Shown here: positions 1 through 47,743 of the stretch, piece after piece | How the letters are laid out: every line of letters begins with the position of its first letter | Numbering within the stretch: position 1 is the first letter of the stretch | Assembly: GCA_045589295.1 (NCBI GenBank) | Contig: JAZNOU010000015.1 | Location: 1 to 47,743 of the forward strand | DNA: 47,743 bases | Direction: 5' to 3' | Origin: Clostridia bacterium | Lineage (GTDB): Bacteria > Bacillota > Clostridia > RGIG6154 | Position numbers and translations under genes: made by a program | The notes under the pieces: model-generated | The model's input: only the letters and a program-made list of their open reading frames with translations | Database searches by the model: none | Told to the model about the DNA's origin: nothing

Positions 1-2366
1 CTTAAAGTGATACCTTTTTCGTTTAAGCGTGCGACCAATTCCGCCATCATAATATCAATAATGCCGTTGAGGTTCTCTTTGGTAAGCGGTTTGAAGAAAA
101 GGATTTCATCCAAACGGTTGAGCAACTCCGGTCTGAAGTAGTGTTTGAGTTCGGCAAGCACTGCTTTTTTTGTACTCTCGGCAAGTTCGCCGTCCTCACC
201 GATACCCTCTAACAACTCTTGCGAGCCGATGTTGGAAGTTAAAATGATGATGGTGTTTTTAAAATCAACCGTTCTGCCCTGTGAGTCAGTGATTCTGCCG
301 TCATCCAAAATCTGCAGCAGAATATTAAACACATCGGGGTGCGCTTTTTCAATTTCGTCAAATAAAACTACAGAATAAGGGTTTCTTCTCACCTTTTCGC
401 TTAATTGCCCACCCTGCTCGTAGCCAACATAACCAGGAGGCGAGCCTACTAAGCGTGATACCGAGTATTTTTCCATATACTCTGACATATCAATTCTTAC
501 AACTACATTTTCATCGCCAAAAACCGCCTCAGCCAGCGCTTTGCATAGCTCAGTTTTACCAACACCTGTAGGACCTGAGAATATAAACGAGCCTATAGGA
601 CGTTTTGGGTCTTTTAAACCTGTTCTTCCTCTTTTTACAGCCTTTGCGATTGCCTGCACCGCATCATGCTGGCCTACCACTCTCTGATGCAGAATTTCTT
701 CCAGCTTTAAAAGTCTTTCGCTTTCGGTCTCGCTTAATCTTGATGCGGGAATTCCTGTCCAGCTGGAAATTACACCCGCAATGTCTTCTTCGGTTACAAG
801 CATTTTTTTAATCTGAGTTTCTTTCTGCCAGTTTTCTTTTCTTTCCTTTAATTTGTCAGCAACTTCTTTTTCTTTATCTCTGAGCAATGCTGCTTTTTCA
901 AAGTCTTGTGCTGAAATTGCGGCTTCTTTTTCATTCTTAAGCTTTTGCACCTCATCTTTTAAATCCGAAATATCATCAGGTGCGGTACATGTCTCTAGTT
1001 TTACTTTCGACGCCGCCTCATCTACCAAGTCAATTGCTTTATCGGGCAAAAATCTGTCAGTTATATATCTTGCTGAAAGCTTTGCCGCTGCAATTATTGC
1101 TCCATCAGTGATTTCCACCTTGTGATGCGCCTCATACTTATCACGCAATCCCATTAAAATCATCACTGTCTGGTCTACTGTTGGCTCACCCACCGTTACA
1201 GGCTGAAATCTTCTTTCAAGCGCCGCATCTTTTTCAACGTGTTTTCTGTATTCGTCAATTGTGGTTGCACCGATTATCTGTATCTCGCCACGTGCAAGCG
1301 ACGGCTTTAAGATATTTGATGCATCGATTGCGCCCTCAGCCGCCCCTGCTCCGATTATTGTGTGAATTTCGTCAATAAAAATAATGATATTGCCGTCATT
1401 TTTTATTTCTGTCATGCATTTTTTCAGGCGGTCTTCAAATTCGCCTCTGTATTTTGCGCCCGCTATCATTGACGATAAATCAAGCGATACTACTCTTTTG
1501 TTTTTCAAAATTTCAGGGACTTTTCCAGAATGGATTTTTTGTGCCAAGCCCTCTGCAATTGCAGTTTTACCAACACCGGGTTCACCAATTAAGCACGGAT
1601 TGTTTTTTGTTCTTCTAGACAAAATCTGAATTACTCTTTCAATTTCTTTATCTCTTCCGATTACAGGGTCAAATTTTCCTTCCCCCGCCATTTTGGTTAA
1701 ATCTCTTCCAAACTCGTCAAGTGATGGCGTTTTCTTTCCTGGAGAATGAATGGGTTCTGCAGGTGTATCCATTTCATCCTCTTCAAAATTTCCACCAATA
1801 TTTCTAACAGTTTCGTTATAAAGCTTTTGTCGGTCTCCTGAAAGCTCGGAAATTATTCTTGTAGCAACGCTTTCGCCCTCTCTTAAAAGTGCCATCAATA
1901 TATGCTCTGTACCTATATAACTATGCCCGAATCTGCGAGCTTCAGCATAGCTTAATTCTATGATTCTTTTTACTCTTGGTGTAAATCCCATTACCCCCTG
2001 TGATGACGGCGCCATTCCAACAATATCTGAAATTTTTTGTGCTATTTTCTCTTTTGTTATTTCATTGTCTGCCAAAACTGCTCCTGCTACGCTTTCATCA
2101 TCAAGGGAAAGTGCATATAAAATATGTTCTGTTCCAACATAACGGTGTCCCCATCTTGTCGCCGCGCCTGAAGCGTTTCTTAAAACATTTTCTGCCTTGT
2201 CTGAAAACTTATTGTCGAAAAACGGCATAAAATTACCTCCTCCACTGTCATTTGCTCCTCTTTTTGCAGCACATTCACTGCACATATAGGTTTCTCTTGC
2301 AACTCCGTTTATTATAGTCTTAAAATGGATGTTAGCTAAATTCTTCCCGCATATCTGACAAATCAT
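1..2366 (-). CDS. clpC: ATP-dependent Clp protease ATP-binding subunit, ClpC-type, with N-terminal CxxC...CxxC zinc finger; 3' end runs off the window
   Basis: Not in the ORF track (no stop in window). Manual translation: MICQICGK...MCSECAAK..., then in-frame MPFFDNKFS...GHRYVGTEH (Clp-N), Walker A GEPGVGKT and [11 protein letters not shown]-like [39 protein letters not shown] before 2366; second RBS/ATG at 2228. Confidence 0.93.
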
Positions 2367-2378
2367 ACCTTTTGCCTC

Positions 2379-2831
2379 CTATCCCATTATACTTATTATC
2401 ATATTTTTCAATATATCAGCCCTTACCTTATCTTTTTCGGGTTGACAAACAGTCGACAGCGCCTTATCAGACACTGCTGCTGACATTAATTTTGCCTGCT
2501 TTAAATCTACCGCATTGTAATCCAAAAAGTTATTTATAAATGTAAGCGCAGCGCTTTGACCAATTGAATTACCAAGTGATAAAACTATATGCATCAAGTA
2601 CCCTGTCCTATCCATTGGAATTCTTGTAATTTTTATACTTCCTCCGCCACCCCGATGACTTTCTACCATATAGCCGTGATTGGATGTAAATCTTGAGTTT
2701 ATGACATAGTTAATTTGTGACGGCACGCAGTTAAATCTGCTTGCAAGCTCTGACCTTTGAAAACGCGCCGTACCTTGTTCTTCTTCTAACATTTCTTTTA
2801 TAAACTGTTCTATGATATCGCTTATTTTCAT
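2379..2831 (-). CDS. ctsR: Class III heat-shock repressor CtsR
   Basis: MKISDIIEQFIK, FNCVPSQINYVINSRF, VESHRGGGGSIKI glycine loop; directly upstream of clpC. Confidence 0.97.
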   Translation of the reverse strand: MKISDIIEQFIKEMLEEEQGTARFQRSELASRFNCVPSQINYVINSRFTSNHGYMVESHRGGGGSIKITRIPMDRTGYLMHIVLSLGNSIGQSAALTFINNFLDYNAVDLKQAKLMSAAVSDKALSTVCQPEKDKVRADILKNMIISIMG

Positions 2832-2843
2832 ATTGTACCCCTT

Positions 2844-2866
2844 TTTGACTTTGACTATCTTTGACT
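2844..2866 (-). promoter_or_regulatory. CtsR operator (three AGTCAAA heptads)
   Basis: Minus strand reads AGTCAAA-GAT-AGTCAAA-GTCAAA, matching the RGTCAAANANRGTCAAA CtsR box, between the -10 and the ctsR start. Confidence 0.92.
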
Positions 2867-2869
2867 ATA

Positions 2870-2897
2870 ATTATACTCCTTTTATTTTAACTTTCAA
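2870..2897 (-). promoter_or_regulatory. Sigma-A promoter of ctsR-clpC
   Basis: TTGAAA (2897-2892), 16 nt, TATAAT (2875-2870). Confidence 0.7.
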
Positions 2898-3001
2898 CCC
2901 TCTATTTTAGTCAGTAAAGGTTAAAAAATTAAATCTTATCACTAATTCCTTTCGTTTTTGCCCGTTTTCGCTAGTTTTTAAAGTGTTTTGCTCAAAATAT
3001 T

Positions 3002-3027
3002 AAAAAAAGACGGGTAATCCCGTCTTT
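3002..3027 (-). terminator. Intrinsic terminator after gpsA
   Basis: AAAGACGGG-TAAT-CCCGTCTTT hairpin with T-run on minus strand. Confidence 0.85.
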
Positions 3028-4000
3028 ATTCGCTTTTAAATTCTCTGTTCATCAGCTTTTTAACTGCCACTTCCGGTGATATTCCACCAAATAGAACCTC
3101 GTATGCAGTTTGAACTATCGGCATTTCAACATCATATTCATCCGCGAGTTTTTTTGCACAAACACAGCTTTTTACTCCTTCAACCACCATGCCTATCTCT
3201 GAAATAGCCTCATCTAACGATTTGCCTTGTCCTATTAAAATTCCAGCACGGCGGTTTCTTGAATGCATACTTGTACATGTAACAATTAAATCACCTATAC
3301 CCGTTAGTCCTGTAAACGTTTCTGCCTTACCGCCCATTTTAATACCTAATCTTGCGATTTCTTTTATTCCTCTTGTCATAAGTGCTGCTTTTGTATTATC
3401 ACCATAGCCGCTTCCGTCAGTAATTCCTGCGCATAGTGCGATAACGTTTTTAAGTGCACCGCAAACCTCAACTCCTACTACGTCGGTGTTGGTATACACT
3501 CTTAAAGTTTCACACCCAAACGTCTCCTGGACCAATTTTGCAGCATTTATATCTTCTGCTGCTGCAACTATTGTAGTTGGGATCCCTACTGCGACTTCCT
3601 CAGCATGAGTAGGACCAGATAAGACAACGCAGTCTTTTCCAAGTTCATTTTTTATAGTAACCGAAAGTCTTTGGTTTGTTTCTTCATCAAATCCTTTTGC
3701 AACATTTATTATCAGTGGCAGATTTTCATATTTTTTAAGACTTTTACATGTAGATTTTACTACATGTGACGGCACCGCCAGAACAAGCATATCAGCATTT
3801 ACCGCTTCGTCTAAGTCACTTGTCAATTTTATTGTTTCGCTGACTTTTATACCAGGCAAAAACTTATGTTCTCTTTTTTGTGCAATTTCTTTTATTTCTT
3901 CTTCAAAGAAAGACCACAATGTAACATCATAACCTTTTTTATCCAAAAGCATGCCAAGGGCTGTTCCCCATGTACCTGAACCGAGAACTGATATTCTCAT
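3026..4000 (-). CDS. gpsA: NAD(P)H-dependent glycerol-3-phosphate dehydrogenase
   Basis: GSGTWGTAL Rossmann motif, LSGPTHAEEV, GALKNVIA, GDLIVTCTSMHSRN. Confidence 0.97.
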   Translation of the reverse strand: MRISVLGSGTWGTALGMLLDKKGYDVTLWSFFEEEIKEIAQKREHKFLPGIKVSETIKLTSDLDEAVNADMLVLAVPSHVVKSTCKSLKKYENLPLIINVAKGFDEETNQRLSVTIKNELGKDCVVLSGPTHAEEVAVGIPTTIVAAAEDINAAKLVQETFGCETLRVYTNTDVVGVEVCGALKNVIALCAGITDGSGYGDNTKAALMTRGIKEIARLGIKMGGKAETFTGLTGIGDLIVTCTSMHSRNRRAGILIGQGKSLDEAISEIGMVVEGVKSCVCAKKLADEYDVEMPIVQTAYEVLFGGISPEVAVKKLMNREFKSE

Positions 4001-4608
4001 TTTGCCTCCCCCTTTTTCTTTTTGCCAAATGTATTTTCTGTACCGTTTAACAAACGTTTTATATTACTTCTGTGAGTATAATACATTAACAACGTAAAAG
4101 CTGCAGTGATGTAAACATTTATATTGCCCTCACCGCTATTTAAAAAATATGTTGTAAGCGGCAAAAACGCAAAGCAGATAAGATTACTTAAGGACATAAT
4201 CTTTGTAGTAAATAAAAGAATCAAAACCGCCGCACCTATTATAATGCCTATGCGATAATCAATTGCAAGAAGTATCCCAAAGGTTGTTGATACCCCTTTG
4301 CCGCCTTTAAACCCATAATAAATTGGGAAATTATGTCCAAGTATGGCAAAAAGCCCTGAAAGGACCGCGTATTCCTTTAAAATTAAAGTTGAAATCCATA
4401 CAGCTATTGCACCTTTAAAAAAGTCAAACAAAAATACTGCAACGCCCTGCCATTTGCCTATGCATCTCGCAACATTTGTAGCTCCTGCATTTCCGCTTCC
4501 AACTTTTTTAATGTCAATCCCATAAATTTTGCCCATTGTGATTGCACTGCTTATGCTACCAATAAGATAACCTATTATTATAATTAACACAATTTTAAAA
4601 ATCAGCAT
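3997..4608 (-). CDS. plsY: Glycerol-3-phosphate acyltransferase PlsY
   Basis: GYLIGSI, GSGNAGATN, GHNFPIY..FKGGKGV, HRSNIKRL..GTE; between der and gpsA. Confidence 0.96.
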   Translation of the reverse strand: MLIFKIVLIIIIGYLIGSISSAITMGKIYGIDIKKVGSGNAGATNVARCIGKWQGVAVFLFDFFKGAIAVWISTLILKEYAVLSGLFAILGHNFPIYYGFKGGKGVSTTFGILLAIDYRIGIIIGAAVLILLFTTKIMSLSNLICFAFLPLTTYFLNSGEGNINVYITAAFTLLMYYTHRSNIKRLLNGTENTFGKKKKGEAK

Positions 4609-4621
4609 ACAAATCCCTCAC

Positions 4622-5944
4622 TTATTTATCACGTGTTTTTTCACGCACCAAGAATTTAAGAGGTGTTCCTTTTAACCCAAACGCTTCTCTTATCTGATTT
4701 TCAAGGTAACGGATATAAGAAAAGTGTGCAAGTTCCACATCATTGACAAAAACCACAAATGTTGGGGGTTTAACCGCAACCTGTGTCATATAAAGAATTT
4801 TCAATCGTTTCCCCTTATCTGACGGTGGCTGAACTTTTAAAATCGCCTGATTTAAAACATCATTTAGCACGCCTGTTTGTATTCTCATACAATTTTGTTC
4901 ATTAACGTACTGAATTGTTTCAAAAATCTTATCAACTCTTGAGCCTGTTTTTGCAGACATAAACAAAATAGGAGCATAGAGCATAAAGTTAAAACCTTCC
5001 TTGACTTTAAGTTCAAACTCTTTCATTGTATTTGTTTCTTTTTCAACCAAATCCCACTTGTTTACAACAACAATCATAGCTTTACCCTGGTCGTGGGCAT
5101 AGCCTGCAATTTTTGTATCTTGTTCTGTAACGCCCTCTGTCGGGTCAATCATTATAACAACAACGTCACTTCTGTCAACTGCAAGTAAACTTCTCACAGA
5201 ACTGTAACGCTCAATATTTTCATCAATTTTTCCTCTTTTTCGAAGCCCTGCAGTATCTGTAAAGATATATTTTTGTCCATCTTTTTCAAATTCAACGTCA
5301 ATAGCATCTCTGGTAGTTCCAGGAATGTTGCTTACAATAACTCTGTTATCACCTAAAATTCTGTTAACCAAAGAGGATTTACCTGCATTTGGTCTTCCTG
5401 TAACAGCGATTCTTATAACATCTTCATCATCATCTTGCAAAGCACTTTCAGGAAAATGCTTTACAACCTCGTCAAGCATATCACCCATACCAAGGCCGTT
5501 GATTGCTGAAATACACATTGGGTCACCCAGCCCCAAATTGTAAAACTCATAAGCTTCCATTGGCATTTCACCACCGTTGTCCGCCTTATTACAAACCAAA
5601 ACGACAGGCTTTTCAGACTTTCTGAGCATTGTTCCTATCTCATGGTCGGTTGCAGTAAGTCCGCATTTAACATCAACCACAAACATAATAACGTCAGCAG
5701 TTTCAATTGCAATTTCGGCTTGCATTCTCATCTGAGATAATATTATATCGTCGCTTTTTGGTTCAATACCACCTGTATCAATAATTGTAAATTTATGTGA
5801 AAGCCACTCGCAATCAGCATAAATTCTGTCGCGGGTAACTCCAGGAGTGTCTTCTACAATAGATATTCTGTGCCCTGCAAGTTTATTAAAAAGAAGACTT
5901 TTACCTACATTAGGTCTTCCTACTATTGCAACAACAGGTTTCAT
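4622..5944 (-). CDS. der: Ribosome biogenesis GTPase Der (EngA)
   Basis: Two GTPase domains ([25 protein letters not shown]) and C-terminal KH-like domain. Confidence 0.98.
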
Positions 5945-5963
5945 AAAATATCATTCCTTTCTG

Positions 5964-7247
5964 TCAGATTTCGCCTTTAAGTTTAAGTGCAAGTTCTCTT
6001 GCGTCATTTATAACTACTACCTTAACACCAAGTTCTTTTTCTATATCAGGAACTGTAATATCATCTAAAAACACATCTGTGTCCGCGCGTAGCATATTAA
6101 CAGGAATAAATAAATAATCTCCAAGTTCTTTACCTTTAAGCTGATTTATTATATCCCCGCCCGTAACAAGCCCCGATACCGTTATTAAAGGTCCAAAAAA
6201 TTTATTTTCTATTGCAAAAACCTTTGCATCAATTCCGTCGAGTCTTGAAACCAGACCTTTTATAAGTTTCTCACTTATTTTGCCCGTAACTAAACTTACT
6301 TTTTTATAAACTGTATCTTGCACTTCCTGCAAGGCATCTGAAAAATCATCAATGGTAAGGCGTGCCATTCCAACACCATTTTCAAGCTGAGGAAAATCCT
6401 CGTAGTGTTCATACGGTGGAAACTCTTTTTCCGCCATAATATAAAATTCATCAGCTAAATATACTTTAACACAACCATTTTCTTTTATGAATTTTTCCTG
6501 CCACGCACTCACCTGTTCAATCACTTTTAAGCTTTTTTCTTTATCAAAAGGCGTAAGCGGATACAATCCTTTTCGGTGTTTTGTAATTCCAACCGGAACA
6601 ATTGAGGTGCTGTAAACGTTTGAAAATCCGGATAAGTCCGAAAGTGTTTTGTCCAAAACTTCGCCGTCATTAATCCCCGGGCACAACACAATCTGGCAAT
6701 TCATTAAAATTCCTGCATCGTTTAGCTTTTTCATCTGGTCAAGCAGTCTGTCAGCCCTTTTGTTACCAAGCATAAACTTCCTTGTTTTACCATCGGTACA
6801 ATGCACTGAAATATTAACGGGCGACATTTTTATATCGGTAATTCTTTTTAAATCTTTATCCGACAAATTTGTCATAGTTATATAATTGCCCTGTAAAAAT
6901 GAAAGTCTAGAATCATCATCTTTAAAATAAAGAGTTTCACGCATACCTTTTGGCATCTGGTCAATAAAGCAAAAAACACATTTATTGGCACAAGACTTTG
7001 CCTTAGATAAAAGTGCATCTTCAAATTCCAAGCCCAAATCCTCTGCGTACTCATTTACAATTTCTATAACTTCAAAACTGCCGTCTTTCTTTTTTATTGT
7101 AATATTATAATTAACATCAGCAGTAATGAATTTATATTCTAATATATCGCATACTTTTTTCCCGTTTAATTCAACCAGGAAGTCCCCTTCCTCAATTCCT
7201 GCATCATATGCAATTGAGTCTGGCTGAACATAAGTTATTTTAGTCAT
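5964..7247 (-). CDS. DUF512 family PDZ / radical-SAM-like Fe-S protein
   Basis: N-terminal PDZ-like region, CANKCVFCFIDQMPKGMRETLYFKDDD, FPQLENGVG; typical position upstream of der. Confidence 0.88.
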   Translation of the reverse strand: MTKITYVQPDSIAYDAGIEEGDFLVELNGKKVCDILEYKFITADVNYNITIKKKDGSFEVIEIVNEYAEDLGLEFEDALLSKAKSCANKCVFCFIDQMPKGMRETLYFKDDDSRLSFLQGNYITMTNLSDKDLKRITDIKMSPVNISVHCTDGKTRKFMLGNKRADRLLDQMKKLNDAGILMNCQIVLCPGINDGEVLDKTLSDLSGFSNVYSTSIVPVGITKHRKGLYPLTPFDKEKSLKVIEQVSAWQEKFIKENGCVKVYLADEFYIMAEKEFPPYEHYEDFPQLENGVGMARLTIDDFSDALQEVQDTVYKKVSLVTGKISEKLIKGLVSRLDGIDAKVFAIENKFFGPLITVSGLVTGGDIINQLKGKELGDYLFIPVNMLRADTDVFLDDITVPDIEKELGVKVVVINDARELALKLKGEI

Positions 7248-7323
7248 TTTTAATTCCTAACTTTTTTAATATCTATACCTATATTATCCAATAAAATACG
7301 TTTAATGTCAAGAAAAAGATAAA

Positions 7324-7352
7324 GCCCCGTACCTTAATAAGAGGTACGGGGT
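7324..7352 (-). terminator. Intrinsic terminator after rpmF
   Basis: CCCCGTACCT...AGGTACGGGG hairpin followed by T-rich tract on minus strand. Confidence 0.8.
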
Positions 7353-7364
7353 AGCCTTGATTTT

Positions 7365-7544
7365 TTACGCTTCTACTTTAATTACTTCTCTTCCCTTGTA
7401 ATAACCGCATTTAGGGCAGAGTCTGTGCGACATAACGAGTGCTCCGCACTGAGGACAAGCGATCATGCCCGGTACTGCCAATTTCCAATTAGCTCTTCTC
7501 TTATCTCTTCTTGCTTTAGATACCTTTCTCTTTGGAACTGCCAT
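7365..7544 (-). CDS. rpmF: 50S ribosomal protein L32 (zinc-binding form, 59 aa)
   Basis: Below ORF-track cutoff. Manual translation [59 protein letters not shown]; RBS GAGGAGG. Confidence 0.97.
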
Positions 7545-7578
7545 TTTTACACCTCCTCATAAACATCCTTATATGATG

Positions 7579-8073
7579 TCAATCAAATAATCCTTTTAAT
7601 ATTTCAAATTGCGGGTTAAAATACTCCTCAACGCAATCGCATTCTTTTTCATTGAGATTTGTTCCGCATTGTTGACAAATTCCTTTGCAATCTTCTTTAC
7701 ACAACTGTTTGAGCGGAAGATGTAAGACAATATTTTTACAAACAATGTCTTTTAAGTCAATAGTTTTACCTTCTAAGGTAAGAGCATCTTCAGCCTCGGC
7801 AGTTTCTTGTTTAACATAAGTCTGTTCAAAATCAAAAGAAAAACTTTTTATAAGTTCGCTGCCGCATCTTGAACAATTTGTGTTATAGTTGCAATCAACG
7901 TGTGCCGAAAGTTCAACCACTCCAACGACATTTTTAACATGACCTGAAACTTTAACATTTTCTGAAAAGAAAGCATCAAACTCTGAAAAATCGGCGTCGC
8001 TTACGTCCACCTCATTTTCAAAAACAAGCTTTTCCATGCTGCTTTTAAGTACATTTGAAATGTCTAGAAGCAA
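7579..8073 (-). CDS. DUF177/YceD family protein
   Basis: CSRC and LCKEDCKGICQQCGTNLN motifs; conserved position upstream of rpmF. Confidence 0.92.
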   Translation of the reverse strand: MLLDISNVLKSSMEKLVFENEVDVSDADFSEFDAFFSENVKVSGHVKNVVGVVELSAHVDCNYNTNCSRCGSELIKSFSFDFEQTYVKQETAEAEDALTLEGKTIDLKDIVCKNIVLHLPLKQLCKEDCKGICQQCGTNLNEKECDCVEEYFNPQFEILKGLFD

Positions 8074-8143
8074 ATCCTATACCTCCAATACACACAGTAC
8101 AAGCTATTATACAAGATTTTTCGTCATTTGTCAAGACAAATTT

Positions 8144-9340
8144 TTAAAGATTTTCAACAATTTCTTTTGTATCAAGTGCAATCATAAGTTCTTCGTTTGT
8201 CGGAATAACCAATGTTTTAACTTTTGCACCACAAGCAGAAATATCCAATTCCTCTCCGCGCTTTGAGTTCTTTTCATCATCAATTGCAACACCTAAGAAA
8301 GAAAGACCTGATGTAACTTCTTTTCTTAATGTCTTGTCATTTTCGCCGATACCTGCAGTAAATACAATTGCATCAACGCCGTTCATTGCAGCAGCGTAAG
8401 CGCCAATGAACTTTTTGATTTCATAGTAGAACATAGAAAGTCCAACTTCTGCTCTCTTGTTACCTTCGTCAGCTGCAGCAGCTACATCTCTGAAGTCGCT
8501 TGATACACCTGACACGCCGAAAATACCTGATTTTTTATTCATAAGAGCATCTACTTCCTCAGCAGTTTTGCCCTCTTTGTTAATGATATAAGTTACAATT
8601 GCAGGGTCAATATCACCGCATCTTGTACCCATCAAAGTACCTGCAAGCGGAGTAAAGCCCATTGTTGTATCCATACTTTTTCCGCCGTTTACAGCGGTAA
8701 TTGAAGAACCATTACCAAGGTGGCAAGTAATAATTTTAAGATCTTCTGCCTTTTTACCAAGCATAGCAGCTGCACGCTGTGTAACATACTTATGTGATGT
8801 TCCGTGGAAACCATATCTTCTTACCTTATACTTTTCGTAGTATTCATAAGGAAGTGGATAAAGGTATGATGATGCAGGCATTGTCTGATGGAATGCTGTA
8901 TCAAAAACTGCTACCTGAGGAACACCAGGCATTGCTTTTTCACAAGCTGCGATTCCTGTAAGGTTTGGAGGGTTGTGGAGCGGAGCAAGTTCAATGCAAG
9001 CTTCCAACGCCTTTTTAACTGCCTCTGTAATAATAACAGAACCGCTGAATTCTTCACCACCGTGAACAACTCTGTGACCAACTGCGGTAATTTCGCTCAT
9101 ATCAGCAATAACACCATGCTGTTTATCAAGTAAAGCTGCGATAACTGCATTAATTGCATCGCTGTGGTCTTTCATAACGATTTCGATAGGATATTTTTCG
9201 CCGTTTGCCTGATGAGTTAAAAGTGAACCTTCAATCCCTATTCTTTCGCAAAGGCCTTTAGCCATTACATTATTTGAATTCATATCAATAAGCTGATACT
9301 TAAGTGATGAGCTTCCTGCATTAATAACTAAAATTTTCAT
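8144..9340 (-). CDS. ackA: Acetate kinase
   Basis: True start [14 protein letters not shown] at 9340 (ORF track extends into pta); [29 protein letters not shown]. Confidence 0.98.
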
Positions 9341-9360
9341 ATTAATCCTTCTTTCAAAAA

Positions 9361-10359
9361 TTATTTTGCCTGTGCCTGAACACAAGTAATTGCAACAACG
9401 CCAACAATATCTTCTGCTGAGCAACCTCTTGAAAGGTCATTAATCGGCATGGCAATACCCTGAGTAACAGGGCCGTATGCTTCAGCTTTAGCCAATCTCT
9501 GAACGAGTTTGTAACCAATATTGCCAGCATCAAGGTCAGGGAATACCAACACGTTAGCTTTACCTGCAACTGTTGAACCCGGAGCTTTTGACTCTCCAAC
9601 TGACGGAACAATAGCAGCATCAAGCTGAAGTTCTCCGTCAACGTTAAGCTCAGGTGCGTTTTCTTTAACAATTCTTGTAGCTTCAACTACTTTATCAACA
9701 TCTGCATGCTTTGCGCTGCCCTTTGTTGAGTGTGAAAGCATTGCAACATACGCTGGCTTTTCTGTTAAAAGTTCAAAGCTTTCAGCTGAGCACTGTGCAA
9801 TAGCAGCAAGTTTTTCAGGATCAGGATTCTGCTCTAAACCTGAGTCTGCAAACACAAACACACCGTCTGCGCCATATTCACAGTTTGGAACAACCATCAA
9901 GAAGAAAGCTGAAACAAGCTTAATTCCTGGTTTTGTCTTGATAATCTGAAGACTTGGGCGAAGTGTGTTTGCTGTTGAATGGCAAGCACCTGAAACTACG
10001 CCGTCTGCATCGCCCGCTTTAACCATTAAGCAAGCATAGTACATATAATCTGAAAGCGCTGTCTTTTTAGCTTCTTCGTATGTAAGGCCTTTTGATTTTC
10101 TTAATTCAACAAAAAGGTTTAAATATTCTTCTGTTTTTTCATAAGTAAATGGGTTGATAATTGTTGCTTTTGAAATATCAAGACCTTTACTGTTTTCAGC
10201 TACTTCTTCATCTGTGCCGATAATAATGATATTCGCAATATCCTCTTTTAAAATAGTTTCTGCCGCTTCAAATGTTCTTCTGTCCATTGACTCTGGAAGA
10301 ACGATAGTCTTTTTTTCTGCTTTTGCACGCTCTTTAATTCTCTCTAAAAATGTGCTCAT
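9361..10359 (-). CDS. pta: Phosphate acetyltransferase
   Basis: [36 protein letters not shown]. Confidence 0.97.
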
Positions 10360-10409
10360 AAAAATACCTCCTATGTAAATGTTAAATTTATTTTCTTATT
10401 AACTCATAT

Positions 10410-10438
10410 ATTATACACCTATTTTATCACTTTTTCAA
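10410..10438 (-). promoter_or_regulatory. Sigma-A promoter of pta-ackA
   Basis: TTGAAA, 17 nt, TATAAT on minus strand. Confidence 0.65.
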
Positions 10439-10464
10439 GTGATTTATATATTTTTCTTTTAATA

Positions 10465-10493
10465 TTGAACTTTCGAATAAATTATGATAAAAT
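10465..10493 (+). promoter_or_regulatory. Sigma-A promoter of phosphohexomutase gene
   Basis: TTGAAC, 17 nt, TG-A-TAAAAT extended -10; divergent from the pta promoter. Confidence 0.6.
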
Positions 10494-10519
10494 ATTTTAA
10501 GAAACGGAGGCTTTAAAAT

Positions 10520-12004
10520 ATGAATTTATCAGAAAAATGGCTTTGCCTTAAAAACGGAAGCGACATAAGAGGTATTGCATCCGAAGGTGTCCAAGGATTA
10601 CATATAAATTTAACAGACGATGTGGTTTTTAGCATTGCCGCAGGATTTGCAAAATATGCAAAAGAAAAACTCGGCAAGAACGATATTACAATCGCAATAG
10701 GCCACGACAGCAGAATTTCTGCTCCAAGACTTAAAGAATGTTGCATAGACGCATTTTTAAAAAGCGGCGTTGATGTAATCGACTGCTCTCTTTCAACCAC
10801 ACCTGCAATGTTTATGATAACCGTAGACGAAAGTTATAATGCAGATGCATCTGTTATGCTTACTGCAAGCCATCTTCCCTTTAATAGAAACGGGCTTAAA
10901 TTTTTCACGAAAGATGGCGGGTTTGAAGGTAGCGATATTACAAAAATTTTAGAATACGCAGAAAAAAATGAGTTTGATTTATCAAAACAAGGCTCAGTTA
11001 AAAAAGTTAACTACCTTGAAAAATATTCAAGCGACATTGCGCAAAAAATCAAAAAAGACACAAATTCAGATAAGCCCTTTGACGGCATGAAAATTGCAGT
11101 TGATGCAGGCAACGGAAGCGGCGGATTTTATGCAAAAATGTTAGCGGACTTAGGTGCAGACACGAAAGGAAGTAAATATTTAGAACCTGACGGCACATTC
11201 CCCAATCACATCCCAAACCCCGAAAACAAAGAAGCTATGAAAGCAATCTCAGATGCGGTTTTAGAATCAAAATCAGACCTTGGAATTATTTTTGACACAG
11301 ATGTTGACCGTGCAGCAATAGTTGACCAAAACGGCAATGAAATTAACAAAAACAGACTTATAGCACTTATTTCAGCAGTTTTGATGGAAGAAAAAAAGGG
11401 TACAATAGTAACCGACTCTGTTACAAGTGCAGAGCTTAAAAGCTTTATTGAAAACACTTTAGGCGGCACTCATCACAGATTCAGACGCGGATACAAAAAT
11501 GTTATAAACGAGGCAATCAGGCTTGAAAGCGAAGGCATTTATGCTCCACTTGCAATTGAAACAAGCGGGCACGCCGCATTAAAAGAAAATTATTTCTTAG
11601 ATGACGGCGCATACTTAGTAACACGCCTTTTGATAAAAGCAGTATTAATGAAAAAAGAAGGCAAAAATCTAACAGACTTAATTTCTGAATTAAAAGACCC
11701 ACAGTTTGAAACAGGCTATCGTTTAAACCTTTTAAATAAAGACTTTAAGCCTGACGGCGAAAAAATCCTGAAAGAGCTTAAAAAAGAAACAGAAAAAACT
11801 GATGGATTTTCTCTTGAAACACCAAATTACGAAGGTGTAAGAGTAAATGTGGAAAATGGTTGGTTCTTATTAAGACTTTCACTTCACGAGCCATTAATGC
11901 CTCTTGATATTCAGGGTAACACAACCGAGGCTATGAACAAAATGATTTCATTTATAAAAGAATTTTTAAATAAATTTGACTGCATAGACTCATCAATAAT
12001 GTAA
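10520..12004 (+). CDS. Phosphomannomutase/phosphoglucomutase
   Basis: NGSDIRG, catalytic TASHLP, metal loop FDTDVDR, IETSGH. Confidence 0.94.
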   Translation: MNLSEKWLCLKNGSDIRGIASEGVQGLHINLTDDVVFSIAAGFAKYAKEKLGKNDITIAIGHDSRISAPRLKECCIDAFLKSGVDVIDCSLSTTPAMFMITVDESYNADASVMLTASHLPFNRNGLKFFTKDGGFEGSDITKILEYAEKNEFDLSKQGSVKKVNYLEKYSSDIAQKIKKDTNSDKPFDGMKIAVDAGNGSGGFYAKMLADLGADTKGSKYLEPDGTFPNHIPNPENKEAMKAISDAVLESKSDLGIIFDTDVDRAAIVDQNGNEINKNRLIALISAVLMEEKKGTIVTDSVTSAELKSFIENTLGGTHHRFRRGYKNVINEAIRLESEGIYAPLAIETSGHAALKENYFLDDGAYLVTRLLIKAVLMKKEGKNLTDLISELKDPQFETGYRLNLLNKDFKPDGEKILKELKKETEKTDGFSLETPNYEGVRVNVENGWFLLRLSLHEPLMPLDIQGNTTEAMNKMISFIKEFLNKFDCIDSSIM

Positions 12005-12009
12005 ACAGC

Positions 12010-12035
12010 AAAAGCGGACCATAAGGTCCGCTTTT
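12010..12035. terminator. Bidirectional intrinsic terminator
   Basis: AAAAGCGGACC-ATAA-GGTCCGCTTTT between convergent genes. Confidence 0.9.
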
Positions 12036-12037
12036 AT

Positions 12038-12586
12038 TTATAAATCACTGAACAATCCGTTTTTTAAATCTTTTTCACTCAAGATAAACTCACCGTCGTA
12101 ATATTCGTTCCAGTTGATGTTAAGTGTTGGGTCGTTATAAATTATCGCACCCTCATCGGTTGGGTCATAATAATTTGTGCATTTGTACGCAAAGGTTGCA
12201 CTTTCTGATACCACCAAAAATCCATGAGCAAACCCTTCAGGCACATAAAACTGCTTTTTGTTTTCTTCAGAAAGCAAAACACCATACCACTTGCCGTAAG
12301 TTTTTGAGTCTTTTCTTATGTCAACCGCAACATCGTAAACAGCACCCTCTAAAACTCTTACAAGTTTGCCCTGAGGATTGTTTTTTTGAAAATGAAGTCC
12401 TCTTAAAACACCTTTTTTTGATTTCGATTGATTATCCTGAACAAATTTTGCGAATACACCGCCTTCGATAAATTCTTTTTCCCGGTAGGTTTCCATAAAA
12501 TATCCCCTGTCATCACCAAAAACCTTTGGTGTTATAACAACAAGTCCCTCTATGGGAGTTTTTTCAAATGTAAAATTACTCATCAT
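12038..12586 (-). CDS. rmlC: dTDP-4-dehydrorhamnose 3,5-epimerase
   Basis: FGDDRGYFMETY, FVQDNQSKS..GVLRGLHFQ, PEGFAHGF. Confidence 0.97.
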   Translation of the reverse strand: MMSNFTFEKTPIEGLVVITPKVFGDDRGYFMETYREKEFIEGGVFAKFVQDNQSKSKKGVLRGLHFQKNNPQGKLVRVLEGAVYDVAVDIRKDSKTYGKWYGVLLSEENKKQFYVPEGFAHGFLVVSESATFAYKCTNYYDPTDEGAIIYNDPTLNINWNEYYDGEFILSEKDLKNGLFSDL

Positions 12587-13464
12587 AAGTTCTCCTTATC
12601 AACATTCTGAGCAAAACACAAAAGCGCCTCTCTCCAGTCACGCATATAATCTCCCACTGCATTTTCTAAGTTCTTATGTGAAAGTGCAGAGTTTTTCGGT
12701 CTTTTTGCAGGTGTAGGATATTCTTCTGTAGTACATTTTTTAACCTCACAAAAAATTCCGAACACCTTTACAATTTCTGTTGCAAAATCATGCCACGAAC
12801 AAGTGCCTTTACCTGTGCAGTGGTATATTCCATACTTATCACTTGCGCCAAGCAAAAGCATATGATGAGCTAAATCATTGCAGTTTGTAGGATTTCCAAA
12901 CTGATCTGCAACTACTTTTATACTTTTATTTTCTAATGCTATTTTTCTTATAGTTTTAACGAAATTATTGCCATAATAACCATAAAGCCACGCAGTTCTT
13001 ACAATAAAGTATTTATCACAAGATTCAATTATTTTTTCTTCTCCAGCTCTTTTGGTTCTTCCGTATGCACTAACAGGACCGCACTCATCATCTTCAAAGT
13101 AGACGCCTTCCTTTTGACCATCAAACACATAATCTGTTGAAATATGTACCAGTTTTGCACCTGTTCTGTTTGCTAAAAGCGCAAGATTTTCAGCACCTGT
13201 TGCATTTATTTTATAAGCAAACTCCTCTTCATCTTCGCACTTATTTACATTTGTGTAAGCAGCACAGTTAAATATTATATCAAACTCTCCGAAATTTAAA
13301 ACTTCATCTTTGTTTGTAATGTCAAGCACATCAACGTCACACTGTATAATTTCTGCGTCATCATAAATGCTTGGGATTTCTCCAATTTCAGATTTTTTTG
13401 CCTTTATTATTTTAACAAGCTGTGTACCAAGCTGACCCTTTGCACCTGTAATTAAAATTTTCAT
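12583..13464 (-). CDS. rmlD: dTDP-4-dehydrorhamnose reductase
   Basis: [37 protein letters not shown]. Confidence 0.96.
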
Positions 13465-14327
13465 CTGTTTGCAATTCCTTTTAAATATACTCCGTAGTCA
13501 GTTTTATATAATGGCTCTGCCAGTTTCAAAAGCTGCTCTTTATCTATAAAGCCTTTTTTGTATGCAATTTCTTCTAAAGCCGCAATAAAAAGTCCTTGTC
13601 TTGTCTGCACAGTTTCTACAAAGTTTGATGCTGCAAGCATCGCTTTATGTGTTCCCGTATCAAGCCATGCCATACCTCTGCCCATAAGCTCTACTTTAAG
13701 GTTTCCTCTGTTTAAATACTCCATATTAACATCTGTAATCTCAAGTTCGCCTCTTTTTGAAGGTTTGATATTCTTTGCAATTTCCACTACCTGATTATCA
13801 TAAAAATAAAGCCCAGGAACTGCATAATTTGACTTTGGATTTTCAGGCTTTTCCTCGATAGAAATTACGTTATTATTTTCATCAAACTCAACAACACCAA
13901 AATCTTTCGGATTTGATACGTGATAACCGAAAATTATGCCGCCCTCTTTTAAAGCCGCACTTCTCTCAAGTCTTTCAGAAAATCCGTAACCATAAAAGAT
14001 ATTATCACCCAAAACAAGACAAACACTGTCATTGCCTATAAATTCCTCGCCTATTACAAAAGCTTCAGCAAGACCTTTAGGCTCTTTTTGCACCGCATAA
14101 GAAATATTAAGTCCTAAATGATTTCCATCACCAAACAGTCTTTCAAAACCGCCAATATCGGTTGGAGTTGAAATAATTAAAATGTCTTTTATGCCTGCAA
14201 GCATTAATGTTGACATTGGATAATAAATCATAGGCTTGTCATAAACACAAAGCATTTGTTTTGAGCACGCAAGTGTTGCAGGATAAAGTCTTGTTCCTGC
14301 GCCGCCTGCTAAAATTATACCTTTCAC
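13461..14327 (-). CDS. rmlA: Glucose-1-phosphate thymidylyltransferase
   Basis: [38 protein letters not shown]; probable GTG start at 14327 after GAGGTGG. Confidence 0.97.
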
Positions 14328-14382
14328 CCAAACCACCTCTTAGTTATTTTATCACACATTACACCATTTTTCAACAGCAAAT

Positions 14383-14460
14383 ATGTTTTGGCTTGAAAAA
14401 GGCAAATGCAAAGCTATAGGCAAAACTGAAGAAATTTGTAATATGTATAAAAGCAATTAA
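14383..14460 (+). pseudogene. Possible relic: C-terminal tail of an ABC transporter ATPase (Wzt/TagH-like)
   Basis: Reads FWLEKGKCKAIGKTEEICNMYKSN*, resembling the WLxKGxxxxxGxxxEVxxxY tail of polysaccharide-export ATPases; stop abuts a terminator; no RBS. Confidence 0.4.
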
Positions 14461-14461
14461 T

Positions 14462-14491
14462 AAAAAGCGGACATTTAATTTGTCCGCTTTT
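14462..14491. terminator. Bidirectional terminator-like hairpin
   Basis: AAAAAGCGGACA...TGTCCGCTTTT; same stem as the 12010 terminator. Confidence 0.75.
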
Positions 14492-14630
14492 ACCATTTTT
14501 GTATCGCCCTTATACCTTGTGTTATCCGAACAAGAGGAAAGTAATATACAAATTAAAACAACCACAAAAATTTTTTTCAAGTTATTCACCTCTGAATATT
14601 ATTATGAATATTTTCTTGTAGTTGTATACA

Positions 14631-14659
14631 AAAAACCGCACTCATTACGAGTGCGGTTT
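14631..14659 (-). terminator. Intrinsic terminator after gdhA
   Basis: AAACCGCACTC-ATTAC-GAGTGCGGTTT with T-run on minus strand. Confidence 0.88.
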
Positions 14660-14669
14660 AATTTTTAAT

Positions 14670-16025
14670 TTAGATGATACCAAATGCCATCATAGCCTCT
14701 GCAACTTTCTTGAAGCCCGCAATGTTTGCGCCTGCAACAAGGTCGTATCCAAGACCATATTCTTCAGCTGTTTCCATAGAAACGTTGTGAATGTTAACCA
14801 TAATAGCTTTAAGTTTTTCATCAACTTCTTCAGCTGTCCAGCTGTATCTCATTGAGTTCTGGCTCATTTCAAGAGCTGAAACTGCAACACCGCCGGCATT
14901 AACAGCCTTTGAAGGTCCAACAACCAAGCCTTTGCCTCTGATAAGAGCCATTGCATCAGCTGTTGTAGGCATGTTAGCAACTTCGATGTAATATTTTACG
15001 CCGTTAGCAATAATTTTTTCTGCTTCTGCAGTTCCAACTTCGTTCTGTGTTGCGCAAGGCATACAAATATCAACCTTAACGCCCCATGGTTTTTCTTTCG
15101 CGTGGAATTCGCAACCAAATTTTTCAGCATAATCCTGAGCACGATCTCTGCCTGAACTTCTCATTTCAAGCATATAGTCGAATTTTTCTTTAGTTGTAAC
15201 ACCTTCAGGATCGTAAACATAACCATCAGGACCTGAGATTGTAACAACCTTACCGCCGAGTTCTGCAACTTTCTGGCAAACACCCCAAGCAACGTTACCG
15301 AAGCCTGAAACTGCAACTGTTTTGCCTTCAAATGTTTCACCAAAATGTTTTAATACTTCGTTTGCATAATATGTAGCACCAAAGCCTGTAGCTTCAGGTC
15401 TGATTAATGAACCGCCGTAAGGAATACCTTTACCTGTTAAAACGCCGTTTTCCCAGCATCCTTTAATTCTCTTGTACTGGCCGTAGAAGAAACCGATTTC
15501 TCTTGCACCAACACCGATATCACCTGCAGGAACGTCAACGTCAGGACCGATATGTCTGTAAAGCTCTGTCATAAAGCTCTGGCAGAATCTCATGATTTCT
15601 GCATCACTCTTACCTCTTGGGTCAAAGTCAGAACCACCCTTACCGCCACCGATAGGAAGACCTGTTAAAGAGTTTTTAAATGTCTGTTCAAAACCTAAGA
15701 ATTTCATAATGCTGAGGTTAACTGATGGATGAAGTCTTAAACCACCTTTGTAAGGACCGATTGCACTGTTAAACTGCACTCTAAAACCTCTGTTTGTATG
15801 GGCAACACCATTGTCGTCAACCCATGGAACTCTGAATGTGATTGATCTTTCAGGTTCTACAATTCTTTCCATAAGTCCTGCTTTTTCATACTCAGGATGT
15901 TTTTCCATAACAGGCTCTAATGATTCAAAAACTTCTTCTACTGTTTGAAGAAATTCAGGTTCATTTTTGTCTCTTGCCTGCACCTGTTCAAATACTCTTT
16001 TTAAGTATTCGTTTTTTAATGCCAT
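14670..16025 (-). CDS. gdhA: NADP-specific glutamate dehydrogenase
   Basis: GPYKGGLR, GGGKGGSDFDP, DVPAGDIGVG, RPEATGFG, GFGNV; start at 16025 chosen by RBS spacing. Confidence 0.96.
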   Translation of the reverse strand: MALKNEYLKRVFEQVQARDKNEPEFLQTVEEVFESLEPVMEKHPEYEKAGLMERIVEPERSITFRVPWVDDNGVAHTNRGFRVQFNSAIGPYKGGLRLHPSVNLSIMKFLGFEQTFKNSLTGLPIGGGKGGSDFDPRGKSDAEIMRFCQSFMTELYRHIGPDVDVPAGDIGVGAREIGFFYGQYKRIKGCWENGVLTGKGIPYGGSLIRPEATGFGATYYANEVLKHFGETFEGKTVAVSGFGNVAWGVCQKVAELGGKVVTISGPDGYVYDPEGVTTKEKFDYMLEMRSSGRDRAQDYAEKFGCEFHAKEKPWGVKVDICMPCATQNEVGTAEAEKIIANGVKYYIEVANMPTTADAMALIRGKGLVVGPSKAVNAGGVAVSALEMSQNSMRYSWTAEEVDEKLKAIMVNIHNVSMETAEEYGLGYDLVAGANIAGFKKVAEAMMAFGII

Positions 16026-16061
16026 TTGACACATCTCCTTTTCTTTGCTAAAAAAGCAAAA

Positions 16062-17453
16062 TTAATTTTTTTCACTTAAATACTCCATAATAGCCTTTGC
16101 CGCTTTTTTGCCTGCACCCATTGCAAGTATAACTGTGGCAGCACCTGTTACCGCATCGCCGCCGGCATAAACGCCCGGGATTGAAGTTTTTCCCGTTTCG
16201 TCAGCTATTATTCCGCCCCACTCATAAGTTTCAAGACCCTTCGTGGTTTGTTTTATCAAAGGATTGGGGGTCTGACCAATTGCAATAATCACATTTTCAA
16301 GCTCAATTTCAAACTCAGAATCTTTTATTGCTACAGGTCTTCTTCTGCCTGATTTATCAGGCTCACCCAATTCCATTTTAACACATTTAATTGCTTTTAC
16401 CCATCCGTTTTCATCACCAATGATTTCAACTGGGTTTGTAAGAAGATTAAATAAAATATTTTCTTCTTTTGCATGCTCAATTTCTTCTTTTCTTGCAGGC
16501 ATTTCGTCTTCACCGCGTCTGTAAATTATATACACATTCTCAGCACCCAGACGTTTTGCACAACGCGCTGCGTCCATAGCAACATTTCCGCCGCCTACCA
16601 CCGCAACGTTTTTCCCTAAATAAACAGGAGTGTCGTACTCAGGGAATTTATAAGCTTTCATAAGATTTACTCGAGTTAAAAACTCGTTTGCAGAATAAAC
16701 ACCGTTAAAGCTTTCGCCCTTTATTTTCATAAATGACGGAAGTCCTGCACCTGTGCCGATAAACACCGCCTCAAAGCCAGCTTCAAAAAGTTCTGAAACC
16801 TCGATGGTTTTACCTACGACAGTATCAAGCTCTATTTTTACATCCAAATCTTTCAATTTATCTATTTCTGCCTGAACGATATTTTTGGGTAAACGAAATT
16901 CAGGAATACCATAAACCAAAACACCGCCAGCCTTGTGAAATGCTTCAAAAATTGTAACATCGAAGCCCGCCTTTGCAAGATCACCTGCACACGCAAGCGA
17001 AGCTGGACCCGCGCCTATAACTGCGACTTTTTTGCCGTTTTTTTCTATTTTGAGCTGTTTTTCTTTGCAGTTTTGCATAAAATAATCTGCAGCAAATCGT
17101 TCCAATCTTCCGATTGCAACACTTTCGCCCTTTATTCCTCTTACGCAATATTTCTCACACTGCGACTCCTGAGGACAAACTCTTCCGCAAACAGCAGGAA
17201 GCGAACTTGTTTCTTTTATTTTATAATATGCCCCTTCAAAATCTCCTTTTTTCACAAGATCGATGAATTCAGGGATTTTAACATTTACAGGGCACCCATT
17301 CATACAAGGCTTGTTTTTGCAGTTAAGACAACGTTCAGCCTCTTCAATTGCCATTTTTTCATCATACCCAAGAGCTACTTCATCAAAGTTTTTGTTTCTT
17401 TTGTCAGGCTCTTGCTGAGGCATTTTAACTCTTTCATTTGACATATTAGGCAT
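16062..17453 (-). CDS. nfnB: NfnB/SudA-type flavoprotein (GltD-like) with two Fe-S clusters
   Basis: RCLNC..CMNGCP, CGRVCPQESQCE, GAGPA, GGGNVAMDAAR, GGDAVTGAATV; paired with nfnA, no large glutamate synthase subunit nearby. Confidence 0.88.
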   Translation of the reverse strand: MPNMSNERVKMPQQEPDKRNKNFDEVALGYDEKMAIEEAERCLNCKNKPCMNGCPVNVKIPEFIDLVKKGDFEGAYYKIKETSSLPAVCGRVCPQESQCEKYCVRGIKGESVAIGRLERFAADYFMQNCKEKQLKIEKNGKKVAVIGAGPASLACAGDLAKAGFDVTIFEAFHKAGGVLVYGIPEFRLPKNIVQAEIDKLKDLDVKIELDTVVGKTIEVSELFEAGFEAVFIGTGAGLPSFMKIKGESFNGVYSANEFLTRVNLMKAYKFPEYDTPVYLGKNVAVVGGGNVAMDAARCAKRLGAENVYIIYRRGEDEMPARKEEIEHAKEENILFNLLTNPVEIIGDENGWVKAIKCVKMELGEPDKSGRRRPVAIKDSEFEIELENVIIAIGQTPNPLIKQTTKGLETYEWGGIIADETGKTSIPGVYAGGDAVTGAATVILAMGAGKKAAKAIMEYLSEKN

Positions 17454-18307
17454 TACAAAGCGCCTCCAAATCTTTTGCAAATATGCTCTTCTTTTGCTTG
17501 CTGTTCTTGTTTATTAAAAGTTTTAGATCTCATAATTGCCTCATCAAAGTCAACCAAATGTCCGTCAAAGTCAGGACCGTCAACACACGCAAATTTTGTT
17601 TCACCGCCAACGGTTACTCTGCAACCTCCGCACATACCTGTTCCATCTATCATAACGGGATTCATACTAACAATTGTTTTAATACCATACTCTTTTGTAA
17701 GTTTTGATACAAATTTCATCATAACCAAAGGCCCGATTGCAATTACAAGGTCGTAATTATTGCCCTCTTCTATCAACTCTTTTAAAACATCTGTAACAAA
17801 TCCCTTTTTGCCGTTTGAACCATCGTCTGTTGCAACAATACATTTATGGCTTACTTTTTTACATTCATCTTCTAAAATAACAAGCTCTTTATTTCTAAAA
17901 CCTGTGATAATATGAACCTCTGAGCCAAGTGCAAAAAGTTCTTTTGCCTGAGGATATGCAATTGCAGTGCCAAGGCCTCCTCCTACAACTGCAACTTTTT
18001 TATACCCCTCTAAATGCGAGGCAGTACCAAGTGGGCCTACAAAATCTAAAATACAGTCACCTGTTTCAAGTTCAGCAAGACGCATTGTTGTCGCTCCAAC
18101 CTGCTGAAAGATTATTGTAACTCCGCCTGTTTTTCTATTATAATCTGCAATTGTAAGCGGTATTCTTTCGCCCTTTTCATCAATTCTGAAAATTATAAAC
18201 TGTCCCGGTTTTGCTTTTGCAGCAATTTGGGGAGCATAAATTTCTAAGAGCGTAACTTGCTCGTTAAGCACTTGTTTTTTCATTATTTCAAATTTTTTAA
18301 AGTCCAT
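17453..18307 (-). CDS. nfnA: NfnA/SudB-type FAD/NAD-binding 2Fe-2S subunit
   Basis: PGQFII, GERIPLTIAD, GGGLG, MIDGTGMCGGCRV, CVDGPDFDGH. Confidence 0.9.
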   Translation of the reverse strand: MDFKKFEIMKKQVLNEQVTLLEIYAPQIAAKAKPGQFIIFRIDEKGERIPLTIADYNRKTGGVTIIFQQVGATTMRLAELETGDCILDFVGPLGTASHLEGYKKVAVVGGGLGTAIAYPQAKELFALGSEVHIITGFRNKELVILEDECKKVSHKCIVATDDGSNGKKGFVTDVLKELIEEGNNYDLVIAIGPLVMMKFVSKLTKEYGIKTIVSMNPVMIDGTGMCGGCRVTVGGETKFACVDGPDFDGHLVDFDEAIMRSKTFNKQEQQAKEEHICKRFGGAL

Positions 18308-18422
18308 AAAGTGCCCCTCCTTGAAATTTATTTTTTTATTTTACCACACTTTTTGATACAAATCAATATTTTTCAATGTTTTTTGCGAAAAAAATGAAAT
18401 TTTAATTCCTAAAACTTGCAAA

Positions 18423-19442
18423 TTATCTATCTGAATACATTTTATCATAGTAATTCTTATACTCACCACTAACAATTTCCTGCCACCAGTTTTTATTTTC
18501 AAGATACCATTTAATTGTTTTTTCAATACCATCTTCAAATTTTGTTTCAGGACTCCAACCAAGCTCATTTGTGATTTTTGTCGGATCGATAGCATATCTT
18601 AAATCGTGACCTTTTCTGTCTGTAACATAGGTAATAAGTTCTTCGCTTTTCCCAAGTCGGTCAATGATAATTTTAACAATTTCAATATTTTTCTTCTCAT
18701 TATGACCACCAACGTTGTAAACCTCACCCGCTTTACCTTTATGTATAATTACATCAACTGCTTTACAGTGGTCTTCAACATAAAGCCAGTCCCTTACATT
18801 TTCGCCTTTTCCATAAACGGGAAGCGATTTTCCAGCCAAGGCATTTATTATCATAAGCGGGATAAGCTTTTCAGGAAAATGAAAAGGCCCGTAGTTGTTT
18901 GAACACCTTGAAATTGTTACAGGAAGTCCGAATGTCCTGAAATATGCCTGACACAAAAGGTCAGCCGATGCCTTTGATGCAGAGTACGGACTTGATGTGT
19001 GAACAGGTGTACTTTCGGTAAACATAAGTTCAGGTTTGTCAAGCGGTAAATCTCCGTAAACCTCATCGGTGGAAATCTGATGGTATCTTTTTACATTATA
19101 TTTAAGTGATGCATCCATCAAAACCTGAGTTCCCAAAATATTTGTTCTTAAAAACACTTCGGGATTTTCAATAGATCTGTCGACATGGCTTTCTGCAGCA
19201 AAGTTTACTACGATATCAAATTTTTCGCTTTCAAACAATTCAAATATAAGCTTTCTGTCGGTAATATCGCCTTTTACAAACTTAAATTTCGGGTTTTTAA
19301 GTGCATTTTGGAGTGTGCTTAAATTCCCTGCGTATGTAAGTGCGTCAAGACATACTATTTCATAGTCTGCATACTTATTAAGCATATAATAAACAAAATT
19401 ACTACCTATAAATCCAGCACCGCCGGTAACCAAAATCTTCAA
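18423..19442 (-). CDS. rmlB: dTDP-glucose 4,6-dehydratase
   Basis: VTGGAGFIGSN, FAAESHVDRSI, ISTDEVYG, PYSASK, SNNYGP. Confidence 0.97.
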   Translation of the reverse strand: MKILVTGGAGFIGSNFVYYMLNKYADYEIVCLDALTYAGNLSTLQNALKNPKFKFVKGDITDRKLIFELFESEKFDIVVNFAAESHVDRSIENPEVFLRTNILGTQVLMDASLKYNVKRYHQISTDEVYGDLPLDKPELMFTESTPVHTSSPYSASKASADLLCQAYFRTFGLPVTISRCSNNYGPFHFPEKLIPLMIINALAGKSLPVYGKGENVRDWLYVEDHCKAVDVIIHKGKAGEVYNVGGHNEKKNIEIVKIIIDRLGKSEELITYVTDRKGHDLRYAIDPTKITNELGWSPETKFEDGIEKTIKWYLENKNWWQEIVSGEYKNYYDKMYSDR

Positions 19443-19523
19443 AGATTATTCCTCCGTTTTCTTAACAATAAATTATACAATATTCTGCATAATTTGTCAA
19501 TAAATCTATCGTTTAAAAAACAC

Positions 19524-19547
19524 AAAGAGAGCCGTACGGCTCTCTTT
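19524..19547 (-). terminator. Terminator hairpin after mgtE
   Basis: Perfect 24-bp palindrome AAAGAGAGCCGTACGGCTCTCTTT overlapping the stop codon. Confidence 0.8.
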
Positions 19548-20883
19548 AAATATTTAATATATATGATGCAATATTGAAATAAATTACCAAAGAAAGTGCA
19601 TCTATTATTGTTGTAATAAAAGGTGATGCTACAACTGCCGGGTCGAGCTTTAATTTTTTTGCCATAATAGGAAGTGTGCATCCTATTATTTTTGCAAAAA
19701 ACACTGTTGCAATAAGAGTTAAGTTTACAACCATTGAAACCTCAAGTCCTACCCTGTCAATAATTAAAAGCTTTAAAAAGTTGACAATCGCAAGAGCTAT
19801 TCCGCACAAAACACCAACTCTTATTTCTTTCCACGTTGCGCGGAGCAAATCACTGAATTCAATTTCACCCAAAGAAATACCACGGATAATTGTAACTGAT
19901 GACTGACCACCTGCATTACCGCCCGTTCCCATAAACATGGGGATGAATGATGTTAATATCACCATTTTACCAAGAGCTTCCTCGAAATGTGAAATAATTG
20001 CACCTGTAAATGCCGCAGAAATCATAAGAAGCATAAGCCACGGGATACGTTGTAAAAAAGTTTCAAAAACGCCTGTTTTGAAATACGATTTATCAGACGG
20101 AGTAATAGCCGCCATTTTTTCAATATCTTCGGTGTTTTCTTCCTGCAAAACGTCAATAGCATCATCAATTGTAACAATACCTACCAACCTTGATTCTTTA
20201 TCAACAACAGGAAGAGCTAAAAAGTTATATTTACTTAAAGCATTTACCACTTCTTCTTTATCATCATCCGTGTTGACAGAAATAACATTTGTGTCCATAA
20301 TATCGCCTACGATATCGTCATAACTTGCTAAAAGCAGGTCCTTAACAGACAAAACACCTTGCAATTTCCTGTTTTTGTTTGTAACATAGCATGTATAAAT
20401 AGTTTCTTTGTCAACACCTGTTTTTCTTATGTGCTCAAACGCCTCTTGAACTGTCATCTCTTTTTTAAGGTCCACAAACTCAACTGTCATAACACTTCCT
20501 GCACTATCATCTTTATATTGCAGCAAATGATTTATAAGCTTTCTTGTGTCAGCATCTGTGTTTTTAAGTACTCTTTTTACAACATTTGCCGGCATCTCAT
20601 CAATAAAGTCAACCGTATCATCTAAGAAAAGCTCATCAATAATTCCTGAAAGTTCTCTATCTGTAATTGCCTCAACTATGTTTTGTTGCATATCGGGTTC
20701 CATATACGAAAACGTTTCTGCTGCAAGTTCTTTTGGTAAAAGTCGGAAAACTCTTACAATATCATCATTCTCTAACTCCTCAAAAAGGCCCGCAATATCA
20801 ACTGCGTTTTCTTCCAAAAGGCTTTCGCGAATTTGATTGAAATTACTTTTGTTTAATATCAACTCTTTTATTTTATCTTCCAT
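19546..20883 (-). CDS. mgtE: Magnesium transporter MgtE
   Basis: Acidic N domain, CBS pair, RIPWL, GTGGNAGGQS, DPAVVASPFITTIIDA. Confidence 0.97.
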   Translation of the reverse strand: MEDKIKELILNKSNFNQIRESLLEENAVDIAGLFEELENDDIVRVFRLLPKELAAETFSYMEPDMQQNIVEAITDRELSGIIDELFLDDTVDFIDEMPANVVKRVLKNTDADTRKLINHLLQYKDDSAGSVMTVEFVDLKKEMTVQEAFEHIRKTGVDKETIYTCYVTNKNRKLQGVLSVKDLLLASYDDIVGDIMDTNVISVNTDDDKEEVVNALSKYNFLALPVVDKESRLVGIVTIDDAIDVLQEENTEDIEKMAAITPSDKSYFKTGVFETFLQRIPWLMLLMISAAFTGAIISHFEEALGKMVILTSFIPMFMGTGGNAGGQSSVTIIRGISLGEIEFSDLLRATWKEIRVGVLCGIALAIVNFLKLLIIDRVGLEVSMVVNLTLIATVFFAKIIGCTLPIMAKKLKLDPAVVASPFITTIIDALSLVIYFNIASYILNI

Positions 20884-20990
20884 TAAAAAAGACCCCCTTT
20901 AACAAGGCGGTCTTATACTATATGAACCGCCCCACAGTATTCAATTCTATTGTATCGCCCGGGATACGCGTCCATAAAGTTTCACTTCCT
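20884..20990 (-). promoter_or_regulatory. Putative attenuator leader of mgtE with a 20-aa uORF (20975-20913)
   Basis: AAGGAAG RBS, MDAYPGRYNRIEYCGAVHIV*; mutually exclusive hairpins, one occluding the mgtE RBS and followed by a U-run. Confidence 0.6.
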
Positions 20991-21038
20991 TTTTATTAGT
21001 ATGGTTATATATTATCATAAAAATTTAAATTTGTAAAC

Positions 21039-21063
21039 AAAAAAGAGGCAAATGCCTCTTTTT
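21039..21063 (-). terminator. Intrinsic terminator after Na/Pi symporter gene
   Basis: AAAAAAGAGGCA-AA-TGCCTCTTTTT. Confidence 0.82.
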
Positions 21064-22819
21064 ATTGTATAACGTACTTTTCCTTGTATGCTTCATACAT
21101 ACGACTGAACTCTTTTTCTTCGCCTGCTTTAAGATGGCTTAAGTATTCGTGAGTTTCAAATGAATCATTTGCAATTTCAATAAAGCAAACCGCAATATTT
21201 GAGCAATGGTCAGATACTCTTTCATAGTTTGTAAGAAGATCTGACAAAATAAAACCAAGTTCCATAGTGCAGTCACCCTGACGCAATCTTTCGATGTGCC
21301 CAGCCTTAACCTTTCTGTTAAGTGAGTCTATAACTTGCTCTAAAGGTTCAACCTTTTTGGCTGTTTCGATGTCGCCCTCTGTAAGTGCCTTAATTGCAAG
21401 CCCTAAAATCTCTGTTGCAGCAGCTGTAATAACACGGATATCCTCTTTTGCTTTTTCAGAGAAATTGATTTTCTTGTCATAAATTTCTTTTGCTGTTTCA
21501 GCAAGGTTTAATGCGTGGTCAGAAATTCTTTCCAAATCACCAATACAATGTAAAAGTTCTGTTACAACTTTACTATCGCTTGAAGACATATTATTTGCCG
21601 CAATTTTAACTAAATATGTACTTGTCTTATCTTCATATTTATCAACAAGTGACTCTAAGCTGTCAACTTCGTTAAATACACCAATATCAAAGTTATCCAA
21701 AAGACCTGTTGCTTTTTTAAACGCATCACCTGAGATTTTTGCCATATCACAAACAAGATCACGACACTTTTCGACCGCAAATGACGGCATAGCCAAAAAT
21801 CTTTCATCAAGGGTATCAAACACATCGGTTGCACGTTCTTGTTTGTTTGGCTTAATTGTTTTTACAGCAAGTTTTTCAAACGCCTTGGTAAATGGAAGAA
21901 GAATAATGGTCGAAACAATATTAAAAAGTGTGTGAACAATAGCTATTCCTGATGCACCTGCATTTTGTGTCAAAAATTCAAAACCTAAAAAGCTATTTAA
22001 AATATAGAACCCGCCAGCAACAACAACCACGCCAATCATCTTAATATAAAAACAAGTAATTGCAACTCTTTTTGAGTCCGTGTTGCCACTCACTGACGAA
22101 ATAATAGGTGTAATTGTTGTGCCGATATTTTGTCCCAAAATAACAGGAAACGCTGTTGAATAAGGAATTGCACAAGTAAGTGAAAGTGCCTGCAAAACAC
22201 CGACAGATGCAGATGATGACTGAATGATGGCGGTAAAGATTGTACCAACCAAAATACCAAGCACAGGATTTGCAAACGCTGTGAGCATACTTGTAAATGC
22301 CGGATTGTCTTTAAGCCCTGAAACAGCCTCGCTCATTGCGTCCATACCGAACATTAAAATTGCAAAGCCAAGCAAAATCGAACCTGTATTTTTTCTTTTA
22401 TCGTTTTTAGCAGTCATTGTCATTAAAAATCCGATAGCCGCTAAAATCGGGGTAAATGAATCGGGCTTGAAGAATTGCAAAATTGAACCTGCACCATCAA
22501 TTTCCGACGTACTCAAAAGCCATGAGGTAACAGTTGTACCAATATTTGCGCCCATAATAACGCCAACAGTTTGAGAAAGCTTCATAATGCCTGAATTAAC
22601 AAAACCGACAAGCATAACAGTCGTTGCCGATGATGACTGAATAATTGCCGTTACAATAAAGCCAAGTAAAAATCCTTTAAATCTGTTTGAAGTAAGTTTA
22701 GCTAAAATAGACTCGAGCTTTCCGCCTGCAAGTTTTTTAAGGCTGTCGCCCATAAGGTCCATACCAAACAAAAATAATGCAAGTCCGCCGACTAAACCCA
22801 AAATTTCAAAATAACCCAT
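21062..22819 (-). CDS. Na/Pi cotransporter family protein with C-terminal PhoU domains
   Basis: Two QSSSA repeats, GANIGTT/GQNIGTT, DLERISDH and NYERVSDH PhoU motifs. Confidence 0.94.
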   Translation of the reverse strand: MGYFEILGLVGGLALFLFGMDLMGDSLKKLAGGKLESILAKLTSNRFKGFLLGFIVTAIIQSSSATTVMLVGFVNSGIMKLSQTVGVIMGANIGTTVTSWLLSTSEIDGAGSILQFFKPDSFTPILAAIGFLMTMTAKNDKRKNTGSILLGFAILMFGMDAMSEAVSGLKDNPAFTSMLTAFANPVLGILVGTIFTAIIQSSSASVGVLQALSLTCAIPYSTAFPVILGQNIGTTITPIISSVSGNTDSKRVAITCFYIKMIGVVVVAGGFYILNSFLGFEFLTQNAGASGIAIVHTLFNIVSTIILLPFTKAFEKLAVKTIKPNKQERATDVFDTLDERFLAMPSFAVEKCRDLVCDMAKISGDAFKKATGLLDNFDIGVFNEVDSLESLVDKYEDKTSTYLVKIAANNMSSSDSKVVTELLHCIGDLERISDHALNLAETAKEIYDKKINFSEKAKEDIRVITAAATEILGLAIKALTEGDIETAKKVEPLEQVIDSLNRKVKAGHIERLRQGDCTMELGFILSDLLTNYERVSDHCSNIAVCFIEIANDSFETHEYLSHLKAGEEKEFSRMYEAYKEKYVIQ

Positions 22820-22916
22820 AATATCTCCCTTTCATTTCAAGTTACGTCACTATAATGCTACCATAAATAGCAAAAAAAGTCAATAAACATCACCTTTATT
22901 ACTGCAATTTCAAAAA

Positions 22917-23837
22917 TTATTTTATATTTGGCAAAGAACCTATTGCACAATTTAAATCACACATTTTTTTTGATTTTTTTATTGCTTTGACTGCTTTTTC
23001 GTCAGGGTAGTTTAAAACCATAAGCATCCACAATTCCTTAAGCCTCAAAAACGTGTAATGCTCAGATTTCAAAAGTGTTAAATATCTTTCTTCCAAAACT
23101 TTTGAAAAATTTATAAGTTCACTCGTTTCAAGCCTTTTACCGCCATTTATCTCCCTGAAAAGTGCAGGATTTTTCACCGCACCTCTTCCACACATCACAC
23201 TTTTAATTCCGCTGAACTTTTCTGTTATTTTTAAATAATCTTCTTTTCCCCACACATCTCCATTGTAGCACAAATCAAGCTTTGTATTATGATAAGCCAT
23301 CTCAAATGTTTCTGTACTTGCTTTTCCCTTATAGTATTCTTCTCTCACTCTGGGATGAATAATAAGTTCAGAAAGAGGATACTTGTTATAAACCTTTAAA
23401 ATGTTTTCAAATTCATCGTGAGCATCAAACCCTACTCTTGTTTTGACGGAGATTTTGATGTTTGAATTTGAAAAAGCGCCGTCTAGAAATTTATCAATCA
23501 ATTCCAGATTTTTTAAAATGCCTGCACCTCTTGCCTTTTTTACAACCGTCCCTGACGGACAGCCAAAATTCAAGTTTACCTCATCGTAGCCAAGACACTC
23601 AAGTTTTTTGGAAAACTCCGAAAAAACCTCCCAGTTATTCCCAAGCACCTGAGGAACAACCTTAACTATGTTGTTTTCAGGAAGCAAATCACGAAGCGTT
23701 TTTAATGTAATTCTCTCATTTTCAGTAGGCACAACAAAGGGTGCAAAATACTTGTCACTGCCACCAAAGCACTCGAAATGAGCATTTCTGTATGTATACG
23801 AGGTAATTCCCTCCATTGGTGCAAAATATAAATTCAT
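22917..23837 (-). CDS. tRNA-dihydrouridine synthase family protein
   Basis: FAPMEGIT, NLNFGCPS, SVKTRVG, HPR, YNGDV, MCGRG; ATG at 23837 preferred. Confidence 0.92.
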   Translation of the reverse strand: MNLYFAPMEGITSYTYRNAHFECFGGSDKYFAPFVVPTENERITLKTLRDLLPENNIVKVVPQVLGNNWEVFSEFSKKLECLGYDEVNLNFGCPSGTVVKKARGAGILKNLELIDKFLDGAFSNSNIKISVKTRVGFDAHDEFENILKVYNKYPLSELIIHPRVREEYYKGKASTETFEMAYHNTKLDLCYNGDVWGKEDYLKITEKFSGIKSVMCGRGAVKNPALFREINGGKRLETSELINFSKVLEERYLTLLKSEHYTFLRLKELWMLMVLNYPDEKAVKAIKKSKKMCDLNCAIGSLPNIK

Positions 23838-23936
23838 AAAACTTACCCTCCACAATCTATAATTTTATACCATAAATATCAAAAATGCAACATTAGTTTG
23901 TGTTAACAAACGATTAATTTTTGTCAGATAAAATTA

Positions 23937-23965
23937 TTGACAAATAAAGCAATTTAAAATATAAT
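23937..23965 (+). promoter_or_regulatory. Consensus sigma-A promoter of uraA-upp
   Basis: TTGACA, 17 nt, TATAAT, exact consensus. Confidence 0.85.
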
Positions 23966-24040
23966 TTTAAATAAGTAGAAAACAGTCGTTTTTTATCAAA
24001 TTTTATCAAATGGCTTATGCCATAAGGGAGGAATATTAAA

Positions 24041-25369
24041 ATGAATTTGGTTTACGGTGTAAAAGACAAACCATCATTCGGCAGGCTGTTAGTATTTGCT
24101 TTTCAACAGCTTCTGGCAATCCTTGCTGCTACAATTGCAGTTCCTGCAATTATCGGTAACGGAATGAGTCACTCAGCTGCACTTTTCGGTGCAGGCGTTG
24201 GTACAATTGTTTACCAGCTTTTCACAAAGTTTAAGAGTCCTGTTTTTCTCGGTTCTTCCTTTGCTTTTATCGGCTCAATGTTTGCAGCCTTTGCAGGCAG
24301 TGTATCAACAGCCGCAGGCTATGCAGGTCTTATTTTAGGTGCTGCTTTTGCAGGCCTTGTTTATGTTATTCTTGCTATTATTGTTAAATTTGCAGGTGTT
24401 AACTGGATTAACAAGCTTATGCCCCCTGTTGTTATTGGTCCTACTGTTGCTTTAATCGGTCTTTCTCTTGCAGGCGCTGCAATTAGTGACCTTCAGGTTG
24501 GTAAAGTTTTAGTAGACGGTGCTTCTGTTGCATCACCTTACGCTTGCATTATCTGCGGACTTGTAACACTTGCAGTTGTTATTATCTGCTCAGTATACGG
24601 CAAAAAAATGACAAAACTTATTCCGTTTATCATTGGTATCGTTGCAGGTTATGTTTTAGCCACAATCTTAACTTTAATCGGAACTTACACATCAAACCCC
24701 GCTTTGATGATTATTGATTTTTCTGCATTTAACAATATGCAGTGGTATCCTGATTTCACATTCCTAAAAGCACTCGGTGGCATCAAAGAAATTGATGCAG
24801 GATACATTGCAACAATTGCAGTTGCTTACATTCCTGTTGCATTTGTTGTTTTTGCAGAACACATTGCAGACCACAAAAACTTAAGCACAATTATCGGAAC
24901 AGAACTTTTGGAAGAACCCGGTCTTCACAGAACACTTTTGGGTGACGGTATCGGTTCAATTGCAGGTGCAATCTTTGGCGGTTGTCCTAATACAACTTAT
25001 GGGGAATCTGTTGGCTGTGTTGCAATCACAGGTAACGCATCTGTTATTACAATTCTTACAACTGCAATCATTGCAATCATTGCATCATTTGTTGCTCCTT
25101 TTGTAACATTTTTAGCTACCATTCCTAACTGCGTAATGGGCGGTGTTTGTATTTCACTTTATGGCTTTATTGCAGTTTCAGGTCTTAAAATGATTCAGCA
25201 GGTTAACTTAAACCAAAACAAGAACCTGTTCGTTGTTGCAGTTATCTTAATTACAGGTATCGGCGGACTAACCCTTACCTTCGGACAAATTACAATCACA
25301 TCAATTGCTTGCGCTTTAATCCTTGGAATTTTAACAAACGTTTTAGTTTCAAAAGCAAATGAAGAATAG
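24041..25369 (+). CDS. uraA: Uracil/xanthine permease (NCS2 family)
   Basis: PVFLGSSFAFI, EHIADH, TLLGDG, PNTTYGES; next to upp. Confidence 0.92.
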   Translation: MNLVYGVKDKPSFGRLLVFAFQQLLAILAATIAVPAIIGNGMSHSAALFGAGVGTIVYQLFTKFKSPVFLGSSFAFIGSMFAAFAGSVSTAAGYAGLILGAAFAGLVYVILAIIVKFAGVNWINKLMPPVVIGPTVALIGLSLAGAAISDLQVGKVLVDGASVASPYACIICGLVTLAVVIICSVYGKKMTKLIPFIIGIVAGYVLATILTLIGTYTSNPALMIIDFSAFNNMQWYPDFTFLKALGGIKEIDAGYIATIAVAYIPVAFVVFAEHIADHKNLSTIIGTELLEEPGLHRTLLGDGIGSIAGAIFGGCPNTTYGESVGCVAITGNASVITILTTAIIAIIASFVAPFVTFLATIPNCVMGGVCISLYGFIAVSGLKMIQQVNLNQNKNLFVVAVILITGIGGLTLTFGQITITSIACALILGILTNVLVSKANEE

Positions 25370-25380
25370 GAGCTTAAATC

Positions 25381-26010
25381 ATGAGTAAAGTTGTAACATT
25401 TGACCATCCGCTTATTCAGCACAAAACTACAATCTTGCGTCAGACTTCTACCACAAACAAAGAATTCCGTGAATTGGTAGAAGAAATAACAATGCTTATG
25501 TGTTATGAATCATTAAGAGATTTGCCTTTAGAAGATGTTGAAATTGAAACACCTATTAAAAAGACAACTCAGAAAATGATTAAAGGCAAAGATATTGCAG
25601 TTGTTCCAATTCTTCGTGCCGGTCTTGGAATGGTTAACGGACTTTTAAGTCTTGTGCCCACTGCAAAAGTAGGTCATATTGGTATGTATCGTGATGAAGA
25701 AACAATGCAGCCATGTGAATATTACTGCAAACTACCTACTGACATTGACCAGAGACTTGTTGTGGTTGTTGACCCAATGCTCGCAACAGGCGGTTCTGCA
25801 ATAGACGCTGTAGGACAGATTAAATCTTATGGTGCAAAACATATCAAATTCTTATGTCTTATTGCTGCACCCGAAGGAATCAACGCACTTTCAAAGGCAC
25901 ATCCGGACATTGAAATTTTCTGTGCAAATGTCGATGAATGCCTTAACGATAAATGCTATATCGTTCCTGGGCTTGGCGACGCAGGTGACAGAATATTCGG
26001 AACAAAATAA
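25381..26010 (+). CDS. upp: Uracil phosphoribosyltransferase
   Basis: [42 protein letters not shown]. Confidence 0.98.
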
Positions 26011-26016
26011 AACAAC

Positions 26017-26050
26017 AAAAAAGCGAATGTTACCTACATTCGCTTTTTTT
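26017..26050. terminator. Bidirectional intrinsic terminator
   Basis: AAAAAAGCGAATGT-TACCT-ACATTCGCTTTTTT between convergent genes. Confidence 0.88.
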
Positions 26051-26650
26051 ATTTATAAACTCTTCAAGTTTATTTGCATCACCATCAAAAAGATATGTAT
26101 TTATCCCCAATGCACTTGCCGCATCTGTATTTGCCTTGCTGTCGTCTATGAAAAGACACTCTTTTGCATTTAACCCATACTTTTCAAGTATATGTTCAAA
26201 AATCCTTTTATCTGGCTTTATCATTCCAACCTCGCCTGAAAAAACAAGTCCGTCAAACTTGTCAAAAAGCTCCTTTATCCACGGATAATTGTGATAGCTA
26301 TTAGCAAAACCTTTGCTTATATTTGAAAGGATATAAAGCTTTTTACCGCTCTTTTTAAGTTTTTCAACCACTTCTACCGTTTCCCACATTGGCGGCAGAT
26401 TTTCAATCCACTTATCAAAAACCTCAACGCCTAGAAGTGAGAGACCATCAGGCAAACTGCTTGTAATTCTTTGCTTTACTATATCATCCGTAACCAGTCC
26501 TGCATCAAGCTTTTCCCAGTGAGTTGCATTAAATATTACGTCTGTTATAATTTTTGCAGATTCTGGGTCTTTTACAACACACTCTGTAAGTTCTTTAGGG
26601 CAAAACCTCGCCAGAACATTTCCAAAGTCAAAAATATAATTTTTAATCAT
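26030..26650 (-). CDS. HAD-family hydrolase/phosphatase
   Basis: IFDFGNVL, LSN, KPD, FIDD motifs I-IV. Confidence 0.92.
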   Translation of the reverse strand: MIKNYIFDFGNVLARFCPKELTECVVKDPESAKIITDVIFNATHWEKLDAGLVTDDIVKQRITSSLPDGLSLLGVEVFDKWIENLPPMWETVEVVEKLKKSGKKLYILSNISKGFANSYHNYPWIKELFDKFDGLVFSGEVGMIKPDKRIFEHILEKYGLNAKECLFIDDSKANTDAASALGINTYLFDGDANKLEEFINKKSECR

Positions 26651-26682
26651 CTTTCCACCTGTTTCTATTGATCGCCCCGATA

Positions 26683-28050
26683 TTAATTATCCTTAAGCAA
26701 ATCTTCTAATTGTGCAACAGGCATAGGGCGATACAAGTAATACCCCTGAAACATATCACAACCTGCCTCTATCGCTGTTTCCTTATGTTGTTGTGTTTCA
26801 ATCCCTTCGCACAGAGTCTTAAATCCCAGGTCATGTGCAGTACGGATAATATTTTTAAGTATTACAAATCCAGCCTCGGTAATTGCATTTTGGGTAATAG
26901 ATTTGTCAATCTTTACAACACTGATATTAAACTCAGTCAGGTCGCCAAACGATGTATATCCATGGCCAAAATCATCAAGAAGAACTTTTATTCCCTTTCC
27001 CTTTAATTTAATTAAATTTTCTGTCAAAATACCTCTTTCATCTTTTGTAAGATTTTTATCTTCTAAAATTTCAATCGCTACACAAGAATAATCAAGCTCA
27101 TATTTTTCAATTATTTCGACTATTGTTTCTGTAAATCTTTTACTGCAAAGAGTAGTTCGCGAAAAATTGATTGCATACAAATAATTTGTGCGGTTTTCCT
27201 TATCGTTTGCTATCCATTTGCAATTTTTTTCAAATATGTAGTAATCAAATTTTTCATTTAAGCCAACGTTATTTACCGCAGACAAAAATGTTCTGGGTGT
27301 TAAAATTCCATCAGCCAGTGAATTAAGGCGCGACAAAACTTCTGCACCTACAATTTTGTTAGTCTTTGCATCTAAAATTGGTTGATACTCAAGAAAAAAC
27401 CTGTTGTTTTCAATTTCATTTTGTATGTTGTTTTCTATTTTTATTTTTCTCTCAAAATCTTTACCATTACTGCTATCCCACTGACAATACAAAGTTTCTT
27501 CATTTTCAGCTATGGTACATGCCTGCTTTGCTCTTTCCAAAGCTGTTTTAAAAACAACATCGGTTGCACATGTGCAGTAAACTCCAAAATTTACGTGTGC
27601 AATGTTCACCGCTTCATAACTTACAAAAATCTTATTAATTTCTTCATAACACTTATTGATGCAAACTGTTATTTTATCTGTCCCGCAATTACTGAGTGCT
27701 ACAAAATTGTTTTTGCCGTAAAGGGAAATTTCCCCATTTATATTAACGCAAAAATGAGAAAAAACTGTTTTCCTTATATTTTCTAGAATTTTGACTGATT
27801 TTGCCTCAGAATATAGGCGCTGAGTGCTGTCAAGCGATACAGAAATATAAACAAGACAGCGTTCTTTACGCATACTTCCTGCTTTTTCAAAACTATTTTC
27901 AATTTTCCCTATACCACAAAAACTTTTCTCAACTGTCCCGTTTGCAGTTTTTACAGATTTAATGGTAAAGTACGCTCCAACAACACCCATAAACACAAAA
28001 CACATTGCAAGAATGGTTATAATTACGTACGGATACTCTAAAAATTGCAT
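26683..28050 (-). CDS. Membrane-anchored EAL phosphodiesterase with degenerate GGDEF-like domain
   Basis: N-terminal TM; YGKNNF at the GGDEF position; YQP, EVLSR, INFS, IEILE, DDFGHGYTS, KID, EGIE, QGY. Confidence 0.92.
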   Translation of the reverse strand: MQFLEYPYVIITILAMCFVFMGVVGAYFTIKSVKTANGTVEKSFCGIGKIENSFEKAGSMRKERCLVYISVSLDSTQRLYSEAKSVKILENIRKTVFSHFCVNINGEISLYGKNNFVALSNCGTDKITVCINKCYEEINKIFVSYEAVNIAHVNFGVYCTCATDVVFKTALERAKQACTIAENEETLYCQWDSSNGKDFERKIKIENNIQNEIENNRFFLEYQPILDAKTNKIVGAEVLSRLNSLADGILTPRTFLSAVNNVGLNEKFDYYIFEKNCKWIANDKENRTNYLYAINFSRTTLCSKRFTETIVEIIEKYELDYSCVAIEILEDKNLTKDERGILTENLIKLKGKGIKVLLDDFGHGYTSFGDLTEFNISVVKIDKSITQNAITEAGFVILKNIIRTAHDLGFKTLCEGIETQQHKETAIEAGCDMFQGYYLYRPMPVAQLEDLLKDN

Positions 28051-29127
28051 TTAATTAACTCCTGCCATTTCAAAAATAGGAAACTCCTTAGTTCCTGACT
28101 TATATTTAAGTCCGATTTTTTCAGCAACCTTAATATATTTTTCAATATCTTTTTTGGCTGACATTTTTCTTCTTATTACTTCCTTTGTAATAAACAGCGG
28201 ACTAAAAACAAGCATTCCTTTTAAAATATCACCTTTTTTTATTCCGCATCTTTTGTATTCTGCAAGCATTTCAAACAAAGCATAATCAATTGCCTCTTTG
28301 TCAATTTTTTTTGCATTTGTTTTCTTAAGCCACTTTGTATAACTGATAAACTTATTTATATCTGCATTTTCTTTAAAATAAATGCCGCTGATATAAAATT
28401 CTTTCATTTCTTCAGGCATACTTTGCATAAGCGCAGAATAATATTTTTGCTGTATTTTCAGCACTTCTGTGTGTTGCCTTTCAAGTGTTGTACTTGTAAT
28501 TTGCTTATCGTGAAGTCTGTATATCAAGAGATATTCATCAAGAATTTGTATTTTTTCATTTTCAATCACCATTCTTGTCCACAGTTCTAAGTCCTCTGTA
28601 CAAGTGAGTGTTGTATCATAATTAAGTCTTTTCATAACTTCTGCTTTGGCAATTACCCCAGGATGAAGTATCGGATTTGTAACCAAAAGCATTGCTTTTA
28701 AAGCCTTATCGTCACATCTTCCTCCGCATCCGCCCGATGAATACACACCGTTTTTAACAGTTAAAAATCTACATGATGACAATGACACATCAGGGTTTTG
28801 CTGCATAAATTCATACTGTCTTTCAAACCTTTCAGGAAGACAGATATCGTCTGCATCCATTCGTGCTATGTATTTGCCGCTACACAAAGAAATTGCTTTA
28901 TTAAGCGATGTAGGAAGCTTTAGATTAACCTCGTTTGTATACACTTTTATCCTATCATCTTTTGCTGCAAAAGCGGCAAGTATGTCACTTGTTGAGTCTG
29001 TAGAACAGTCATTTATAACAATCAGCTCCCAATTTTTAAATATCTGTGCTACAACACTTCCTATTGCTTCTTCAAGATACGTTTCACCATTATATACACT
29101 CATAATTATTGATATTTCAGGTGTCAT
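28051..29127 (-). CDS. Glycosyltransferase family 2
   Basis: ISIIMSVYN, INDCSTD, ARMDADD, EDLELW. Confidence 0.93.
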   Translation of the reverse strand: MTPEISIIMSVYNGETYLEEAIGSVVAQIFKNWELIVINDCSTDSTSDILAAFAAKDDRIKVYTNEVNLKLPTSLNKAISLCSGKYIARMDADDICLPERFERQYEFMQQNPDVSLSSCRFLTVKNGVYSSGGCGGRCDDKALKAMLLVTNPILHPGVIAKAEVMKRLNYDTTLTCTEDLELWTRMVIENEKIQILDEYLLIYRLHDKQITSTTLERQHTEVLKIQQKYYSALMQSMPEEMKEFYISGIYFKENADINKFISYTKWLKKTNAKKIDKEAIDYALFEMLAEYKRCGIKKGDILKGMLVFSPLFITKEVIRRKMSAKKDIEKYIKVAEKIGLKYKSGTKEFPIFEMAGVN

Positions 29128-29133
29128 ACTATA

Positions 29134-30153
29134 TCACCCTTTCTTTATTTTCTTTTTGATATTTTTACATATATTAAGAAAATAAAATGCTGTTTTATAA
29201 CACTCTCTTTTCATAAAAAATATACCTATTCTGCTTTTAGACGAAATATTTTTAAAATCAGCCTTTTTAATCTTTTGGTTATGTACCGAATTTAAAATAT
29301 TGTTTTTTAGTTCCTGCATGCACTCAAAATGATTTCCCTCTGCTGCCGCCGCCAATATTGCAAAACACATAAAACAACAATAACGACTCAGTTGTTCTTC
29401 AAAATCAGGTACCTTTACCATATCGGTTTCATAAATTTCATTTATTACGTCTTGTATAAGAAAAATCTGTTTGGTGTTGAAATCTTTTGAAAGAGAATCA
29501 TCTCTCATAGTATATAAATAAGCTTCTTTCTTGCTTATATACACACTTTCTGCCTTAAGATAACACGGAATTACACAGCACAAATCCTCACCCAGTGAAA
29601 TTTTTTCGTTTACATTAAGTTGAATTGGCATCAAAAGTTCACGTTTTACTGCCTTTCCTGATAAATAATATGAAATATGATTCATATTTTTATCCATTAA
29701 AAGCCGAGGGTAAATATGCGTTTTAATTCCTTCTTTGTCATAAAATCCTTCGTTAATACCATCATTTGTAACATTGAACGTCTGTCCGTTTTTAACCCAT
29801 CGATAGGAAAATGACACAATATCAGAACCTGTATCTTTTATTATCTTATAAGCACATTCCAACGTATCTTTTTCAATCATATCATCTGAATCGAGGTTTA
29901 ATATATAGTCACCTTCTGCAATCTTTATGCCTGCCCTCCTTGCACTCGCAAGTCCGCCGTTTGGCTTATGTATAACTTTTACACGATTATCCTTTTCCTT
30001 AAAGCTTTCACAAATTTCAGGACAACCGTCAGGTGAACCGTCATCAACTAAAATCAATTCAAAATCTTCAAATGTTTGATTTAAAGCGCTGTTTATACAA
30101 TTTTCAAGATATTTTTCCACTTTATACACAGGTACAATCACAGAAAAAAACAT
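29134..30153 (-). CDS. Glycosyltransferase family 2
   Basis: SVIVPVYK, VDDGSPD, NGGLASAR, LDSDD, GED. Confidence 0.93.
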   Translation of the reverse strand: MFFSVIVPVYKVEKYLENCINSALNQTFEDFELILVDDGSPDGCPEICESFKEKDNRVKVIHKPNGGLASARRAGIKIAEGDYILNLDSDDMIEKDTLECAYKIIKDTGSDIVSFSYRWVKNGQTFNVTNDGINEGFYDKEGIKTHIYPRLLMDKNMNHISYYLSGKAVKRELLMPIQLNVNEKISLGEDLCCVIPCYLKAESVYISKKEAYLYTMRDDSLSKDFNTKQIFLIQDVINEIYETDMVKVPDFEEQLSRYCCFMCFAILAAAAEGNHFECMQELKNNILNSVHNQKIKKADFKNISSKSRIGIFFMKRECYKTAFYFLNICKNIKKKIKKG

Positions 30154-30163
30154 TAAAATTCCC

Positions 30164-31222
30164 CTATCTGTTCCTTAATCCCACAAGACATTTAAGCACA
30201 AAATACATTTTGTGTTTCATAGCACAAGCAAACGCTCTTTGCTTAAGCGACAGTGCCTTAATTGGGTATGATTTGAGTGCTCTTACAGTCAAACTGTGTG
30301 TACATACTTCTTTTAGTCTTTCCTTTAAATCTGCATACTTAACATTGTTGTAATTAGCATTCATTATTTCCTGAGAGCAGAGCACTCTGCACATTGCCTG
30401 CCAAAATCTATAAATATAAATTTGATATTCCTCTGGACTGATGTCCTTTTTAAATTTTTTTTCAACCTCATTTACAAAAACAAGACTTTTTTCAAACCTG
30501 TCTTTTTTATATGACTTAGAAATTGAATCACCGTTTCTGCAATAACTGTAAAATGCTTCGTTTATCCCTGTGGCCTTTTGTATGCATGATATGTAATCTA
30601 TCATAAACAGAGCATCTTCAGAAAGCATTTCCCTTTCAGACTGAAAAATAAGATTATTCTGATTAATTATTTCTCTTCTAAACAGATTTTTCCAGATACT
30701 CATACCATACTTACTGTCGTCTTCGTCTTCAGGCAAGGAACCCACAATACCCAACTTTAGTTTTTTCAAATCCTCATTGGTTTCAAAATGTGTGTCCTTA
30801 TCGAAATATGATTTTTTTATGCACTCGCCCTCTTTGCTGAACATATTTCCGTCTACAAACAAAACTCCCGACATTATAAGGTCTGAATTATATTTTTCTG
30901 CAGTTTCATAAAGTGTTTCAAACATTTTGGGAGAAACATAATCATCAGAGTCAACAAAACCAATATATTTTCCTGTTGCAATTTCAAGAGCTGCATTTCT
31001 TGCCTTTCCCGCGCCCTCGTTTATTTTGTGAATAACCTTTATACGGCTGTCTTTTTGAGCTTCTTCATCGCAAATTTCAGGTGACCTGTCACAAGACGAG
31101 TCATTTACAAGTATTATTTCTATGTTTTCAAGTGTCTGATTTGTCAAAGAATCAATACATCTTTTTAAATATTTTTCAACATTATATACCGGAACAATAA
31201 TGCTTACATAGGGTTGTAACAC
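30164..31222 (-). CDS. Glycosyltransferase family 2
   Basis: SIIVPVYN, FVDSDD, SED; GTG start at 31222 after GAGGTG. Confidence 0.92.
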   Translation of the reverse strand: MLQPYVSIIVPVYNVEKYLKRCIDSLTNQTLENIEIILVNDSSCDRSPEICDEEAQKDSRIKVIHKINEGAGKARNAALEIATGKYIGFVDSDDYVSPKMFETLYETAEKYNSDLIMSGVLFVDGNMFSKEGECIKKSYFDKDTHFETNEDLKKLKLGIVGSLPEDEDDSKYGMSIWKNLFRREIINQNNLIFQSEREMLSEDALFMIDYISCIQKATGINEAFYSYCRNGDSISKSYKKDRFEKSLVFVNEVEKKFKKDISPEEYQIYIYRFWQAMCRVLCSQEIMNANYNNVKYADLKERLKEVCTHSLTVRALKSYPIKALSLKQRAFACAMKHKMYFVLKCLVGLRNR

Positions 31223-31226
31223 AGTT

Positions 31227-32435
31227 TCACCTCGCAGCCAGTTCTTTATATTTTTCAATTAACATCTCGCAGTATGTTTCCACCTCTAGTATGTTTTTAT
31301 TTTCATTTTTGCAGTTTTCTTTAAGGGTTTTATAATATTTGTCATCCTCAAAAATCTGCCTTAGTTTGAGCGCAATGCCCTCCGGCGAACAGTCGCTTAC
31401 AAGACTTCCTGTTTTGCCGTCTTTTACAAGCTCCGCCATTCCGCCTTTGTTCATAGTTACAACCGGAACACCCATACAATGTGCCTCAAGTATTGAGAGT
31501 GGACAGTTTTCGTAACATACAGACGGCAATAGTAAAACCTTTGCTTTTCTTATAAAATCAGTAAGGTTATCTCCGCTTAAAAATCCCACAAGTTTAACAT
31601 TTTCTATGTTTTTAAGTACATCTTCATCAGGACCGCTTCCTGCGACCATAAAATTATATTCAGGAACAAGCTCTGCTGTGCGGGCAATATACTCAACGCC
31701 CTTTTCCTTAGAAAGTCTTCCCACAAACGCAATATAGTTTTCAGGATTTTCTTCTGTTTTGCAAAATTGATTTTTATTTATAAAATTATGTATCGTATAA
31801 GTTTTGCCCTTATAAAACTTTTTTGCCGATAAAAGTTTGTTTTCCAAAAAAACACTAGGACAAACAAATAAATCAACCTTTTTGTATGTTTTTAAAAGCG
31901 AATAAAACTTTGATTCAATTACCCCTAAAACGCTTTTGACAGTTGATGAATGAATACATTTATTTTTAATGCAGTTAATATGCGATCCGTTTACACATTT
32001 TTCGCAAGGCTCATTTTTGTCAAAATTGTATAAAAGGTGATTTGGGCAAATCATCTGGTAATCGTGCACCGTCTGAACAACAGGAATTTTTCTTTTCTTT
32101 GCTCCATAAATAACAGAAGGTGTAAGTTGAAAATTTATGTTGTTTAAGTGGACAATATCAGGTTTAAATTCATCTATAACCTGAAGCATCTTCTTTTTTG
32201 CCTCAAAAGAATAAATAATTTTAAAAGGATACAAAAACCTTGCTATTCCTTTTGAGTGAAAGTCCATATTCGCAGTATACTTACCAGCGCGGTTTCCAAC
32301 TGTATTCTTTTCATCATACATTCCAAAATATTGAACCTCGTGGCCCATTTTTTCAAAGTGCTGTCCCAATGACAGCATATAGCTTTCACTGCCGCCTCTT
32401 GGGTACAAAAATTTATTTACCATCAAAATCTTCAT
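31227..32435 (-). CDS. Glycosyltransferase family 4
   Basis: RGGSE, HDYQMICPN, VGRLSKEKG, ENCPLSILEA (Ex7E). Confidence 0.93.
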   Translation of the reverse strand: MKILMVNKFLYPRGGSESYMLSLGQHFEKMGHEVQYFGMYDEKNTVGNRAGKYTANMDFHSKGIARFLYPFKIIYSFEAKKKMLQVIDEFKPDIVHLNNINFQLTPSVIYGAKKRKIPVVQTVHDYQMICPNHLLYNFDKNEPCEKCVNGSHINCIKNKCIHSSTVKSVLGVIESKFYSLLKTYKKVDLFVCPSVFLENKLLSAKKFYKGKTYTIHNFINKNQFCKTEENPENYIAFVGRLSKEKGVEYIARTAELVPEYNFMVAGSGPDEDVLKNIENVKLVGFLSGDNLTDFIRKAKVLLLPSVCYENCPLSILEAHCMGVPVVTMNKGGMAELVKDGKTGSLVSDCSPEGIALKLRQIFEDDKYYKTLKENCKNENKNILEVETYCEMLIEKYKELAAR

Positions 32436-33736
32436 AGCAGCAAGTCACGTTCCCTTTCTCTATTTTGCATTGAAATATAACCGAATATTTTATTTTCTTC
32501 CTCTCGTACACTTTCGTCAAATCCGTTACCCATCATAAGCATTGCAAGAACACCTGCAAGTAAAGGATAGTTCATCGTATTATCGGTTGTTGATACAATT
32601 ATAAGGTAAAGTGTAAGCATAAATGTAATAATGGCATTTTCCACTTTTCCTTTTCTGCCAAAATACCATACTCTGACTAAAGTCATTGATACAAGCCAGA
32701 TAATATACCCGCAAAAGCCCAGGTCAATAAAATGCTGAAGAAAATCGTTATGAACAGATGCAACACCAACATTCATAAATGTGTTTAACTGATAAGTTAA
32801 AAAGCCTATCCCGTTGCCCATAAATGTTGGAGTAAATTCGTAAAACTTATCAACCGCATTGTAAATTTCCACGCGTCCGCTTGTGTTTATTCCTGCTTCT
32901 TCCAAAAGTTCAAAAGTACCCGCCTTAATAACTGCGATATATCCGACAAGCAAAACAATTATTACAGTTGAAAAAAGTATAACAAGACGACTTGCGGTTT
33001 TTTTGTTGTATTTTGCAACAAATTTTAATAAATATCCAAATACTAATGCAATTGCAATCGCTATAATAGCAATTCTTTTAAATGCTGATAAAAAGCAAAA
33101 AAGACTAAGTGCAAGCAGAATAAAGTATGCTATATTTTTCTTCGGTTTAAAAAGCATATAAATCAGATACGCCCCTAAGCAAAACGCAAGCTCGTGAATT
33201 TCAGCCTGAACAATAATATCACCCGTTTCGCCTGCAAATGTGGTTATAAGTGTTATCAATTCAGCCATATAATTTCCAAATCCGTACTGTGCAACAATGG
33301 TTACAATCATTAAAAGATTTGCTGTTAAAATAGCAACAAGATTATACCACACACCCGCTTGGCCAAAAACATAAAGCATGGCCCCCGCAGCAAGTGCAAG
33401 TGAAAACATATTTGAATATATAAACGAACTTGAAAGTCCTCTTGAAATAACGCCCGTATCCACCGTCTGAACAAACCAAATAAAGAGCGAAACAACAGTT
33501 GTTACTCCTAAAGGAATGCTATAGACACATGCTGATTTAAACGCTGAACTCCCCCTTGCAATATTGGGGTTATATAAAAACAAAACTATTGCAGAAAAAG
33601 CAAGAACAAGTGCAAAGGCATGTCGGTATGTGACTTGCAAGCCAACATCAATGTATTCGTTCAAAAAATAATACATCATCACGGCTACAACCATAAAATA
33701 AAACATTTTAATCTTTTCAATGATTTTATTTTCCAA
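32432..33736 (-). CDS. O-antigen ligase / Wzy-like polymerase
   Basis: About 11-12 hydrophobic segments, SAFKR, SGR loop, GNGIG, HNDFLQ..DLG. Confidence 0.82.
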   Translation of the reverse strand: MENKIIEKIKMFYFMVVAVMMYYFLNEYIDVGLQVTYRHAFALVLAFSAIVLFLYNPNIARGSSAFKSACVYSIPLGVTTVVSLFIWFVQTVDTGVISRGLSSSFIYSNMFSLALAAGAMLYVFGQAGVWYNLVAILTANLLMIVTIVAQYGFGNYMAELITLITTFAGETGDIIVQAEIHELAFCLGAYLIYMLFKPKKNIAYFILLALSLFCFLSAFKRIAIIAIAIALVFGYLLKFVAKYNKKTASRLVILFSTVIIVLLVGYIAVIKAGTFELLEEAGINTSGRVEIYNAVDKFYEFTPTFMGNGIGFLTYQLNTFMNVGVASVHNDFLQHFIDLGFCGYIIWLVSMTLVRVWYFGRKGKVENAIITFMLTLYLIIVSTTDNTMNYPLLAGVLAMLMMGNGFDESVREEENKIFGYISMQNRERERDLLL

Positions 33737-33752
33737 CCGACCTGCCCTCCTT

Positions 33753-35621
33753 TTATAACAATTCGCTGTGGTCTTTTAAATCAGATATATATGTTTTTTT
33801 GTTTTTTATTGCTTCTGAAAGCAGTTTTCTTGCAGTTTTATTTTCTTTGAATGTTTCAGCCATACCTATTTTGTATTCAATCACAATATCTCTGTGATTT
33901 TCTCTGTCATCTAAACGAAGCTTAAACAATCGCATAATATCTTCTACCGTAATGTAATCTGAGTTTTCTGTAAGTATTACAAAGCTTCCGTTACCGTTAT
34001 AAATAAACTCAGCTTTTGTTTTACCAAATGCCTCTTTGATATATGCTGTAAACATTTTAATAATTGCATCTCCGACATCTCTTGAATACTCTGCGTTTAA
34101 GTGTGCAAGATTTTGTATGTCTACCATACAATACACAACTCCGTCATCAAGAAACTTTTTATCTTTGGTTTTAAGATATTTGTCAAAATATGCTCTGTTA
34201 TTGAAGCCTGTAAGGTGATCTGTGTAGAAGATATAGTTTATAATATCACCCAATCTGCCTAAAACAATTGCGCTTCCGCAACAAAGAACAACAAGGAACA
34301 AAAATGCAATTATAGTATAAAGCGTAACATTAATACTTTCCCTTACAGAAGCCGACGACAATACAGAAATATAAGTGGCGCCAAGATACTCATTGTATTC
34401 ATCATTGGTTTTGGTAGTTATATCATAAAGAGATGTAAGTTTCTTTACCAAAGCATCAATTTCTTGTTCAATTTCCTGTTTCATATTGCCGTATTCAGGA
34501 TTATAAAGTTCAGTGCATGTTAAATTTGAACCTATACAACTGCCGTCGCAATTTCCCGTACAGTTGTTAAAAGTATCAATAACATACCTGCAATACGCAG
34601 AATCAATAACAGCATGCTCTTTGCTTTCTCTGTGATTTTTCCAGCTATAAATAAGTTCATCATACGTTACAGTCTGGTCACCAACATAATCCTGAACATT
34701 TCTTTCGTGGAGATTATCCAATATGTACTCATAGCTTATATTGGTATTTCCTGATTCTCTCATTTTGGTAACATACGCATCTATTACTGTAACAATGTCT
34801 TCAACAATACTGTCATCTTTTGTATTTGAAATGTTATTGCTGTCTATTCTTGTTGTATAGTCTGAAATAAGTACTGATTTGTTTTTAGTAATCTGATTTT
34901 TATAAATTTTTGAAAAGAGTGCAGAAACGTTTACCTGTCTTAAATAGTTAAATTCATCTGCAAGGTCACTGAATGATATTCCTGTCTGTGTTGACCTGTA
35001 ATAATTATTTTGATCTATTCTCTGATACAATGTAGTTAACGTGCTGTCAATACTTGTATCAATCATTTCCATCATTTCAATATAATCGTAATCACCTTTA
35101 TTAAGATTTGCAATAGTATTATTTGCTGGTGCTACATTAACGTACTTCTGGCTAAACTGGGCAAAATAAACATCAAGTGTTTCATCAAGTATGGTTCTTG
35201 CAAAATCTGCTCCCTCGCCGCTTGTTGCTGTAAAGGAAATGATATATGTACTTGGCTCATATATATACTCTTCGCCCTCTTCCAGCTTAGCATCTTTTTG
35301 CGCTACCTTATCCTTGTCCTCTATAGGTGTTATGTCTATTCTAGAAATAAGATTATCAACCGAATAAATGCCCGTCAGTCCCATTTTATCAACAACTTTT
35401 GACATAACTGCAGAAGACTTGATTTCATTAACATCTAGCTTATCACCAGTGGGGGCAAGCCCTTTTTCCGCCTGTTCATCATTATAGTGGATAACTTCGG
35501 ATGCAATAAATGTATTTGATGTAGAAAGTTTAAAGTAAATAGCATATGTTGCTAAAAGGCAAAAAACAATTATCAGCGGCAAAAGTTTTCTTAAATATCT
35601 AAACATTTGAAAATTCTTCAT
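33753..35621 (-). CDS. Polysaccharide copolymerase-like membrane protein fused to a degenerate GGDEF domain
   Basis: TM - large helical loop (EIKSSAVMSKVV) - TM, then YTDHLTGFNNRAYF...MVDIQNL..LN..Y...GD..I...YNGNGSF. Confidence 0.75.
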   Translation of the reverse strand: MKNFQMFRYLRKLLPLIIVFCLLATYAIYFKLSTSNTFIASEVIHYNDEQAEKGLAPTGDKLDVNEIKSSAVMSKVVDKMGLTGIYSVDNLISRIDITPIEDKDKVAQKDAKLEEGEEYIYEPSTYIISFTATSGEGADFARTILDETLDVYFAQFSQKYVNVAPANNTIANLNKGDYDYIEMMEMIDTSIDSTLTTLYQRIDQNNYYRSTQTGISFSDLADEFNYLRQVNVSALFSKIYKNQITKNKSVLISDYTTRIDSNNISNTKDDSIVEDIVTVIDAYVTKMRESGNTNISYEYILDNLHERNVQDYVGDQTVTYDELIYSWKNHRESKEHAVIDSAYCRYVIDTFNNCTGNCDGSCIGSNLTCTELYNPEYGNMKQEIEQEIDALVKKLTSLYDITTKTNDEYNEYLGATYISVLSSASVRESINVTLYTIIAFLFLVVLCCGSAIVLGRLGDIINYIFYTDHLTGFNNRAYFDKYLKTKDKKFLDDGVVYCMVDIQNLAHLNAEYSRDVGDAIIKMFTAYIKEAFGKTKAEFIYNGNGSFVILTENSDYITVEDIMRLFKLRLDDRENHRDIVIEYKIGMAETFKENKTARKLLSEAIKNKKTYISDLKDHSELL

Positions 35622-35642
35622 CTTTTTCCTCCCTAAATAATT

Positions 35643-36998
35643 TTATGCCTTTTTCGGAAATTTCTTTGATATGGCAAACAGCACAAGAGCTATATATACA
35701 AACACTGCAAACAAAGCAATTGTCTTAAGCTCATTCATAAGTGAAATTCCATAAATAGTTACCGCGATACACTGATTCATTCTGTAGTTAGAATACTCTC
35801 TTCCCGCATTTACTGCCTCTTTTTCAAAGCCTTTGATACTTTCGTAGATGGATTCAATCAGCTTGTCGGCCTCCTGATAAACCCGCTCTGACGAACTCGC
35901 CTGGCTTATCTTTCCTATTATAAGATTATTATCCATAATTTCTTTTTCATTTGATGCTACATAATTACTGAAATCAGCTGCCTGAACAGACAATTCATCA
36001 ACACCGACTTTAGTTCTGCCCATATAGTACTTGCCTGACTGATCCCATGTAGGGACAAGCACAATTCTTGTCATTTCTTCGCTATACATATCAACCGCCT
36101 GATTGCAAAGGTTAAATGATATCTGATTTTTCTGACGGTCAAAATCAACGTTTTTATTCTGGTATGAAAGTCTTTCAATATAGTTGTTTTGCTTCCTTAC
36201 AATTCCATTTTGCAAAATAAGTGACCTTAAATTCTGATTTATCTGTGTTTCTTTAAACTGATACACCTTTCCTGCAATAGCATTAAATGTGTTGTTGCTT
36301 TGAGTAACAAAACTTGAGTTTTTCTCTGCCATTCCGTACAAATAATTTAAAATGGCCGTTGTTTCTTTGTCAAAATACGATACTATGTCCATATATTCCA
36401 TATTTTCAAAATCTGGTTTTTCAGAATCAAGGCTGAAATTATCTGTATATTTTTCTATGTAATACTCTTTATAAGCTGTTGTAATAAGCTTGATAACATT
36501 TTCAGTATCAAGATGTGCAGTATGCTTTGAAGCGTGATATTCTACTGCAAACTCTGTTGAAATATGGTACTGCGATTCATCTCCTACACCGCCCTGTACA
36601 CATGGATACACCGAAAGACAGTTTTTAAGTTGTTTTACAGTTACGTTTTCCAATGCACCTTTTTTTATGGCTCTTTCAACAACCTCGTCACATATTATTT
36701 CTGCCATATTATATCTGGTGCCATTTGAATTTTGCGCTTGTGACGCTTCAGAATAATTAAGAGAAATAACCGCATGAACCGATTTTTTCATATCAATATG
36801 ATTAAGCACCCCAAACACTGCCGTAAAAACAAAGCACACTATCACTGTCCATAGGCTGAAATACTCTGCAGTTTTAAAAATCCTTTTAAACTCTGTACGG
36901 TTTACGTTTTTGGAACGAAAATATATTATAGCGGCTGATATAATAAACAGCGCGCCGATAATTAACACCGGTATTTTTTTAAGAATTGCCGTATACAT
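35643..36998 (-). CDS. Second copolymerase-like membrane protein, paralogous to the extracellular part of its neighbour
   Basis: Two N-terminal TMs, large loop, C-terminal TM; shares co-linear motifs with the 33753-35621 protein. Confidence 0.65.
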   Translation of the reverse strand: MYTAILKKIPVLIIGALFIISAAIIYFRSKNVNRTEFKRIFKTAEYFSLWTVIVCFVFTAVFGVLNHIDMKKSVHAVISLNYSEASQAQNSNGTRYNMAEIICDEVVERAIKKGALENVTVKQLKNCLSVYPCVQGGVGDESQYHISTEFAVEYHASKHTAHLDTENVIKLITTAYKEYYIEKYTDNFSLDSEKPDFENMEYMDIVSYFDKETTAILNYLYGMAEKNSSFVTQSNNTFNAIAGKVYQFKETQINQNLRSLILQNGIVRKQNNYIERLSYQNKNVDFDRQKNQISFNLCNQAVDMYSEEMTRIVLVPTWDQSGKYYMGRTKVGVDELSVQAADFSNYVASNEKEIMDNNLIIGKISQASSSERVYQEADKLIESIYESIKGFEKEAVNAGREYSNYRMNQCIAVTIYGISLMNELKTIALFAVFVYIALVLFAISKKFPKKA

Positions 36999-37018
36999 TT
37001 TTTATCTTCCTCGCCAAA

Positions 37019-38245
37019 TTAAAATTTGTTAATATCAATAATAACCAGTTCAGGCTGATTATTTATGCGCAAAATATTTTTGTTTTCAAGTCCCGAACTT
37101 ACAATAAGCGGTTTGCCAGCAACATCGTATCTTCCATATACAAAATTGTCATTTCTTTCTGGGAACAGGCCGCCCTCGTGAGTATACAAAGGTCCGAGCA
37201 CAGGGACACGAATTTCTCCCCCGTGAGTATGACCACATACCATTAAATCTCCCCAAAACTCAGGGTTAAACTCTTCAAAAATAAATGGTTCATGAACTGC
37301 TGTAATTTTAAGATTGTCTGTATTTTCATAAATATAATTTGCAAAGCTTTTTTCGGTGTATGACCAAAAAGCTGAAGGATTTGATGTCAAAACTCCGTAT
37401 ATGTCAACATTTGTATTTCCTACCTTTATGGTATCTTGCTGGTTTTTCAAAACTTTTATTCCGGATTTTTCAAGTCTTTGCGCAAACTCATCCGCTACAT
37501 TAAGCAGTTTTGTTTCATCGCGGTTTGCCTTGTTAAATCCAAACTTTTTATCAAGTTCTGTTTCATTAAGTTTAAAATCAAATATGGTTTCTGCCTCATT
37601 ATTCCCGTATATATAATAACAAGGCGCGATTTTTGACAATTTGCTTCCAAGATTAACTGCATAATGAACATCATTTTTTGCTGAGTCTACAATGTCGCCG
37701 GTGCATATTATAACGTCAGGTGCCAGTTTTTCCACACGCTCAATAAGTTTATGGTTATCCTTGCCGTATAAACTGCCGTGCAAATCAGATATATGAACAA
37801 CTCTTATGCTGTTGTTAACCTTAAGGCTGCTCACACTGTAAAATGATTCCCTGAAATTTCTGTTTCCTATATAGTTGCACAGGATAACTATAATAACAGT
37901 TGCTATCAGCACAAAAATTATTCCCGCAAACAAAAAGCGAGCGGCTTTTATGTTTTTTTGAACCTTAGGGCTTAGCTGGATTGTTTTCTTCTTTTTCTTG
38001 CGTATTTTAAATTTTTTTCTATATCCTGCAACAGAACAAATGCATGACCACAAAACCTGTTTGCACTCTTTTTTGAATTCCTTAATGTCCTGCTCGCCGT
38101 AATAAGCCAGTACAACACGATTGTCGCTGATTTCTTCAATTTCAAAGGTGCCTTCCCACTCATTGTAAAACTCTTGCGATACTGACTCTTTAAAAAGCTC
38201 CTTTATTTGTTCCTGCAACTTTTCCAATTCATTGATATATTCCAT
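37019..38245 (-). CDS. Membrane-anchored calcineurin-like metallophosphoesterase with extra N-terminal domain
   Basis: HISDLH, TGD, GNNE, HEP, GHTHGG; one TM at about aa 104-125. Confidence 0.88.
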   Translation of the reverse strand: MEYINELEKLQEQIKELFKESVSQEFYNEWEGTFEIEEISDNRVVLAYYGEQDIKEFKKECKQVLWSCICSVAGYRKKFKIRKKKKKTIQLSPKVQKNIKAARFLFAGIIFVLIATVIIVILCNYIGNRNFRESFYSVSSLKVNNSIRVVHISDLHGSLYGKDNHKLIERVEKLAPDVIICTGDIVDSAKNDVHYAVNLGSKLSKIAPCYYIYGNNEAETIFDFKLNETELDKKFGFNKANRDETKLLNVADEFAQRLEKSGIKVLKNQQDTIKVGNTNVDIYGVLTSNPSAFWSYTEKSFANYIYENTDNLKITAVHEPFIFEEFNPEFWGDLMVCGHTHGGEIRVPVLGPLYTHEGGLFPERNDNFVYGRYDVAGKPLIVSSGLENKNILRINNQPELVIIDINKF

Positions 38246-38263
38246 ATTTAATTAACCTTTCAC

Positions 38264-39382
38264 TCACATTTTATAAAGTTTGCAAGTAAGCTCGACAACT
38301 TCCTGCCAGCTATATTTATTTAAAATAAATTCGTCTACCCCATCTCTGAGTTTTTCTACCATATCTTTGTCATCACACATAGCCTGAAGCTTTTGTGCGA
38401 GGTCCTGTATATCACCTTTTTTAAAATACATTGCTCTATCTTCTGCAACTGATGTATTTTCAGGAATGTCCGAACACAAAAGTGCTGTTCTGTAGGCAAG
38501 CGACTCCAAAAGACTTAAAGACATGCCCTCAAGATCAGACGGCAGTGCTGTTATATAGGCATTTGAATATATTTCGTTTAATGTATCGCCTGATATAAAT
38601 CCCGTAAAAATTATATTAGGATTGCCGTCTGCTTTTTCTTTAAGCATTTTTACATAATCGTCGGTATCACTGGTATCTCCTGCTATAACAAGCTTTTTAT
38701 CTGTTTTTACCTGCTTATATGCATCTATAAGATAGTGAATACCTTTTTCTGCGGTAAGTCTTGACACAATACTAATATATTGGTCTTTTTCAAGTCCGTA
38801 TTTTTCTTTAATAATCTCGGCCTCTTTACGCGAAGGTCTGCTTATGCCATTGTGAATAATAACAGCCTCGCGGTTATATGTTTCTTTAAAGTAGTCATAA
38901 GCTGCCTGACTTAATACAATAATTTCATCAGCATATCTGGCAAGTACTTTTTCACCAAATTTTATGTACTTTGAGGCAAACCCCTTGCCCCACTTCTCTC
39001 TCTGCCAATCAAGTCCGTGAACTGTTGCAACACATTTTTTGCCAAAAAGTTTAGGAATCCACAATGCAGCACAAGGACCTTCTGCATGAAAATGAACAAC
39101 GTCATAATCTTTAAATGATGCCGCTATTGCCGCAGTAAAGGATGCAATCATCGCAGCAACACCTTTTACATTCAGCGTCCACGCGTTTTTGATTTTTACA
39201 CCTTTATACATATTGTCCACAACGGTTCCAAGGTACTCGTTTTCCACTTTATCAGTTGAACGGTTGTAGCAAGTAACTTCATGCCCTGCTTCAACCAACA
39301 AAGGACATAAAGTGGTAAGAACATTTTCTATTCCGCCTCTTCTAGATGGAACAACCTTATGTCCAATCATAGCAACTTTCAT
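38264..39382 (-). CDS. Glycosyltransferase family 4
   Basis: GGIE, HFHAEGP, VHGLDW, SRLTAEKG, EGMSLSLLES. Confidence 0.93.
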   Translation of the reverse strand: MKVAMIGHKVVPSRRGGIENVLTTLCPLLVEAGHEVTCYNRSTDKVENEYLGTVVDNMYKGVKIKNAWTLNVKGVAAMIASFTAAIAASFKDYDVVHFHAEGPCAALWIPKLFGKKCVATVHGLDWQREKWGKGFASKYIKFGEKVLARYADEIIVLSQAAYDYFKETYNREAVIIHNGISRPSRKEAEIIKEKYGLEKDQYISIVSRLTAEKGIHYLIDAYKQVKTDKKLVIAGDTSDTDDYVKMLKEKADGNPNIIFTGFISGDTLNEIYSNAYITALPSDLEGMSLSLLESLAYRTALLCSDIPENTSVAEDRAMYFKKGDIQDLAQKLQAMCDDKDMVEKLRDGVDEFILNKYSWQEVVELTCKLYKM

Positions 39383-39404
39383 CTTTTCAACTCCAATTTT
39401 AAAG

Positions 39405-40085
39405 TTATCTGCCGGTAGCTGTAAGCATAACTATCGGTGTTTTTAGCATAATTTTTATATCGTTAAGATATGTTCTTGTCTGTATGTACTCAATATCCAT
39501 TTCAACCCACTGTTCAAACGGAACATCATTTCGGTTTTCATGAATCTGCCACGTGCATGTGATGCCAGGTGTAACCAAAAGTCTGAGTTTCTGATAATCG
39601 GTGTAAAATTCAACCTCTCTTGGAAGCGGAGGCCTTGGGCCTACCAAAGTCATATCTCCTTTAAGCACATTAAAAAACTGCATAAGCTCGTCAAGAGAAA
39701 CCTTTCGTAAAAACTTACCTATTCTTGTTATGCGCGGGTCATCTTTAATCTTAAAAACAGGACCATCCATTTCGTTTTGTTTTGCAAGTTCTTCTATCAT
39801 TTTATCTGCATTGGCACACATTGTTCTGAACTTATACATATAAAATTCTTTACCATGACGTCCTACTCTTATTTGTTTATATAATGGACCTGCGCTTGGG
39901 TCATCAATCACAATTACAATTGCAATAATCGCCATAAGAGGCAAAAAAAACAATAAAATCAATGTCGCAAAAAATATATCAAAAAGTCGTTTCTTTTTCC
40001 AATATGATGCATACGACTTTTCAATAATAGCCTCTAATTTTATTCTTGTTTTTTCATCCACTTTTTCTTGATGAATATATGGCAT
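39405..40085 (-). CDS. Priming polyprenyl-phosphate sugar phosphotransferase (small monotopic type)
   Basis: KRLFDI, YKFRTM, DDPRIT..GKFLRK.SLDEL, LVGPRP, PGITC.WQ. Confidence 0.95.
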   Translation of the reverse strand: MPYIHQEKVDEKTRIKLEAIIEKSYASYWKKKRLFDIFFATLILLFFLPLMAIIAIVIVIDDPSAGPLYKQIRVGRHGKEFYMYKFRTMCANADKMIEELAKQNEMDGPVFKIKDDPRITRIGKFLRKVSLDELMQFFNVLKGDMTLVGPRPPLPREVEFYTDYQKLRLLVTPGITCTWQIHENRNDVPFEQWVEMDIEYIQTRTYLNDIKIMLKTPIVMLTATGR

Positions 40086-40117
40086 TGTTCACACTTCTTT
40101 CATTGACTTTTATTTGT

Positions 40118-40852
40118 TTACCACTCAAACCATTTGCACCTGTGTAAAAGCTTTCCGTACAACTTTTCATAAAGCTTTACGCCTATTATCCGTTTAACAA
40201 ACGTTGTACGCTTGCTTGTTTTGGAAGTCCACGACGCGCAAAAATGATGTATTGAATAAGTATTTTTTGTTATTACCTTTTTACCAGTATAATATTTCAT
40301 AGGACACAGATAGTCTTCCGGAAGCATCTGTATTCCCATAAAAACCTGCTCCCTGTTGTTTATGTCAAGCCCAAGTTTTACCATTGTTTGTGTGTTCCTG
40401 TCCGGGCAAGGCAACAAATCATATGTACCGTCATCACGCAAAAACGGTATGTCGTCATAATCCTTTAAAATTGCGCCCACAAGTTCATTGCCCTTTTCGC
40501 AGGCAAATCCAAGTCCCGTTGAAATAATTCCGTTATCGTCAAATCCCATATACCCGCCTTTTTCAACAAGCTTGTCAATAGGTTTTATAATTTCAACGTC
40601 GGTATCGAGGTAAATTCCACCCTCATCATATAGAACTTTAAGCCTTACGTAGTCACTTACAAATGCCCACTTACCAGCCTCGTATGCTTCTTTTGCATAC
40701 CTATTCTGATTTATGTCAAAATTTCCCTCATTCCAACACACTATTTTGTAGTCAGGGCAAAATTTCTGCCAGCTTTTAATACATTTTTTTGCAAGCTTTG
40801 GCATTTTACCTTTGCCAAACCAGCAATAATGAATTACCTTTGGAATGCTCAT
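40118..40852 (-). CDS. Glycosyltransferase family 32 (DXD sugar-binding type)
   Basis: IPKVIHYCWFG, AFVSDYVRL, GGIYLDTDVE, IHHF.ASW. Confidence 0.92.
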   Translation of the reverse strand: MSIPKVIHYCWFGKGKMPKLAKKCIKSWQKFCPDYKIVCWNEGNFDINQNRYAKEAYEAGKWAFVSDYVRLKVLYDEGGIYLDTDVEIIKPIDKLVEKGGYMGFDDNGIISTGLGFACEKGNELVGAILKDYDDIPFLRDDGTYDLLPCPDRNTQTMVKLGLDINNREQVFMGIQMLPEDYLCPMKYYTGKKVITKNTYSIHHFCASWTSKTSKRTTFVKRIIGVKLYEKLYGKLLHRCKWFEW

Positions 40853-42354
40853 ATTTTTTTCTTCTCCCTGTATAATTCAAAAAGTGTTTTGAATGCAGAT
40901 TTATCAAATACAAAGTTAACAAGTATATATAGTCCTGCAATCCAAATCGAGTGAATAATTCCGTTTAACAAAAGTTTTAAAAATGACATATTGCTAAACG
41001 TGTCAACAAAAAAGATTATAATAATTACAGCAAAAACTGTCGCATTTAAAAACCATTTTTTGTATGTACACATTTGACTTCTTTTTAAAACCTTTTTGTT
41101 TGCATAATAAATTGTCACAATGCTTCGATACAAAAGTGCAGCAATAGTTCCTGCTATAGCTCCGCAAATTCCAAAATAAAAAATTGCCACAACCGAAACG
41201 GTTATATTAATAACCATCTCCCATATTGCATGTGAGCGTGTTTTTTCAAAACTGCCAGAATACTCAATGATACTGTTGATTGGAATTTTTCCGTTAGCCA
41301 AAATATTCATTACTACAAACAGTAAAACAAGAAACACATTTGTGTAGTTTGCATCGTTTATTCCGCCTGTGTAAATTTGTATTAACGGCAACAAAAATAC
41401 CGCCATTAAAGTATAGATTATATAAGTTGCCATTATATACAGCGTTTCATATACATCAAATACTTTTTCAAACTTATTTCTGTCAGTGTGAAACATCTGC
41501 CCGAGTGCAAAGTTAAACGACGAAACAACGCTTGTTATGAAATTCTGCACCTGCGAAAAAAATATATTATATATTGCATATATACTTACTGCTTTAAAAT
41601 CACACAAAACAGAAATTAAAATTACATCTGTATTGTTAAATACCATTCCCGAAATCTGATGCACAAGAACTGAATTTTTCTGAGATATAGCATAAAAATC
41701 GGGTTCTGTTTTTAAATCAAGCCATTTATATCTCTTTTTTGCGTAAACATACAAATACAAAAGCTGAACAAGTGCAATCGCGCAATAAACGACCTGAATA
41801 AGAATAAGACTGTCTGTTAAGAGCAACACTAAAACTTTCCCTGCATTTGAAGCAAGCTGTAGCACTGTTTCAGAATTATTTATTACATACTTTCTTCCGT
41901 CAACTTCCATAAGTATTCTATATTTAGCCTGAACAAAGTAGCTGAAAAGTGCAGGTATTGCATTTAAAATAACCATAAAAAATAAAATATTGCTATTTAT
42001 CGGCGTAGGAATTACATAAGCATACACCAGTGCAATAACAAGTACAATTGCTGAATATATTATCCCCGTCTTAATGTAATAAGCGTTTGTTGCAGATAAA
42101 ACCGCACTTGCACTTTTGTAATCCTTTTCACCAACTCTTTTGTAAAGCGCCTGAGTTGTTGCAAGACCAACGCCCGCTTCCAAAAGGCACATATATGTAA
42201 AAATCTGTTTAATGGTGGATAAAACACCATTGACTTCCGAACCAAAGTTTTCAAGATACAGTCTTGGCAAAAGGAAACTTAAAGATATTAGCACAACCTG
42301 ATAAACCACAGATGATACCAGATTATTTTTTATTCTTAAATCTCTGTCTGCCAA
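40849..42354 (-). CDS. Polysaccharide flippase (Wzx/MOP family)
   Basis: About 12-14 TM segments, GSEVNG, LLEAGVG; first gene of the cluster; TTG start after GAGGGGG. Confidence 0.85.
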   Translation of the reverse strand: MADRDLRIKNNLVSSVVYQVVLISLSFLLPRLYLENFGSEVNGVLSTIKQIFTYMCLLEAGVGLATTQALYKRVGEKDYKSASAVLSATNAYYIKTGIIYSAIVLVIALVYAYVIPTPINSNILFFMVILNAIPALFSYFVQAKYRILMEVDGRKYVINNSETVLQLASNAGKVLVLLLTDSLILIQVVYCAIALVQLLYLYVYAKKRYKWLDLKTEPDFYAISQKNSVLVHQISGMVFNNTDVILISVLCDFKAVSIYAIYNIFFSQVQNFITSVVSSFNFALGQMFHTDRNKFEKVFDVYETLYIMATYIIYTLMAVFLLPLIQIYTGGINDANYTNVFLVLLFVVMNILANGKIPINSIIEYSGSFEKTRSHAIWEMVINITVSVVAIFYFGICGAIAGTIAALLYRSIVTIYYANKKVLKRSQMCTYKKWFLNATVFAVIIIIFFVDTFSNMSFLKLLLNGIIHSIWIAGLYILVNFVFDKSAFKTLFELYREKKKI

Positions 42355-42369
42355 CTCTTTACCCCCTCA

Positions 42370-42480
42370 AAAAAAACAAAAAAAGCAACCTCAGTTCAAG
42401 TGTCTGAGGTTGTCGTAATTAAACTATAAAGCTTGTATACCTCAGACATTTTTGATAAACTACAGTTTTCGACAGCAATC
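42370..42480 (-). promoter_or_regulatory. Terminator/antiterminator leader of the polysaccharide operon
   Basis: Terminator CAACCTCAG...CTGAGGTTG plus U7; its 5' arm can instead pair 10/10 with upstream TGTCTGAGGT (42448-42439). Confidence 0.7.
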
Positions 42481-42509
42481 ACCAGTTTATCATTTTAATA
42501 TACACTTTA

Positions 42510-42538
42510 ATGATACCACTGTTACCGCCTTTTGTCAA
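42510..42538 (-). promoter_or_regulatory. Sigma-A promoter of the polysaccharide operon
   Basis: TTGACA, 17 nt, TG-G-TATCAT extended -10. Confidence 0.7.
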
Positions 42539-42574
42539 CAAAACAAGCACATATTTCGCTAATGTCAAAGGCTT

Positions 42575-43117
42575 TTATACACAGTTTACAACATATTCTG
42601 AGGTCGCATTTTCTTTTGGGATAATTTTCCCTGGATTTCCTATTACAACACTATGGTCGGGAACGTCAAAATTAACATAGGCAAGCGGTGCAATAAGGAC
42701 GTCATCGCCAATTTTAATATTACCTACAACCACCGCATTTGTCCCAATCCAACAATTGTTGCCGATTTCAGGCACACCCTTTCTTTTCCCTCGGTTTTCT
42801 ATGCCAATTGTGACCCCTGTTCCTATATTAAAATTTTTTCCTATTTTTGCATCAGGATGAATAATAACTCTACCAAGATGCCCGATATAAAATCCTTCCC
42901 CTATAATTGTCCTTGCAGGGATTTGAATTTTAGTCTTTTTCGAAAGATGCATAAGTCTTAGCATATAAAAGATTTTTAATGGCTTAAATTTGCACCCATT
43001 TGCTTTTCTTAATACAGCTATATATTTAAGTTCAAGCGGTCTGAAAACTTTTTTCAAAAATGGCTCTCCCTCTTTCCCATAGTATCTGTATAAATCTTTT
43101 TTAAAAATTCCCTTCAT
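42575..43117 (-). CDS. Serine acetyltransferase-like hexapeptide O-acetyltransferase
   Basis: IGEGFYIGH, IGKNFNIGTGVTIG, PEIGNNCWIG, VVIGNPGK. Confidence 0.9.
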   Translation of the reverse strand: MKGIFKKDLYRYYGKEGEPFLKKVFRPLELKYIAVLRKANGCKFKPLKIFYMLRLMHLSKKTKIQIPARTIIGEGFYIGHLGRVIIHPDAKIGKNFNIGTGVTIGIENRGKRKGVPEIGNNCWIGTNAVVVGNIKIGDDVLIAPLAYVNFDVPDHSVVIGNPGKIIPKENATSEYVVNCV

Positions 43118-43181
43118 AAAAATTCACCTTTTATTAACATATAATTTAAACTTTACACGAGTGAAAAATACCACCAGACTG

Positions 43182-44417
43182 TCACTTTGTTGTTGCGTTT
43201 TTAAAATATTTTTTCATATAAATTATACATAGTATGCCTAACGCAGGAAAAAGACCTGCTACAAGCAAACCTGCTCTCATGCTTATCTGTTCCGTGCCTA
43301 CGTTAAGCTTTTTTGAAATTTCAATAGCAAATTCTGTAAGATTAAATTTATCCGATATAATCCCGAGCAACTGTGGTGCCACCGAGGCTCCCAAATCTCC
43401 TCCGGCAGCCATAAGTGCATAAGCAGACACACCTACATTTTTGAATTTTTCTTCCATATAAATTAAGGCTCCTGGCCATAACATAGATGTAAAAACCCCA
43501 GTCAGAGCACACGCCACAATTCCAACAACAGGACTAAGCGACAAACCTGCAACAACATAGCACACACTTGCACCAATCATACCATAGAGCAAAATATTAG
43601 CTACATTTTTACCGAATTTAGAATATAGTGTTCTGCCTGCACCCAACAATGCTGCAAATAACGCCATACCCATTACATCTCCATAAACTTTCGGAACACC
43701 TATTGCTTTTTCTATGAATCCCGATCCCCATTGAGACATCGTACATTCCGCCGCACCGCCAAGAAAGATGTATAACACACATAATCCAATGCCCTTGTTT
43801 AATATTTTCATATCTTTTGTTACATTGCCAAAGTTGTTCAATGGCGGAAGCGGTGCTTTTAATAACAACATAAATGCCACAAGCGGTATTACAGACCAGA
43901 TTAAAGCTAACCACATCCAGTTTGCGTTTCCGAAACAAGCTAAAAACAATGTGCTTAATATTACTACAGCCACTACTCCCCAGGCATACATGGAATGTAA
44001 CTTACTCATTTCCCGCTCAGCATTTTCACTTGAGATTGCCGAAATAACAGGACTTATCAAAACCTCACTCATCCCCGAACCTACAGAAAAAATTACTGTT
44101 CCTATTAAAATCCACAAAAATGCAAATTGCGGAAACGCTCTCGGTAAAACTGCATATATAATCAAGCCGACAAATGTGATAAGAGGTGTTAATATTACCG
44201 ATTTATGTATATTGAAATGTTTTGTAAAAAAGGTAAATACCAGGTCAACAAGTAGCTGTGTGAAAAAGTTAATTGCCACCAAAAATCCAAGCAATGTAAA
44301 GGAGAGACTATACATATCCTTAAAGGACATGAACAAAAGCGGTGATAAATTTGCTGTTATGGACATTGTTATACCTGTCAGATAGCAAGCAGTTTTTGTG
44401 ATTTTATATTTATCCAA
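43182..44417 (-). CDS. MFS transporter (sugar permease-like)
   Basis: 12 hydrophobic segments, EVLISPV, MSKLHSMYAWG, GGAAE, AAGGDLGA; TTG start at 44417 after GGAGG. Confidence 0.88.
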   Translation of the reverse strand: MDKYKITKTACYLTGITMSITANLSPLLFMSFKDMYSLSFTLLGFLVAINFFTQLLVDLVFTFFTKHFNIHKSVILTPLITFVGLIIYAVLPRAFPQFAFLWILIGTVIFSVGSGMSEVLISPVISAISSENAEREMSKLHSMYAWGVVAVVILSTLFLACFGNANWMWLALIWSVIPLVAFMLLLKAPLPPLNNFGNVTKDMKILNKGIGLCVLYIFLGGAAECTMSQWGSGFIEKAIGVPKVYGDVMGMALFAALLGAGRTLYSKFGKNVANILLYGMIGASVCYVVAGLSLSPVVGIVACALTGVFTSMLWPGALIYMEEKFKNVGVSAYALMAAGGDLGASVAPQLLGIISDKFNLTEFAIEISKKLNVGTEQISMRAGLLVAGLFPALGILCIIYMKKYFKNATTK

Positions 44418-44492
44418 ATTTATTCCTCCGTGTGTGCAATTTATGTTCCACTTACAATTGCGATGCATAAGGTTTAGATGCAAACCTTTTCT

Positions 44493-44525
44493 GCATTGTT
44501 CAACAAAATTCTTACTCGTGTCAAG
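44493..44525. repeat. 33-bp direct repeat, copy 1
   Basis: GCATTGTTCAACAAAATTCTTACTCGTGTCAAG; 29/33 identical to 47433-47465 with 17-bp exact core. Confidence 0.85.
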
Positions 44526-44832
44526 ACCGGCGAACAGTGAATAATAAGAACCATCACGAAATATAACGAAATCAAAGATTTCTATATTTCGGAGAACCTT
44601 GTTATGCTAAAGCATAATATGGACCTACTATTTTTTCTGATTTTTAACTGTTTCTCCTTAACCACTTTTCCTTAGAACCCGCGAGAATACTGGATTTTCT
44701 CGCATCCGATAGTATATGTAAATATTATAAATCGGCAAACTAATGTTTTAAATTGTATGGACTTGACAAAAGCAAAGTGAAACTGAACTTTTGGCATGTA
44801 TCACTTTATCTTTTTAAAACACATAAAAACAT

Positions 44833-45612
44833 CTAGCATTCATTTGTTTCTCCTTTTATTAGTCCTTTATAGTAATGGTAGAACGTCTCATTCTTTGTAT
44901 CATTTTTTGTCATCATTTCAATAAAATTTCGTATTGTATCAACAATATATTTTCTCTCGCTCACCAATTCCTGATTATCAAATACCACATTGTTTGGAAA
45001 AACCATATCATACATATCAAAAATACACGGTATAATGGATATCGTTTGATTTGAAACATAATAAAACCACTTTGAATTTATGTTTTCAATGTTTGTTGTA
45101 GTATAATCTTTTGCAGAAACATTAGAACGAAAAATTGTTTGTGCAAAAATATCTCCATGAGTAAACTTACAAAGAGAGGCATAAATACTATCATAATAAT
45201 TGGGCAATACCTTTTCCATAATATCTTTTATAGATCGACCGCTTTTTCTTAGTATGTATTTACTTAACCCATCTCCATCATTTCTAGAAATATAAAACTT
45301 GTAAACTATTGTAGATTCAATTAGTGTCCTTAATAAAATGGCAGCGTCAGCATAATTGGCTATCTCTAACAATTTATATATGCTTCTTATCTTAAATGGA
45401 ATATCATAAATATAACGTTGAAAAGCATCTTGTATCTTTACTGCATTCAAATCTGAATCATCACAAAGCTCCCCTGTTGAAAACGGTAGTATTAGAAAGT
45501 AGTTATATATATGTCCAACAAATTCTAATTCTTTCCCAAAAGCATCTTTGGTCTTTTTTATTTTTATTTTCTCACTATCAATCAATCTGTCATAATAAAT
45601 CACTATAACCAC
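44833..45612 (-). CDS. Hypothetical alpha-helical protein, DUF5677-like
   Basis: YADAAILLRTLIE and IYASLCKFTHG motifs; very AT-rich; GTG start after AGGGACGTAGGT. Confidence 0.55.
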   Translation of the reverse strand: MVIVIYYDRLIDSEKIKIKKTKDAFGKELEFVGHIYNYFLILPFSTGELCDDSDLNAVKIQDAFQRYIYDIPFKIRSIYKLLEIANYADAAILLRTLIESTIVYKFYISRNDGDGLSKYILRKSGRSIKDIMEKVLPNYYDSIYASLCKFTHGDIFAQTIFRSNVSAKDYTTTNIENINSKWFYYVSNQTISIIPCIFDMYDMVFPNNVVFDNQELVSERKYIVDTIRNFIEMMTKNDTKNETFYHYYKGLIKGETNEC

Positions 45613-45707
45613 CTACGTCCCTTTGTAGATTCAATAATATTTATCCTTTTTCACTAATGTATAGCTTGTATAAATTATTCTATATGATTTTTCACCAATC
45701 AAGATAT

Positions 45708-47381
45708 TTATTTTTGCTTACTTCGCTTTTCTTTTGCACAAATCGGGCACCCGTTTCCATTGTTTCTATTATTTATAGTTGCTTGCCATTCGTGTCCTTT
45801 ATTACACTTCCACCATACTTTTTTATTACTATGAGAAGTTACATCTGCAGGTGTCAAATCAGTGTTTCTTTCATAATTCCATTCTTTTGCTAAAGTCGGA
45901 TTAACTGTCTGCAAATCGTTATCTCCTTTCAAAACTTTTTTACCAGAACAATAAGGGCATCCACGTCCTCTATTTCTATTTGCTATCGATGCTTGCCATT
46001 CGTGCCCTTTTCCACATTTCCACCATACTTTTTTATGGCTATTTGGAGAAAAATGTTCTGGTTTTAAGCTGCCGTTCTTTTCATTATTCCATTCATTTCC
46101 TACTTTTGAATTAGAAAACAAAAGAGAATTTTTCTTTTCTGTGAGCACTCGCAAGTTCTCTATGCCAACTGCATCTCTTTCCATGTCAACATCAACACAA
46201 GCACCAACAATTTCACTTAAAATCATTTCAATTACTTTTGATAAGTCTTTTTGGTTTTCTTGAACAACATAATCTATTGAGCTGTCATTCAACGGAGACA
46301 AACCCTCTCTTATTCTGTATAACTTGATCCCATCTTTTTCGCACTTGTAGTTTTTTTCTAAATCTTTTTTAGTTCTATGCTTGTGCCAATAACATCCGTC
46401 ATATTCAATAGCAATTTTTTTGGACGGAATATAAATGTCCAATTCGTACCCTTTTCCCTTATATGTGTGCAATACCCCCAGCCCGTATTTTTCAAGATAA
46501 TACACGAGTGCATATTCCGGAAAAGAAGTTTTTCGTTCAGAATCACAAACAGGACATCCGTTTCCTTTATTCCTGTTATTTATTGTCGTTTGCCATTCGT
46601 GTCCTTTTTGACATTTCCACCAGACCTTTTTATTACTGTTAGCCATTATGTTCAACGGGGTTAATCCGTTATTTTTTTCATAATTCCATTCTTCTGCTAA
46701 TATTGAATTAACAGTTTGCAAATCATTTTCACCTGTAATGGTGTATCGTTCCGCACAATATGGACATCCATTTCCGTTATTCCTATTTGCTATCGTAGCT
46801 TGCCATTCGTGTCCTTTACTACACTTCCACCATACTTTTTTATTACTATTAGGCATTACTTCATCGGGTGTTAATCCACTATTTCTTTCATAATTCCATT
46901 CTTTTGCTAAAGTTGGATTAACAGTTTCTAAATCATTTTCACCTTTAACAGCATATCGTCCAGAGCAATATGGGCATCCATTCTCGCTGTTTCTGCCGTT
47001 TATCCTCGCTTGCCACTCGTGCCCCTTATTACACTTCCACCATACCTTTTTATTACTATTAGGCATTACTTCATCGGGTGTTAATCCGTCATTTTTTTCA
47101 TAATTCCATTCTTTTGCTAAAGTTGGATTAACAGTTTCTAAATCATTTTCACCTTTAATAGCATATCGTCCAGAGCAATATGGGCAACCCTTGCCTCTGT
47201 TTCTATGGTCTATCACTGCTTGCCACTCATGTCCTTTTGAACATTTCCACCAAACTTTTTTCCCACTACCACACATCAATGCATCTGGAAATAATCCTAA
47301 TTCATTATTCTTTTCCCAGTTCCATTCAGACATAAGTTGAGCATTATCGCTCACATATCTTTTTTCTTTCTTTTCTGCCAT
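45708..47381 (-). CDS. Zinc-ribbon repeat protein (DUF4379-like, six repeats) with central PD-(D/E)xK-like nuclease domain
   Basis: Six WWKCxKGHEW...GCPxC units; central SFPE...ELDIYIPSKKIAIEYDGCYWH...D..K; ATG at 47381 after AAGGAG. Confidence 0.85.
   Translation of the reverse strand: MAEKKEKRYVSDNAQLMSEWNWEKNNELGLFPDALMCGSGKKVWWKCSKGHEWQAVIDHRNRGKGCPYCSGRYAIKGENDLETVNPTLAKEWNYEKNDGLTPDEVMPNSNKKVWWKCNKGHEWQARINGRNSENGCPYCSGRYAVKGENDLETVNPTLAKEWNYERNSGLTPDEVMPNSNKKVWWKCSKGHEWQATIANRNNGNGCPYCAERYTITGENDLQTVNSILAEEWNYEKNNGLTPLNIMANSNKKVWWKCQKGHEWQTTINNRNKGNGCPVCDSERKTSFPEYALVYYLEKYGLGVLHTYKGKGYELDIYIPSKKIAIEYDGCYWHKHRTKKDLEKNYKCEKDGIKLYRIREGLSPLNDSSIDYVVQENQKDLSKVIEMILSEIVGACVDVDMERDAVGIENLRVLTEKKNSLLFSNSKVGNEWNNEKNGSLKPEHFSPNSHKKVWWKCGKGHEWQASIANRNRGRGCPYCSGKKVLKGDNDLQTVNPTLAKEWNYERNTDLTPADVTSHSNKKVWWKCNKGHEWQATINNRNNGNGCPICAKEKRSKQK
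46821..47186. repeat. Near-identical intragenic duplication, 210-bp period
   Basis: 46821-46976 vs 47031-47186: six mismatches in 156 nt by manual comparison. Confidence 0.9.
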
Positions 47382-47432
47382 AATACTCAACTCCTTTTAA
47401 TTTCATTTTTCAACACTATTTGGCACCATTCA

Positions 47433-47465
47433 GCATAATTCGACAAATTTCTTACTCGTGTCAAG
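47433..47465. repeat. 33-bp direct repeat, copy 2
   Basis: GCATAATTCGACAAATTTCTTACTCGTGTCAAG. Confidence 0.85.
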
Positions 47466-47578
47466 TCAGGATAAAAACATTCTTCATATTATGTATATGA
47501 TATCACAAAAAAGGCAAAAAGGCAAATAAATACAGAAAAAGCTAAGGGTATGCCTTGGTTTTAAGCGCAATTATTCAT

Positions 47579-47612
47579 AAAAAAAGAACCCATCTTGTGA
47601 TGAGTTCTTTTT
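47579..47612 (-). terminator. rRNA operon terminator
   Basis: AAAAAGAACCCATC-TTGT-GATGAGTTCTTTTT hairpin right after the 5S 3' end; second weaker hairpin near 47538-47562. Confidence 0.82.
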
Positions 47613-47614
47613 GT

Positions 47615-47730
47615 TTCGGCGACGTCTTAGTTTCCCGGGCCGTCTCCAGCCAAGTATCTTCAGCGCTAGGGAGCTTAACCGTCGTGTTCGGAATGGGTAC
47701 GGGTGGACCCTCCCTGCTATTATCACCGAA
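47615..47730 (-). rRNA. rrf: 5S ribosomal RNA
   Basis: Minus strand TTCGGTGATAATAGC...CACCCGTACCCATTCCGAACACGACGGTTAAGC...GTCGCCGAA, 116 nt with paired ends. Confidence 0.97.
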
Positions 47731-47743
47731 TTACCAAATAATA

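Follow-up and report, generated by a model that had tools for sequence, protein, structure and literature searches.

Wzy-type polysaccharide systems, as those built around Wzc (PCP-2a) or the CpsC/CpsD pair (PCP-2b and a BY-kinase), couple the polymerase Wzy to a co-polymerase (PCP) with two transmembrane (TM) segments, in which a regulatory cytoplasmic domain is attached after the second TM. In these modules the domain is a P-loop tyrosine kinase associated with a C-terminal tyrosine cluster and with a PHP or LMW phosphatase. Other exopolysaccharide (EPS) machines respond to cyclic di-GMP (c-di-GMP) through the membrane-anchored degenerate-GGDEF receptors PelD, YdaK and PssE, which belong to synthase-type (GT2 or Pel) systems and have kept an RxxD I-site for binding c-di-GMP. 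In the accessible part of one account, the description of post-translational c-di-GMP control is confined to synthases, Alg44 and BcsA among them (PMC4443731), and two further papers present the E. coli cellulose synthase (with DgcC/PdeK) and NfrB as local c-di-GMP modules (PMC7397504, PMC8669469). A third variation is the tyrosine pseudokinase EcpK, reported as the partner of a PCP in Myxococcus EPS synthesis (PMC12004946). Here we describe a Wzx/Wzy-type operon in which the co-polymerase carries a catalytically dead GGDEF domain, and which is probably coupled to c-di-GMP.

A Wzx/Wzy-type operon without a kinase module

The window, i.e., the whole stretch of 47,743 nucleotides analyzed, comes from an uncultured gut member of the Clostridia and contains this sugar-polymer export operon on its minus strand, to which all gene coordinates below refer. 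The ORF listing and a script gave 14 co-oriented ORFs (g1 to g14) running from 42354 to 26030 and separated from one another by -32 to +32 bp, as tightly spaced as the initial annotation had claimed. The locus is a Wzx/Wzy-type heteropolysaccharide operon. Of the gene labels proposed earlier, 12 of 14 were backed by Pfam in a Pfam/NCBIfam scan, while the flippase (g1) and the second co-polymerase (g6) had no direct match and are placed by indirect homology.

Synthesis of the repeat unit is represented by a small polyprenyl-phosphate hexose-1-phosphate (priming) transferase, g3 (39405..40085; Pfam Bac_transf, E 7e-65; NCBIfam EPS_sugtrans, E 3e-77 and under its cutoff), and by glycosyltransferases recognized by Pfam: the GT32-type g2 with a DXD motif (40118..40852; Gly_transf_sug, E 6e-17), the GT4 enzymes g4 (38264..39382) and g9 (31227..32435), and the GT2 enzymes g10 (30164..31258), g11 (29134..30153) and g12 (28051..29127). 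The top NCBIfam match of g4 is the rhamnosyltransferase Cps2T (98 bits against a cutoff of 500). Because the listed TTG start of g10 overlaps g9 by 32 nt, the true start of this gene may lie further downstream. The Wzy-type polymerase g8 (32432..33736) belongs to the O-antigen ligase family (Pfam Wzy_C, 38.1 bits, cutoff 31.7), and its hydrophobic stretches merge into about 7-9 TM segments. The 501-aa polytopic membrane protein g1 (40849..42354; 12-14 hydrophobic segments) has no match in Pfam, NCBIfam or PDB; among its 120 listed homologues none has a Pfam domain, and the names, where given, are 'hypothetical protein' and one 'sugar isomerase'. It is nevertheless related to a Monoglobus protein (21% identity, E 2e-16) whose Polysacc_synt match stays under the threshold (23.1 bits; cutoff 28.2), and is probably a Wzx-like flippase. 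The last gene, g14 (26030..26650), encodes a HAD-IA hydrolase (Pfam/NCBIfam) that is co-transcribed here and is outside the conserved unit, since none of the 62 related loci extending to g13 has it.

The operon ends at a bidirectional terminator-like hairpin (26017..26049; 14-bp stem, T runs on both strands). On the upstream side, a promoter-like site (42510..42538, minus strand) combines TTGACA, a 17-nt spacer, TATCAT and a TG extension; it has 11 of 12 consensus positions and is the top match within 25300-45000, but it is no more than a candidate, as such sites are no more common overall than in shuffled sequence. Directly upstream of the operon, a hexapeptide acetyltransferase resembling EpsC/WcaB (42575..43117; Pfam Hexapep; NCBIfam EpsC 80 bits and WcaB 54 bits, both under their cutoffs) is found in 47 of the 54 related loci spanning its place, in most of them only 17-74 bp from g1, and probably belongs to the conserved locus.

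The locus has no P-loop kinase and no PHP or LMW phosphatase, in which it departs from the Wzc and CpsC/CpsD modules. Motif scans found no Walker-A motif in the 14 operon proteins and 6 flanking proteins, and family scans no BY-kinase, PHP or LCP protein in the 14 operon proteins or the 26 other window ORFs scanned, so that the absence of these genes noted at the outset is upheld.

Paired co-polymerases and a dead GGDEF domain

The 622-aa protein g7 (33753..35621) is a PCP-like co-polymerase with a first TM at residues 9-35, an ectodomain of ~400 aa, a second TM at 428-462 and a cytoplasmic GGDEF-type domain. It shares with Wzc and CpsC/CpsD the two-TM architecture, the position beside Wzy and a domain attached after the second TM; it differs from them in that this domain is a dead GGDEF, in having a single Tyr in its last 25 residues instead of a tyrosine cluster, and in that the co-polymerase consists of two paralogues with ectodomains of about 350-400 aa each. 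The assignment of g7 to the PCPs comes from its relatives, since g7 itself has no Pfam Wzz match and its family profile matched no PCP structure among solved structures. A Wzz match is present in 13 of 42 family members, of which only P0220 (E 2e-44 to g7) scores above the Pfam cutoff (29.4 bits vs 25.5). g7 is a member of a large unstudied protein family, with 1474 representatives at E<=1e-3, of which 138 reach E<=1e-30, whose named members come from Dorea, Acutalibacter, Eubacterium and Monoglobus, and the full PCP plus degenerate GGDEF (dGGDEF) architecture occurs in 71 of the best 150 cluster representatives. The second co-polymerase, g6 (35643..36998; 451 aa, 3 TM, ectodomain of ~350 aa), has no Pfam match. 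Profile comparison identifies it as a paralogue of the PCP part of g7 (hhalign, A5 vs A4; probability 98.7%, E 1.5e-16, 376 columns), and in the natural fusion P0243 a g6-like part (25% identity, E 1e-24) is joined to a g7-like PCP.

The GGDEF-like tail first noticed on this co-polymerase was recovered by Pfam at residues 466-604 (E 5e-13), with a degenerate motif: GNGSF is aligned to the GGEEF of 6zxb, and the family consensus Y-N-G-x-G-x-F to R-x-G-G-E-E-F. GG[DE]EF is kept in 0 of the 79 GGDEF-like domains found among the best 150 cluster representatives, and the alignment reveals neither an active site nor a canonical RxxD I-site in g7. The domain is still under purifying selection, and functional rather than decaying, since across 79 loci, with synonymous sites near saturation, it has 79% amino-acid identity and a pN/pS of 0.17, next to 80% and 0.15 for the ectodomain. 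Thus, g7 carries a conserved dead GGDEF where Wzc-type PCPs carry a tyrosine autokinase. EcpK is similar in that it belongs to a Wzy-type system in which the cytoplasmic partner of the PCP is reported to have lost catalysis and still to be important; however, EcpK is a dead kinase, whereas the dead domain of g7 has a diguanylate-cyclase fold.

With PelD, YdaK and PssE, g7 shares a membrane-tethered degenerate GGDEF in an EPS operon with linked c-di-GMP turnover genes, but it lacks the I-site and its machine is of the Wzy type. Because both the active site and the canonical I-site are missing, direct sensing of c-di-GMP by this domain is something that we infer only. Candidates for a non-canonical site are the conserved juxtamembrane motif G-R456-x-x-D459 and the guanine-contacting positions N509 and D518, which are largely kept (D518 is N in several family members). 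The initial proposal of direct control by a cyclic nucleotide therefore stands for its setting, a kinase-free Wzy operon with a GGDEF-type domain at the position of the Wzc kinase, and is weakened by the loss of the active site and I-site.

Phosphodiesterases linked to the co-polymerase

The co-transcribed g13 (26683..28050) encodes a TM segment, a degenerate GGDEF (YGKNNF) and an EAL phosphodiesterase domain (Pfam EAL, E 3e-57); residues 59-451 of its profile align to the GGDEF-EAL tandem of MorA (4rnh, E 1.8e-43). Residues E237, R241, N295, E327, E330, D359, D360, K380, E415, E418 and Q435 do not vary among 21 sequences, and we take them to be the EAL catalytic set, which by this alignment is kept intact. 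Compared with each other, the dGGDEF domains of g7 and g13 show no detectable close relationship (E 0.018). No cyclase is encoded within the operon, and one, a Cache-GGDEF protein with an intact RMGGDEF, is nearby in only 2 of 80 loci; a second EAL gene is found in 32. A search for a c-di-GMP riboswitch found none. A dedicated phosphodiesterase beside one polysaccharide machine is also what the E. coli cellulose and NfrB modules present; these differ in being synthase-dependent and proteobacterial, with PilZ or MshEN receptors and no co-polymerase.

Each of g1 to g13 is present in every related locus spanning its place (56/56 to 72/72). The initial annotation had singled out the PCP-dGGDEF, the second PCP, the phosphoesterase and the EAL protein as a set, and in the gene-neighborhood check these do occur together, in 62/62 to 72/72 of the loci spanning them. 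The 80 loci compared (species-level genomes, 71-83% identity, flanks of 10-14 kb) form one clade, so that their synteny does not count as independent evidence. Most relatives add a side-chain glycosylation pair, a PgfS-like GT2 and a GtrII-like GT-C, of a kind typical of wall polysaccharides.

Two distant contexts were also compared. In Pseudobutyrivibrio the match is weak (26% identity over 43% of g7) and the PCP has no GGDEF domain. Monoglobus pectinilyticus has a core of flippase, Wzy (28% identity), g6-like second PCP (28%), PCP-dGGDEF (30%) and metallophosphoesterase (35%), with a priming transferase (48%) and two GT4 enzymes (49%). Three of the four genes thus accompany Wzx/Wzy in this lineage at 28-35% identity, but a REC-HD-GYP phosphodiesterase (HD, HHE and GYP motifs) and an Hpt protein stand in for the EAL gene. 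RpfG-type REC-HD-GYP regulators bind GGDEF-domain proteins, and the Monoglobus REC-HD-GYP protein is encoded beside the PCP-dGGDEF. In Xanthomonas, an HD-GYP-GGDEF domain contact independent of cyclase activity is described (PMC3749722), where it controls pilus motors and not a co-polymerase.

These observations bear on the strongest alternative, namely that the dead GGDEF is a nucleotide-independent structural or oligomerization module, or a GTP sensor, with the EAL protein a passenger that lowers global c-di-GMP each time the operon is expressed, and the polymerase not gated by c-di-GMP. The missing active site and I-site fit this alternative, as does the precedent of GGDEF-domain proteins working through protein contacts without cyclase activity (PMC3749722). 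In addition, 45 of the best 150 family representatives are PCPs without any GGDEF domain, which indicates that the PCP can work without it, and the dGGDEF of g13 is much less conserved (51% identity, pN/pS 0.39). However, two unrelated phosphodiesterase classes, EAL and HD-GYP, are found in the same core of two distant lineages, P0261 is a direct PCP-EAL fusion, all 62 related loci spanning the place of the EAL gene have kept it, and the guanine-contacting N509 and D518 are largely retained. We therefore consider this alternative possible, though clearly less probable than coupling to c-di-GMP.

A further alternative, which we regard as unlikely, is that the operon makes a housekeeping, clade-wide cell-wall polysaccharide, and not a switchable exopolysaccharide, and is controlled from elsewhere, e.g., by a CpsCD-type kinase pair or an LCP ligase outside the window. 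The 80 species-level genomes have kept the full set of 13 genes, with every glycosyltransferase among them, unlike variable capsule loci; the side-chain pair of most relatives is wall-polysaccharide-like; and the data cover the window and the 10-14 kb flanks of the relatives, so a CpsCD pair could sit elsewhere in the genome. Against this, CpsC-type proteins end in a short tail, whereas the PCP here already has a conserved domain at its cytoplasmic end, and none of the 82 contexts has a kinase, PHP or LCP gene within 10-14 kb (the 67 clusters of flanking genes from the 80 loci include no BY-kinase or LCP, nor does the Monoglobus annotation). Moreover, control by c-di-GMP is compatible with a housekeeping product.

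A membrane-anchored metallophosphoesterase

The gene g5 (37019..38245; Pfam Metallophos, E 2e-12) encodes a YaeI/LpxG-like protein with an N-terminus of ~95 aa, predicted to be cytoplasmic, a single TM and then a catalytic domain whose predicted location is extracytoplasmic. YaeI (76.6 bits) and LpxG (58 bits) are its best NCBIfam matches, and the motifs DLH, GD, GNNE, HEP and GHTHGG, conserved in 15 aligned sequences, are common to these families. The YkuE family is extracytoplasmic according to one report (PMC5449189), and for YaeI/YkuE and LpxG either an extracytoplasmic location or an action on lipid pyrophosphates is described. g5 differs from YaeI/YkuE/LpxG in scoring far under the equivalog cutoff (76.6 vs 188), in being fixed next to the PCP genes of a Wzy operon, and in its extra N-terminal domain. 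The fusion P0188 (PCP-dGGDEF-TM-Metallophos) is found in 1 of 82 relatives, as 3 sequences from one contig, and could be a read-through of adjacent genes. That g5 serves the regulatory module from inside the cell, as a phosphatase or a cyclic-nucleotide phosphodiesterase, as implied when it was first counted among the four genes of a regulatory set, is very improbable: it always adjoins both PCP genes (70/70 loci and Monoglobus), and both cyclic-nucleotide phosphodiesterases and protein phosphatases are known from the Metallophos superfamily, but 12 K/R residues precede its TM and 3 follow it, in Monoglobus the protein is simply anchored by an N-terminal signal anchor, P0188 has a TM between the cytoplasmic dGGDEF and the Metallophos domain, and the nearest named families point the same way. 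With its domain predicted to be extracytoplasmic, g5 would not be an analogue of CpsB, which is a cytoplasmic phosphatase.

Proposed mechanism

Assembly, flipping and polymerization are established steps of the pathway, combined here with the family assignments. The repeat unit would be built on undecaprenyl phosphate by the priming transferase g3 and the glycosyltransferases g2, g4 and g9-g12, flipped across the membrane, probably by g1, and, once outside, polymerized by Wzy g8 with the paralogues g6 and g7 forming its co-polymerase. The dGGDEF of g7 most likely couples this machine to c-di-GMP, either by binding it at a non-canonical site or by docking the phosphodiesterase. Cyclases encoded elsewhere would supply c-di-GMP, which by analogy with other EPS systems probably activates synthesis, and the membrane-anchored g13 would degrade it locally, turning polymerization off. 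In the most speculative step, the catalytic domain of g5, sitting outside the membrane beside the PCP ectodomains, may act on the pyrophosphate-linked lipid intermediate to release the polymer or recycle the carrier. We give this explanation as a whole, a Wzx/Wzy operon whose PCP-dGGDEF couples the machine to c-di-GMP and whose EAL protein switches it off, a probability of about one half. The presence of a dead GGDEF and a c-di-GMP-degrading enzyme in place of a tyrosine kinase points to a mode of switching that has not been described for these machines.

Operon organization and surroundings

The locus was initially annotated as 14 tightly spaced co-oriented genes, and the ORF listing bears this out: 14 co-oriented open reading frames (g1 to g14) run on the minus strand from 42354 to 26030 with intergenic gaps of -32 to +32 bp. 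Pfam and NCBIfam matches support the labels of 12 of these genes, which include a GT32-type transferase (g2), a priming transferase of the small Bac_transf type (g3; 218 bits against a cutoff of 27), two GT4 (g4 and g9) and three GT2 (g10 to g12) transferases, a metallophosphoesterase (g5; Metallophos), an EAL protein (g13) and a HAD-IA hydrolase (g14). The putative flippase (g1) and the second co-polymerase-like protein (g6) have no family match, so that the operon is real but these two labels are ones that we infer. The polytopic membrane protein g8 matches Wzy_C (38.1 bits against a cutoff of 31.7); because this family includes ligases too, g8 is presumed, on the basis of this match, to act as a Wzy-type polymerase. 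The 501-aa protein g1 has 12 to 14 hydrophobic segments, matches nothing in Pfam, NCBIfam or the PDB, and gave no significant hhalign result against a MurJ protein encoded in the related locus L077. Its only link to the MOP/Wzx proteins runs through a protein of Monoglobus pectinilyticus (21% identity, E 2e-16), which itself has a sub-threshold Polysacc_synt match. In public annotation the relatives of g1 are termed "hypothetical", and those of the co-polymerase-like protein g7 are termed "diguanylate cyclase" or "GGDEF domain-containing protein".

The best match to a promoter consensus in the 20 kb scanned, TTGACA-17 nt-TATCAT with TG, lies at 42538-42510 on the minus strand, promoter-like sites being no commoner in those 20 kb than in shuffled sequence, and a bidirectional hairpin terminator is found at 26049-26017. 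The 220-bp spacer between the upstream acetyltransferase gene and g1 contains a hairpin with a T-run (approximately 42365-42405, minus strand) just before the g1 ribosome-binding site, and an upstream segment (within 42365-42470) can pair with the 5' arm of this hairpin in a terminator/antiterminator-like choice, with a fold that is not unusual (z -0.7). A conserved attenuator was rejected, the T-run being present there in 4 of 57 relatives and the acetyltransferase gene abutting g1 in most of them, and so was a c-di-GMP riboswitch in the leader, for which there was no Rfam match at the gathering threshold, nor any at E<=1 in 42250-42650.

Elsewhere in the window, rmlA, rmlC and rmlD lie together (10520-14336) and rmlB lies 4 kb off (18423-19442), beyond glutamate-dehydrogenase and oxidoreductase genes. 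Together with a phosphoglucomutase gene close by, these dTDP-rhamnose genes likely supply precursors for the polymer. In the interval that separates the locus from a 5S rRNA gene (47614-47730) are the genes for a 560-aa protein that contains six treble-clef zinc-finger repeats of the DUF4379 type and for a DUF5677 protein (44833-47390), neither of which is conserved beside the operon in relatives.

A pair of co-polymerase-like proteins

The g6 and g7 genes lie directly upstream of the Wzy gene, and their products have the two transmembrane segments and the large ectodomain of polysaccharide co-polymerases (PCPs). In the 622-aa protein g7, hydropathy places transmembrane helices at residues 9-35 and 428-462, enclosing an ectodomain of about 400 aa and followed by a cytoplasmic GGDEF-like domain; in g6 (451 aa) it places an additional N-terminal transmembrane segment. 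Neither protein matches Pfam Wzz (PF02706), and g6 has no match to any family and no sequence match in the PDB. Relatives of g7, searched in 1.84 billion cluster representatives, numbered 1474 at E<=1e-3 and 138 at E<=1e-30, with named members from Dorea, Acutalibacter, Eubacterium and Monoglobus. Wzz matches occurred in 13 of the 42 family members scanned, only one of which, P0220, exceeded the cutoff (29.4 bits against 25.5); this protein aligns to g7 across residues 4-452 with an E value of 2e-44. No solved PCP structure was found in the PDB by the PCP family profile, which returned weak coiled-coil matches only.

Profile comparison shows that g6 is paralogous to the PCP portion of g7 (hhalign probability 98.7%, E 1.5e-16, 376 columns). 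Moreover, the two kinds of sequence are naturally fused in the metagenomic protein P0243, one half being g6-like (25% identity, E 1e-24) and the other g7-like, which suggests that g6 and g7 act together. The pair would probably constitute the co-polymerase of Wzy.

The degenerate GGDEF domain of g7

Residues 466-604 of g7 match GGDEF (PF00990) with 49.5 bits against a cutoff of 23.8, and the family profile matches 56 solved GGDEF chains, the best with an E value of 2e-14. The active-site motif is lost: GNGSF aligns with GGEEF in g7, and across 53 full-length family members the consensus Y-N-G-x-G-x-F stands opposite R-x-G-G-E-E-F of solved cyclases. Among the best 150 representatives, which were classed as 71 full proteins with PCP and GGDEF-like parts, 45 with the PCP part only and fragments for the rest, none of 79 GGDEF-like domains carries GG[DE]EF. 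The RxxD I-site, expected five residues upstream of the GGDEF position, is absent in g7, which has KTKAEF there, and the I-site RGSD of the solved chain 8c05 falls on residues that are not conserved in the family. Because the active-site motif is lost and the RxxD position is not conserved, the domain, as judged from its motifs, is not a cyclase, nor is it an I-site receptor of the canonical type.

This degenerate GGDEF (dGGDEF) domain is not decaying either, since its constraint matches that of the ectodomain of the same protein. Across 79 related loci, with synonymous sites near saturation, the dGGDEF domain shows 79% identity and a pN/pS of 0.17, and the ectodomain 80% identity and a pN/pS of 0.15. 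Residues near-invariant across the family include the juxtamembrane G-R456-x-x-D459, N475, D480, N542 and R598. N509 and D518, which presumably correspond to the guanine-contacting residues of cyclases, are invariant in the twelve closest members and mostly kept more widely, D518 being replaced by N in some.

Absence of the kinase module and predicted topology of the phosphoesterase

The initial annotation had also held that no Walker-A BY-kinase, PHP phosphatase or LCP gene is present in the locus, and Walker A and Pfam scans agree. No Walker A motif was found in 20 window proteins (the operon and its near flanks), no BY-kinase, PHP or LCP family among the other 26 window ORFs scanned, and no PHP or low-molecular-weight phosphotyrosine phosphatase in the window. 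The C-terminal tyrosine cluster is likewise absent in g7, which has one tyrosine in its last 25 residues. In the flanks of 80 related loci, where 285 ORFs of at least 130 aa within 10 kb formed 67 clusters that were surveyed with Pfam, none of the clusters belongs to BY-kinase-type or LCP families, and a single locus among the 80 has a PHP fragment, which lies outside the operon. The kinase module is absent in every context read.

The best NCBIfam matches of the metallophosphoesterase g5 are YaeI (76.6 bits, cutoff 188) and LpxG (58.4 bits, cutoff 350), both far under the cutoffs, and it has no sequence match in the PDB. The metal-binding motifs DxH, GD, GN(N/H)E, H and GHxH are kept in 15 sequences, the window clade having GNNE where GNHE is usual. 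Three lines of evidence place the catalytic domain outside the membrane: the single transmembrane segment of g5 is preceded by 12 K/R residues and followed by 3; the homologue from Monoglobus has a simple signal-anchor form; and in the metagenomic fusion P0188 (PCP-dGGDEF-TM-Metallophos) a transmembrane segment lies between the cytoplasmic dGGDEF and the Metallophos domains. This fusion type occurs in 1 of 82 relatives, as three sequences on one contig, and was weighed as weak evidence because it may be a read-through of adjacent genes. YkuE-family enzymes are described as extracytoplasmic (PMC5449189). Given the predicted extracytoplasmic position of its catalytic domain, g5 as a CpsB-like cytoplasmic phosphatase was rejected on topology. 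The cytoplasmic N-terminal domain of g5 (residues 1-95; window 37961-38245) has no family match and changes more quickly than the catalytic domain, the identities being 48% and 70%, respectively; the Monoglobus homologue lacks this N-terminal domain, and in P0188 dGGDEF takes its place.

The phosphodiesterase and conservation of the gene set

The g13 protein consists of a transmembrane segment, a degenerate GGDEF domain (YGKNNF) and an EAL domain (PF00563, 194 bits), and in a profile comparison its residues 59-451 align with the GGDEF-EAL tandem of MorA (E 1.8e-43). Invariant in 21 sequences are the EAL motifs EVLSR, N295, E-I-L-E, DDFG, K-I-D, E-G-I-E and Q-G, which we take to be the EAL catalytic set; at the level of these motifs, the set is intact. 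The degenerate GGDEF domain of g13 is less constrained (51% identity, pN/pS 0.39). Close kinship of the degenerate GGDEF domains of g7 and g13 was rejected (E 0.018).

A scan of one genome per species gave 215 stretches that encode a g7 relative, the best 80 of which were kept; all 80 show 71-83% identity and come from MAGs labelled Clostridia, Oscillospiraceae, Acutalibacteraceae, Monoglobaceae or Congzhengia. When presence is counted among the loci that span the expected place of a gene, every locus has g1 (56/56), g2 (58/58), g3 (62/62), g4 (66/66), g5 (70/70), g6 (72/72), g8 (72/72), g9 (68/68), g10 (65/65), g11 (64/64), g12 (63/63) and g13 (62/62), and the upstream acetyltransferase is found in 47 of 54. 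The HAD gene (26030-26650) was rejected as a member of the module, being present in none of the 62 loci that reach this point; in the window it is tightly linked, with a 32-bp gap and no terminator in front. As the 80 loci form one clade, these counts reflect selection on the whole set and not independent co-occurrence.

The operon also varies within the clade. Of 58 loci, 56 have GtrII-like and YdjC-like genes between g2 and g3, and g13 is followed by a PgfS-like GT2 gene in 50 loci and by a second TM-EAL gene in 32. The two places correspond to 40085-40118 and 26650-26683 in the window and to 3100-5532 and 18969-19922 in the related locus L001. The window and the loci L061 and L071 contain none of these four genes and represent a short operon variant, pointing to the loss or the gain of a unit for side-chain glycosylation. 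In L071 a phage-type integrase gene (19031-19861) lies just downstream of the operon. A Cache-TM-GGDEF protein with an intact RMGGDEF motif adjoins the operon in 2 of the 80 loci; in one locus, L022, this sensor-TM-GGDEF gene (19259-21550) lies directly downstream of the operon, and its product is a candidate cognate cyclase.

Distant relatives and domain fusions

Among the more distant relatives, of 25-48% identity, neighbourhoods were read in two annotated plasmid-collection records (PLSDB). The Monoglobus pectinilyticus record (NZ_OY725743.1) encodes an 880-aa PCP-dGGDEF protein (30% identity to g7, E 2.5e-87) with the motifs GYNGSDQF and GRMQD. Its locus further encodes a priming transferase (48% identity), two GT4 (49% each), Wzy (28%), a phosphoesterase (35%), a g6-like protein (28%, E 2e-46) and the above-mentioned relative of g1, together with GT2 genes. 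The annotation shows neither a kinase nor an LCP gene within 14 kb, and no EAL gene is found in the locus. In its place are an Hpt protein and a REC-HD-GYP protein that carries HD, HHE and GYP motifs and whose best NCBIfam match, under the cutoff, is a response-regulator c-di-GMP phosphodiesterase. The co-occurrence of PCP-dGGDEF, second PCP, phosphoesterase and EAL genes envisaged in the initial annotation holds in all loci of the single clade that span them, whereas the Monoglobus core has HD-GYP instead of EAL. The presence of two unrelated classes of c-di-GMP phosphodiesterase, EAL and HD-GYP, in one core is the strongest argument that c-di-GMP turnover is part of the function of the system.

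The metagenomic protein P0261, in which a PCP is fused directly to an EAL domain, points in the same direction; by eye this EAL domain is partly degenerate, with DNFG for DDFG and K-L-S for K-I-D. A weaker case than Monoglobus is plasmid pNP95 of Pseudobutyrivibrio xylanivorans, which encodes a PCP-like protein without GGDEF (26% identity over 43% of g7), the neighbours of which are a PAS-EAL-PAS-GGDEF protein, a GGDEF protein, Wzy, GT2 and GtrII.

Discussion

Wzx/Wzy pathways produce most bacterial capsules and O-antigens and many biofilm polymers. The system described here resembles Wzc and CpsCD in layout and differs from them in showing none of the defining features of the kinase module. 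With PelD, YdaK and PssE it shares the use of a dead GGDEF domain, but the I-site of those proteins is missing here, and they serve synthases whereas this system serves a Wzy-type machine. One review describes capsule PCPs as kinase-bearing (PMC8892547), and another describes post-translational c-di-GMP control and its receptors for synthase-type machines only (PMC4443731). Outside subscription journals and supplementary files, a literature search did not turn up any PCP described as bearing a domain of the GGDEF or EAL type; in PMC11340318 and PMC5532660, GGDEF or c-di-GMP terms and co-polymerase terms refer to separate genes in loci that retain kinases or P-loop proteins.

In the mechanism that we propose, the dGGDEF tail of g7 would serve as the cytoplasmic switch in lieu of the kinase domain. 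Its response to c-di-GMP would be either direct, by way of a non-canonical site, or mediated by contact with the phosphodiesterase. The phosphodiesterase of the operon would set the local c-di-GMP level, and a lipid-pyrophosphate intermediate would be the substrate of the ecto-phosphoesterase. For HD-GYP and GGDEF domains that touch each other without any need for cyclase activity there is a precedent in Xanthomonas (PMC3749722). We estimate the probability that the system is coupled to c-di-GMP at about one in two. A wider proposal, which is tentative and in our judgement rather unlikely in its entirety, is that of a new class of PCP widespread in gut Clostridia, in which c-di-GMP would replace the tyrosine phosphorylation cycle, with binding at the cytoplasmic dGGDEF ring, set locally by the EAL or HD-GYP phosphodiesterase of the operon, driving the assembly or disassembly of a g6/g7 hetero-oligomer and gating Wzy, and in which the ecto-metallophosphoesterase would replace LCP by cleaving the undecaprenyl-pyrophosphate link and releasing the polymer.

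Monoglobus pectinilyticus is a named species that can be cultured and has an assembled genome with the module, and laboratory tests of the idea should therefore be feasible. Should the coupling prove real, this would be the first c-di-GMP-gated Wzy system and a natural experiment in the exchange of a kinase for a second-messenger domain, and it would provide a handle on surface polysaccharide production in the abundant but little-studied gut Clostridia.
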